A stretch of 64,000 nucleotides of DNA from Leucoraja ocellata (taxonomy: Eukaryota): assembly GCA_036785375.1 (NCBI GenBank), contig JAWMAR010000210.1:3224001-3288000 (forward strand), read 5' to 3'. A program made the translations under genes and the position numbers. Below are positions 1 through 64,000 of the stretch, one piece after another (position 1 is the stretch's first letter; each line of letters starts with the position of its first letter). Under the pieces are notes generated by a model, which ran no database searches, was not told the DNA's origin, and saw only the letters and a program-made list of their open reading frames with translations.

Positions 1-351
1 CGTACAGTCCATACATAGTGCGGTGGCAATGTTCGACGTCCTATCGACCTGCCTGGTCATTGTGAACGATTCCATGCCATTTTATAGAGAAACGATGAAC
101 TTTCTCCCGACCGTCCTGGCCACCACTTAACCTTGAAGTTGCAATGCTGAGCCAGATTAGTCTCACAGTTTGCTGTTCACAGTTTGACGGCCACTGCTCC
201 CGCACTGCAAGGCTTCGACTGTTGCTTGTGAAGAGTAAGTTCTCTCTTTGTGCAGCTTTTGCTTTGGTTTGTGGATTTTAACCGCGTTTGAGAATAAACA
301 CAACACAAGCCCACTGATCTTACATCGGGGACATTTCAAACTGTATACATT

Positions 352-745
352 GTCTGAAGAAGGGTCTCGACCCGAAACGTCACCCATTCCTTCTCTCCAG
401 AGATGTTACCTGTCTGGCTGAGTAAATTCATTAATTTGTGTCTCACTTCTGTGTACATTGTAGCCCATTGCACAGAGTACATCATGTGTAGGAAGGAACT
501 GCAGATGCTGGTATAAACGGAAGATATATACGAAAAACTGGAGTAACTCAGCGGGTCAGGCAGCATCTCTGAAGAAAAAGAATGGGTGACGTTTCTGGTC
601 GAGACCCTTCTTCAGACTGAGAGTCACCAGAAAGGGAAACGATATATTTAAATGAAGTAGAGAGATATGGAATAGATGAATGAAATATATGCAAAAAAGT
701 AAGGACGATAAAAGAGACATTGTTAGTGTGGCTTAGGTGAAAGCA
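352..745. mobile_element. Two oppositely oriented Penelope terminal-repeat-derived short elements (352-450 +, 486-745 -)
   Basis: Family motifs ctccagagatgctgcctg..gctgagt and gtgtaggaaggaactgcagatgctgg, shared with ~20 other copies in the window. Confidence 0.8.
354..381 (+). ncRNA. Minimal hammerhead ribozyme core in a Penelope terminal-repeat copy
   Basis: CTGAAGA (354-360), A, stem II GGGT-CTCG-ACCC, GAAA (374-377), palindromic ACGT stem III, predicted GUC cleavage triplet ending at 381. Stem I is only ~2 bp. Confidence 0.7.
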
Positions 746-1235
746 TAGTACATAATATCCATTGCAAAGATACCCTTCCCCCGAGATCTGCCTGGCAATT
801 TCTTAGCTTAGCTTTCATTCCGTCCGTCTGCGCCGCCGATTTCTGAAGCTGGGCCATGGAAATATAGATCACGGCAATAAAACTTAATTGCATTTTTAAT
901 GATCAGTGCGAAGTGCGTAATGGAATTTTTAAAATGAAGCATCCGATGTCCCTTTGTCGCCGGCTGCAAACTCGATATCCGGGAGATGATTAGAATCCTC
1001 TTTCAAACCAGAGTTGTCCGACAGCGTTTATGCCGCTCGCTGTGTGAGCGTGCGCCGCATAATACTTCTCAGCAACCAGTGGTCCAAATCAAAGACAGCC
1101 CTCGTCGCTTTAAAGATCCTTCCTCGTGCTCCATCGCTCCTTCTCCCTTGATCTCAGCGGAGAGAAGACTGCGAGGCAGTTAGCGCTTCACTGCGGGATA
1201 ACGAGGATGCTCCGTGCAGACTTGCAATAAGTGAA

Positions 1236-1512
1236 GATAGACACAAAATGCTGGAGTAACTACACGAGACAGGCAGCATCTCTGGAGAGAAGGAATGGGT
1301 GATGGTTCGGGTCGAGACCAGATTAGTTAGGGACCAGGGAAACGAGAGATATATAGACGTTGGTGTGGAGAGATAAAGAACAATGAATGAAAGATATGCA
1401 AAAAAAAGTGACGATGATAAGGGAAACAGGCCATTGTAAGTGTTTGTTGGGTGAAAACGAGAAGCTTGGTCTATCTTTGGTTTAAATCAGCATCTGCAGT
1501 TCCATCCTACAC
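1236..1512. mobile_element. Penelope-derived short element with inverted terminal segment and 15-bp TSD
   Basis: Flanked by cttgcaataagtgaa (1221-1235) and cttgcaattagtgaa (1513-1527). Confidence 0.82.
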
Positions 1513-1745
1513 CTTGCAATTAGTGAAATGGACCTGATGCTCCATTTAACGCAGCACCTCTAATCCAACCCGAAGCGAAGCCGAATGTGACAACTGAACG
1601 GGCGGCAAATAACTCAATTTCCTCGTATGTAGGAAAGAAATGCAGATGCTGGTTTAAACCGAAGATAGACACGACATGCTGGAGGAACTGCCCCACTGAG
1701 TTCCTCCAGCATCTCGTGTCTATCTTCCATTTCCTTTTATATGAT

Positions 1746-2036
1746 TTTAGTTTAGTGTGGAGATGCAGCGTGGAAACAGGCCCTGCGGCCCAGCGAGTGC
1801 ATACTGACCACCGATCACCCGTTCGTACACTCTAGCTCCACACACTAGGGGCAAATTACAGAGGGCAAGTAATCTGGAAACCCGCAAGTCTTTGGCATGT
1901 GGGAAGAAACCGGAGCGCTCGGAGGAAACCCACGCGGTCACAGGGAGAACGTGCAAACTCCACACAGACAGCACCCGAGGTCATGATCGAACCCGGGTCT
2001 CTGGCGCTGTGAGGCAACAGCTCCACCAGCTGCGCC
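1746..2036 (-). mobile_element. tRNA-derived SINE (HE1 / V-SINE type)
   Basis: Reverse complement has a tRNA-like head with B box GGTTCGATC, the central gtttgcacgttctccctgtgacc domain and a CR1-like tail ending (ACTAA)n. Confidence 0.85.
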
Positions 2037-2989
2037 TATGCATACATACACCCTGAAATATTTATATTATTTTGGCCATAACTTTGTATATGCGCACACG
2101 CCGCCCAATAGATGCTACTATGCGAAATTGAAACCTCTTAGATTGCTGGTTAACAATACCCTTTTGAGTTTAATGAGTGTGATATGCGTTTACAGCAAGT
2201 TTAAAATCACTTAATGCACGTTTAATTTTGACGCTTGGGCACGTGAATCTTGTTAGACATTTCCATTGTAGCTTTATACTTGAGCAGCTTGCGGTGCGTA
2301 GGCTGACGGTCTGCAGTCACACAAGCAAACACATCAGAACTCTGCTCATGGACCTCGGCGGGTTTAGGGTTCATAATATACAGTTCCTACTAATAAAATG
2401 CTCCGATTCATAATTTCCAAGGAAGAGTTAGGATACCGGTCCAAAAAGTGGCATGAAAAACAAAGTGCCGCGTTCCCGTGAATTAGCGAAAGAGGCACTG
2501 TGCCTCGAAATAACGCGTGTAGAACTTCAAAGGCAGCTGCAGGAAAAGCTAATTCCTTCATAAAAATTAAACACATCTGTATCTCTTTATTGGTGCCGGT
2601 CTTTTATTTTCTGGAGTTGGATATGTTCCAATGTGTCAAAGTACGAAAAGGAAATCCCCGGCGATTTCATTTGACACACATGTGGTCATTGAATGCCTTG
2701 GAGCATTGAAACTGACTCTTTAAGGATGTCGGTGATTTCCACAGAGGATGCGAGTATAGATGGAGTTCTGGCGGTTCAGACATTTCAACGAGCAGGCTCT
2801 GCTTCAGACTGGCAAATAGAGCCGAAGATAGACACAAAAAGCTGGAGTAACACAGCGGGACAGGCAGCATCTCTGGAGAGAAGGAATGGGTGCGTTTCGG
2901 GTCGAGACCCTTCTTCAGACCCTTCTTCGGGACTCGAAACGTTCCTTCTCTCCAGCATGTTACGTCTATCTCCGGTTTAAACCAACATC

Positions 2990-3324
2990 TACCACACGCG
3001 GTGCCTCAGGAAGGCCGTCAGCATCCATAAAGACTCATCACACCCCTGTAACGGACTGTTTGAACTACTTCCCTCCGGCAGACGTTACAAGGCCTTCTAC
3101 GCCCGAACCTCCAGACTCAGAAACAGCTTTATTCCAAGAGCTATGGGGGGCTGAACCGGCCCTGCTGAGTGCCCCCCACCCCCCTGGACTGTCTCCCTCG
3201 GTTGGTCACGACACACAGCTTATTTATTTATTTTACTTTTCTTTTTCATCGGTTGGAGCTGCATACTAAATCTCGTTGCACTGACCTGCAATGACAATAA
3301 AAGATATTATCATTATTATTATTA
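2990..3324 (+). mobile_element. Rex1/Babar-type LINE 3' fragment (same family as 59915-60661)
   Basis: Near-identical to 60250-60480, with a matching (att)n tail. Confidence 0.85.
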
Positions 3325-3654
3325 TCTGTAGTTCCTCCCTACACACCTGGCAAAAATAGCCGCTATCTTTTCCCGAATGGCTGAGTACGCGACGTGTGGG
3401 CAATGATGCCCTTCGAAAATGAATGGCTGTGACTCGTGCCATTTGTTCACTGGGTCGTTCGATTCACAGCAACAAAAGGGTCTCACAGGCATTTCCCCTA
3501 CTTTTATTTGCATTTGCCCCACATATGACAATGGTATCACTTATTTTGACCTCTTTGGCACTTCGGATTTCGAATAAAAATTTGAAACGCTTGTTAAACA
3601 AAAGTGTAGTGACAGATTGCTACTACAAAAAGTAATAGACTTTAGACAATAGAC

Positions 3655-3870
3655 AATAGACAATAGGTGCAGGAGTAGGCCATTTGACCCTTCGAGCCAG
3701 CACCGCCATTCAATGGCTGATCATGGCTGATCATCCCCAATCAGTACCCCGTCCCTGCCTTCTCCACATATCCCCTGACTCCGCTATTTTTAAGCCCTAT
3801 CTAGCTCTCTCTTTAAAGTATCCAAAGAACCCTCCTCCACCGCCTTCTGAGGCAGAGAATTCCACAGACT
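3655..3870 (-). mobile_element. CR1/HER1 LINE 3' end
   Basis: (caataga)n tail followed by ggtgcaggagtaggccatt..cccttcgagccagcaccgccattc, the reverse complement of the CR1 3' UTR. Confidence 0.8.
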
Positions 3871-5054
3871 TTAAGAAGAGACATGGATTGGCGAGGTTTT
3901 GGATCGGCACCCTTCTCCATGCCCCAGGAGAAGGGACCCGGCCCGAAACGTGGCCCCAGTCCCCTCCACAGGATGCACAAATCCTGGTAGTATTTCTGAA
4001 CCGGTTGAGTGGTTGTACTGTCATAAGATCTTAGGTCCAATTGGCACTTCAAGGATTGAAACAACGAGTGAACTTCCGTGCTGTATTGAGATGGCTCTCT
4101 ACTGCCAGAGGTTAAACTTGTCAGAGGGCACCTTGGTCCCTGCATCAATATTGCCAATAACGGAAGAACACTGTTTCAAAGAATCTCAAAATCTGATGCT
4201 TCATATGTCAAACAGAAAGTACTGGAGTAACTCAGCGGGTCAGGCAGCATCTGTGGAAGGAATGAATAAAGTGACGTTTCGGGTCGGGATCTGTATTGAT
4301 ACTGATTGTATTCCTGCCCTCGCCCCTATCAAATGTTGCCGGCTCCAGTGCCTTCTCTGCAGTTCTCCTTTAGTTTCCGCCACACTGCAGCAATGTATTC
4401 TAAAATAACAAAAATGTAAAACGTTGAGCGACGTCCTGAAATGTTAAAGGCGCAATATAAACACAAGACTCCTTTATTATCCGCGCGTGTATTTAGTGCT
4501 TGTTGAAAGTTAACTGGATCGCCTTGATAATTTTTACGGCTGATGCTGTGTAACGCTGCACTGCTGAAACATTGACTTTCAGAAATAGCTTCAGAGCAGC
4601 ACTATTTTATTTTCTCTCCAATCCCCGTCACATGGTCGAAAATACTACATTTGACTTGGATGTTTCAAGTCTAGTCTATATGATACATTCATTGTGGTGG
4701 TTTGTGCGACCACAGCAAAAAATATGTTTTGTTTTGACGATGAATATTTCAGTTTCTACAGATGACTACTTCCAACTGTTTGCCCTTATTTATTTCAGAT
4801 TTCCAGAATCCGCAGTTTTTATTCATGCTCTTGTTTTTACAGTGTTTGGCAAATCTTTGTGTACTCCCTAGGCGAAGTATGTCGTATCACCGGGCTGTGC
4901 GCAAAATAAAGTATTTCACTGTACTTGTGGCAGTAAAGTATAATTGAATCATTGAGTCTTTTTTTTTTGTTCCCTCATACATAGACAAATGTGCCTCAAA
5001 TACACTTGGCATGGAGTGGCAAGAAAATCATACCTGATAATCATGGTTTGATGA

Positions 5055-5790
5055 CACAAGGAACTGCAGACGCTGGAATCATGGGTACAGCACAGTGCTG
5101 GAGTAACTCAACTAGTCAGGCAGCATCTGTGGAAGGAATGGATAGGCGACGTTTCGCCTCTGGGCCCTTCGTCAGAATCAGAAGAGTCCCGGACCGCAGT
5201 CGGCTCTCCATTCCTTCCGCAGATGCTGTCTAAACTGCTGAGTTACTCCAGCACTTAGTGTTTGAAGAAGGATTTCGACCCGAAACGCCAGTCGTTTTCT
5301 TCAGAGATGCTACCTGACCCGCTGAATTAAAGCAGCATCTGCAGTTCCTTCCTGCTCTTAGTGTTTTGATTTTGATTTGATGTTTTCTTCAACAATTCCC
5401 CTTTTCCTCAACAGTGAGACCAAACACTGTGTGGTCTTAAATACAAATAATTGCAAGGTCTGAATGATATAAAGTATCTGCTGCCCGATATCCCTTTTCA
5501 ATGAAATGAAATGATGAGATTCCCTTTGCTCTCTTTCGCTCGGTGCCCACACCGATGTGACGACAAGGCAAGGGCTTAAGCAGACAGGGCAGGAGCAGAT
5601 ACTGGGACCTTTCAACCATAAAAAAAAATTCTGGATGAACCCAGTGGGCCAGGCAGCATATGTGGAGGGAAATGGGCAAGCAAGGTTTCAGGTCGGGACC
5701 CTTCAATCTGAAACGACCCGAAACTTCGGCTCTCCATTTCTCTCCACAGAAGATGACTGACCCGCTGAGCTTTTCCAGCAGTTCGCTTTT
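5055..5790. mobile_element. Older fold-back Penelope-derived short elements (5055-5353, ~5620-5790)
   Basis: Inverted pairs of gctggagtaactca..gcagcatct and agatgctg..ctgagttactccagc with decayed ribozyme motifs. Confidence 0.7.
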
Positions 5791-6831
5791 TGGCATCAGG
5801 TTAACGCTGGCGTGGCTTATCGTTTAGCCGGTTCCCTTTGCACTCCCCAATGACATTGCACGGCTCTCGCCTTGGAATGGGTCTGGGCCCATGCCCTAGG
5901 GAATGTTGCCAGCGACCCCTTCCATTGTTTAATTCCTATATTACACTGTACATTTTATCGTGGAAAGAACTTTGACGCGCGAGCATGTGGGTGAACCTAA
6001 AGTATATCAATAGCGAATAGTTATCGAAGGGGTTATATTCTCCTTTGTACATTACATCCGCAATACAGCAAGAAGCAGTTACATTCTGTTGCTGTGTGGG
6101 TGAAATTAATCCCAGTCCCAGATAATGTGGGGGATAATAGGGGGAATTATTCAGTCTCTCTTTGTAAGGAAACATGTACCGACAACGGAACAATGACATT
6201 CTTACCTGCATCAGCCTAAAGCCTGTAAACACAATGAACATGGATAATATATAATGCACAAAAAAATCAGTATATTACAAACCACAATACTAGTGCACAA
6301 ACGTTCAAAATCCTTCGTGCACAGTTCTTAGTGCAACCAAGGATATTCCTTCGAAGTTCATAGTTTAGGTCAGTGTTGTATAGTGGCCAAGAGCCTGATG
6401 GTTGGTGGGAAGAAGCTGTTCTTGAATTTGGTGGTCAGGGTATTCAGACTCCTCGACCTTCTTTCTGATGGTAGGAGAGAAATGAGAGTGTGGCGAGGAT
6501 GATGTTGGTAATTGTTGAGGCAGTGCCTCTCATAGATCCCGATAGACGCGGGGGAGGTGAGTATCTGTGATGGACTGTAAACTAGACTACTTTAGGGCAG
6601 TGTAAACAGGAGAAAGGAAAAGTCGGATGCCTGGCTGCTGTGATTTCTCATTAGAATTGTGACTAATATTTAAATGTATTTCATTCTTTTCAACTCGAGT
6701 GTCATCGGAAAGGCCAGCATTTGATGCTCATCTTTAAATTCCCAGGAAATGAGTGGCTTCCTCAGTCATTTAAACGCCAACCACTATGGTGAGTGTGTAT
6801 CAAATACAGGCAGATCAGGTAAAGACGGCAG

Positions 6832-7062
6832 GGTGTGTGGGGAGGAACTGCAAATGCTGGTTTAAACCGAAGATAGACACAAAAAGCTGGAGTAACTCAG
6901 TGAGTCAGACAGCATCACTGGAGAAAAGGGATAGGTGACATTTCGGGTGGAGACCCGAAACGTCACCTATTCCTTTTCTTCCGAGATCTGAAATGTCACC
7001 TATCCCTTTTCTCCAGAGATGCTGCCTGACCTGCTGAGTTACTCCAGCTTTTTGTGTCTATC
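6832..7062. mobile_element. Fold-back Penelope-derived element with 12-bp TSD, inserted into an older SINE-like repeat (~6700-7280)
   Basis: TSD taaagacggcag (6820-6831) / taaagatggcag (7063-7074). The arms invert around gggtggagaccc at ~6950. Confidence 0.85.
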
Positions 7063-7714
7063 TAAAGATGGCAGAGTCTGGCCCCAGAAGGGATTTCATG
7101 ATAACCCAGTAGTCTTTGTGGGCATTATTACCAATGAGTAACTTTGTGTTAAATTGCACATTATTAGCGGAATGTAATTTCCACAGCTAATATGGTGGGT
7201 TTGAACTCAGATCTCTGGAGTGTTAATGATGGTCTCTAAACTGCTAATCCACCAATTTAGCAGCACACCTCCACTGTGCAATATCATGACACAGGATGTG
7301 AAAGATGCCATGATAAATGCAGGCCTGTCTTTGTTGTTTAAATATAATTCATTTTGAAGTCAATGTTAAGACGTTACCACCAACATTAATCGTGCTTGGA
7401 TCAACCTATACTTCAAAGCTATTTACAATTTTGCAGCAATCATGCAAGCCATATCTAAAATGTTGTGTGCAATTTCAGTTGTATTAAATTCCTTTGAAGT
7501 GAAGACATTCCCATTGAATTTTATGAAGATGACTGAGATCATCTTGATCAGATAATGTGCCATTGCTATAGCTGTACATATGCCAGTGTCATATGATGGC
7601 AATGGGTTTGATGTGAAGTTTGCAGTTAGTCAAGGTTTCTAGCTTGGAGCATTTTACATTTCATCCTTATACTGTTTCATGTTAATAAGGAGTCAGCTGT
7701 CCCAGAGTGTAATG

Positions 7715-10029
7715 CTGAACTCTTTTCAATTTGAGAAGGAGAAGGTTAAATCGGAAGTGTCAGTGATGCAGTTGAACAAAGAGGCTATGAAGGCATGAGG
7801 GAGGAGCTGGCCAAGGCAGACTGGAAAGGGATCCTAGCATGAATGACGGTGGAACAGCAATGGCAGGAACATCTGGGCATAATCCGGAAGACGCAGGGTC
7901 ATTTCATTCCAAAAAGGAAGAAAGATTCTAAGGGGAGTAGGAGGCAACTGTGGCTGACAAGAGAAGTTAGGGATTGAATAAAACTAAAGGAAAAGGTGTA
8001 TAACACAGCAAAGAGTAGCCGGAGGCCAGAGGCCAACAGAAGGAAACAAAACAGGCAATACGGGCTGAAAAGATGAAGTATGAGGGGAAGCTGGCCAGGA
8101 ATATAAAGAAGGACAGTAAAAGGTTATTTAGATATGTTAAGGGAAAAAGAATAGCAAAGTCAAATGTGGGTCCTTTGGAGGAAGACACGGGTGAAATTAT
8201 TATGGGGAACAAGGAAATGCCAGAAGAATTGAACAGGTACTTCAGATCTGTCTTCACTAAGGAAGACACAAACAATCTCCCAGAAGTACTGGAGGACAAA
8301 GGATATTAGGAGGTAGAGGAACTGAAAGTAATTTTCATTAGGCGAGAAATAGTATTGGGTAGGGTAACCATATAACAATTACAGCACGGAAACAGGCCAT
8401 CTCGACCCTTCTAGTCCGTGCCGAAATGGGTAATGGGACTGAAGGATAAAAAATCCACTGGGCCTGCTGGTCTGCATCCCAGGGTCCTCAGGGAGGTGGC
8501 TCTAGAAATAGTGGACGCATTGGTGATCATTTTCCAATGTTCAATACATTCAGGATCAATTCCTGTGGATTGGAGGATAGCTAATGTTATCCCACTTTTC
8601 AAGAAAGGAGCGAGAGAGAAAACGGGGAATTACAGACCAGTTAGCCTGACTTCGGTGGTGGGAAAGATGCTGGAATCAATTATTCAATATCAATATCAAT
8701 CAATCAATTAATATCAGTTTTATTCGTCACATGCACATAAAGTGCAAGTGAAATGAATTTGCCAGCAGCGGTACAATGAAAAAAAGAACACACAAAAACA
8801 CAGTAAAATTTTAACACAAACATCCATCACTGTGGTGGAAGGCACAACATTTGGCCAGTCCTCCTCCATTTTCCACCGTGGTCGGGACCTCAACCCTCCG
8901 CAGCCGCCGCTTAAAGAGATAATAATGGGGCATTTGGATAGCAGTAAAAGTATTAGTCCAAGTCAGCATGGATTTATGAAAGGAAAATCTATCCATGTAG
9001 GGTGCTGACATGGATAGAAAATTGTTTGGCAGACAGGAAGCAAAGAGTAGGAGTGAACGGGTCCTTTTCAGATTGGCAGGCAGTGGCGAGTGGAGTGCCA
9101 CAAGGCTCGGTGTTGGGGCCGCAACTGTTTACCACATATTTTAATGATTTGGAAGAGGGAATTAAGAGCAACACTAACAAGTTTGTGGATTCACAAAGCT
9201 GGGTGGCGTGCAGGTACAATCAATAACCCATGCCTGCCTTCCCCCCATATCCCTTGATTCCACCAGCCCCTAGAGCTCTATCTAACTCTCTCTTAAATCC
9301 ACCCAGGTGATTTGGCCTCCACTGCCCTCTGTGGCTGGGAATTGGCCTCCACTGCCCTCTGTGGCAGTGAAGAAAGCTAATGGAATGTTGGACTTCATAA
9401 CAAGAGGATTTCAGTAGAAGAGTAAAGAGGTTCTTCTGCAGTTGTATAGGGCTCTGGTACGACCACATCTGGAGTATTGCGTACAGTTTTGGTCTCCTAA
9501 TTTGAGGAAGGACATCCTTGTGATTGAGGCAGTGCAGCGTAGGTTCACGAGATTAATCCCTGGGATGGCGAGACTGTCATATGAGGAATGATTGAAAAGA
9601 CTAGGCTTGTATTCACTGGAGTTTTGAAGGATGAGGAAGGTCTTATAGAAATATAAAATTATAAAAGGACTTGACAGGTTAGATGCAGGAAAAATGTTCC
9701 CAATGTTGGACGAGTCCAGAACCAGGGGCCACAGTCTTAGAATAAAGGGGAGTTCATGTAGGACTGAGGTGAGGAAAATCTTTTTCACCCAGAGAGTTGT
9801 GAATTTGTGGAATTCCTGCCACAGAGGGCAGTGGAGGCCAAATCACTGGGTGGATTTAAGAGAGAGTTAGATAGAGCTCTAGGGGCTGGTGGAATCAAGG
9901 GATATGGGGGGAAGGCAGGCATGGGTTATTGATTGGGGATGATCAGCCATGATCACAATGAATGGCGGTGCTGGCTTGAAGGGCTGAATTACCTCTTTCT
10001 GCACCTATTTTCTATGTTTCTATGTTTCT
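7715..10029 (+). mobile_element. CR1-clade LINE (HER1-like) ORF2 3' portion, decayed, with nested insertions
   Basis: Peptides KRLFRYVKGKR, GLHPRVLREVA..DWRIANVIPLFKKG..GNYRPVSLTSVVGK, SGVPQGSVLGPQLF and RPHLEYCVQFWSP; 3' tail (tttctatg)n. Nested inserts at ~8366-8424, ~8685-8910 and 9217-9365. Confidence 0.92.
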
Positions 10030-12235
10030 TGGCATGACTTAGATCTCCGATTTATTTCATTTGAGGCAATCTTGAACCGACACTTGTAGCGCAACAATTC
10101 CATAGGTGTTTGAACTCTAAATTAAATTGAGCTATGTTATTTATAGTTAGAGTCAACAGGATCTGTGAGCAGGCTTGATTTAGGTTTATGAATGGTATGT
10201 ACTAAAGGATAACATACATGCAACAGATTATTCTGCCTGGAATATGCATTCCGAATCAGTCAAAAATACATTAGCAAACATTAAGATACATCAAAGTAAA
10301 GGGGTAAGAGTGGTTGCAGAAAAGCATTATTAAATCAATAGGTTTTGAAGAGACTCAGTGTGAATGCAACCAAAATAAGGATTTGGAAGAAAGAATTGCA
10401 GTGTTTCTGCACCAATAAATGAATGCAGAAGCATACTCTAGACACCTGTGCTTGAAAGGTACAAGTAGAAATGTTCACTTTGAGGGAGTTGCTTATGTAA
10501 TGCTGAACAAAGCCATGGAAGGATCCGAAGAGGAATGAGAATTTTGACATTACAGTACTGCAATGAGGAAAAATATGTCATTTTCAGGATGATATCTGTA
10601 GCATAGTGGAGAGTAGGATTAATTTAGAAATACTTAACAATGCATCAAAGCACAGGAATAGGCTCCTCAACCTATTTTATATGTGCCTGCTTGTCACTAA
10701 AACAATCAAAACACATCTTTCCATTTAAAGCCTTCAGCTTTTCTCTGTTCAAAATATTTACATGTTTTCCTTAAAATAAATAATATTTCTGTTTTCTAAA
10801 GAATTCCATATTATAACAAGCTTTTTGTAAAGGCTTTTATACTTTCTGTTTATTCTTGTAATAATCATTTTGTTTATGCCATTTTGCCATCAACTCCATA
10901 GATTTTATTCCTAGCCATTGTATGTAAAGCCTTATTTATTTAATAGAATTGTATTAAATCTTCTAATAAATTCCAGCACTCCAATTTCAGAGCCCTAAGT
11001 TTTTAAATATAAAACTGATAATGTTTGATGATATACTGTATGAATACAGGGTGGTGTTTGGAAGATTATTTATTACGTGATTAAGAAACACAATTACAGA
11101 AATGTTCTATAATTCGGAAGATGGGAAGATGTCACTAAAGCCGGGTAGGACGAATTGTGAGTAATACTTTGGAAGCATCGATTGTCATTTTTTCAGATGG
11201 ATTGGATGAAGGATTTATAATTCAACTAAGGTTAAGCAATATATTAAAGTTGTGACACAAGAGACTGCAGGTGCTGGAAGATTGACCAAAAAACAAAGTA
11301 CTGGACTAATTCATCAGGTCAGGCAACATCTGTGGAGGGAATAAGCAGTCAACGTTTTGGGCCAGGACTCTTCTTCAGACCAATGGAGATGGGGAGAGAA
11401 AGTTGGATTTTTTTTTAAAAGCTGGCAAAAGAGATATTAGGATGGGGCAGAGCCTAACAAGTGATAGGTGGGCACAGTTGGAGGGGGAGGGGTGTAGAAT
11501 GGTAGATGGATGGAGATAGCGACAAAGGCCAGAGATGAAAGTCAGTTGGTGTCATTGAGCTTGAGCGAGCATCAACAAAATAGGATGGGATCAGAATCTA
11601 AATTACAATTTATGAACAAAGCTGCAGTATTGACTTTGTTAAGGTGTTCATTATGTGTTCTTGATCTTAGCTTAATGCTGCATGGCAGTAATAATGGAGT
11701 TGAGCCCAATGAAGGATCTTGCATGCAGAAACAAATAATGACCCAATTCATGTAGCTAAAGTCACAGAAATCAAGATGCAGAATGAATTAATGTGTTCAA
11801 CGATTGAGCTAACCACGTCAGCAATGGAGAAAAATCTTTGGTATAAGATAAAACTAGAACCATGTTATAAACTATATCCATGTCAAATTGGCATTAAACA
11901 CCAAGTCTCAATAGCGTGAACAATGAAAAAGCCAGAAAACAAGGGATTTGAATACAAAACAATTGCATTGACATGGGTTGTGTAGTGGTGCGATATTTCA
12001 GGACCGCAGCAAGAGAAAAAAAAGTTAGATAGAGCAGTAATTGAGGGATTGAACATGGACATTGTATATGGTTTGAAAAGGAAAACACAATCTGAGAAAC
12101 AGAAGCAATGGGTGAGGTTTGAGCTGAGTAGGGATAATGTATTTCACAGATGCCAAGTTAGAAGATAGCTGGTGGTACTGGGTATAGTGGGCAATATGAG
12201 GTTATGGCTGGTACATGTGAGGGATATGTTCGCCA

Positions 12236-12445
12236 TAAGGTCATAAGTAATAGAAACAGAATTAGGCCATTCGGCCCATCAAGTCTACTCCACCATTCAA
12301 TCATGGCTGATTTATCTCTCCCTCTTAACCTCATGCTCCTGCCTTCTCCCCATAACCCCTGACACCCGTACTAATCAAGAACCTGTCTATCTCTGCTTTA
12401 AAAATCTCCATTGACTTGGCCTCCACAGCCTTCTGTGGCAACCAT
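12236..12445 (-). mobile_element. CR1/HER1 LINE 3' end
   Basis: Peptide LPQKAVEAKSMEIFKAEIDRFLISTGVRGYGEKAG. Confidence 0.8.
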
Positions 12446-12799
12446 CTCTCAACACCGACAAATATGATGTACCATGGAGTTGAAATATTTGAATAATATG
12501 GGTATTGATGTATAAATATTTGAATAATATGGGTACTGTCAAGATAAGAGCAGGTCATTGGGCCCTTCAGGCCTGTTCACAGAACATAGAACAACATGGG
12601 AACAGGCCCTTTGATCTACAATAGCCAATGCAAATGAGAAGCCAAGTTAAACTAATCTCCTTCACCTGCATGTGATCCATATCTCTGAATTCCTTACATA
12701 AGTATGTGCCAATCCAAACTTATCTTACATGCCACTAGTCAACACAATTATGGTTATTGATTCACATCCATATTCTGTTTGAGTTTTCTCCCTATATAT

Positions 12800-12975
12800 A
12801 GAAACAAAGAACTGCAGATGCTGGTTTACAAAAGAAGACACAAAGTGCTGTTTAGTCCTGGACATGGATAGGTGACGTTTCAGGTTGGGACCCTTCTTCA
12901 ACCTGAAACGTCACCAGTCCATGTTCTCCAGAGATGCTGCCTGACCCACTGAGTAACTCCAGCGCTTGTGTCTTC
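12800..12975. mobile_element. Fold-back Penelope-derived element
   Basis: ggtgacgtttcaggttgggacccttcttc followed by inverted aacctgaaacgtcacc...ctccagagatgctgcc. Confidence 0.75.
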
Positions 12976-13348
12976 TTCTCCCTATGTGCCTTGATTCCAT
13001 TGGCATGAAGATATATATCTATCTCCTTGAAGATATGTAATGCCTTGGTCTCTACTACCTTCTTTGGTAGATCATTCAATGTCCACAACCCTGCGATGAA
13101 GAGATTTCACTGAATCTTCTTTATAGATGGTATACTCCATATCCTAAAGTGGTGACTCTTGGTTTGTGACACTCCAGAAATTGGAAACATTATCCTTACA
13201 TCTAGTCTGTCTAGTCCTGAACAAAAATATATCAGGGAGAAAACATGACCATTTCTCTGATGCAAAATACCAGCAAGTAAAAATGTACAATCCTTTTGAG
13301 AAGTTTGGTTTTACATTAATATTGAATTGGGATATTATAGAACAAAGT

Positions 13349-15240
13349 AGGTACACAAAAATGCTGGAGAAACTCAGCGGGTGCAACAGCATCTGTGGAG
13401 CGAAGGAAATAGGCGGCGTTTCGGGCCAAAACCCTTCTTCAGACAAATGGGGTGGTGGGGGGGAGAAGGAAGGAAAAAGGGAGGAGGAGGAGCCCCAGGG
13501 CGGGGGGATGGGAGGAGACAGCTCGAGGGTTAAGGAAGGGGAGGAGACAGCAAGGGCTAGCAAAACTGGGAGAATTCAACGTTCATGCCAACCGGAAGCA
13601 AGCAACCCAGGCAGAATATGAGGTGCTGTTCCTCCAATTTCCGGTGTTGCTCACTCTGGCAATGGAGGAGACCCAGGACAGAGAGGTCGGATTGGGAATG
13701 GGAGGGGGAGTTGAAGTGCTGAGCCACCGGGAGGTCAGGTTGGTTATTGCGGACTGAGCGGAGGTGTTCGGTGAAACAATCGCCCAACCTCCGCTTAATC
13801 TCCCCAACGTAAATCAGCTGACATCTAGAGCAGCGGATGCAGTAGATGAGGTTGGAGGAGATACAGGTGAACCTTTGTCGCACCTGGAACGACTGCTTGG
13901 GTCCTTGAATGGAGTCGAGGGGGGAGGTGAAGGGACTGGTGTTGCATTTCTTGCAGTTCCAACGGAAAGTGCCCGGGGAGGGGGTGGTACGGGAGGGAAG
14001 GGAAGAATTGACAAGGGAGTTGCGGAGGGAGCGGTCTTTGCGGAAGGCAGACATGGGGGGAGATGGGAAGATATGGCGAGTGGTGGGGTCACGTTGGATG
14101 TGGCGGAAATGGCGGAGGATTATTTGTTGTATTTGCCGGCTGGTGGAGTGAAAGGTGAGGACTAGGGGGACACTGCCCTTGTTGCGAGTGCGGGGATGGG
14201 GAGAGAGAGCAGTGTTGCGGGGTATGGATGAGACCCTGGTGTGAGCCTCATCTATGGTGGTGGAGGGGAATCCCCGTTCCCTGAAGAACGAGGTCATTTC
14301 CGATGCCCTGGTATGGAACGCCTCATCCTGGAAGCAGATGCGGCGTAGGCGGAGGAATTTGGAGTAGGGGATGGAGTCTTTATAGGGGGCAGGGTGGGAA
14401 GACGTGTAGTCCAGATAGCCATGTGAGTCAGTTGGTTTGTAGTGTATGTCGGTCAGAAGTCTGTCCCCTGCGATGGAGATGGTGAGGTCAAGGAATGGTA
14501 GGGAAGTGTCGGAAATGGTCCAGGTGTATTGGAGTGCCGGATGGAAGTTGGTGGTGAAGTGGATGAAGTCAGTCAGTTGTGTGTGGGTGCAGGAGGTGGC
14601 CCCAAAGCAGTCGTCAATGTAACGGAGGTAGAGGTCGGGGATGGGGCCCTGGTACGTATTGAACAAGGATTGTTCAATGTACCCGACAAAGAGGCAGGCG
14701 TAGCTGGGGCCCATGAGTGTGCCCATAGCTACGCCTTGTGTTTGGAGGAAATGGGAGGAGTTAAACGTAAAGTTGTTGAGGGTGAGGACCAACTCCGCTA
14801 GGCGGAGGAGGGTGTCAGTGGCTGGGTATAGGTTGCTCCTCTGGTCGAGGAAGAACCGGAGGGCTTTGAGGCCATCCTGGTGGGGGATGGAGGTGTAGAG
14901 TGACTGGACATCCATGGTGAAGATGAGGGGGTGAGGGCCTAGAGAGTGGAATGCGCGGAGGCGGCGGAGAGTGTCTGAGGTGTCTAGAACATAGGTGGGA
15001 AGGGATTTGACCAAAAGGGGGATAGTATGAAGTCAAGGTATGTGGAGATGAGTTCGGTGGGGCACGAACAAGCAGAGACAATGGGTCTGCCGGGAGAGCC
15101 GGGTTTGTGGATTTTGGGGAGAAGGTAAAAACGGGCCGTGCGGGGCTGGGGAACGATGAGGTTGGAAGCTTGGTCGGGCAGGGCGCGGGAATTGATGAAG
15201 TCAGTGATGGTGCTAGATATGGTGGCCTGGTGCTCGTCAG
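13349..15240 (-). mobile_element. Penelope-like retroelement (RT + Cys linker + GIY-YIG endonuclease, probably Neptune type), 5'-truncated, with 3' terminal repeat
   Basis: ORF 13557-15014 has FTMDVQSLYT, QTQGVAMGTLMGPSYA, YLRYIDD, a CKKC linker and NLIYCIRCSRCQLIYVGE...EH (GIY-YIG). The upstream frame 15015-15238 reads FYLLPKIHKPGSPGRPIVS, separated by a frameshift at ~15015. The 3' end has a hammerhead-like motif at ~13416-13443. Confidence 0.93.
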
Positions 15241-16739
15241 TGCACCAGGCACTGCTACTTATAGAACTAAGTAGTTAGAGATACAGTGTGGAAACAGGCC
15301 TTGAGTCCATGCCAACCACATAGTGATGTGATATTATGGCAATTAAAGAAGAAACCTCCACTTTAAAGCTGAATAAATTCTTAGAACCAGTGCACATGTG
15401 AATATTGTGCATCAGGGTACTTGATAGTGGTTCATTATGTTCTTTATGGATCTTGCATATCTTGCAAGATTTTGCATCTTATGGATTTTGCATCTTATGG
15501 ATCTTGCATATTAATGCATTTCGTTGTCTCTGTACTGTACACTGACAATGACAATTAAATTGAATCTGAATCTGAATCTGAATCTGAATCTGATATCTTC
15601 AGAGGTCCAGAATGAGCCCCATTAGAAAGTGAATTTTGTTTTATGAAGTTGCATAGAAGCTATGTTCACCTCATTCGGTTGCACACTTAGCTTTTAATGA
15701 TGTCCAAGGTTCAAATTTCTCAGCAGGACCAAAGTACCTGTTAAATTTTCCAGCACTTTGCTTTTTGCTCAAGGTTCCAGTATCTGCGGTCTCTCGTGTC
15801 TAGATACTTTGGTTACCTGTTTCAGTGCAAGCCATAGTGAGTGTTGCATCTTTAGTGGTGAGATGTGGCATTAAATCAAGGTTGTCACGAGCAGTTCAGG
15901 ACGCACGAGGTCAAGGCACTACTGGGAAAAAAAGCGCAAAAATATAGGGTGATTCATCTAATTGGCTTTGCGCGTTGTTTAAATACACCGTTGTCCAAGT
16001 AGTGTCTCAAAGGTAATTGTTCAATGAGAAAGATACTAGTTATTACTGAATGATTAAAAAAACGGAGCATTTAAAGATGAATTTTTAAATAAATAGCGCG
16101 AATTACTAATTGCAGGGCCGTATAGAAGGGCGCGTTTTAAAGGACAAGTCAGTTGATGTGGCATATAAGGACTTTCACAAAGCGGCAAGTGAGATATACT
16201 GGCAGGTAATAGAGAATTATGCAGCTGCCTCAATAAAATAAATATTTAAAAATGTGTCAAGGATAGGCATTTAAATGGAAAATTAAATTCTAAAACGCAG
16301 CATGTCATTTAATTCCTGAAAACTTGTATAAATTGTTAACAGAGGCTAAATTTGCTAAAGTTTTACTTGATTTATGTTTCTACAGAAAGCAAAGGATTTC
16401 AAAACTTTTCATCAAGGAACAAGGTTAGTTGAGCAGAAACATAGATTATGCGTGACAATGGATGGTAACTCAAAAAGTGTTCTTTGGCCCACGGTTTCTG
16501 TTTTTAGCTGATTCCAGTATGAATTATTCGCGGATATACAAAAAGACGTATTTATGAATGTTCTGTCCCCGGTACCCCGTTCCTCATTTTAAAAGGTAAT
16601 TATTTCATGTAATCCAAGTTCATCGCCCTCAGAGCTTATTGTATTGTATCCACTCGGATGTTCCTTTAATTCCCCGTACCTTTGCATTTGATAATGTAGC
16701 CGGCTATTTTATTGCGAACTTTACAATTGCCCAAAGAAT

Positions 16740-17122
16740 TGTGAATTCGTCCTCCCTATATCTAATCCGTTGTTCTCGGAATACATTGTCCTTAGAATCT
16801 GGTTCTATTCCCCCAGAATTTACTGCCCACTGGTATCTGATCCCATGTACTTAGAATTGACTGTCCGCTGGCATCCAGCTTCAATTCCTGAGAATTTACT
16901 GTTCACTGTTATCTGATCCCATGCCCCCAAGAACTTGTTTTCCTTTGGCCGTAATACCACGTATTCGGGATTTACAATCCCCTGTTATCCCGTTCCATGT
17001 CCTCTGAATTTACTGATGGCTGGTTGGTATCTGATCCGATGGCCTCGAAATTTACAGTTCCTAGTGTCCAGAGTGCATTCTAAGAATTTACTGTCCCCTT
17101 GCTTCTAATCCTTTGTTCTTGG
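16740..17122 (+). repeat. Degenerate ~38-bp minisatellite
   Basis: Units starting GAATTTACTG-like at 16779, 16816, 16854, 16892, 16931, 16968, 17006, 17047 and 17084; approximate consensus GAATTTACTGTCCCCTGGTATCTGATCCCATGTCCCCA. Confidence 0.75.
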
Positions 17123-18445
17123 AGACCTTCATGATCTTACAACCTTTGCATGGAACAATTAAGTTTTTGCCCCTTTTTCAGTTTTACATATTCAGCATTT
17201 TTTTTGTGACCAGGACCCCACCGGGTGGCTACACCGACGGCAGTTTCCTAGTCATCTAATACAATTTCGCCCAGCGTTCAGCGGTTAATAAGTACTTATT
17301 TCATCCACTTTCCTGGGCGGCTGGGGTTTAAAAGGCAGTGAGGTTTCGTGCGTTCTTTGCTATCTACCCCCCTCAGCGGGGGGGACTGTAACTGTACCAG
17401 CGCTGAAGATAGACACGAAAAGCTGTGTTTTAAACCAGCATCTGCGCTTCCTTCCTACACATTTCGCCTGAACCAGTGCTGACATGAGTAACATCATTTT
17501 AACTCGCTCCCTCGGTGGGAGCGAGATCCGATGAATGTTTTTTTTTAAATCATTAATTGGTCTCCTCGCTATTGCAATGGAGAGAAATGGTGTAACTTCT
17601 GCTAATGAGAATGGCAAGGAGACGGTGTTTGAGTTTGGGCAGGGAGACTACATTGAGTCCGATGGAATCAGTGCCAATTCGGTGCAATGCAATGGGTGTA
17701 GTTTCTCAGACCCTGGGCCGGCGGAGAGGGGAAGCTCGGGGCTTCTGGCACTCCTTTCGGCAGCGGGTTCAAATGAAGCTGGAGCCGCGGAGATCCGATC
17801 CCTTTCCTCTCAGCACCACGGCCCTCTCTACCCTCCCCTCCCCTCCCCCCCGCTCTCACCCCATCACTGTCCCGCATCCTGAAAATCCTGGGATCGGCGC
17901 TTGATGTTGGACGCCCCCCTCCCGTCTCTCCCCTCTCAGCGCCTGGTGCGATACCGAAGCTGGATTTTCCCCCTAGCTCCACGCAGACCCAGGGATGCAA
18001 ACTGATGCTGAAACCTTGTGCCCTGTCCGGGCTGCATAACCCCGAGCCGAGCCCGGATCCCAGCCGGCGATCGGATCTTCCGACCGGTCCCCCAAGCTTG
18101 GAGCCGAGTTGAGCCTGGGTTGTGCACATAATGAACTCGCCCTGTCCCGAGTCGAGCCGAGCCTGGATCGTTGCTGCTAATGTATTGGGGGGGGGGGGGG
18201 GGGTCTTCATGTCCCGTTCCCGACGCCTAAACCCACTTGAACACCAGTGTCCATGCACCCCGCCGACTCCGAGCCAGCAAAATGATGGATGCTGCTGCTG
18301 GGACACGCTGTCCCTGTGCTGGTCCACTCCCGGGGCCCGAGCTAAGCTAAGCAGCAGCTCACCCCGGCTCGGTGCTGATGCTGGAGCCTGTGCTGCTCTT
18401 GGTGGCTGGCTGTGCGCTGCCAGTCGCTGGTACTGGTGCCATGGA

Positions 18446-18550
18446 GGGGGGGGGGGGGGGGGGGGGGGGAGTCGGGGGCGGGTCGCTTCGCACCCCCACC
18501 CCCTCCCCCTCCCCCACGTGATGCTACACGACCCCTCCCGCCGCTCCAAT
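18446..18550 (+). promoter_or_regulatory. Candidate proximal promoter motif cluster
   Basis: Poly-G run 18446-18469, GC box GGGGCGGG at ~18475, E-box CACGTG at 18515-18520, CCAAT at 18546-18550. No TSS data. Confidence 0.45.
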
Positions 18551-18659
18551 CGCAGCCGAGGGATGTGTCAGAAAAAGCCGGGGCGCGCCGGGCGCCCCAT
18601 CAATAACAAGTTTCCCCGGGAGCGGGCGAACGGGGTCGGTCGGTCCTGCAGACCCACAT

Positions 18660-18960
18660 TGCAACCGGTGCACGGAGCCCGGAGCCCGCTCAGTCCGGAC
18701 CAGCGCATACTCGCCCTGCAGCCCAGCGCCTGCAGCCCGGAGAGCAGCGAGCCAGCCCGGTGCACGGAGCACGGAGCACGGAGCTCGCTCAGCCCGGACC
18801 AGCGCGACTCATCCTGCTGCAGCCCGGTGCACGGAGCACGGAGCCCGGACCAGTGGCCCAGTGCAGCCCGGTGCACGGAGCCCGGAGCAGACCTGCCCAT
18901 TGCAGCCGGAGCCCGGACAGCGCCAGCCTGCCCCAGTGCAGCCGGTGCCCAGAGCAGAGC
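18660..18960 (+). repeat. GC-rich imperfect repeat array built from GC(A/C)CGG(A/T) heptamers
   Basis: CCGGTGCACGGAGC(A/C)CGGAGC recurs at ~18665, 18757, 18824 and 18868, with related (T)CAG(C/T)CCGGACCAG spacers. Confidence 0.8.
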
Positions 18961-19376
18961 GAAGCGAAGCTGTCTGTCTGCGCGATCCCAAGCTTGTAGA
19001 GGAGCGGGGGAGAGAGAAGGAGGGCACACAAGCGAGCGAGCAAGCGAGGCAGCCCCATTGGCAGTGCGGCGCAGGAGAGAGCTGCAGGCAACGAGCTGCC
19101 CAGCCCCGGTCAGCGAGAGCTGTCTTGCCCAGCCCCACTGTCAGTGTGTGTGTGTGAGAGAGATAGAGACGGAGCTGCAAGAGCGTATGATCCAGCCAGC
19201 CCGGGAGAGATAGAGAGAGCTGGTACTTCTGCTGCTGCTGCTGCTGGGCTCTGGAGCTCACGGTGGACACATGTGGTGGCGTTGCTGCGCGCAGGATGCG
19301 TGATGTGCCCTGTGTAAGATGGTGGGGTCGGAGAACCTGCGATTGAGCCGAGGTCCGCGATCCGCCGCCTATCGTC

Positions 19377-19530
19377 ATGGTGGAGTCCCACCCGCCAGGC
19401 TGGACACTTGCTATTCCTCCGCACTTTCTGCTGGCGATGCTGACTCTATGCACAACACTACCTGTTAATTCATCAGCCTACCCTACCTCCCTGAGTGACT
19501 GCCAGACTCCCACCGGCTGGAACTGTTCGG
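19377..19530 (+). CDS. TMEFF2: TMEFF2 coding exon 1 (signal peptide + N-terminus)
   Basis: ATG in good Kozak context (gtcATGG). Encodes MVESHPPGWTL...LPVNSSAYPTSLSDCQTPTGWNCS-G; PTSLSDCQTPTGWNCSG matches vertebrate TMEFF2 as I recall it. Donor G|GTAAGG at 19531, phase 1. Confidence 0.95.
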
Positions 19531-20794
19531 GTAAGGCAAGAGTCCCAACTGCGCGAGAGAGAGGGGTGTGTGATGAGGACTGGGAGCGCTTGCATTGCAT
19601 ACGGACAGGGTCTTCTATTTAACTCGCAGTTGTAATTGAATATTGACACTCGTGCTAAAAGTTGGCGGTGATGGGTCCAGGTGTAGCGTTGCAAAGATGT
19701 TACAGATGACACTTTATAAAAACATCAGAGGACGGGTTTCTGCCCGAATTCAGAAAAGTACATCGTGTTCCACCATCTAGGCTGCTTGAGCTGTTTACAA
19801 TATTTTTGTGTGTGTTTGCATTCAACATTTTTTTTTGAGTTTGCATTTGCGCTCAGACTCAATTTGATTTATTCTGGGCATGAGATGGGGCGGCGGTAGG
19901 AAATGTCTGCCGCAGCCCCGTGCATGCTCTTCTCCCCTTTACTGACCGAGATCCCGGAGTTGGAGAGGGTGCAAATATATTTTTTAAAGCACGCCTCGGC
20001 ATTGCCATCGAAAGTATCCGATCTCCCGCGGGCTGGTGTTGTTGCAATATCTTCAGCGAGCGTGCACTGGAAGAGACGGAGACTTGGGCAGAGGGCGGGG
20101 TAGCGTAGTTGCAACACCAAGACCAATGCACCCCTTTGCCCAGCACCCAACCCTCTTCCCTTTCCCATCATTTGCTTTTCCATGGTGCAATCCCAGGGAA
20201 AACTGCAGCCAGAAAGAAAAGGCAAAACAAAGCCCGGGGCTGCCTGCTATTTCAGTCTGCGGGTTTAGACTTGCGATTTACGAAAGATTCAGGACATCAA
20301 TCTTTGCAAAAAGAAGACAATCTGGCACCTAAAATGCAGCTCCTTTTATATTTGTTTGTAACTTCATGTCATTGCTCAAGTTCCCGACCTGTGAATCTGT
20401 TTTCTATATTTTATTTACCTATAAATATGCATAAGCGCGTGTGCATCTCCGCGCATGCAGAGGACGTGTACTCTACATATAAATCCCTGTACATCTAATT
20501 GTTAGCCGGACTAGGGGGTGGGGTGGTGCAGAGCAGATGTGCAGCAGGGGGGAGATGCAATGCAATAAGAGAGACTGGGCTTCCCACTGAAACGGGTGTG
20601 TGCTTTATTTTGCAAAAGACCGATTTCTCCTTGCAACACTTGTCCTCAGGGGCAGGGAGCTAACTGCACTAGATGGCTGCGATCGAGCGGGGTTCCCGGA
20701 CGCCACTCGTCCCCGGCCTCTTGCCTCGTCTGAGGTTTCCCTCCCTCCAGTCCTCCTCTCTCACTTGCCATCCCCTCTCTTCTGCTTTGTCAAG

Positions 20795-20904
20795 GTTTCG
20801 ACGACAGGGAGCACGACCTGTTCCTCTGCGACGTGAATACCTGTCAGTTCGGCGGGGAGTGCTTGCGGATCGGGGAGACCATCACCTGTGACTGCCAGCT
20901 GAAG
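20795..20904 (+). CDS. TMEFF2: TMEFF2 coding exon 2 (start of follistatin domain 1)
   Basis: Pyrimidine tract + AAG acceptor. Encodes (G)FDDREHDLFLCDVNTCQFGGECLRIGETITCDCQLK. Donor AAG|GTAAGA. 110 nt, phases consistent with exons 1 and 3. Confidence 0.96.
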
Positions 20905-21071
20905 GTAAGAAGGGGCTGCTCTTCCTTTGGTCTGGGTGCATCCCGGTCCGGGCCAGGCTGCTGGCTGCTGGCTGCCTGTGGTCGGGATACACGTAGCCTG
21001 TGGGGTGGATCTTGCAGAAAAGTCCCGGCGTGTCCGCCCCGGATCTTAACGGCGATTCCGTTTCTTTTTAG

Positions 21072-21201
21072 TGCAGCACCGACTATATGCCAGTGTGCGG
21101 ATCAAATGGCAACACCTACCAGAACGAGTGCTACCTGCGACAGGCTGCCTGTAAGCAGCAGAGCGAAATCAAGGCGATGGGAGAAGGATCTTGTTCCAAC
21201 G
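21072..21201 (+). CDS. TMEFF2: TMEFF2 coding exon 3 (Kazal part of follistatin domain 1)
   Basis: Acceptor tttctttttag. Encodes CSTDYMPVCGSNGNTYQNECYLRQAACKQQSEIKAMGEGSCSN, with the Kazal motif PVCGSNGxTYxNEC. Donor G|GTATGA. 130 nt. Confidence 0.96.
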
Positions 21202-21714
21202 GTATGAACGCCGCGATATGTTCTGCAACTGAGTGCTGCGTGTGAGTGAATGAATGAGAGACAGACACACACACAGCGAGCGAGCGAGAGAGAAAGCGCC
21301 TTCAACCTCTTGTCTGTCACATCATTAAAATAAAGCTGAGAATTACCAATTGGGAGTCTGTGTGCAAGGGTTTCTAACCTAATCAGCCGTAGACAACGGG
21401 GACTGCTCGTTATCGCGTATCAAACCTTTTATTGAAGCACATTGAACGGAAATGGGAACCAGGAGCACCCGGGACTGGACACTTAATCGCCATCCCAGCC
21501 ACAATGAAAATACGTTCGTGTTACTTACAAAGTGTCATGGGCCGACTTGCGCATTTGTCTATCAGCTTGGGTCTCCCTCAGGACTTAATACAGACGGCAT
21601 CAATAGATTTTAGCTGTAGACCACAACCTGTGTTGCGAAGATGACAAGTTAAAAAAATATATAAATCATTCTTTATGCTATTGTGCCTTCTAATGAGATC
21701 TTGTCTCTCTACAG

Positions 21715-21741
21715 ATATGGGATCAGGTTCTGGGGGTGGAG
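21715..21741 (+). CDS. TMEFF2: TMEFF2 coding exon 4, 27-nt microexon (Ser-Gly linker)
   Basis: Acceptor tctctctacag, donor G|GTAAGT. Encodes (D)MGSGSGGG, matching DAGSGSGDG of mammalian TMEFF2. Phase 1-1. Confidence 0.92.
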
Positions 21742-22525
21742 GTAAGTGCTTTTTGCAAATGTATTTATAATCTAATCATAGTACTGTGGTTATGGAAGCT
21801 GCCATGACATCTGCAAATGATGCATTCTACGATATAGGCATCTCAAGTTGTTTATCCTCCTACACAATCTTCTCTTTATTTTCCTGCAGATTCTATTTGT
21901 TCTTTGGCAGCTTCCTTTTGCTATTGGGCATAAACATTTTGTACTGCATGTTTGTACTCTGCAACAGTGGCGCTGTGTAAATGTGTGGAGAGGAATGAAC
22001 TCGAATGGCAGAGTTCTGCTTTCCTTAATGCTCGGGTGTCGAGCACCCAAAATTAAAGTGGAGGAAGGATGCGTGCACAATTAGGATAATTCCTAATGGC
22101 GTGCACAACACTTGGAAGTTAACCCTTGGCTTTCTAGTTGAGAGGAAGCCATTCTACCAGTCAGTTGCAGTCCAGTAAACGTATTTCATTAAGCAAGCGG
22201 GAAAAAAATAGCAAACATGGTGAATTGTAGGATTTCAGATTGAACTGGAGTTGTTTGGTCACTGGAACATATTTGCTCCATTTCCTATTACTTGGCAATA
22301 TTACCATGATGATACGAGAGTGCTGTCATGAAGCTAGACAGCAAGAAACAAGCCTTTGATCTATTGTTCCTCTGCTGCTTTTTAGCAATTCAGTTAATTC
22401 TACCTTCACGTTAGAATGATCATAGTACCCAATATTTTGACAACGGGGGATATTTAGTTCGAGCACTAACTTGCATTGGACACACATAATGTTTCATTTT
22501 TTTAAATGGAGCATAACACAGCTCC

Positions 22526-22676
22526 GTGTAAGAAAGAACTGCAGATGCTGGTTATACACTGAAGATAGACAAAATGCTGGGACAGGCAGCATCTCTGGAG
22601 AGAAGGAATGGGTGACGTTTCAGGTCGAGACCCTTCTTCGGACATCTGAAGAAGGGTTTTGATCTGAAACGTCACC
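22526..22676. mobile_element. Penelope-derived element with inverted ribozyme segment
   Basis: Family motifs; gacccttcttcggaca followed by tctgaagaagggttttgatctgaaacgtcacc. Confidence 0.78.
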
Positions 22677-23987
22677 ATACCACAACTATGCCGAGCTGCA
22701 CTCGCCAATAGACATTTAAAATCATATGACATTTTGCTGGCTTAAATATTGATGGGTCTCTTTGTTTTTCGTGCATGTGAACTTTGAGCATCTGATTGTG
22801 AGCAGATATACACGCATTTGAAGCTGATAGGACAAATGAGAAATGAATTTCTAAGCTCAATTATAGAGATACAGACTAGAAATCATCTACAAACAAATTC
22901 TGCTTAACGCATTCGTATTAAAGGTCAGTGAAGATTGACTAGCCTTTGTACAAGCATTTCAGTTACAGCACAAGCTTCATTATTTGCCTTCTGATGACAT
23001 ACATTGGTGGTGTTTTTTTCTTTCACAAAGAGCTAATAATGTTAACGTTTTCAAGTGATTTTTGATTATTTCTTCTCTGATATATTTGGGAAGGTAATCT
23101 AAAAGTTTGTATGTGATGCAATAGACATGTTGAAACTGTTCTACTTTGAAGGTAATAAAATAACTATGGTTAGAAATATAAAATAATAATGCCAATAATG
23201 GATTCAATAGAAACATCTTTGTACATAGAAGGGAAAATGTGAATCATGGTGTTGTATAGAACCTTTGTATGTATGTATGGGGAGTTAATTAGTAAAGTAT
23301 ATAATGGGGAAAGGATTCAATGGTTATATGAAAGATAGTGAGTTGGTTTTGTTTATCTAGAATATAGGCAGTGACAGACCAGTCAAATAGTCTGTTTCGG
23401 TGTGATATGTAAAAATGAATATTTAGTTTTCATTTTAAGTAAGTTTCCTACAACGTTATTTCATTTGTGGAACAGTAAAATTACAAAAAAAACTGCAGAA
23501 GCAATTGGGATAATCTTTTAACAGTCTTCAAGCAGCTGTTGAACCTCAGTTGTCATTAAGTGTTTAGAAAGGTTAATAACTCGGTTGTGAAATAGCTGCA
23601 TAAATTAGGTGATAAGGTCTTTTTCTGGATGCAAGCCTCGTGCTTTGCATAATAGAAAAACGAAAGGGTTTGGTTGGGACTAGATAGCCCCTTCAAACAT
23701 ATAAAAATGTAGTTATATTAAATTAATTCTAAGGCATACGATCAAGTTTATATCATGGCTTCTGTAGCTGATGGTCTGCTCTATTCTGCAGCATTTCCAC
23801 TTGCATCTTTTGAAATCTACCTCCAGTCTTGTGCAGGCTAGAAAACAGCCAAGAATCCACCATTTTTGTACATGTTCGTAAAAGTTCTACATTTTTACCA
23901 GCTTTAGTCTATGTTGCCTTGTTATTATCCCGAATACACAGGCACACTTCAACCTTCCTGTCCCATCAAAATGTTAATTGAGTATAA

Positions 23988-24400
23988 AGGGCCGGTCCCA
24001 CGAGCATGCGACTCCATGCGGCAAGCGCGACCTAAAGGGCCTGTCCCAGGAGCATGTGACTGCATGCGGCAAGCACGACCAAACTAGAAGCGGGGGCCGC
24101 GCGGAGGTCGAGTGAGTGACATGAAGTTCGAGCGACGTCTGCGGGAAGTTCGCGCGTGACGTACGGTGTCGAGGCGGTGCGTACGCGTCGAGGCGGCTGC
24201 GGGCCAGCAGGCCGTTGGCGCGCGGAATTTTTGTACACGGTCAGTTTTTTGGAGCCCCGCGCGATGTCGGGACCAGCTCCGCATAACTCCATATGGCTCC
24301 AGCGATCGAAGTGGGACCGGCCCCGAGAGGCCGTACGGCTCAAGCGATCACGTTAGGTTGCGCTTGCCGCATGGAGTCGCATGCTCGTGGGACAGGCCCT
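23988..24400. mobile_element. PIF/Harbinger-type MITE with a doubled left TIR
   Basis: Ends AGGGCC(G/T)GTCCCACGAGCATGCGAC...GTCGCATGCTCGTGGGACAGGCCCT, TAA on both flanks (23985-87, 24401-03). A second TIR starts at 24036. Confidence 0.85.
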
Positions 24401-24586
24401 TAAGGATAGTGAGAAAGGCAGAAATCTGTAAATATGGCCTTCAAGCTGTGTTGGTACCCAGAGTTTAGTGACTCTGCTGCCAGTGCCGAGTTTATAAAGC
24501 ATCCATAATGCTGATCAGCCACTTGCTTCACCCATCCTGTTTTGAACGGTGCTAAAATGCCTTTTGATCCATGCTACAAGAAGTAG

Positions 24587-24750
24587 TGTGGAGGAAGGAA
24601 CTGCAGATGCTGGTTTAAAGCGAAGATAGACACAAAAAGCTGGTGTAACGCAGTGGGTCAAACAGCATCTCTGGGGGAAAGGAATAGATGACGTTTCGGG
24701 TCGAGACCCTTCTTCAGACTGAGAGTCAGGGGAAAGGGAAATGAGAGCTA
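24587..24750 (-). mobile_element. Penelope-derived short element
   Basis: Close to family consensus, includes the perfect ribozyme core. Confidence 0.82.
24690..24717 (-). ncRNA. Minimal hammerhead ribozyme core (perfect copy, antisense to TMEFF2)
   Basis: Reverse complement reads CTGAAGAAGGGTCTCGACCCGAAACGTC. Confidence 0.68.
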
Positions 24751-25179
24751 TAGGTCATGGCCTGCTTCAATTTACTTGGTACATTTACACATTTAAAAAG
24801 CATTTGGATGAACAAATGAATCGCTGAAGGATTGAAGGCCATAGACCAAGTGCTAGTAAATTTGATTAGTATAGATAGGTATTTGATGGTCGGCAAAGAT
24901 ATGGTGACTTAAGAGCTTGCTCCTATGTTATATGGCTCTGACTCTGTGGAATCAGACAAGTATCCACAGTGTGAGGTGAGGCAACAACATCGATATTTGT
25001 GTTAGTTCTGTGGTATTCAATTTTATTGACTAAAACCAGAATAAACATTTTGGAAGTTAAATTAAAAAGCTTGCAAGGAGGTGAGGGGGGGGGGGTATTT
25101 TGTTTAGTAAGTTATTATCTATGCTTTCCTGCAATAATGGTGCAAGTAAATTTAGTATTACCTTTAGTATTACCAAGAG

Positions 25180-25890
25180 CTGGAAGGCAGATTGTTATCT
25201 GAAAGGTGTCATTAGGAAAAGGGGAAGTACAAGATCTGGGGGTCCTTGTTCATCAGTCACTGAAAGTCAGCATGCAGGTACAGCAGGTGAAGAAAGCAAA
25301 TGGCATGTTGGCCTTCATAACAAGAGGAGTTGAGTATAGGAGCAAAGAGGTCCTTCTGCTGTTGTACAGAGCCCTAGTGAGACCACACCTGGAGTATTGT
25401 GTGCAGTTTTAGTCTCCAAATCTGAGGAAGGACATTCTTGCTATTGTGGGAGTGCAGCAAGGGTTCAAAAGGTTAATTCCCGGGATGGCTGGACTGTCAT
25501 GCTGAAAGAATGGAGCGACTCAGCTTGTATGCACTGGAATTTAGAAGGATGAGAGGGTATCTTATTGAAACATATAAGATTATTAAGGGGTTGGTCACGC
25601 TAGAGGCAGGAAACATGTTCCCGATGTTGGGGGAAGTCCAGAACCTGGGGCCACCGTTTTAGAATAAGGGGTTGGCCATTTAGAACGGAGATGAAGAAAA
25701 ACTTTTTCACCCTGAGAGTTGTGAATCTGTCGAATTCTCTCCCTCAAAAGGCAGTGGAGGCCAATTTTCTGGATGCTTTCAAGAGAGAGTTAGATAAAGC
25801 TTAAATATAGCAGAGTCAGGGATATGGGGAGAAGGCAGGAACGGGATACTAATTGTGGATGATCAGCTATGATCACAGTGAATGGCCGAT
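25180..25890 (+). mobile_element. CR1/HER1 LINE 3' fragment
   Basis: Peptide DLGVLVHQSLKVSMQVQ..KKANGMLAFITRG..LYRALVRPHLEYCVQF, plus 3' UTR. Confidence 0.9.
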
Positions 25891-26847
25891 TGAGGGGGGG
25901 TGGGGGGGGGGGGGGGTCACAAATAGAAATGTGAAAATGAGAAGACTCTAAAGGTTAGGCAGTGGATGGGTGGGCAGCCATTTCAGAGAGCTAATGTGGG
26001 CACGGAGGGCCAATTAACCTTTTCCCTCAGTCCTTAATGGTTCTGCGATACAAAGTTACTGTTGTAATGAAAGCAGCGGAACAGTGTTAGGAATATGCTA
26101 ATATGGGTATATCAGGATTAATATGAAAATACTGCATTACATCTCGCTGAAAGATTTGAGTTGCCATGTATACTCTCAGAAAAGGAGCAAATTGACCACA
26201 TAAATTTGCTGTATTGTAACACCAAATAAAACAAGTTAAATGTCTTGCAATGTGTCATTTCTATTTTTGTCATTTTTATTTAGTTATAATAAATTAGAAT
26301 ACTGATACCAAAGCAGGGAAAATTCACATAGATCAGTCCTGATTTTCACTACCCATATTATGTTTTTATCCACATTTTCCTATTTTTCCGGGATTTTCCT
26401 GAGACCATTTAAGATGATCGTGGAATCTTGCAAAGGAGAGAAAGGTCGGTTGGACCATCATGTCTGCTCTAAAAAGAGCTGTTGCATTTGTCCAGCTGTT
26501 GCATTGTTCCCATAATTCAGCATTATTTTCCTTTGAAATTAGATGCAGACAATATCACGTTTGAAAGTTGCCTTTGTATCTGTTGCCTTCTGGTGCAATT
26601 TATTTCTCCGAGAGAATATTCCCTGACACCACTGCTTCTTCTGTGGATTTTCCTAGATCCTTGCGTACTTTAGTTCCCTCCTGGCAATGCAAGCTAGTTC
26701 TCCTGTTTCCGTAATCTTGAAACTGTCTCTTATTCTTGACTGCTTTAGTTTGTCTTTAGTTTTTTTTTTGTATGACTGCAATCGCTCAGTCTTGGTTTCA
26801 TTCTGGGAAATCCCCTCTAAAATCTTCCCGGATTCTTGCCCTTCTTA

Positions 26848-27074
26848 TGCCCCTGTCCCACTTAGGAAACCTGAACGGAAACCTCTGGAGACTTTGCGCC
26901 CCACCCAAGGTTTCCGTGCGGTTCCCGGAGGTTGCTGGTGGTTTCCGGAGGTTGCAGGTAGTGGAAGCAGGTAGGGAGACTGACAAAAACCTCCGGGAAC
27001 CTCACATAAAACCTTGGGTGGAGCTCAAAGTCTCCAGAGGTTTCCGTTCAGGTTTCCTAAGTGGGACAGGGGCA
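26848..27074. mobile_element. Palindromic MITE with ~85-bp arms
   Basis: First 49 bp of the arms are a perfect inverted repeat (TGCCCCTGTCCCACTTAGGAAACC...); TTA TSD at 26845-47 and 27075-77. Confidence 0.88.
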
Positions 27075-28248
27075 TTAGTGTATGTCGCCCAACATTTAAC
27101 ACAATTCTCTCGTCAAGGCCTTGCCAGTCATTTTATAAATACTTAACAAGCAAAACGATGTTTCCTTGGGCTGAAAATTATAATGGCAATATTAAGGTCC
27201 TGACACATTAATACTTGCCTATGTGATTACTTAGGCCTTTGTTCCTGGCCCTTTAATTTAAACTGTGTAGTTATGTATCCATTCTTCTTCCCAAAAGTGC
27301 ATCACTTCACACATCTCTGCATTAAATTTCATCTACATATGTCTGCCCATTTCACCAGCTGAATGTGTCTTCCTGAGAGCTGTCACTTGTTTGTTCAGTG
27401 TTTCTAAGCTTTCAAAGATACCACAATCCCTAAAATCATTACTATAATTATCTTACGTACTGCGACAATCCAAAATGTTTTAAATATAAATGAAAAAGTG
27501 TGACAAGCCTAATACTATATGGCATCTTTTTGTTTCCCTCTCGGATGAAACAAAAGGGTTCACCACAACCTTGTTTTTTTCCTCTGGACCAATTTAATAT
27601 CCACGGTGCTTTGTCTCTTTAATCCCATAGATTTAAATTTTGATATCAGAACCCTTTCAACATATATATGCACAAGTACCACCAACAACCTTTTCCATTA
27701 GCACATCAAAGCTTTATTTAATGCAACCATGCTGGCTGCTATTCATTAACACAAGTGATTTTTATTTTTGATTTGGTTTTTTCTTCTTACACCAGTGTAA
27801 GGCAAACTGAGCTCTAGTTCATCCCTCTCCCCTTTCTCAAACAGGAATGTAACATGTGCAACCTTCCAGCCATCTTACACCACTCCCATGTCCATCCAAG
27901 TAGGATTGAAGGATTGTGGCCAGATCCACCCATGCTCACCTCAAAATCCTAGGATGCTCACCATCTGGACCAGTTCAACTTTTAAGCACTGCCAACTTTT
28001 AAACTCATTTCTATCCCTATCCCACTTTTTTTCAACCTCCTTCATTTTGATTTGCTCACATTGTTTGCAAAATCAGATACTCAAGTATTAATTCACTCCC
28101 TGACCCATGCCTTCCCCACAAATATTGCGTTCCATCCTTTGGCTAACATTTTTACCTTTTTGGGTTGTGTTGTAACTTCCTGGTCAACAGACTATGTTGA
28201 AGAGAGGATAGGTGCGGTGAAGTGTGTGTGTGAATTAGTCAGTGAACA

Positions 28249-28978
28249 ATACGGTGGCGCAGCGGTAGAGTTGCTGCCTTACAGCGCCAGAGACCCAGGT
28301 TCGATCCTGACAACGGGTGCTGTCTGTATGGAGTTTGTACGTTCTCCCCGTGACCTGCATGGGTTTTCTCCGGGTGCTCCGGGTTCCTCGTACACGTTTT
28401 CAGGTTAATTGGCTTGGTAAAATTGTAATCTCTAGTGTGTGTAGGATAGTGTTAAGGCCCTGTCCCACGTGCATGCGACCTGCATGCAGCAAGCGCGACC
28501 TAAAGGGCCGGTCGCACCAGCATGCGCCTGCATGCAGCAAGCGCGACCAAACCAGAAGCGGGGGCCGCACAGAGGTTGAGTGAGTGAAATGAAATTCGAG
28601 CGAAGTCCGCCGGAAGTTCGCGCGTGACGTACGGCGTCGAGGTGGCTGTGTGCCGGCAGGCCGTTGCCGCGCGCGGCGGAATTTTTAAACACGGTCAGTT
28701 TTTCTGAGCCCCGCGCGTTGTCGGGACCAGCTCCACACAACTCCATACGGCTTCGGCGATCAAAGTGGGACCAGCCCTGCGAGGCCGTACGGCTCAAGCG
28801 ACCACGTAAAGTCGCGCTTGCCGCATGCAGGCGCATGCTGGTGGGACCGGCCCTTTAGGTGGCGCTTGCCGCATGGAGTCACATGCTCGTGGGACAGGCC
28901 CTTTAGTGTGCCGAGATCACTCATTAGCCCAGACTCAGTGGGCCGAAGGGTGTCTCTATACTAAACTAAACTAAACTA
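28249..28978 (+). mobile_element. HE1-type tRNA SINE interrupted by a MITE at 28455-28902
   Basis: Head ggtggcgcagcggtagag..ggttcgatcc. The SINE resumes after the TTA duplication and ends (ctaaa)n. Confidence 0.85.
28455..28902. mobile_element. PIF/Harbinger-type MITE (same family) with doubled TIRs at both ends
   Basis: TTA TSD (28452-54, 28903-05). Inner unit 28504-28854 is enclosed by extra ~46-bp TIR copies. Confidence 0.87.
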
Positions 28979-29034
28979 GGTGAAGCTTTCAGCCATGTGT
29001 TTATCAAAACCACTTTATTCCAGTTAATTGTGAC

Positions 29035-29360
29035 ATATCCTGGCAGTCGTGTCCCTGAATCAGAAGGTTGTGGGTTCAAGTCTCACTTCAGCAACTTAAG
29101 CACAAACATTGAGGTTAGCTCTCCAATCCAATACCCGAATGAGGGCTGCATCAAACTAAGACCGTGTCTCCGGCAGCATGTGGGATTAAAATACGAAGCA
29201 GAGCAGAGGAGTTTTGTTGGCCAATATTTACCTCTCACTCAATATCACACAAACAGACCTTCTGGTCATTACCACTTCGCTACTTGTCAGAGCTTACTGA
29301 GTGCTACTTTTCGTATATGACTAAAGTGATTCCTCTTCAAAAGTCCAAAAATAACTATAA
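29035..29360 (+). mobile_element. Ancient DeuSINE/SacSINE1-like relic
   Basis: tRNA-like head gaatcagaaggttgtgggttcaagtc, then gaagcagagcagaggagt..tggccaatatttacctctca..tctggtcatta, as in Deu-domain SINEs (recognised from memory). Confidence 0.55.
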
Positions 29361-30894
29361 AGGCTTTTTTTATAATTGTTAGTCATTTTCCTCTTTCAAT
29401 TAAACCAGTATCATATTTCTGTATTTCCTAACAAAAACCAAATCAGGTATAATAACGGTGCATACATCTCAATTTTGACGGGTTTCGGCCCGAAACGTTG
29501 CCTGGTTTCCTTCACTCCATAGATGCTGCTGCACCCGCTGAGTTTCTCCAGCATTTTTGTGTCCCTTCAATTTTGACTTCACTGTTCAATGGCATGTGGA
29601 AGCATAACATTTAATAGAATTTGGAAGTGTCTGCACAATGTTAAGAAGGCAGAGCATGCACTTAAATACAATAAGGTGCTGAATCTTTATCACCTGGACA
29701 GTGTTAGTTCATGTCTATAATATCACACAGGCTCTTCACAAAATGTATGAGGCTGCACAGTTTGACCCCTCTACAGAGAGGAATTCACTCATTTTGAAGG
29801 TTCTTTGTGAACATGTGTCTCCCTTGTTCTCGCTCACATACTTGGACTTGGCGAGTGAGGTTTCACTTTCTGGACATTTGGTTCCTTGCATAGTACTAAT
29901 GAGCAACGGCAGTTGGCGTTTGTAGGTAGTGTGCTTCGGAGGGCGTAACAGTGCAAACTCTCCGTAAGTAGGTGTTGATGCTTATCCGGGTTGTGGATGG
30001 TAGTATTGACAAACAGGAGACCACCAGAAAAGAATGTGTGAGGCAGCAGGTGTTAGAGATGCACTGTGGATCAATAGTCAACAGTTTTCAGGTTCCTGTA
30101 CCTTCTTCCCGATGGCAGGGGTAACGATAAGTGTGCGTGGCCCAGGGTGGTGTGGGTCCATGATGATGCTGGCTGCTTCGAGCGATACAATTTCTCCCAA
30201 TGTGGGTCACGTCATGTCACTGTCTTTCGCAATGTCTCTTCATCGGCTAAGAGAGTGACACCAGAATGGGAAGTACCTTAATGAGGCCAGCAAATGTATG
30301 CAGATCTTCAAAGGATTTACACCCTATGAATGCTATCTTGAATATAATGCATACAGTCCTTCCCTTGGCCCTTCAATGGTCCCACTGATTTGCAGCATAA
30401 TATTCAGAGCGTATTTCTTGCCGGAAGATATGAGAGCCTTGTCTCAAGAGGAAAAGTCCAGGTCAGGCCCATAGAATCAAAACTGAGGAATGCACTCAAT
30501 TGCCTACCTTCGATCAGGACAATGACCTGTGCAGCCAGCTTCTACCTCAACAGACGTTGCACAGAAGAGGCAGGATGAAAAGTAAAGAATTGTTCTTGTG
30601 TGAGGATGTTTTATGAAAAACACAAAGTGCTTGAGGCACTCAGTGGGTAATGCAACATCTGTGGAGAAAATGAACAGATGATGTTTTGGGTCAGGACCCT
30701 TCCACAGATGTTGCCTGACCCGCCGAGTTGTTGCAACGCTTTATGTTTTGCTCAAGATTCCAGCAACCGCAGCTCTTTGTGTCTCCAGGGTAATTTATGT
30801 GCCATGGGCGTTTTAATTCATATTAGGAATTTCAAGAGGATTACGTTTATTCTTTAGCCTCGCAAAAATATTTTTGACACCACATTCTCATACG

Positions 30895-31292
30895 ATCATA
30901 AGTGGTAGGAGCAGAATTAGGGCATTCGGCCCATCAAGTCTACTGTCATTCAATCGTCGCTGATCTATCTCTCCCTCCTAACCCTATTCTCCTGCCTTCT
31001 CCCCATAACCTCTGATACCTGCACTAATCCAAGAAACCTGAGAAAAAGTATGCATATTACTAACTCAAGAGTGAGTTAGATTTAGCTCTTCAGGGAAAAA
31101 GGAATCAAGGGATATGGGGAGAGAGCAGGAACGAGGGATTGATTTTAGATGATCAGCCATGATCATATTGAATGGTGATGCTTTTTTTCGAAAGGCCGAA
31201 TAGCCTACTCCATTCCTTCTCTCCAGAGATGCTGCCTGTCCCGCTGAGTTACTCCACCATTTTGTGTCTACCCTATTTTTCTATGTTTCTAT
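30895..31292. mobile_element. Two opposed CR1 3' ends plus a Penelope-derived fragment
   Basis: CR1 3' UTR motifs on - (30895-31030) and + (31065-31292); ctccagagatgctgcctgtccc insert at ~31210-31272. Confidence 0.7.
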
Positions 31293-32044
31293 ATTTACTT
31301 TCAGGTCTTATAAATTTTAACTTGTGTATAATGGAGGATATCGAATGATGCTGAACATTGGAAGGGGAACAAGGATATTTGCGGGATAGGGTTGTGGAAG
31401 GCGGTGGGAGGCTTTCGTGAGTCATGCATCAATAAGGACATTATGGGCATCCCAGTCTCTGATGGGCTCTGCTCCTCTTGTAATGCATACGTCACTTTGC
31501 ATCCGATGATGGCCTGTCCTCTCCAATATATGTATCCTCAGTGTCTAACCCCCACTGTAGCCCTTTGTTACGCAGAATGCTGCACAGCGGTGTGTTGGAG
31601 CCCCTGACGGTTGCAGATGAAGTCACCTGCAAATCTGTAAAATAATCTGTACCACCTCCCAGGCATGTCAGTGGATTACACAACAAGACATAACATCTTT
31701 CATGCAGGTTTGGTTGTACTGTTTATTGGTTGGACTACTCACTACTATCCTTGGTTAAGCAGTGTAGGCTGCATCACTTGTCGCCAATCAGCTAGCAGCA
31801 CTTCTGCTGGGAAGTACGGGTGGGATCCCTTGCAAATGATGATCACTCATGGATCATTGTGGGGTGGGTGGGGCCTTGATTGTCACATATTGATGACACC
31901 CTACCCCTGTGACAAAGCAGAGCTGCACATGTTGAATTATATCCTGTCTGTCACTCAGTCATCCAGTCTGAGTAAGGGTCCCGGCCCGAAACATTATCTA
32001 TCCTTTTCCTCCACAGATACTACCTGACTCACTAAACTAAACCT

Positions 32045-33288
32045 TTTAGTTTAAAGATACAGCATGGAAACAGGCCCTTCGGCCCACCGAGTCCGCATCG
32101 ACCAGCGGTCCCTGCACACTAGGGACTGTTTTACATTTATACCAAGCCAATTAACCTACAAACCTGTACGTCTTTGGAGTGTGGGAGGAAACCGAAGATC
32201 GCTGAGAAAATCCACCCGGTCACAGGGAGAAAATAAAACTCCGTACAGACAGCACCCATAAACATAGGAAATAGGTGCAGGAGTAGGCCATTTGGCCCTT
32301 CGAGCCAGCACCGCCATTCAATGTGATCATGGCTAATCATCCAAAATTAGTACCCCATTCCTGCTTTCTCCCCATATCCCATGATTCCATTAGCCCTAAG
32401 AGCTATATCTAACTCTCTATTGAAAACATCCAGTGCCTTCTGTGGCAGAGATTTCCACAGATTCACAACTCTCTGGGTAAAAAGTTTTTCCTCATCAGTC
32501 CTAAATGGCCTACCCCTTATTCTTACACTGTGACCCCTGGTTCTGGACTCCCCCAACATCAGGAACATTTTCCCTGCATCTAGCCTGTCCAAACCCTTAA
32601 GAATGTTATATGTTTCTATAAGGTCCCCTTCCAAATTCCAGTGAATATAAGCCCAGTCGATCCATTCATTCATCATATGTCAGTCCCGTCATAGAAACAT
32701 AGAAACATAGAAATTAGATGCAGGAGTAGGCCATTCGGCCCTTCGAGCCATTCGGCCATTCAATATGATCATGGCTGATCATCCAACTCAGTATCCCGTA
32801 CCTGCCTTCTCCCCATACCCTCTGATCCCCTTAGCCACAAGGGCCACATCTAACTCCCTCTTAAATATAGCCAATGAACTGGCCTCAACTACCCTCTGTG
32901 GCAGAGAGTTCCAGAGATTCACCACTCTCTGTTTGAAAAATGTTTTTCTCATCTCGGTTTTAAAGGATTTCCCCCTTATCCCAGTCATCCCGGGAATTAA
33001 CCTGGTGAACCTACGCTGCACTCCCCCAACAGCAAGAATGTCCTTCCTCAAATTAGGAGACCAAAACTGCGCACAATACTGCAGGTGTGGTCTCACCACG
33101 GCCCTGTACAACTATTTTCTAAAATATTTTACAGTCAGTAAAATAGTTTTGAAGTATGTCATTACTGAGGTGCAGAAAATGTGGGAGCTACTGTGCATAT
33201 AGCAAGCTCACACAAGAGCAGGATCGAACCCGGTTCTCTGGTGCTGTAAGCGCTATAAGGCAGCACTCTACCGCTGCGCCACCTTGCC
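32045..33288 (-). mobile_element. HE1-type SINE (32045-32257 and ~33220-33288) split by two stacked CR1/HER1 3' ends (32258-33112)
   Basis: SINE body and head on either side. CR1 peptides YRAVVRPHLQYCAQFWSP and TRGHSVRIRGRPFRT; tails (catagaaa)n. Confidence 0.82.
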
Positions 33289-33838
33289 GCCCCCCACCAC
33301 TTTGTTTGCTTGTCCACAATAGAAACATGGGAGATTTAATAGCTGGCAGTAGATCCATCAATAGTTGCAGATGATCCATCTGTTACCTGCCATGTGCATT
33401 GGTGCAAGTCTGACACCAATATTCTACATCTGTCCCTAGCTAAGCCCTGGAAGGATACTGATGCAGAGCAGTTATGGATGGTGGGCATTTTGACAGCAAT
33501 CTGTGAGGTGTGGCCACAAAGGACGAACAGGCAGCACGTCATGTTCTAATGTTCTGCAAATATCACTTGATATGACATCCTGAGGCTGGCAATCAGACTT
33601 ATCAAAGCGGTCAGACACAAAAAGCTGGAGTAACTCAACGGGTCAGGCACCATCTCTGTGGAAAAGGAATAAGTAACGTTTCGGGTCGAGAACCATCTTC
33701 AGACTGAGAGTCAGGGGAAAGGGAACCAAGAGATATAGAAGGTAGATAGAACAATTGAATGAAAGATATGCAAAAGGCAATGCTGATCCAGAAAATGCGG
33801 AGCCCACAATGGTACACTTGGCTGTGAGGAAAGTGATA

Positions 33839-34634
33839 GTTTGGAGTGGCGGCGCTGCCTTAGCAGCTGCGGCTCGCCTGCAGTTCCTGTTCTTTCTTTT
33901 CTTTGTTGTTTTCTTGTCCTGTTTGAGGTTGTTAATTTGAATTATTAGGTTGTGTATGTGTAGGGGGTGGGGGGGAGAAACGTGTTTTAGTCTTTTCCTT
34001 CGGGGAGATACAACTTTTCTTGTCGTATCCCCCGTCTCCGTCTCAGTCTGCGCTGAGGCCTAATGGCGGAGCTGGCGGCCTCCAACTGCGACCGACCTCG
34101 AGTCTCCGGAGGCAAAGCCAGTCAGGACTTACCAGCGTGAGGCTGGACAACTTCAGGGCTGTGGCGGGTTCCGGCGGCGGCGACCCGACTTCGGAGGCTC
34201 GGCCCAGTAGACGACATCGTCTGGAGCTCGCAGGTCACAGGTTGGCAACCTGTTTTTCCGGAGCTCCCGTGGCAACAGCTGCGTCCGCTGGACTGGAGGG
34301 CGGCAGCTTCGACCACCCCGGGCCGCGGAGATTGAACCGGCCCGTTCGCGGAGCACGGTTGAGCCGCCGGACTTATTTATCATCACCTGGTGGGGGTCAC
34401 AACATCGGAGGCCTGGATCGCCAGCGCATAGGGAGAACAAGGAGGGAAGAGACAAAGACTTAAGATTTTTGCCTTCCATCACTGTGAGGAAGTGTCTGGT
34501 GAACTCACTGTGGTGGATGTTAAATTTGTGTTTATTGTGTGTTTTGTTATTTTTATTATATGTATGACTGCAAGGCAACGAAATTTCGTTCAGACCAAAA
34601 AGTCTGAATGACAATAAAGTTTCCAAGATTCCAA
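33839..34634 (+). mobile_element. GC-rich non-autonomous retroposon with LINE-type tail, inserted into a Penelope-derived element (33614-33838, resuming at 34635)
   Basis: CpG-rich body, 3' hairpin (cagac-caaaaa-gtctg), gacaataaa signal and (TTCCAAGA)n tail. A ccttccatcac.gtg module is shared with 8685-8910 (-) and 46862-47030 (-). Confidence 0.65.
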
Positions 34635-35478
34635 GATAACGAGTGATACAAACGGTGAAACTCAGCAGGACAGCAGTGAAGCCAATACGATGACTGGGGT
34701 GGGAGAGGGACAGAGAGAGAGGGGGTACTTTGAAGATAAATCTTATCCAGGTGGTTATCACCTGCTGACATGGCTTCTGATGAGCTCCATCTCTCTACTG
34801 ATGTCCTCTCCCCCTGTGCCGATGGATTTATATGAGGAACAGCTTGTTGCTGTTTTGGAGGCTCTTGGTGTTGTAGATTGTTGTCCTGTGGAAGCACCTC
34901 AGAGCACCCGAGGTGATGTGGCGGTTGAGAGCTCAAAAACCAATGGACATGAGCCCACCTTCAAAGTCAACAAAGTTTACAAACTTGGTTGCAAATGGAG
35001 TGACCATTTTTCAAGCTAGCTGCACAGTTTCCCGATACAAATTCTGTAAATAATGCATTTCACAGATTCATCCAAGTGGCAGCTATGAGGCCGGAATATT
35101 TATGACAGCTTTTCTATCCTTTCCAACCCTAACCCAACCTGACTACTTTCACCTTTATTGTACCAGCGAGTTCCAGAGAACTTTGGCAACGTGTGCACGT
35201 GGTTAACTTCCCAGACTGGTATAAATATGCTTGTAATGAGCGATGACTGTTTTGAAAGTACCTGCCCACCTCTCCCATGCAGATTTCTTAAATATAGCCT
35301 GATAGACGTTACTTTTCCAATCTGTTGTCACATTTGATGTATTTGATCTGCCACCACTTGTTGAAATTAAAATTACCACTGGTATGTTTTTAAACGCGTT
35401 TCAGTGCTCCCTTTTGTTATCTGCTAATGTAACCTCATTCATTCCCCGTGCTCCTAATTTTCTTTACAGTTTGCTTCA

Positions 35479-35797
35479 GGCGGTACGGTGGCGCAGCAGT
35501 AGAGCTGCTGCCTTACAACGAATACAGCGCCGGAGACCCGGGTTCGATCCCGACTACAGGTGCTGTCTGTTTGGACTTTTTACGTTCTCCCCGTGACCTG
35601 CGTGGGTTTTCTCCGAGATCTTCGGTTTCCTTCCACACTCCAAAGACGTACCGGTTTGTAGGTTAATTGGCTTGGTAAATGTAAAAATTGTCCCTAGTGG
35701 GTGTAGGATGGTGTTAATTTGCGGGGATCACTGGTCGGCGCGGACCCGGTGGACCGAAGGGCCTGTTTCCGCGCTGTATCTCTAAAACTAAAAACTA
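35479..35797 (+). mobile_element. Full-length HE1-type tRNA SINE
   Basis: A box TGGCGCAGCAGTAG, B box GGTTCGATCC (35541-35550), central domain, tail gggcctgtttccgcgctgtatctctaaaactaaaaactaa. Confidence 0.9.
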
Positions 35798-38700
35798 AGT
35801 AAAGCTCTGCCTCCCTCAATTCGCAACTAGCTGTGAATCCCACATTTATCCTGAGCCTTTTTTAATGTTTAATTTGAACCAATTTATTTCCTCATACAAG
35901 GACATGTTGCTTTGGATGGCTTTTATTTCTTCCTCAAGAAATGTTTGCAGTGTGTACCTAATCAACTTTCTTAAACGTCTCCCATTACTGTTTGACTTGT
36001 CACTCATTCAAAGATAAGCCTATATCATTTAAGTGCCTTCACTTTTGACTCTTGTCTCTTTCCGCAAGCGCTCCACACTTAATGATATTGTGACCATTCG
36101 TGAACAAAGCTGAATGAAGCATACTGGTATGAGGCACTGATTAAATGTGTACATCTTGTATAAAAATGAGTGGATGGACATAAATATAACCCAAAAGGGC
36201 AATATCACTAGTCTATGCATGGCTGATACATACACCACATCAACCATACAGGTGTAATTAATTTGCTCTGACACACTCTGATAGAATCGCTACATACTCA
36301 CCCATGACTGTTTTAGTAGTGCATGCACCCATTACAGTGAAGTTCAGTAGAGCATGGAGCCCAAGGACTCTGGAATTGCTGAAAAATTCTTGCATATCTC
36401 CTTCAATGCAGGGATATGAAGGGAAATATTGGGTAAGCCTTAGAGATGAAGTAAGGGATTGGGAAAGCGGTCATGTGAGATAGATGAGAAGTCTGATCAA
36501 GATGTGGAGGTTTGTCGTTCGGGGGGGGGAGGGGGATAAAGTTTTGCATTAGTAGACATTTGGGGATGAGGTAGGGTTTGAGCAGCAATAGGTGCTCTTG
36601 GAATGATGTGACCTAGTTGTTTAACTCTGGAGGAGATTTGCCCAGGAAATGACATCATGGCTGATATGTAGCTCATGTCATTGATAAATGTGATTCATGA
36701 CCAGTTGTGGCTGGTTGAATTTATGGACTAGTGCAATTCAGTCTGAAATTGGATACAGCTGCAAATTATTTCCCTTCATGTAGCTCTGATTGAAACATTC
36801 TATGTGACAGAATTTTTAGGTCAACGCATCTTGAATTATGAATAAAAATACTGCAAGTAAATGTTTGTCAGGTCGCTCAAAGAAAAGCAAAGATGTAAAA
36901 CAAGAAACACATAATCAGTATCGTGATGCCAAATGATTACACTACTGATTAGTTATTCCCATAATTGTATTCATTACATGGTAAGTAGTCAGGAAGCTCA
37001 TCAGTTTGGGTTCTGTGAAAGGCATGATCTGCATCATTATGGCCACTTAGAAAAAGTCTGGCTTACTGCTCGGGAAAATAATAATGACTAATTTCTCCTT
37101 TGATTGTATAATTATTTTTCAGTTACTAAACAAGTTAATCTAGTATTGTATCACTCATGATTCTGCTTGTAAAACATGTCAGTTTCATTTCTAGGCCAAT
37201 CAATGAGAAAATTTATGTTTTGTTTTAAATGCTTGTAGGCACGTATTGACAATTTTAAAAGCAAGACGCACAGTGAGTAATCCATGAAATGCGAAGAGTT
37301 CCACAATTTGAACATAATGTCAAAGCTGAACATTTCCCTATTTGCTCCTTTGAAAGCAGTTCAATAGAGGTTTCATTGCCGCTGCCATCAGCCACAAAAG
37401 ATCATTTTGATTTTTCTCAACCTGGTGGTGATTTTTGAGCTGTGGCATTTGGTCTTTTTTTGTGGGGAAGGAGCTAATTGACAATCTGAATTACTTCCAA
37501 GGGCATGCACCAGCATTTCATTTTAGTCATACACGAGCAGATACTGATGTTTAGATAGGACTACATGAAGATACAAGTGCTGTTTGGTAAATGCTAGTTT
37601 TGTACAGATTTTCCGACTGGAGCTGCTGCACACATACACAGCACTGTGCAACGCTTCTGGGCTAAGCTGCAGTTATCTTTGTCTGCTTACAGAGGGCTTG
37701 TAACCTTGCCCCAAGTTCCGTTCTCTGTGATCACTGTCTCAAACCGAACCTGATACCTCAGAGCATTGCTGCCTTCTTTAATTCACACCTGAGCTTAGCT
37801 CTTCACAATGAAGGCGGTTTTGCTGGATATAGACAGTGTCTTCAATTCCTTAGACCTTTTAGTCTCCGTAGAGTAAGAACCTATGAACTTAAGGAAAAAA
37901 ATTGGGCTCGCTCAGATGTGCCAGAGGTAGCATCTTGCTGGTCAAATATTCTTCACCCACCCCCCCCTCATATCTCTGAGGCTCAGAATTGGCCCTGAGT
38001 AAAGACTTATCACCAGGCTAGCGCTTATGTGCTGAAATATTCCAAATTCTGTACTAAATGCCCAGGATCATTACCAGTGCGTACAAAAATACCACTTCTG
38101 CAACACAGAAAACTTAATATCTGTGCCTGGAATAAGGTAGCATCTGCTTTTATACAGTATCACAGTTATTGTGTTAACTTAAACAGTAGGTATTTCAGCT
38201 ATATGCATCTTTTAAATGTAGCCAAAAAGAAATACACAAAAGAAAATGTTTCACATTAGTAAGTTGAAATACTGGTATTGCTTTACTTTTGAAATATGAA
38301 TATGAAGGAAAAATGTATAGTTCTCTGTGGGTCTGAGAGCAGACCAAACTCTCGGATAAGAATCAATAAGGCTTGGAAGATATCTGAGGATGTAGCTGCT
38401 TAGTAGTTATACCATTGAGTAACTAACTTCAAATGTTCCCATCATGAATTGTCAAAATGCAATTTATGCATTTCAAAGTAACATCGCAACTCCCCACCGA
38501 ATACAAAGAATACAAAAACACAGGGTTTTGACTCAAAGAGTTGCAATTAAATAAATGCATGTCTTTGCACCCTGTTAATTCGTTAGATCCAGACAGCCTT
38601 CCTTTGTTTACTGTTCACTTAGAATTTCCCATTAGTGATTAAAATCAGCTATGCCGAGTGGCAAGCTAACCTTGACATATCTCTTGTGATAAAAATATTT

Positions 38701-39849
38701 TTTCCATATTAATGCCAGCGATTTCTATTCTAGTCTCATCTTTTAATGGCCATATCTCAATGTTATTTTTTTGTAAAAGTGGCTGTTGTGAATAAACTTA
38801 TTTTAGGATGCAAACTGTTAAGTAGGAAGCAGCAACATATTCCAGCAAATTGAAAATGGACGGATTTCAACTATATTCCTTTCTCAAAAGCTCAAGTACA
38901 TTCTGTACACAACTACTTTGATGCTTCTTGCAGCAAATCAAACCTGAAGAAGGGTTTCGACCCGAAACATTGCCTATTTCCTTCGCTCCATAGATGCTGC
39001 CTCACCCGCTGAGTTTCTCCAGCATTGTTGTCTACCATTGTAAAATGCATGCGTTTTTTATCTTTTTAGCAAAAACCTGTGGGTGGTCTAAAATGAGAAC
39101 TTCTAACAAATGCTGACAAAATACAAGGCTTCCCACATCTGCCAGTATTTTTCCATTTAACCTGTTTCATTTCTTCATTCATTGTTCATTTTCCTGAAGG
39201 GGGCCAGAGGGAATCATCATATGGGCCAAACGTGATGTTGCATACCACAGTTTAGAGTGTTTAAACACATCCAGGTAGATGGGAAAGGTGGGGAGCATGA
39301 ATGAGCTGTTGACGAATACTGATGCAGAAGGACATATGAAGAATGCCACTGGAGAATAATGTGAAATTATATTTTTGTTTAGCAACATTTAAAAAAGTGT
39401 ATGTGGGAGAAGATGTTGGAGGAGAATGGAATGATTCTCCAATCTAATAGAATGGGACAAAGGCCAGTTCATTTCTTTAACTGGAGGTTTTCAGATTTTT
39501 GACAATTTAACCTTGTTGCAGTTGCTACAGCAGAAACGGTGCTGCATTAAGATTTAGCAGAGCCAGGGACAAACGGAGAATAGGAGCGTGCAGTAGGCAG
39601 GGCGGGCAGGTTCTGAGCCTTCAGTGTAAACTGTCGCTTGGGAAATGTTTCGGTTCAGGCTTGGGTTTATTATTGCCAGTGTACAGTGTAAAGCTTTGTT
39701 TTGCATGCTATCTAACCAGATCAGATGATCCATTTTCTACAGAGGTGCTGTCTGACTTGCTGAGTTACTCCATTACTTTGTGTCTATCTTCAGACAATAC
39801 AATATATAAAAGCAATCAAGTCAAACTCGAGTACGATGGACTATAAAGG

Positions 39850-41100
39850 AGACTGTACAGTGTACAGAATATAGGTTTCAGCATTGAAGCACATCAGTTT
39901 CATAGACAAAGTCCAATGTCCAGAATGGGGTAGAGATGAATCGGTCTTGATGGAAAGACTATTCAGAAGCCTGATAACAGAGGGGGGAAAAGCTGTTCCT
40001 GAGTTTGGTGGTACTTGCTTTAAAACCTCAGTACCTTCTGCCAGACAGGGGCAGGGAGAAAAAAGAATGACCGGGGTGGGACGTCTTTGAATATGTTTCT
40101 GGTTTTCTAAGGAAGAGTGGTGTTCTGATGGTGGTCAATAGAGGTTAAGATTATGAGGGGTAGATACACACAGTCTATTAGCCAGAGTATGGGAACCAAG
40201 AACCAGATGACATAAGTTTAAAGTGAGCGGGGAAAGACTTAATAAGTGTCTGAAGGGCAACCTATTCACACAGAAGGTGGTGGGTTAATGGAATGAGCTG
40301 CCAGAGGAGTTAGATGAGGCAGATATTGTAACAACATTTGAAAGACATTTGAACAGGTACATGATTATAAAAGGTTTAGAGGGATATGGGCCATACGCAG
40401 GCGGTGGTGTAGATGGGGTATTTTGGGCCGAAGCTCCTGTTTCCATGCTGTATGGCTCTATACAGTATATCTGGTCTGTGTGATGTACTGGGCTATGTCT
40501 ACAATTCTTTGCAACTTCTTGCAGTCTTGGGCATAGCTGTCCCCTAATCAAGCTGTGATGCAACCCAGCAGTATGCTTGCCATGGTGCATCTGTAGATGT
40601 TTGTAAGAGTCATTGGAGACATGCTGAATTTCCTCAGTCTCAGGAAGACCTGGCTGTCGCATCAATGTGCTTGGTCCATGACAGATTATTGGTAACGCCA
40701 AGGAACCATTGTCACTTTGGCACCAATGTTGCTGATTGGGGCATGTACTCTCTACCATGCTTCCTGAAGTTGATAAATAGCTCCTTTATCGTGCTGACAT
40801 TGAAGATGAGATTATTTTCCTGTCACCATATTGCTAAATTGTCCATGTCCTCCCCACTTGGTGTCATCTGCAAAATGATAGATGTAGTTAGAGCTGAATT
40901 TGTCTATATGATCGTAAGTATACATGGAGTATAGTAGGGGATGGAGAACGCATCCTTGCGGGGCACTGGTGTTCAGAATTATTGGGGAAGAGGTGCCGCC
41001 ACCTATACTCACTGGTTGTGGGCTATGGGTCAAAAAGTTGAGGATCCAATGGCAGATTCCAAGCTCCAGGAGTTTGGGATTATGGTATTGAATGCGCGGC
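39850..41100 (-). mobile_element. Old Rex1/Babar-type LINE fragments interrupted by a CR1 3' end (+, ~40140-40460)
   Basis: Minus-strand peptide ICHWILNFLT..ILNTSAPQGCVLHPLLYSMYTYD..FADDT. Confidence 0.72.
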
Positions 41101-41244
41101 ATGAGACTGGGGGAGAGAGGTGGGAACATAATACATGATCTACCCGTTATCTATTTTTAAAGGTTTGGTCATTTTTCATTTCGAAAGTTGCCATGTTCCC
41201 AGAGGCCCTGCGTGTTAATCCATCCCTGGATGGACGTTGACTAA

Positions 41245-41589
41245 AGGGCCTGTCCCACTGTACGAGGTAATTCAAGAGCTCTCCCGAGTTAAAAATCAAA
41301 ATCAAACTCGTGGTAAGCACGTAGCATGTACGTAGTGGGTACGTCGGAGCTCGGGACGTCTCTTAGCGGCTCGTAACGCTAACAGCAGGTACTCGGGAAA
41401 CGCGGTAAGCTCGGGAAGACTCGTGAAGATTTTTCAACATGTTCAACATGAAAAAAAATATCACCATGTTGAAAAATGTCCACGAGAGCCCCGAATACCT
41501 ACGAGCGGCTATTACCGTATTTCTCCGAGTTCGAATCGGGGGAAACTCGGGAGAACTCTTGAATTTGCTCGTACAGTGGGGCAGGCCCT
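41245..41589. mobile_element. PIF/Harbinger-type MITE (third family)
   Basis: TIR AGGGCCTGTCCCACTGTACGAG..ATTCAAGAG / CTCTTGAAT..CTCGTACAGTGGGGCAGGCCCT, flanked by TAA and TTA; internal palindromic segments. Confidence 0.85.
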
Positions 41590-42839
41590 TTAGAGTTTAA
41601 GATAAAAAACGGTGATGAAATTGTTGCCCTCAACAACTCATTCCAGAACCTGAAGGGAAATGAAGTTAAAAGGTGGAATTATGGAGATAACAGTATTGAG
41701 ATGGTTTTTGAGATGGTTGCTGATGGCAGTCTTCAAAAGGTGTGCCCCTTGCTAGAGGCAAAGTCTGTGATGATGGAAAATGTGACTGTTATCAAGAGAG
41801 TGCATTGAGTACTGTCAGAGCAGTAGGGGAAAATAAATAATAATCAGTCTGACTGTCTCCCTGATTAAAGTTTATCTCTGTATGCTTCGTTTTCACCTTC
41901 TCCTAACCAATGATCTATTCTGCATTTTCCTTGAACACTCATCTCCTTAGATGTCTCGTTGCCACACCTTACCCTTCCTTGTCTCTGTGTCTCGCTCTTC
42001 CCAGACTGTCTGAAGAAGGGTCTCAACCCGGAACGTCACTCATTCCTTCTATCTGCCTGTCCCGCTGAGTAACTTCTGCATTTTGTGTTTAATCACGAAT
42101 ATATACATACATTGTGCATTATCCATAAAAGTTACAGCAGGATAGTTAAATAATAATTGGTGGCTGTTTAAAATTTACATTGAATGGCCACTCATAGACA
42201 GTTGCAGTGATGTGGACCACCCACTGCTGCTGCAAAATTAACTGGGATGTATTGAAATGAAGAGCTTGTACAAGGCAGACATTTAATGTAGCATTTCCAA
42301 CCATTTCAATTAAATGTCAAAATTACCTCAATTACTTTCTTTTTTGGGGGAAAAGCAATCAATTTCTTTGTGCAGCTGCACTGAATGAGTGAAAATTTGT
42401 ATGAAAAGTTATGTCATGTATTTATGTGGGCTTATAAAAATCTACACATTCTGCATGCATTTTCATCTTTTCTGCACAAAGTCATGCAACAATAAAAACA
42501 GAAAATGCTGGAAATGCTCAGCTATGGAAAGAGACTGACTTGATTCAAGGCCATCAATCTGAATCATTAACCACACTTTTGTGTCTGACCTGAGCATGTC
42601 CAACATTTTCAGATTTCCAGCACCGACACTTTTTTTTGTTGGAACGGTTGAGTGGTATTTTCCAGGACAAACAGCTGGAGTAACTTGTGGTCGAATACAC
42701 AGACATGCCATCGGTCCTTTGTAGGGTCAGTAGATTGATATTGCTGTAGATTGTCGAGGCAAGTAACATGGAGAACAGTAAATGGCAACTTAATCTGTGC
42801 ATGTTGACCTCAATGACAGAACCACAAGCTGAGCTTCGT

Positions 42840-43930
42840 TGTTGCATCATCTCTGTTGGATTTGGATAGGCGACAATTGGACGGGACCCTTCTTCAGATT
42901 CAGATTCAATTTTAATTGTCATTGTCAGTGTACAGTACAGAGACAACGAAATGCATTTAGCATCTCCCTGGAAGAGCGACATCAGTTCTTCAGACTGATT
43001 GTAACAGGGGAGAGAAAGTTGGAAGAGAGGTGAGGGTGGGATAAAGCTCGGCAAGTGTTAGGCTGTGTGCCAAGGGGAGAAGAAGCATGAAATGTGATGG
43101 GGGTATAGGTGGAAGGGGATGCGGAAAGAGGCAAAGAGGAGCGAAGAAGTGGGAGAAATGGGCACGCGTTCAGGTGAGGCAGAGGGAAGGAGAGGGAGGA
43201 GACGATTAGTTATGTAAAATTGGAGGATTCAACGTTCCCAAGTTGTAAGTTTCCCAAGCGAAACATAAGGCTATGGTCAGCTGGACTTCCCAGTTGCGAA
43301 CCATTCTGCCCTAGGCCTCCATTGCTGGAATGAGGCCACCCGCAAACTGGAAGAACAGCAACTCATATTTGGCTTGCGTAGCTGACAGCCCAACTGAATT
43401 CTCCAATTTTAGGTAAATAACCACTCCCTCCTCTGTCCTTCCCCTCTTTTTGTGCCCTACCTGAGTCACACTAACTCACCCCACTTTCCTTTTACCCAAT
43501 GTAGACACAAACTGCTGGAGAAACTCAGCGGGTGAGGCAGCATCTATGGAGAGAAGGAATTGGCGACTTTTCGGGTCGAGACCCTTCAGAAGTCTGAAGA
43601 AGGATCTCAACCCGAAACGTCACCAATTCCTCCTCTCCAGAGATGCTGCCTCACCCGCTGAGTTTCTCCAGCATTTTGTGCCTACCTTCGATTTTACCAG
43701 CAACTGCAGTTCTTTCTTAAACCCTTCCACCAATATCTCTTCCTCTCTTCCAGCTTTCTCCACACATCCCTTCACCCCCCCCTCCCTCCCCCCCTCGCCC
43801 AAATGTAGTCAGCCTGAAGTAGGGAACTGAAAAGTTGCCTATCCCTCTCCTCCAGAGATGCTGCCTGACCTGTTGAGTTACTCCAGAACTTTGTCTTTTT
43901 TTTCCCCATAAACCAGCATCTGCAGTTCCC
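42840..43930. mobile_element. Cluster of Penelope fragments: inverted GIY-YIG C-terminal pieces (~43200-43420) and a fold-back element (43502-43690)
   Basis: The + strand at 43285-43415 reads like LPVANH..LHCWNEATRKLEEQQLIF..EFSNFR, homologous to the C-terminus of ORF 13557-15014. The palindrome centre cttcaga-ag-tctgaag is at ~43591. Confidence 0.8.
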
Positions 43931-46900
43931 TGTGGCTGCTCTTTTAATTTGCACGTCACCTTATTGGGTGAGCAAACTGATTCTGTGGAGTGTTTGTTTG
44001 GAGTACTTGTACCGTTTTTCTGGTGAATGTCCTTAAACAGCTTATTAATAATATTAATATTCATCTAATGTGGTATGACAAGGAAAATTGTTGAAGAATT
44101 AAATATTTGAACTATGGAGTCCCTAAAGGTAACAAATAAAGATTGCCCATAGAAAATGTTCAGGAGGCACTAACTATTAAGAATAAAACAATTCAAATCA
44201 TTAGCAAGCAGAAAATGTGCACAGAAATGTGAAGGCATTATACTGTATAATGTTTTACTTGTAAGGAGACACTCTCTTTAGATATTTTCCACATTTAAAG
44301 ATGCTTTAGAGAATTTAAAGAAAACGTTTGGAATTCAAGTTGGGAAACGGAGGTCTGGAAAATGTTTGAGTCGTACTTGTTGGAGTGCTGCTTCGGGCTA
44401 GATTACAGGGTAGATTGTGCATATTAATGGATAAAAAATATATTGTCTACGACTGGTTAAGGTGTCGCAGTTATCTGCCAATCTCACACAGTGCAGTTTT
44501 GCAGTTCCATTGCACTAAAGTACTTCAACTTGATTTAATGTAATGTTTATAATCAAAATAGATTCTCAAACACTTTTGAAAATACAGTGAAAATGTAATG
44601 CTATTAGCACAGTCTAATGTATGCTTCAAAATATATCGGCTAATTTAGACAGTGACTAATACAATTTCAGAGCTTCCACAACTTATTGATTAACTTGCTG
44701 TACATTTATTTGTCCATATTTACCTAACGGAGCTAACTACCGTGCAATTATTAATTTTCCACAATCTCTGAATCTAATTAGAATCTGGTGCATTCAACAC
44801 CAGCATTATAATTAGCTCCACTGAAAGGAACAAAATCACAACTTTAAAGCCCCTGTTATACTTTAATCTTGGTCTGAGGAAAGAAAATTATGCTAGGAAA
44901 CAATTAATTACATCTAAAGAAAATGGGCCTATTAAAGATGTAAGCAGTGGATTTTATTTGCTGTTATTTTGACCAGATGCTACTTTATTTTTAGTTCAAA
45001 GTCTATTCTCAAAGGGTAACCTGTCCTTCCAAGCTTTTCTCCTTTTAAAGTATTCTTTAAAACCTATATTATTACCAATCTTGGAGTCAGATTATTTCCT
45101 TAGGCATCTCGCGATCAATTTCTTGTTTCATAACGTGACTGCATTGTGAGTCGGAGTATTTGTTATGTTAAGGACGCCATGTAAATGGATGATATTGCTG
45201 CAATTTGAATAAACCCTTTGATTTTATAGCTGTCAGATTTGTTAGTATTGATCCTTGAGTATAATCATTTTGTATATGAAATGTTCATTCTGGTCCATTT
45301 ATCATTATCATTTTTTCATCTTGCCAGTCAAACGTAAGTATTTCATGCTGGATCTATATGGGGAATGGAATAGAGTGCATTCGCAACAGGCTGGGCAGAA
45401 TTCATTTCTGCAAATGTTCATTTGTAACTTCCAATTTGAACTGACTCGATTTGTAATTCCAATTTCTGAGAGATGATGAAGAACAGTCTGACATATTAGA
45501 AAGCCCACAAAACTAGAAATATGATATTCCTGTTTACAGTTTGTGGAAAATGTGACATCTCTTTTGGAAGAAAAAAATTGTGGCAAGCATTGGCACATGA
45601 AGGCAAGGTTCTTTATCGTTTGTCAGTATTAATCAGCAAAGTGGTGGGTGGTGAGAAATAGATGTTGTGGGTGCGTGTTTTTGTTTAGATTTTCCTCTTT
45701 ATTCTTGTACCTACACAGTCGCCAAGCACAGGCGTCCCTCATGCATTTTGCACATTATATTATTACTCCTTTATGCTTGCTGCCTTTATCAACCATATGT
45801 GCTCTACTAGCTGACCTTGAGCTTGTTCATGTCTTGAGTTTTCACACACACCCTTTAAATCAAGCACTGAATAGAGCAGAGATGCCTGTTCACCTCACCA
45901 AACTAGTGACACTGGCAAAAGGGATCTCTGATTCACTGGGCTTGTCATTTGGTTTCTGCACAGAGTAGTTATTCTGAAATTATTGCACTCTTGACGATTG
46001 TCAATTTTTGAAAAGCTATCAATTTTAGCATTCATCAGCCGAAAAGTAGGCACCTTGAAGAATAACAAAAGCAGACAGGGAATGGATGAGGGTAAATGGA
46101 TTATGTCAAATATTATCAAACATTAAACAAATATATTTTTTGTATGAAAACAGAACAATGTATACTTCAAAAGATATAATATATAATCCTGGCAGCACCT
46201 AAACTCACTAGATATTCACTAGAACATTGAGTGTATATTTGGAATATTAAAGTGTAGTTAAGCAAAAACATACTTTGTTGTCACTCACTTCTGTTAGACA
46301 TGAGACATTTTAATGAGAAGTATACGGAACACAGATGTTTATCAACTCAGATCAATTGATAACAGAATAAGAATCAATTCAATAGGGAAAATTTATCACC
46401 AGTTTACAATCTAAGAATTACATTTGGTGCAGCGATATAATTGGATTTATTGTTCCTTTGCCTCCTTTGTATTAACTCCTGTCAAATCATAGTGGATTTT
46501 GTTTTAATTTTAACTGTGAATTGAAATAATTTTCATGCACAGGATTGTGTGTTACCTTAAAATCTCATTATATATAACAGTGTTAATAAAAAGTGATGTA
46601 TTAAAGATTAGGTGTGAGATTATAACTCAATTCGATTTAATTACCAGTTGGAGTCGTATAGTTTGCAATGAATTGAAACTGACAACCAAGTTGTTTATGA
46701 GTAGACACTGCAAACAACAAATAGCCAGATGCACTAGCATTGATCATGAGAATTATCTATCCAGTTATTTAATGACATTGGATTAGATCAATTTACTCTG
46801 AATGCACATTTGATAGCGGTTCTACTCAGTATTTTCTGTACCAAGTACATTCTAAAATATGTTTCAAGGTTTCGAGGTCAGTTTATTGTCACATGTACCA

Positions 46901-48347
46901 ATTAAGGTACGGTGAAATTTGAGTTACCATACAGCCATACTAAGTGAAAAGCAACAAGATACACCCCCGCATAAAAATTAACATAAACATCCATCACAGT
47001 GGATTCCACCTTCCTCACTGTGATGGAGGTATGAGAGTCCTATTTCATCATTGTCACATTTTGTGGTCAAGATAAGTTGAAAGCAGCAATTATCATTTTA
47101 ATTGATAACACCAGTTTTCCGATAAACCATAATCTCCTACATTAAGCTATTTCTGATAGAATTTCAAGAGGAATTGCTGATTGTTTTATTTTTAACACCT
47201 TGGTCCACCATAAGATTGCTTCATTTTCAAAGCTACAAAAAGAGATTAGATGAATGAAACAGTTGCCCAATGTTTGGTTTCAGATGTCAACACTTGGTCC
47301 TTTAAAATGTGTCTTCTGAATTCATGGGAATGAATGGTTGAAATTTGGCACTGGGTGTTAATGTTGTGGAATCTGTACTTTATGGACCAGCAGCATTCTC
47401 ATAGACCCGATTCAGACTTCCTGGAGGAATTGCCTTGTTAGCAGATATTAGACTTGATTGTGTGCTGGGCTATTGAAATAGTCAAGAAGTGACTCATTGG
47501 GTAATTCTGAGAACTTACAGTCCTTTATAGACATTCAATTACTGGAATGCACCAATAATTTTTCATAGATAAGTAATTTCTTATTTTATGAACCAAAAAT
47601 GCCATCATCCAGTGGAATTGTAGCTGCACCAGTTACAAATTTAAGCATTTTTAATGGGTTAAGTAGAAGATTATTGAGTAAAACCCATAAATGCAGAATA
47701 ATATCTGATTGTACCTTTAATTACTGTGATTTTTTTTTAGGACAATTAATCTAACTTTTAACGGACTAATGTTATGTACAGAATTAAACAAAAGATGTTA
47801 TCTACCTGACTGTTATTTCATAAAGTCAAATTAATGGCAAAAACTCTCTTAACTGCATGTTATATTTAAAAAAACTATAAAAGACTGCTAATTTCTTTAA
47901 TGTATCCATTTTTTGGATCTAGTGGTCCCTTAATGTGCCAGCATTTTTTGCCCATTCCAAAATGCTTTTCAAAAAGTTGGTGATGAGCCACCTACGTAAA
48001 CTGCTGCAATCCTTATGGTGAAGCTACTTTCTCAGTGATAGAGGAGTTGGAGTTTCATGATTTGCATCCAGTCATGATAAAAGAATGGTGATAATGTGAG
48101 CCTGTGATGTGTTGGAGTTCCCGTGTGCTTGAATTTCCTGCCCTTCCTAGCAGTGGATGTGCTGTCACAGTAGCCCAGGAGAGTAATCAGTCCATTCTGT
48201 AGATGTTACACTGTGGAAGGAATGAATGGTTAGAAGTGGTGGACGGAACGCCAACCAAGAGGACTGTTTTGATCTGGATAGTACAAGCTCCTCGAATATT
48301 ATTTTAAATCCAAACTTGCAGGCAAGTGGGGATTGTTCCATTACATT

Positions 48348-48910
48348 CCTAACTTCTACTCAGTGGCGGTGGAAAGCATCTTGGCCGGAAATATTACTAT
48401 CTGGTTTGGGAATTGCTCTGCCCAGGACAAGAAGGCTCTGCAGAGAGCAGTGCGTTCAGCCGAACGCACTATGGGAACTTCACTTGCCCCCCTGCAGGAA
48501 CTATACATCAGGAGGTGCAACTCCAGAGCCAATAAAATCATGGGGGACCCCTTCCACCCCTGCAACGGACTGTTCCAGCTGCTGCGGTCAGGCAAACGCC
48601 TCCGTTGCCAGGCTGTGAGAACGGAGAGGTTGAGAAGGAGTTTCTTCCCAGAGGCCATTATTACTGTAAACCCCTATCTCACCAGGGACTAACTTTTACT
48701 GTACCACTACTGCTGCTTTTTTTTTTTAATTGCTTTTTTCTTTCCCTTTTTCCTTCCGCCCACAATATTTAATATGTAAAAGAATATGTGATTCTGTTTG
48801 GTTGTTTGTTTGTTTGTCTTTTTGCACAAAGTCCGCGAGCATTGCCACTTTTCATTTCACTGCACATCTCGTATGTGTATGTGACGAATAAACCTGACTT
48901 GACTTGACTT
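48348..48910 (+). mobile_element. Rex1/Babar-type LINE 3' fragment (second family), inserted into an older L2/CR1-like relic (~47915-49300)
   Basis: Peptide NFYSVAVESILAGNITIWFGNCSAQDKKALQRAVRSAE..HPCNGLFQLLRSGKR..RLRRSFFP; tail aataaa(cttga)n. Confidence 0.85.
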
Positions 48911-51539
48911 GTGCTCGCAGGTAGTGAAAGTGATCTTGGAGAATGGCACAACCACATCCCTGACATACTGACCAGTTGTAGTTCTATATTGAAGTGAATG
49001 TCACAGTAGAGTTGTTGAACAGTCATGACGATGGAAATGCCATTGAATGTTGAGGGTACATGGCTGGATTTTATCTTCTACGTCAGCCTCTCATTATTTG
49101 CCACATATCAGCCCATGCCTGTCTGTCGACTGGGTCACGCTGCATACAGATATGGATATTGAGGGTCTGTAAATGGAATTGTACCTTGGGCTATTATCGG
49201 TGACCATCCCTACTTCAGTCCTTGTGTAAGGACAGAAGGTCATTGATTATTCAGCTGAAGATGTTGGGCCTAAAATATTTCTGCGAGGAACTGTGATAGA
49301 CATAGAGTCATAGAGGTATACAGCGTAGAAACAGGCCATTCGGCCCAACTTGCCCACACCAACCAACATGTCTCATCTCCATCAGTCCCTGTTCTGGGGC
49401 CTGATAGAATTTTAATTTTGAATGAAAATATTTTGATCAAAATACATGCAAGTAACGAGGCATACACATCTGTACCTTGAAGCAGAGCACCTTAAACAGT
49501 TGCCATTTTTCCATCAGCATTGATTATATTGGGATATATCTTCCCTTCTGCTTAATGTTGGTGGATAAAATAGATGAATGGCTCTTTCAATCATTCTCCT
49601 GAACCAATTGTAAGAAAAGCAAAATGCTGGAGATGTTCAGGATGGCAGGCAGCACCTGTGGAAAGAGAAATAGAGTCTAAGACTCTTCATCAAGATTATT
49701 TCGGTGAGAGGTCCTTGACCAGGAACATTAACTCTATTTCCCTTTCCACTGATGCTGATTGACCTGCTGAGTGTGTCCAGCATTCTCTGTTTTTATTTCC
49801 TGTCTCCATCTTTGACAAAAAACAGTGTAGTACAGAACCCTCCTAAATAAGCAGCATCCCCATCTTATCAAGTGCGGCATAGAATTGGATATTCAGCTAA
49901 GCCATTGCCCGCAAATTGATCAATTATCAAAACTCCCTAATAATCTGTACATTAGAATGCCTCTGACATTAACAGAAGTTGAAGAGTCAATAACAATTAA
50001 TTGAATGCCAATAATGGTGAATTATTGTATTTCATCACAAAATTAAAATTGAAACAATTAAAATTATTAATGACATTTTAAGTTACGTCAATAATTTAAA
50101 AAAATGTAAATTATATGAAACTTAACTAACTTGCTTGTGATGATTCTTTCCCATTGATAAGAATGCAGATGGTCATCCTTTGCTAGGTCCAACCCAATGT
50201 CAATTCAGCAGTCGATTTCTCAGTGTAATTGGTGGGGGATTGCAGGTGGTTTATGGTCTTCTAGGAAATTACCAGTACATGCCTTGCAGCAAACTCTTTT
50301 ACATTTGGGCACATTTCTGCTCGAATCCTAATCTTCCAGAGGGAGAGTAAGTCAATTCTAGACAAAACTCCTGATATTTCTCCAAACAAGGCTGGTCATG
50401 GTTAATGTTTCAGCTTGATGAACTTTTATCAGAACTCTTTGAAGTATTACAGCAAATGAGTATTATATGAGCAAATTTGTAATGTCATTGAAATAAACAA
50501 GCAAAACGGATTATGCCACAAGCAGAACATTGGGAGGGATAAACAAAGCAATTTAGCTCCAGGTTAGAACTGCGTCTATAGGACAGAAAGCTAATCCCAC
50601 TGCAATCCTGACCCACTATTTTAACGTGCCCAAATTCAAGCTTGCACAGGCTGCTACCCCAGAGGAGCAGAGACCTAATTTCAATGGGAAAGTCATATTG
50701 TGACAATTTCTCACATCATCCAACAGTGAACGACTTAAACCTGAATGTTCTCCAACCTACGTGTGAGAACCTGCAAAATTCAATAATATGTGGTGATTTT
50801 CTTTAATATCTTTAGTATGAATAATTTCCAATGCATAGTCTCTACTGAATTTGCTGACCTCCCAACTTGGTCCTTGGTCCTATTGCAGTAAAAAAAAAGA
50901 GGACATTTTTACTCCATTTAAATTTGATAAAAAATTTAAATGTAGTCTTTTTTTTGTTATTCGTTAAGATACTACTATAGATAATACTGAGATACTACTT
51001 CCCTTGGTTTCGGCTGGAGGTCAGGTTTGGGTCGCGTACATCTTGGTAGATGAAATATTGAAAATATATTGGTAGAAATTCTTTCCAGAAAGTGAGATCC
51101 AATTAAAGCTTGATTGGTAGAGATAAAGAAATCATTGGGAATATTTGAGCAACAATCATTTGGGTGTGGTGGGGGGGGGGGGGAATTCTGTTTGGTTGGA
51201 TGGGTATATTGGCATTCTACAAATATTAACACAAGCATTTTGCAGAAGTACAATAGTATGGCATTATAGAGAAAGCAAAGTTATTTTACATCCAAAATGT
51301 TATTTTCAATGTGAAAATATAAAACAATTATGAATTTATTGCTTGCTCTTATCAATAAAGAAATACAGTACCAATGTCTTTGGGTGGGGAAAGCTGGGAT
51401 ACATTATATAGATTTACCAAGGAGGTCTGGTGGGCTGACGAGGTTTTTCTGTCTCATATCAACCTGTAACTCTATGAACATGACAATTTAATATTTTACA
51501 AGTAGATGGAAAAGCACAAATGACAGATTGATACAAATA

Positions 51540-52030
51540 CATCGATAGATGCTCCTGAACACATCATCAGTGATGTAACCTGGGGTCATTGGTTGTTTCG
51601 GGTCAACATCAGACACCCTCACCCAGGCGACCCAGCCGTGGTTGATCAGACCACGACTTGTGTTCAGGTGGCATTCGCTCCTCCCCATGGCCCTCCTCTC
51701 CTGATCCAGAGCCATCTCAAGGCCTTCTCCGCTGCCTCTGTGGTGTTCTTGATGGCCTTTCTCCTCGCCACTCCGTTGTTTGCCCTGCAAAACCTCTGCA
51801 ACCAACCTCGATGTGCATACACCTTGCCTTCCAGCCCTGCTTGCGGCAGTCTATGACCAGCTTTTCATACTTGGCCATCTTCCTCTCGTGGGCCTCCTCC
51901 AGACGGTCCTCCCTAGGCACTGTCAGTTCCAACAAGACAATGTTTTTGGTCGCCTCTGAGACCAGGAGGATATTTGGCCTCAGGGTGATCGTGGCAATAT
52001 GCTGTGGGAACTTCAGCTGTTTCACCAGGT
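51540..52030 (-). mobile_element. HERO-like (R2-group) non-LTR retrotransposon 3' fragment with restriction-like endonuclease
   Basis: QLKFPQHIATITLRPNILLVSEATKNIVLLELTVPREDRLEEAHERKMAKY..GWKARCMHIEVGCRGFAGQ matches the RLE signature RPD..ELTVPWE..K..KY..EVGCRG. Confidence 0.8.
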
Positions 52031-52789
52031 CTACGGAAAGCTGCCAGGTTAATTCAGATGACAGATTGGATCATTCTGATAAACCAATGTTCGTTCATGT
52101 TGAATGGCATTTGATGAAACTGTGGAAGTTACAAGATGGCAGAATATACTCTGGGGGGAGGACTTATGTACATTACTCTCAACGTTACAGCTACCAGATT
52201 GGTTTAGTTAATGGTATTGAGCAAATGCGATGGATAAACCAACGACCTTGTCCATGAGAAGATCATTGTCAGAGATGCATATATATATCCGCGTTATCAT
52301 TGATGGAAGTAGCCAGAATATTGTCATTGTGGAGGTTAAACCTTGACTTCATATTGAGAATACCCTCCACAGTGTGTGGCTCTACAATCATGCAAAATGT
52401 GAAAGACACAGAACTGATCTGGCATCTCAAAAGTGACACGCTATGGAGCATCAGCAGCGGAAATATACACCATCGTAATCTGCAAGATAATGGCCCAGCA
52501 TATCATTACTCTCAAGCAAAGTAATTAATCTTGGTTCAATGAGGAGTACAGAAAAGCATAACAGGAGCAGCACCAGGCGTAATTGAAAAGGAGATACCAA
52601 CCTGGCAAGTTTGCAGCACAGGGCACCTTGCATGTTGGCGTGCAAAAAAATAGACAGGATTACAAAACAGCCCATGACCACAGTTCGTGAATTTGGAGGA
52701 AATTAAACAATTATCACGAGAAGGAAGATACAAGGATATTCTCATCCTCCACGATGCTGGGATGCAGCAGATGAGTGCTAAAATCAAAA

Positions 52790-53115
52790 TTATTTATTTG
52801 GCAGTCCCTCTAGATTGAGGATGACTTGTTCCTACTTGGGATTTGTGGATTCTAAGGTGCTTAATGAAATCATGTCAGAATTGCAAACACCCTAGAGATG
52901 AGGCAGGAGATGGCTGACAGGCAGACCATAGTTATATAGTTGTGAGCTCTTTCTGACAATTATTCGGGACCACAACATTTTTAATTCCATCCTGAATTCT
53001 CATACAATCTTTTTCTCTGTCCACTTGGTGATCTGCTCTCTTGACGCAGCTCAGAATATAATGTATTTTTCAGGAATCCGGTGTTGGGCACGCAAGCCGC
53101 ATGTAACCCAATTGA
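52790..53115 (-). mobile_element. Decayed RTE-clade LINE 3' fragment
   Basis: Peptide PNTGFLKNTLYSELRQESRSPSGQRKRL resembles the RTE ORF2 C-terminus (LPKQ.LYSEL..G.R..GGQRKR). Confidence 0.6.
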
Positions 53116-54459
53116 AAGTAAAGAGGGCCATGGTACTGGAAATGATGGATCACTTATCCTTCCAATGAAGGCTACATCAAATAATTTGCAATCATCTTCA
53201 GCCAGACATGCCAAATGGACACTCCATCTCTGCTTCCTCCAGCGATCACAAACACCAGTTTGTAGCCAAGTCGATTCACTCCATGTAACTTCAAGAAGGG
53301 CTGACAGCACTGAACCAAGCAAAGGCTAAGGGAATAGACAACTTTGCAGCTGTAGTGCCGAAGACCTGTGTTCCAGAATGAGCGGTGTCTCTGGTCGAGA
53401 CATGGGAATGGATCTAAGTGGTGGCTTTTCTCACAAGCCATCATTCCAGTAGATGAATGATGAGTACATAATTGTGGAGGAAAATGGCTTAATAGCATTG
53501 TGAATTGGAAATATTTAGTAACTGGACCTATTCATCTTTTCTCTTCACAGACTAAAGAGAACTTAGTTTTGAACCTTCTACTGAGCACAAGGCCAAAAGT
53601 AGATTAGTCATCTCTCAGACCCATTAGGATGAGATCAGGCTTTTTAGAGAATAGCTCTAAATCTTCAATAGCACTAGATCTCCATAATATTATTTTTTGG
53701 CTTTGTTCCAAACTTGCCTTGCTGTTTGACTCCTCCACCAGAGAGGAACCAATGAGCTGTCAAGTGAGATCAAGGATGACTTGTGTCCCCTCCTGTCCTA
53801 ATGGTTTTTTTTAAAGTCTGAAGATTGCAATGTGGAATTTGTAGATTCTATTAGGTTCACCCGATTGATAAGAGCAATATTCCGACCCTTTGTACCATTT
53901 GGGCAGCCCAGCTTTAACCAATGCATCCTATTTACAACCAACAAAATTATTACTCCTTCCTCATTTGTTTTGGAAAACTTAATATAGCAGATGTCAAAGA
54001 TTTGTTGCACATTGAAAAATGAGATTTTGAGGCGAAGAACGTTCTACGTTTCGGCCCAAAACGTCGCCTATTTCCTTCGCTCCATAGATGCTGCTGCACC
54101 CGCTGAGTTTCTCCAGCATTTTTGTGTACCTTCTACGTTTGATTTGCCGTCTGCGTTGATCAACCTCATCGAGGGGATTACCAGGAAGATTAGTGACCCA
54201 AGAGAGAGGGTAACCAGTGACTCAGTAACTCCGTAAAATTGATAACCAGCAAAAAAAATCAAGGATAGTTCTATTCCTGATTGGAATCTACTGATCTCCA
54301 TTGAACATTGCTGTGAGTGTGGGGTGACATGTGAAATAGTATTAGCTGTGAGGCATTCTGTGATTAAATAACTTGCCAACTGTCAAACCTCAGGAAGAAT
54401 ACTGATTTAGGTAAATTGCTTGTGAAACTATACCTCAATATCACCCACGGAAATAAAGA

Positions 54460-54735
54460 AAAGCACTTTCATTTATATAGCTCCTCTCAGATATCCCCAA
54501 AGCAGTTTATTGCCAATGAGACAGTAGCTGTTGTAATGTAAAATCATGGCAGTCAATTTACAGGCAGCAAGTTCCCATAGGCAACAGTGTGATAGTTTCA
54601 GAAATGTTGACATAAAGTTGAATAATGAGCAAGAAACTAGAGAGAAAACTTCCCTGCTCTTTAACTGAAGGGGATTTTTTTTTAACATTCACTTCAAGAG
54701 TGCAGATGAAGTCTACCTCATCTAAAAAACATCAC
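54460..54735 (-). mobile_element. Ancient DeuSINE/SacSINE1-like relic
   Basis: catttatatagc..caaagc..ttgtaatgta..ggcagtcaattt..cagcaag.tccca reads as the reverse complement of a Deu-SINE 3' half. Confidence 0.5.
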
Positions 54736-54795
54736 TTGAAGCACCTCCTTATTATTGCCTTATAAGATGAGCCTATTTTGCATATATTTAATTTT

Positions 54796-55097
54796 ACTTT
54801 AGTTCAGAGATACAGCGTGGAAACAAACCCTTTGGCCCACCGAGTCTGTGCCGACCAGCGATCCCCACACATTAACATGATCCTACACACACTGGGGACA
54901 ATTTACACAAACTCCAAGCCAATTAACCTACATAACTGTGCATCTTTGGAGTGTGGGAGGAAACCAAAGATCTTAGAGAAAACCCACATGGTCACATGGA
55001 GAATGTACAAACTCCGTACAGACAGCACCCTAGACGGGATCAAACCCGATCTCTGGTGCTGCAAGCGCTGTAAGGCAGCAACTCTACCGCTGCGCCA
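54796..55097 (-). mobile_element. HE1-type tRNA SINE
   Basis: Reverse-complement match to the 35479 copy. Confidence 0.85.
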
Positions 55098-55996
55098 TCC
55101 TGCCATCCCTTTTCTTAGACTGGATCCACAATCATTGTATTCAGAGGGAGGGCCACGGGCAAACAAGGTTCAGCTGACATCAGTTTGAAGAAAGGCTTGA
55201 AGGAAAAATAACGAATAGAACTTTAAATGTCAATTGGTATATAAAGTACTATATTTTGTACATTGCAACATATTAATTTGTCACGCTGCATATGAATCTG
55301 GAACATTTTCTTCCCAAACAGAATAAGATTGCTTGATTTCAGCATATCTGACGAATTTATATTTTCAATTTTAATAGTTACCTTCACATCATCCAAGAGA
55401 CCAACAAAATCCCAGCTGTCAGAATTCAAAATAAGCTTCAACATTTTATCATCAATATTTGTGGGGGGTTTTTTGTACAGATATTACAATAGTGCAAACA
55501 TGAAAGACCACTGAAAATGCATATAATATTGCAACTAGTTTCATTGACTTGACTGTATATTGAGACAATGTTGTATATCATTTTAATGAGCAACATTATC
55601 TAGGGGATATAAGGAAAGTGCCTTAAGGAAAAAATACAACCCTCATTGTTATTGTGACAGTGGAGGCATGAAACTTTACATGGTAGCAGAGGATATTAAA
55701 TATTTATAATCTCAAATTCTTCTCTTCTACTCATTCCATTTATAATGGTTTTATCAATAGCTAGCCAAACAATTTTCAATCATTTGTGCTTGGATGATTC
55801 AGTGTAAAAAGGAACATTTACAACTCTGTTCAGCTAACAGTGTTATCCTTTCTACGGCACGGATTAAAAGAATTAATATGTGGTGGTTTTTTATAGAAAA
55901 ACAAAGAACTGCCTTGCACATTTAATTAAAATAATCTCACCAGTCGGTGCAAAGTGTTGTTGTAAGTTCTTCCTACGGCTGGGCTGTTTCGTTTTT

Positions 55997-56296
55997 TTTT
56001 AGTTTAGAGATACAGCGCGGAAGGAGGCTCTTTGGCCCACCAGGTCCGTGCCGACCAGCGATCCCCGCACGTTAACACTATACTACACACACTAGGGACA
56101 ATTTACAATTATACCAATCCAATTAACCTACAAACCTGTACGTCTTTGGAGTGTGAGAGGTAACCGAAGATCTCGGAGAAAACCCACGCAGGTCACGGGG
56201 AAAACGTACAAACTCCGTACAGGCAGCACCCTTGGTCGGGATCGAACCTGAGTCTCTGACGCTGCAAGACAGCAACTCTACCGCTGCGCCACCGTG
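55997..56296 (-). mobile_element. HE1-type tRNA SINE
   Basis: Reverse-complement match to the 35479 copy. Confidence 0.88.
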
Positions 56297-57271
56297 ATAA
56301 CCTTTTCCACCAGGCGGTCTGCAGACATGTACAAGACCGGCTCGATCGCTCTTCTGTGGAAAACACTGGATTAAAGAGAAACCAGCAAACTTTTCTGGAT
56401 GTCACATGTCGCTGAGCATTAAATTTTCTCCTAAGACAAAAAAAAAACAAGCTGAGATGCAGCATTGTAGAAAAAAACTCAGCTGCACTGATCATTTCCA
56501 GTCGTAATTAACGACATAATAATTTTGCTGCACAGGATGGAAAATTTGCACACAGTTATAACACTTCAACATCATAATGACGAGAACCATTTCATAAGAG
56601 TTATGAGCTTGTCAGTGATCATCCAAATCTTCGCACATAAATTATCACTGTTTTGTGAAAAATAAAATGTTTTTGTTTCTAATCATGAACGAAAGACATG
56701 GGGAAAGAACCAATTCTAATATCTAATGTGACTTTAGAATGTGTCAATTGAAGGCAAATGATCATTATTTTTGGGTTAACCTTTTTAAAGGCATTGATTT
56801 TGAAGTCTTTAAGGCACGGGAAGAACATGAATCCCATCTCAGTGTTGATACTGTTTACCAGCTCTGCAAGGAAAGAAGTGGCTTGCAGCTGTTGTATGCA
56901 AGCCATGTATTGTTGACGAGGACAGTGAAACACAAAGGCAGCATAGACACTTAGAACAAAGGCTAGAACTGTAATCAGCAAGGAGGATTGAAATCATTAT
57001 ACTGTGTTTTTGCGATTGATATTGTTTGTTGTTCCTGTGCATTGAGGGTTTATCGCACCCTTTAGTCCAACCCTCTGCTGAATGTACATTATTTCTCTTC
57101 GTATTCTAACAGATCTATTCATTTATAACCTCACCTAATTTCTACCCAAAATAGATATCTATTTTGTAGCACATTGAGAAAAGCAATAACAGATTTAATG
57201 AGCTAATAATCTGCAAAATACGGAACATTTATCCTTTTTTTGATCTGCATCTGTTGAAGCCAATTGATTGA

Positions 57272-57850
57272 AAGATACAACATAGAAACAGGCCCTTCAA
57301 CCCACCGAGTCCACACCAACCGTTGATCACACCGATAGTTCTGCTATCCCACTTTTGCAACCACTCCCGGACAAATTGGGGACAATTTACAGAGGCCAAT
57401 TAACCTGCAAACCTACCCATATTTGGGATGTGGGAGGAAACTAGAGGAAATCCATGCAGTCACAGAGAGAACATGCAAACTCCACACAGTTAGCACCTGA
57501 TGTCAGAATCAAACCTGGGTGCGGAAAGGCAGCAGCTCTACCATCTATCCGAGGAGGTCATAGACTCAGAATTCAAGGACGTTCCTTTCGGAAGGAGATG
57601 ACGAGGAATTCCTTTAGTCAGAGGGTGGTGAATCTGTGGAATTCTTTGCACAGAAGGCTGTGGAGGCCAAGTCAATAGATATTTTTAAGGCACAGATAGA
57701 TTCTTGATTAGTACGGGTGTCAGAGGTTATGGGGAGAAGGCGGGAACATGGGGTTAGTAGGAAGAGATAGATCAGCCATGATTGAATGGCGGAGCAGACT
57801 TGTTGGGCCGAATGGCCTAATTCTGCTCTTAATACTTATGACCTCATGAC
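57272..57850. mobile_element. Decayed HE1 SINE (-, 57272-57545) abutting a CR1 3' end (+, 57550-57850)
   Basis: SINE motifs, then RGHRLRIQGRSFRKEMTRNSFSQRVVNLWNSL and the CR1 3' UTR. Confidence 0.78.
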
Positions 57851-59483
57851 CTATCTGCACCATTTAGCTGCTATTTGAGATACAATGCACAATTCTCTCC
57901 AAGTATTCCCTGTTTCCATTTTGTATTCACCCATATAATTCATCAAGAATTCCGTGTTCGTTTCACTCTGACCTTTTGTGTCTCCCAGATCATCTTGGTG
58001 TGCATTAAATAACTCAAATATTCTGGCAAATCTTTCATAAACGTGACTGGCTTTCCATGCTCCGTTGCCTTGAAATTGGACACATCTGAGGGTGTGTTTA
58101 AAGTGTAATTCATCAATAAAAAGTATTCTTATCCTGTTTTCAAGCACGTGTATTCATTTCTAATTGAAGTCACATCCATTGGACTGGGTTCTTCCTGTTG
58201 CTCTTCCTCGTAACGCAGGTTTCAATTCCTCTTATCTCCTGCTAGTGACAATTTTATCATAGTTTATAGCCTGTTTTAATTACTTAACAATTTGACATTG
58301 GATTAAGAAGTTATGATTAATGTTCATTGTAAATATGTTGTAACAAAGTGAAAAATGTATTATGCAAGAAGTAAAAAAAATTGAGGAGATTAAAGTGACT
58401 CCCGGGATGTTGTTTTATGTCTGTAAAAGCATACCTTATCATTTCTATTGAATAAGATCACTTATTCGGCCCTTGGTAAAGATTGATAATTATGAACCCC
58501 TTAAACTGTAAGCATGATGTTGGCACTGTCTGCAAGAAAACAGGGCCATCCACAATGGGACTAGGGGAGATTATGTGTTCGGCACGGACTAGAAGGGTCG
58601 AGATGGCCTGTTTCCGTGCTGTAATTGTTATATGGTTATATGGTTACAAGCACAGCAAGTTTAATCTGCTTAATCTGAACTATCAGCCCTACCACACATC
58701 AGTTCTGGTCGAGACCCTGCTTCAGACTGACCCGACCCGACCCGAAAGGTCACCCATCCCTTCTCTCCAAAGATGCTGCCTGTCCCGCTGAATTACTCCA
58801 GCATTTTTTGTGTAGCCCTACCACAATCATGGACCCCTTAAACTGTAAGCATGCTGTTTGCGCTCTCCACAAAGAAACGGGGCCACTTGCAAGAACAACA
58901 TGTTTGGACTGCTCCATCTGAACTGTTAGCCCTACCACCCCTGTTTACCTCCTCTTCACCGTTTTCCATAAATGCCTCAATTCCCTCCTCTCCATAGCTA
59001 AGGCTGCAAGGGGAAGATCTCTAAAAACATTGACGCACTTCCTGTGGGTCAACGCACGAAGGATACAACATCTGCCTGTCTGTAAAGCAGCTGCACAAGA
59101 GAAACCTACAGTTTTATATCGCGAGACAGTCCATATCTCATGATTTTTGCATGTTTTCAGATGCGGTGCAGCACTGTATTCAGCGCCTGTTCACCACACC
59201 AAAGATCCAATTGCTGGCAAATGCCTAAAAAAATTAACGTTTTCAACTTATCGATCATCGGTGTTATTATCATTTTGGCTCCGTATCAATTCTATTTTGG
59301 CCGATTGCACTCTTCAGAATGGCCGGATGTTTTGCTCCGATAAATATGTTTTTTAAAGGCAGGTTTTGTTGTTAAAAGTGAGGTCTTTCTGTTGAAATGC
59401 CATAATTAAAATGCTAATGATATCTTGGTCTATGTTCCAAGATCTACAAAGGGGTGGAGGTTGTGGTACATCTATTGAGATAT

Positions 59484-59700
59484 CTGTGTAGGAAGGAACT
59501 GTAGATGCTGGTTTACACCAAAGCTAGACACAAAATGCTGGAGTAACTCAGCGGGACAGGCAGCATCTCTAGAGAGAAGGAATGAATGACGTTTCGGGTC
59601 GAGACCCTTCTTCAGACTTCAGAAGAGTCTCGACCTAAAACGTCATTCATTCCTTCTATCCAGAGAGGCTGCCTGTGCTACTCCAACATTTTGTGCCTAT
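59484..59700. mobile_element. Fold-back Penelope-derived element
   Basis: Arms invert at ~59617, immediately after the ribozyme core. Confidence 0.82.
59588..59615 (-). ncRNA. Minimal hammerhead ribozyme core (perfect copy, antisense to TMEFF2)
   Basis: Reverse complement reads CTGAAGAAGGGTCTCGACCCGAAACGTC. Confidence 0.68.
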
Positions 59701-59914
59701 CTATTGTATTTAGACATTATCTGTGGTTGCTGCATTTGGCTCTGGGCACTGCAACACAGCAAGGATGTACCGGCCTTGGACAACGGCTGTGCAAATTCAA
59801 AAGCTGCTGACACTAAAGGAGTAAGTAATTAGGACAGATTTCCATGAATGTAGCAAAATAAAGACTTGTGGTATCTGAGGTAATTAGAGGAATTGGAGTA
59901 TATAGAATATACGT

Positions 59915-60661
59915 ATCTCTCCATCTACGGGGACAGTGTGGAGAGAGTGTCCAGCTTTAAGTTTCTGGGCACTCACATTTCAGAGGACCTCACATGTTCC
60001 ACCAACACCGCTGCGCTGGTCAAGAAGGCACAGCAACGGCTGTTCTTCCTGAGGACATTAAAAAAAGACTGGTCCGCCCCAACAGCTGCTGACAACGTTC
60101 TACCGCTGCACCACAGAGAGCATATTAACGTATGGCATCTCTGTGTGGTATCTCAGCTGCACGGGGGCGGAGAGGAGAGCTCTTCAGCGCGTCGTTCACA
60201 GAGCGCAGAAGATTATTGGGACACAGCTACCAGATTTGGAGGGCATCTACCTCAGGAAGGCCGTCAGCATCCATAAAGACTCCTCACACCCCTGTAACGG
60301 ACTGTTCGAACTACTTCCTTCCGGCAGACGTTACAAGGCCTTCTACGCCCGAACCTCCAGACTCAGGAACAGCTTTATTCCCAGAGTTATAGCGGCTCTG
60401 AACCGGCCCTGCTGAGTGCCCCCCACCCCCCCCCCCCCCCCCCCCCCACCCCCTGGACTGTCTCCCTCGGATGGTCACGTCACACAGACACATCTTCACT
60501 TTAGTCTGTTTTGACTATTTTACTGTTGTAATGTTCTTTTTACAATCCATGTTTCTCGGGGTATCTAACTCTAAATTTTATTAGTTATTTATGTTATGAC
60601 ATCGGATGGAAGCTGCATACCAAATGTGCAATGACAATAAAATATATTATTATTATTATTA
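59915..60661 (+). mobile_element. Rex1/Babar-type LINE 3' fragment
   Basis: Peptides SIYGDSVERVSSFKFLGTHISEDLT..VKKAQQRLFFLRTLKK and HPCNGLFELLPSGRRY..TSRLRNSFIP; tail gacaataaa..(att)n. Confidence 0.85.
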
Positions 60662-63065
60662 TAAAACTAAAGGGCATACATTAAAATTAGAGCTGGACTC
60701 TATTGGCTTGTTATTCCCTGGAGAAAACATATGTTGGATGAAAGCTGAATCAATCTTCATTAAAATATGTTGAGGTAAGGCCAAATGAAAGTGTCAAACC
60801 AAAACTTAGCTCTTTGTTAGCAATGGCAGTGTACACAGAAGCACAGTTGGTGGGTAGGGTGTTTGGTTATACTGTAGATAAACCATGATGCAATTGAATT
60901 GAGGGACAGACTCCGAAGGCTCAAAGGCCTACTCGTTTTCCTTCCTACAGCTGTCATGAACGATTATGAATAACATTTATTTTCTAATTCCTTTGTCTGT
61001 TTTTATCTTTCTACTTGAATTATGAGAGCAAAATAAAGCATATTTGCTTTCAGATGGTCTTTCAAGTTTAGAACTTCTATAAGGGTTTCTAAAATTGTCT
61101 GTCACAAATTCAGGGGATGGTAGAATCCATAAAGAAATGCTACTCCATTTTGTAATATTTTAAGTGACATTTAAAGTAATCAAAGTAAATCAAGATGCTT
61201 TTTAATGAGTCCTCATCAAACAACATGGCTTTGAAACGTTATTGAGCCTGAAGATGTGAATGATCTGATTTAATATACAGTTGAAATGACAATCTCACTT
61301 ACTGGTTCAACTCTGGAGCAATCTTAAAGCATTTAAAAAATACTGATATGCCATCAACTCCTGAAATGCAAGTCCAGCATATTCAGCTCACAAAATCAAA
61401 AGTAGTTATTATATTTTGCCAATTCAGATGATCTGGTCCTTGTTTTATTCTTAATTATTTGATCTTGCTGCGCACAAATCAGATACAACATTTTCTACAT
61501 TAAAACAGACAAGTATTCGGTATTCCGTAAGACTGCTAATTGCCTAGGATGGTCCTGAAAGAGATGTTGAAGAGATTACGAGTAGTTGATGACCAAAGGA
61601 ACTACATTTCTTGTTTTCTCTATCTACACCAATATTTTGTGCCTTACATTATAGTTCTTAATGTGTTGAGGCTGTTCACTGTCTTTCCTTCACGATGTCA
61701 CCTTTTGTTGCAACATGAGCTGTGACTTAATCACAGCCAATGTGCTTGATGAATGTGAAAGACAAATTAATGCAGTTTTTTTTTAAATGGTCCAGATATT
61801 CTGGTCATTGGTGAGCTATCCGTATACATTTATTTGATAACGGATCATTAAAAATAGGTTTAGTTATATTTTTTAAAAATATGTCAATATGATGTGATGT
61901 GATTTCTCTGGAGATTCAGAGGTCATAATACAAAAATGCAGGAACATGATTTGACAGCCAGCTAAAACCTATCAGTTTGAGAAACACTCAAAAAGCAAGC
62001 TCATTAAAAGAATCTAAAAAAAAAAAAAATAGTCAATTAAAATCATTTACCTGAAATTAATTAATTCAGAAAGATTGGCATTCTGTTGCTTAATAGATAT
62101 CCAGTTGATTAAAACTGTGATTAATTCAAAATTAATGTTTCAATCCATGACAGCCTTGAGTGAAATGCAAGCACATTTAATGGGCTGGACCAACTCAGCA
62201 TCTGTTCCTGGGCCTTGCTCTGATCTTTTTTTCCAACTTGATTAATTTTTAATATAAATATGGGAACTATTTGTTATATCACTACGGTGGTCTATTATTA
62301 TTGGAGGTGTGTGTTTGGTTAATGCAGACTTGGTTTCTGTTTTCTGAATGGATAAGATAGTTGAATTTGGTTATTGTTGAGCGGAGATGTAGGGAACCAA
62401 TACAAAAAAACTCCTACGATATACACAAAACGCATTCAGAAACTCACTGTACCACACCGCTGCAGTCAGGCAGTTGGTTATAACCAGATGCATATTGCCA
62501 TATGTATCTGGCTTCACCTTATAGGACCCTGACCTCCTTTACATGTGTGGTGGAGTTTAATCTTCCGATCTTGCATGTTTCATAGTGCTTTTTTTTAAAT
62601 TATCCGTTTTTTGGCAATCCTCACCCTTTGCTCCTGAGAAAGTCTTGACTCCCTGACAGTCCAATGGGCGTGCAATGGGCCATGCAAATAACTGTCTTTC
62701 AACTGTGATTCATAGTATAGATGTTAACAGGTCAGTTGAATCAGAGGGTTGTCAGTGACCGAAATCAAACCTGTCCGCTGTTGATTTTAATGTATGCATT
62801 TGAAATATGGATCACCAGCTCATAAAATGTGAATCGTGGCTGATTCTAGCTTTTCAAGTGAATTACGTACATATTTTAAAAAATCATTCAACGGATGTGG
62901 AACTTGCAGTTTGGGCCAACATTTAATTGCCCTTCCCTATTTGCCCTTGGTGAGATACCTTCTTGAGGTGTGTGTACCCATTGTGGGTAAACCAACAATA
63001 CGGTTTGGGAGGTATTTCCAGGATTTTGACCCAGTGACCTCGAAGTAACAGCTATATATTTCCAA

Positions 63066-63286
63066 AGATAGACACGAAAAGCTGGAGGAATGCAGCGAGT
63101 CAGGCACCATCTGTGGTGGAAAGGAAAAGGTGACGTTTCGGGTCGAGACCCTTCTTCAGACACAAAGCCTTGACCCGAAATGTCATCTATTCCTTTTCTC
63201 CAGAGATGCTGTCTGACCCGCTGATTTACTCCAGTTTGTTGTGTCTATCTTCGGTTCAAACTGTAACTGCAGTTCCTTCCTACACA
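63066..63286. mobile_element. Fold-back Penelope-derived element with 12-bp TSD
   Basis: TSD atatatttccaa at 63054-63065 and 63287-63298; arms invert at ~63160-63170. Confidence 0.87.
63132..63159 (-). ncRNA. Minimal hammerhead ribozyme core (perfect copy, antisense to TMEFF2)
   Basis: Reverse complement reads CTGAAGAAGGGTCTCGACCCGAAACGTC. Confidence 0.68.
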
Positions 63287-64000
63287 ATATATTTCCAAGT
63301 CAGGATGTTGTGTGACTTGGAGTGCAATTTCCAGGTTGTGGTGTTCCCATGCATTTGATTCCCTTGCTCTTCTCGCTGATAAAGATGGTGGGTTTGGAAG
63401 ATAAGCGGTCTCAGTGAATTGTTGCAGTGCATCCTTCAAATGGTACAAAGTGATACCATTATGTAACCGTCGGTATTGGAGTGAGAGAGTGGTTGTGGAT
63501 GAGGTGCATATCAAGCGGGCTGCTATGTCCTGAATGATGTTGAGCTGCTTGAGTTTGAAGCTATACTTGTTCAGGCAAGTATACTTGTTCAGGCAATTAT
63601 TTCCTTCGCTCCATAGATGCTGCAGCACCCGCTGAGTTTCTCCAGCATTTTTGTGTACCTTCCAGGCAAGTATACTGTTGGTGTGCCTTATATTGTATAT
63701 GCTAATACAGGTGTAGATGGAAGCTGGCAACCTTCTTGGTCTCTGTGGGTTACTGCTCACAACTACAATTAATATTACCTAAATGCTGAGCTCTCCAAAT
63801 GCTTCGTAATGAATTGTAATGGAATAATTATATTAGAAGATTGTACTTTCTTTATTATATCTAAAATATATTGTTCTGATTGGAATGAAGGAGACTCCAC
63901 ATCTTCAAAATGAATAATTATGTGTCTAGAATAATTCAGTGATTATCATTTATTCCACCCTACTAAAAGCTTGCTAACTCCAGAATGCAAGACCCTTGTG

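Follow-up and report, generated by a model that had tools for sequence, protein, structure and literature searches.

Short hammerhead-bearing repeats of Leucoraja ocellata as leader arms of an autonomous, putatively Neptune-type Penelope element

The arm and its parent element

The short repeats dispersed over a 64,000-nt stretch of Leucoraja ocellata DNA, hereafter the window, are copies of an arm, the ~100- or ~131-nt 5′ leader (pLTR) of an autonomous Penelope element of the Neptune type. In intact copies, which are present elsewhere in the genome, this arm continues into a 1,221-aa ORF encoding reverse transcriptase (RT) plus GIY-YIG, and it is found again at the 3′ end. The dispersed repeat described by the earlier note is real: nhmmer placed 46 arms in 30 loci of the window, covering 4,240 bases (Table 1), blastn recovered 29 loci, and a further 431 arms were found in 740 kb of other sampled DNA of the genome. 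Altogether, arms made up about 5% of the DNA sampled, and a 33-mer of the arm had 11,534 exact copies. The family may already be catalogued in Repbase/Dfam, and earlier publications describe pLTR hammerheads as well as tails and inverted insertions. What is described here is an ordinary Penelope family with a known minimal hammerhead. Our literature search found nothing on Penelope hammerheads in cartilaginous fishes or on palindromic non-autonomous Neptune elements in vertebrates.

The link between arm and element was observed at several levels. Partial tandems of the arm-ORF-arm type were found at 11 of the 20 loci fetched for long frames, the leader being non-coding, with the first Met at +167. 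Moreover, for 24 of 477 sampled arms (two of them as neighbours of a linked arm) the distance to a GIY-YIG C-terminus was no more than 450 nt, and several different UTRs formed the connection. The truncated copy in the window, which is 88% identical to the intact element L161 over 1,903 nt, ends in a 112-nt 3′ UTR followed by a hammerhead arm that stops at the tailless site. Its 491-aa frame matched RVT_1 with an E-value of 1.4e-5, below the Pfam cut-off, and the full-length ORF matched RVT_1 (1.6e-6) and GIY-YIG (0.013), both under cut-off. The features of EN+ Penelope-like elements (PLEs) were present in the ORF, namely RT with a C-terminal GIY-YIG, two Cys between GIY and YIG, and DKG, as were their structural traits, that is, pLTR-forming partial tandems, inverted truncated copies and a 30-40-nt tail at one end. 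The sequence CGRSRCNTC at aa 1100 corresponds to the CX2-5CxxC linker between RT and EN, which PMC8557442 gives as a feature of Neptune that is absent in Penelope/Poseidon and also occurs in Nematis; the Neptune-type label is putative. Poseidon was dropped as a clade label after the linker check, since it has no linker Zn finger.

Young short copies matched the intact element at 97-100% identity, and insertion lengths in the young sample (78 insertions from the first 100 pattern matches, on contigs C1-C2) ran continuously from <100 nt to about 4 kb, including ORF-containing copies. The earlier note rightly attributed the entry of these copies to the Penelope RT/GIY-YIG protein. Its further proposal of a separate, non-autonomous retrozyme-like family is unsupported, since full-length elements carry the arm as their leader/pLTR and the young short copies form one length continuum with those containing the ORF.

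Table 1. Arm loci and Penelope-derived features in the window.
Position	Strand	Feature	Detail
352..455	+	Solo arm 1-104	Intact minimal hammerhead 354-381; predicted cleavage after 381
486..742	-	Tailed arm 1-132	About 135 nt of Penelope 3′ UTR
1236..1512		Inverted insertion, tailless antisense + short tailed sense arm	15-nt TSD, 1221-1235/1513-1527, 1 mismatch; antisense arm with about 140 nt of 3′ UTR, CUGAnGA deleted
1628..1731		Short inverted insertion, tailed + tailless	Hammerhead absent
2809..2990		Decayed inverted insertion	
4205..4291	-	Solo arm 12-97	
5053..5355		Inverted insertion + second tailed arm	
5595..5790		Decayed inverted insertion	
6832..7062		Inverted insertion, tailed + tailless	Joint at stem II (position 11); no CUGAnGA; 12-nt TSD, 6820-6831/7063-7074, 1 mismatch
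11252..11380	-	Solo tailed arm	
12796..12975		Inverted insertion, tailed + tailless	10-nt TSD
13346..15242	-	5′-truncated Neptune-type Penelope copy	RT, CX4CxxC-type linker, GIY-YIG
13346..13444	-	Terminal arm, positions 1-99	UUUG-loop subfamily; hammerhead broken at U16.1
13557..15032	-	491-aa open frame of truncated copy	RT core to GIY-YIG C-terminus
22526..22676		Inverted insertion	Intact core in short sense arm 2-33
24589..24752	-	Tailed arm	Intact core; about 36 nt of UTR
29477..29576	+	Solo tailless arm	11-nt flanking repeat
30614..30782		Inverted insertion, tailless + tailed	
31209..31274	+	Solo arm 32-97	
31966..32034	+	Arm fragment 1-69	
33610..33775	-	Tailless arm	Penelope 3′ UTR
38944..39041	+	Solo tailless arm	Starts at position 3
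39728..39795	+	Solo arm 35-102	
42008..42097	+	Tailless arm	Penelope 3′ UTR upstream
42844..42898	-	Arm fragment	
43493..43721		Inverted insertion, tailless + tailed	Joint at hammerhead front
43813..43934	+	Solo tailed arm	
49616..49797		Old inverted insertion	
54034..54135	+	Solo tailless arm	
58703..58815		Short inverted insertion	12-nt TSD
59486..59730		Inverted insertion	Intact core in antisense arm
63066..63286		Inverted insertion, tailless antisense + tailed sense arm	Intact core in antisense arm only, buried in one long hairpin (-121.8 kcal/mol); exact 12-nt TSD, 63054-63065/63287-63298
63598..63664	+	Solo arm 34-100	14-nt TSD

Integrity of the hammerhead motif

The motif of the first solo arm reads CUGAAGA-A-GGGU CUCG ACCC-GAAA-CGUC, in which C17 is position 381, as given in the earlier note, whose identification of a Penelope-type minimal hammerhead was also correct. 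The sequence features of the PLE minimal hammerhead were present (CUGAnGA, the extra nucleotide, a stem II with G10.1-C11.1, GAAA, the palindromic 15.2-16.2 and NUH), and the motif is intact in the full-length element L161. A minimal-hammerhead descriptor gave 48 matches in 804 kb, five of them in the window, and none in each of five doublet shuffles. That the elements as a rule carry a hammerhead was not confirmed, since the core, stem II and ACGU were kept together in only 5 of the 46 window arms and 45 of the 477 sampled arms, and CUGAnGA was absent from two of the three elements cited for their TSDs (1236-1512 and 6832-7062).

It had also been suggested that variants between subfamilies preserve stem II pairing. 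Observed pairing equalled the independent expectation at all four pairs (258 vs 256.6, 252 vs 251.0, 253 vs 251.5 and 284 vs 283.0), and the subfamily differences in stem II were one-sided wobbles or loop changes, although this test has little power with regard to the parent element because copies decay neutrally. Similarly, conservation of the core beyond its flanks was not borne out in a comparison of low power (0.93 at non-CpG core positions vs a median of 0.89-0.90 in the downstream arm). A scan against Rfam returned no hammerhead family at E<=1 and matched only miRNA-like hairpins, which leaves it neutral on the hammerhead; many arms are perfect hairpins and could pass for miRNA precursors. 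Monomer folding was no better than that of shuffled sequences (z -0.3 to -0.5), and cofolding of two cores gave a long antiparallel duplex instead of the double-hammerhead fold, a point on which energy models cannot judge. Cleavage as a dimer was reportedly the subject of a 2017 RNA Biology paper. Selection acting on the parent element probably maintains the hammerhead, which decays once it is in the copies.

Ends of the copies and how they may arise

The three TSDs cited by the earlier note were all present, and these copies inserted as units; TSDs are not decisive on a separate family, because truncated copies bearing the ORF have them too. Insertions terminate at two fixed sites, at about +97 (tailless) and +127-131 (tailed). 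Their TSDs measure about 14-16 nt. In the young sample, all 27 inverted insertions had perfect TSDs of 14-18 nt, and 26 of them paired a tailed with a tailless arm, the alignment of the 27th stopping early; the chance of 26/26 mixed pairs is about 4e-10. Among 105 inverted pairs of the older sample, 67 were mixed, 12 alike and 26 unclassifiable, and TSDs were found in 34 vs 0 of 105 controls. The fold-back junctions varied between loci. Of the young joints, 22/27 were unique and five fell at two self-complementary spots, the TCAG-T-CTGA palindrome (3/27) and stem II (2/27), and a single master structure distinct from the autonomous element, with one junction or 5′ end, was not found. Likewise, only 6 of 118 front-starting solo arms shared upstream sequence, comprising two pairs with long common flanks that differ beside the arm and one pair with a 24-nt arm duplication.

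In the young sample, 34 of 103 5′ ends lay at the hammerhead front edge (-3..+5; 3.8 per nt), of which six derive from three palindrome joints and hence are not independent, against 3/103 in -30..-4 and 5/103 in +31..+36. Ends defined by hammerhead cleavage were considered and rejected, as the last interval had no clear peak; duplications of +1..+30 as a trace of cleavage were discarded too, because an upstream piece ending at 29-37 was seen in only 3 of 36 tandem pairs, too few. Two copies (L256 and L210) jumped from the arm front to the ORF, and the conserved YCAGTCT at the 5′ edge fits an initiator. RNA reads of another species label covered the arm deeply with no pile-up of read starts or ends; an RNA 5′ end at +1 could be masked by the library type and by millions of read-through copies.

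It is likely that the arms of this autonomous element are made afresh from its RNA at insertion and are not copied from a non-autonomous master, and the favoured model, which is inferred, is two-ended priming with run-off. The Penelope protein would cut both strands with a stagger of ~15 nt, and reverse transcription would be primed from one or both 3′ ends at two internal start sites. Where synthesis begins on the leader copy, the cDNA would run off at the hammerhead edge, at which the RNA would have a fixed 5′ end, likely a start site. Two such run-off cDNAs would be joined head to head via short homologies, producing the short fold-back copies. Longer copies would originate at the downstream pLTR or through a template jump, and the hammerhead would not set the ends of copies. 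For a PLE of Anolis, PMC11167929 reports that both strands are cleaved and extended, that reverse transcription has two internal start points separated by the length of one tail, and that hammerhead cleavage is not required.

More tentatively, with the balance tilted slightly against it, PLEs may have a retrovirus-like strong-stop step, in which the RNA would begin at the hammerhead front edge and a protein dimer would use the near start site to prime one strand and the far site to prime the second. Because the dimer would use both sites, two-ended insertions would always be tailed plus tailless, and roughly two million arms would represent leader run-off cDNAs that made no jump to the downstream pLTR. 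If true, pLTRs, tails and head-to-head inversions would be explained by one mechanism. Our literature search found no account of a Penelope strong-stop or of Penelope twin priming, although paper supplements may show inverted minis.

Three other explanations were weighed against run-off from the parent RNA. A high-copy non-autonomous ribozyme retroposon, transcribed, self-cleaving or circularising and copied in trans, would suit the very high copy number and the clean TSDs, and retrozymes do derive from pLTRs according to bioRxiv 10.64898/2026.07.22.740005. Moreover, none of 58 arms of the older subfamily C was ORF-linked, so that this subfamily could be non-autonomous, and non-autonomous derivatives of the arm do exist, since 66-bp tandem arrays have one common junction. 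However, such a family is very improbable as the general origin of the arms: junctions are mostly unique and recur only at self-complementary spots, the copies grade into ORF-bearing ones, the 30 window loci contained no tandem hammerhead units, close pairs of core starts numbered only two in 1.69 Mb, few arms are intact, the fold-back buries the core, and the cleavage site does not coincide with the ends of copies.

Two further readings keep the autonomous element and explain the 5′ edge differently. The UTR could be an intron, with the RT being stopped by its 3′ splice site (CAG at -1..+1) or by a nearby branch point, as all 30 UTR-library entries are pyrimidine-rich, YCA precedes GTCTG in most of them, GTAG/GTAA/GTTAG occurs at the ORF stop in several, the intron in Drosophila virilis ends at helix I (PMC4209133), and oligo-dT read depth drops over the UTR. 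This is quite unlikely, given that no GT..AG joint across the UTR occurred among the 15 joints listed for the RNA reads, no spliced genomic copy was seen among ORF-linked arms, GT is missing in some families, and no more than 3-6 nt separate the candidate branch A from the AG. Random 5′ truncation of 3′-pLTR copies, with a pile-up caused by palindrome or stem II annealing or by RT pausing at the hammerhead, draws on the use of both spots in young inverted joints and on the many older joints that overlap at self-complementary spots. It appears unlikely as well, because the accumulation is also seen in one-strand copies, whose formation requires no annealing between arms (16 of 49 ends in -3..+5 vs 3 in the adjacent 27 nt), because monomers are predicted to fold only weakly, and because the edge is situated beyond the structure and not ahead of it.

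For the formation of the inverted repeats and tails of PLEs, self-priming on antisense RNA was proposed in PMC3846280, and PMC11167929 left the later steps open. The value of the present element lies in its record of the copying mechanism, as its regular ends may record how PLEs copy themselves. Since young intact 1,221-aa copies coexist with thousands of near-identical, exact-ended insertions, the young family numbering 6,628 arms, the tailed/tailless rule and the stop at +1 lend themselves to counting across the genome and to reconstruction in vitro.

Comparison with known systems

The motif agrees with published PLE minimal hammerheads in the core C3-A9, the extra nucleotide before G10.1, the G10.1-C11.1 pair, the palindromic 15.2-16.2 and NUH, and published motifs are likewise mostly single and dispersed, from truncated PLEs, with opposite-strand pairs noted too. 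It differs in its 4-bp stem II and a helix I of only 2 bp, and its density of about 48 intact motifs per 0.8 Mb is far above the published 4,000-9,000 per genome for coelacanth and Xenopus. With Neptune-type EN+ PLEs, as described in the consulted sections of Craig et al. 2021 (PMC8557442) and Arkhipova et al. 2013 (PMC3846280), it shares the single RT plus C-terminal GIY-YIG ORF, DKG, the CX2-5CxxC linker, partial tandems, an inverted 5′-truncated copy, the 30-40-nt tail at one end, and TSDs. In contrast to those elements, minimal ORF-less two-arm and one-arm forms dominate here and the leader is non-coding; the same sections showed no counterpart of the sharp accumulation of 5′ ends at the edge of the hammerhead.

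The Anolis carolinensis element PAc, in the excerpts of Frangieh et al. 2024 (PMC11167929), resembles the present one in its two RT start sites one tail apart, which lie downstream of the hammerhead, in the cutting and extension of both strands and in a dispensable hammerhead cleavage. Unlike the present element, PAc belongs to another clade, Poseidon, without the linker Zn finger, and its ORF starts in stem II; its two sites were not connected, in these excerpts, to the two arms of inverted insertions. Finally, non-LTR retrozymes, according to the parts seen of PMC7229834 and bioRxiv 10.64898/2026.07.22.740005, are also short, non-coding, pLTR-related and provided with a type I hammerhead, and they form head-to-tail arrays with a complete ribozyme per unit and circular RNAs, whereas the arms described here are solo or head-to-head and mostly without an intact core.

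A dispersed repeat with a decaying hammerhead motif

The dispersed repeat described in the earlier note is real, and its density is above the one stated there, with 29 loci detected in the window by blastn and 46 arms at 30 loci by a profile search. The motif of the arm (a repeat of ~131 nt) comprises, in order, CUGAAGA, an extra A, GGGU-CUCG-ACCC, GAAA and CGUC, a layout that matches the minimal hammerhead of Penelope-like elements (PLEs; PMC4209133). Arms were numbered with G352 as +1, and hence C3 is 354 and C17 is 381. Scanning 804 kb with a minimal-hammerhead descriptor yielded 48 matches, and five shuffles yielded none; one exact 33-mer from the repeat is present genome-wide in 11,534 copies (control, 0). 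A sample of 74 segments of 10 kb each, cut from large contigs at round positions, contained 431 arms, which occupied 5.4% of bases; rough extrapolation gives ~2 million arms, a figure that may be high because the assembly includes certain loci in duplicate.

The proposal that these elements generally bear hammerheads was not borne out, the whole motif being kept in only 5/46 window arms and 45/477 sampled arms. All three target-site duplications (TSDs) cited in the earlier note were confirmed, but two of these elements lack CUGAnGA, and the third has one intact core that sits within a 100-bp hairpin (z -13). Stem II gave no covariation signal among copies, and the core was about as conserved as the remainder of the arm. 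Both results are expected where copies decay neutrally and say little about the parent element. Two small exons in the window resemble a putative TMEFF/tomoregulin gene, in which case many arms would be intronic.

Features of the window and of loci fetched from elsewhere in the genome (L-numbers, own coordinates)
Feature	Position	Strand	Remark
Penelope copy frame, 491 aa, RT + GIY-YIG	13557-15032	-	112-nt UTR, then arm
TSD element without CUGAnGA	1236-1512		
TSD element without CUGAnGA	6832-7062		
TSD element with intact core	63066-63286		
Two small exons	20781-21203		EGF-like + Kazal
GC-rich stretch	18000-20000		Upstream of exons
Presumed SINE-like element	~1750-2030		By eye
Presumed repeat piece	~3650-3870		By eye; ends in AATAGAC repeats
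Presumed CR1-like LINE piece	~7700-8000		By eye
Intron-like 3′ UTR	L161:6295-6413		
Predicted stem, L161 arm	50-57 / 107-114		AGAUGCUG with CAGCAUCU
66-bp repeat arrays	L076:330-700, 1380-1760		
Head-to-head insertion, 6.5 kb	L169:1853-8366		One arm tailed, other tailless
Integrase-like open frame, LTR-type element	L051:7404-8702		Adjoins Penelope copy; label by eye

The autonomous parent and possible derivatives

Of 477 arms, 24 were ORF-linked in the manner of the Penelope copy in the window, via several different UTRs. When 20 loci were retrieved for their long frames, 11 had the order arm-ORF-UTR-arm; in L168 the tandem has a period of 3,985 nt. In L161, an intact autonomous element, the arm continues into an ORF of 1,221 aa (first Met at +167) that has DKG, YLRYIDD, a linker of the form CX4CxxC and, within GIY-YIG, two Cys. 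Identity between this element and the window copy is 88% across 1,903 nt. Therefore, the mini-element is the leader, or terminal repeat (pLTR), of an autonomous PLE. According to PMC8557442, such a linker rules out Penelope/Poseidon and agrees with Neptune or Nematis, which the parent, judged by this sequence feature, would fit.

The 3′ UTRs (L161 and the UTR library) look intron-like: their bodies are rich in pyrimidines, CAG occurs where the hammerhead begins and, in several families, GTAG/GTAA/GTTAG stands at the ORF stop; no spliced reads (another species label) or spliced copies across the 3′ UTR were seen. The predicted stem of the L161 arm, within which the tailless start site lies, shows conservation between subfamilies; it may be the protein-binding element.

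The elements are Penelope insertion products and not the retrozyme-like family previously suggested. Two observations speak against this reading. An ORF link was found in 0/58 arms of the older subfamily C, which could be non-autonomous. Tandem arrays of a 66-bp unit (arm positions 23-89) have one junction common to the unrelated loci L052, L076, L115, L176 and L221, and look like a true non-autonomous derivative. These arrays are dispersed, with 2-5 units each, and 11 unit junctions fell within 2/74 random 10-kb pieces. The unit retains GAAACGUC but lacks CUGAnGA, and no such array lies inside the window; the arrays are a candidate ribozyme-less non-autonomous PLE derivative.

Two fixed 3′ ends and a 5′ edge at the hammerhead front

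An intact-family 35-mer had 6,628 exact genome matches. The 80 stretches mapped, spanning the first 100 of these, gave 78 insertions after subtraction of 2 duplicates, scored as 51 one-strand and 27 inverted (L222, scored one-strand by a script misparse, is actually inverted). The 3′ ends lay at +96-99 (tailless) or +127-131 (tailed) in 50/51 one-strand copies, and a tailed arm was paired with a tailless one in 26/27 inverted copies (two orders, 16 and 10), the alignment of the remaining copy ending at +71. Perfect TSDs of 14-18 nt, lengths partly inflated by end homology, flanked 27/27 inverted copies, whose joints were unique in 22, at the TCAG-T-CTGA palindrome in 3 and at stem II in 2. An older random sample agreed, with 67 mixed, 12 alike and 26 unclassifiable among 105 inverted pairs, and TSDs at 34/105 vs 0 controls. 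These results show two fixed 3′ ends with strict pairing, staggered-cut TSDs and fresh junctions.

At the other end, with two one-strand copies reaching past the fetched DNA excluded, 34/103 young 5′ ends fell in -3..+5 (16/49 in one-strand copies only), 14 in +6..+22, 5 in +31..+36 and 3 in -30..-4, and copies extended as far as -3,803. In the older sample, solo arms with TSDs often start at +1..+3. The 5′ edge is shown to be the hammerhead front, not the cleavage site. The arms of the L169 insertion are cut at nearly identical points, -3140 and -3138. Within each of the pairs L216/L240 and L214/L233, independent young insertions entered targets that are identical or almost identical in sequence and that probably lie inside other repeats.

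In a lizard PLE, reverse transcription begins at two internal sites separated by one tail and both strands are used; the protein, a predicted dimer, requires RNA past the start sites, and insertion proceeds without hammerhead cleavage (PMC11167929). We infer that each skate strand would be primed at one of two such sites, that leader-templated cDNA would run off an RNA end near +1, and that paired cDNAs would be joined via short homologies. Genomic minis end at the start sites and would be without the downstream RNA required by the lizard protein, which argues against their being recopied. The +1 edge may come from a transcription start site (YCAGTCT, which fits an initiator consensus, precedes most families), from a splice site, by analogy with D. 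virilis, or from a pause; RNA reads from another species label favored none of the three.

Comparison with known systems

Hammerheads in pLTRs, mainly on truncated single copies, are known (PMC4209133), as are inverted PLE copies tailed at one end (PMC3846280, PMC8557442). In a search of the main texts of openly accessible papers, neither the tailed-plus-tailless rule as two-ended priming nor the 5′ pile-up at the front edge was found. Non-LTR retrozymes, as described in PMC7229834 and bioRxiv 10.64898/2026.07.22.740005, form tandem arrays with a complete ribozyme in every unit, whereas the present elements do not have this feature. The regular ends of these Penelope insertions offer a usable handle on the PLE mechanism.
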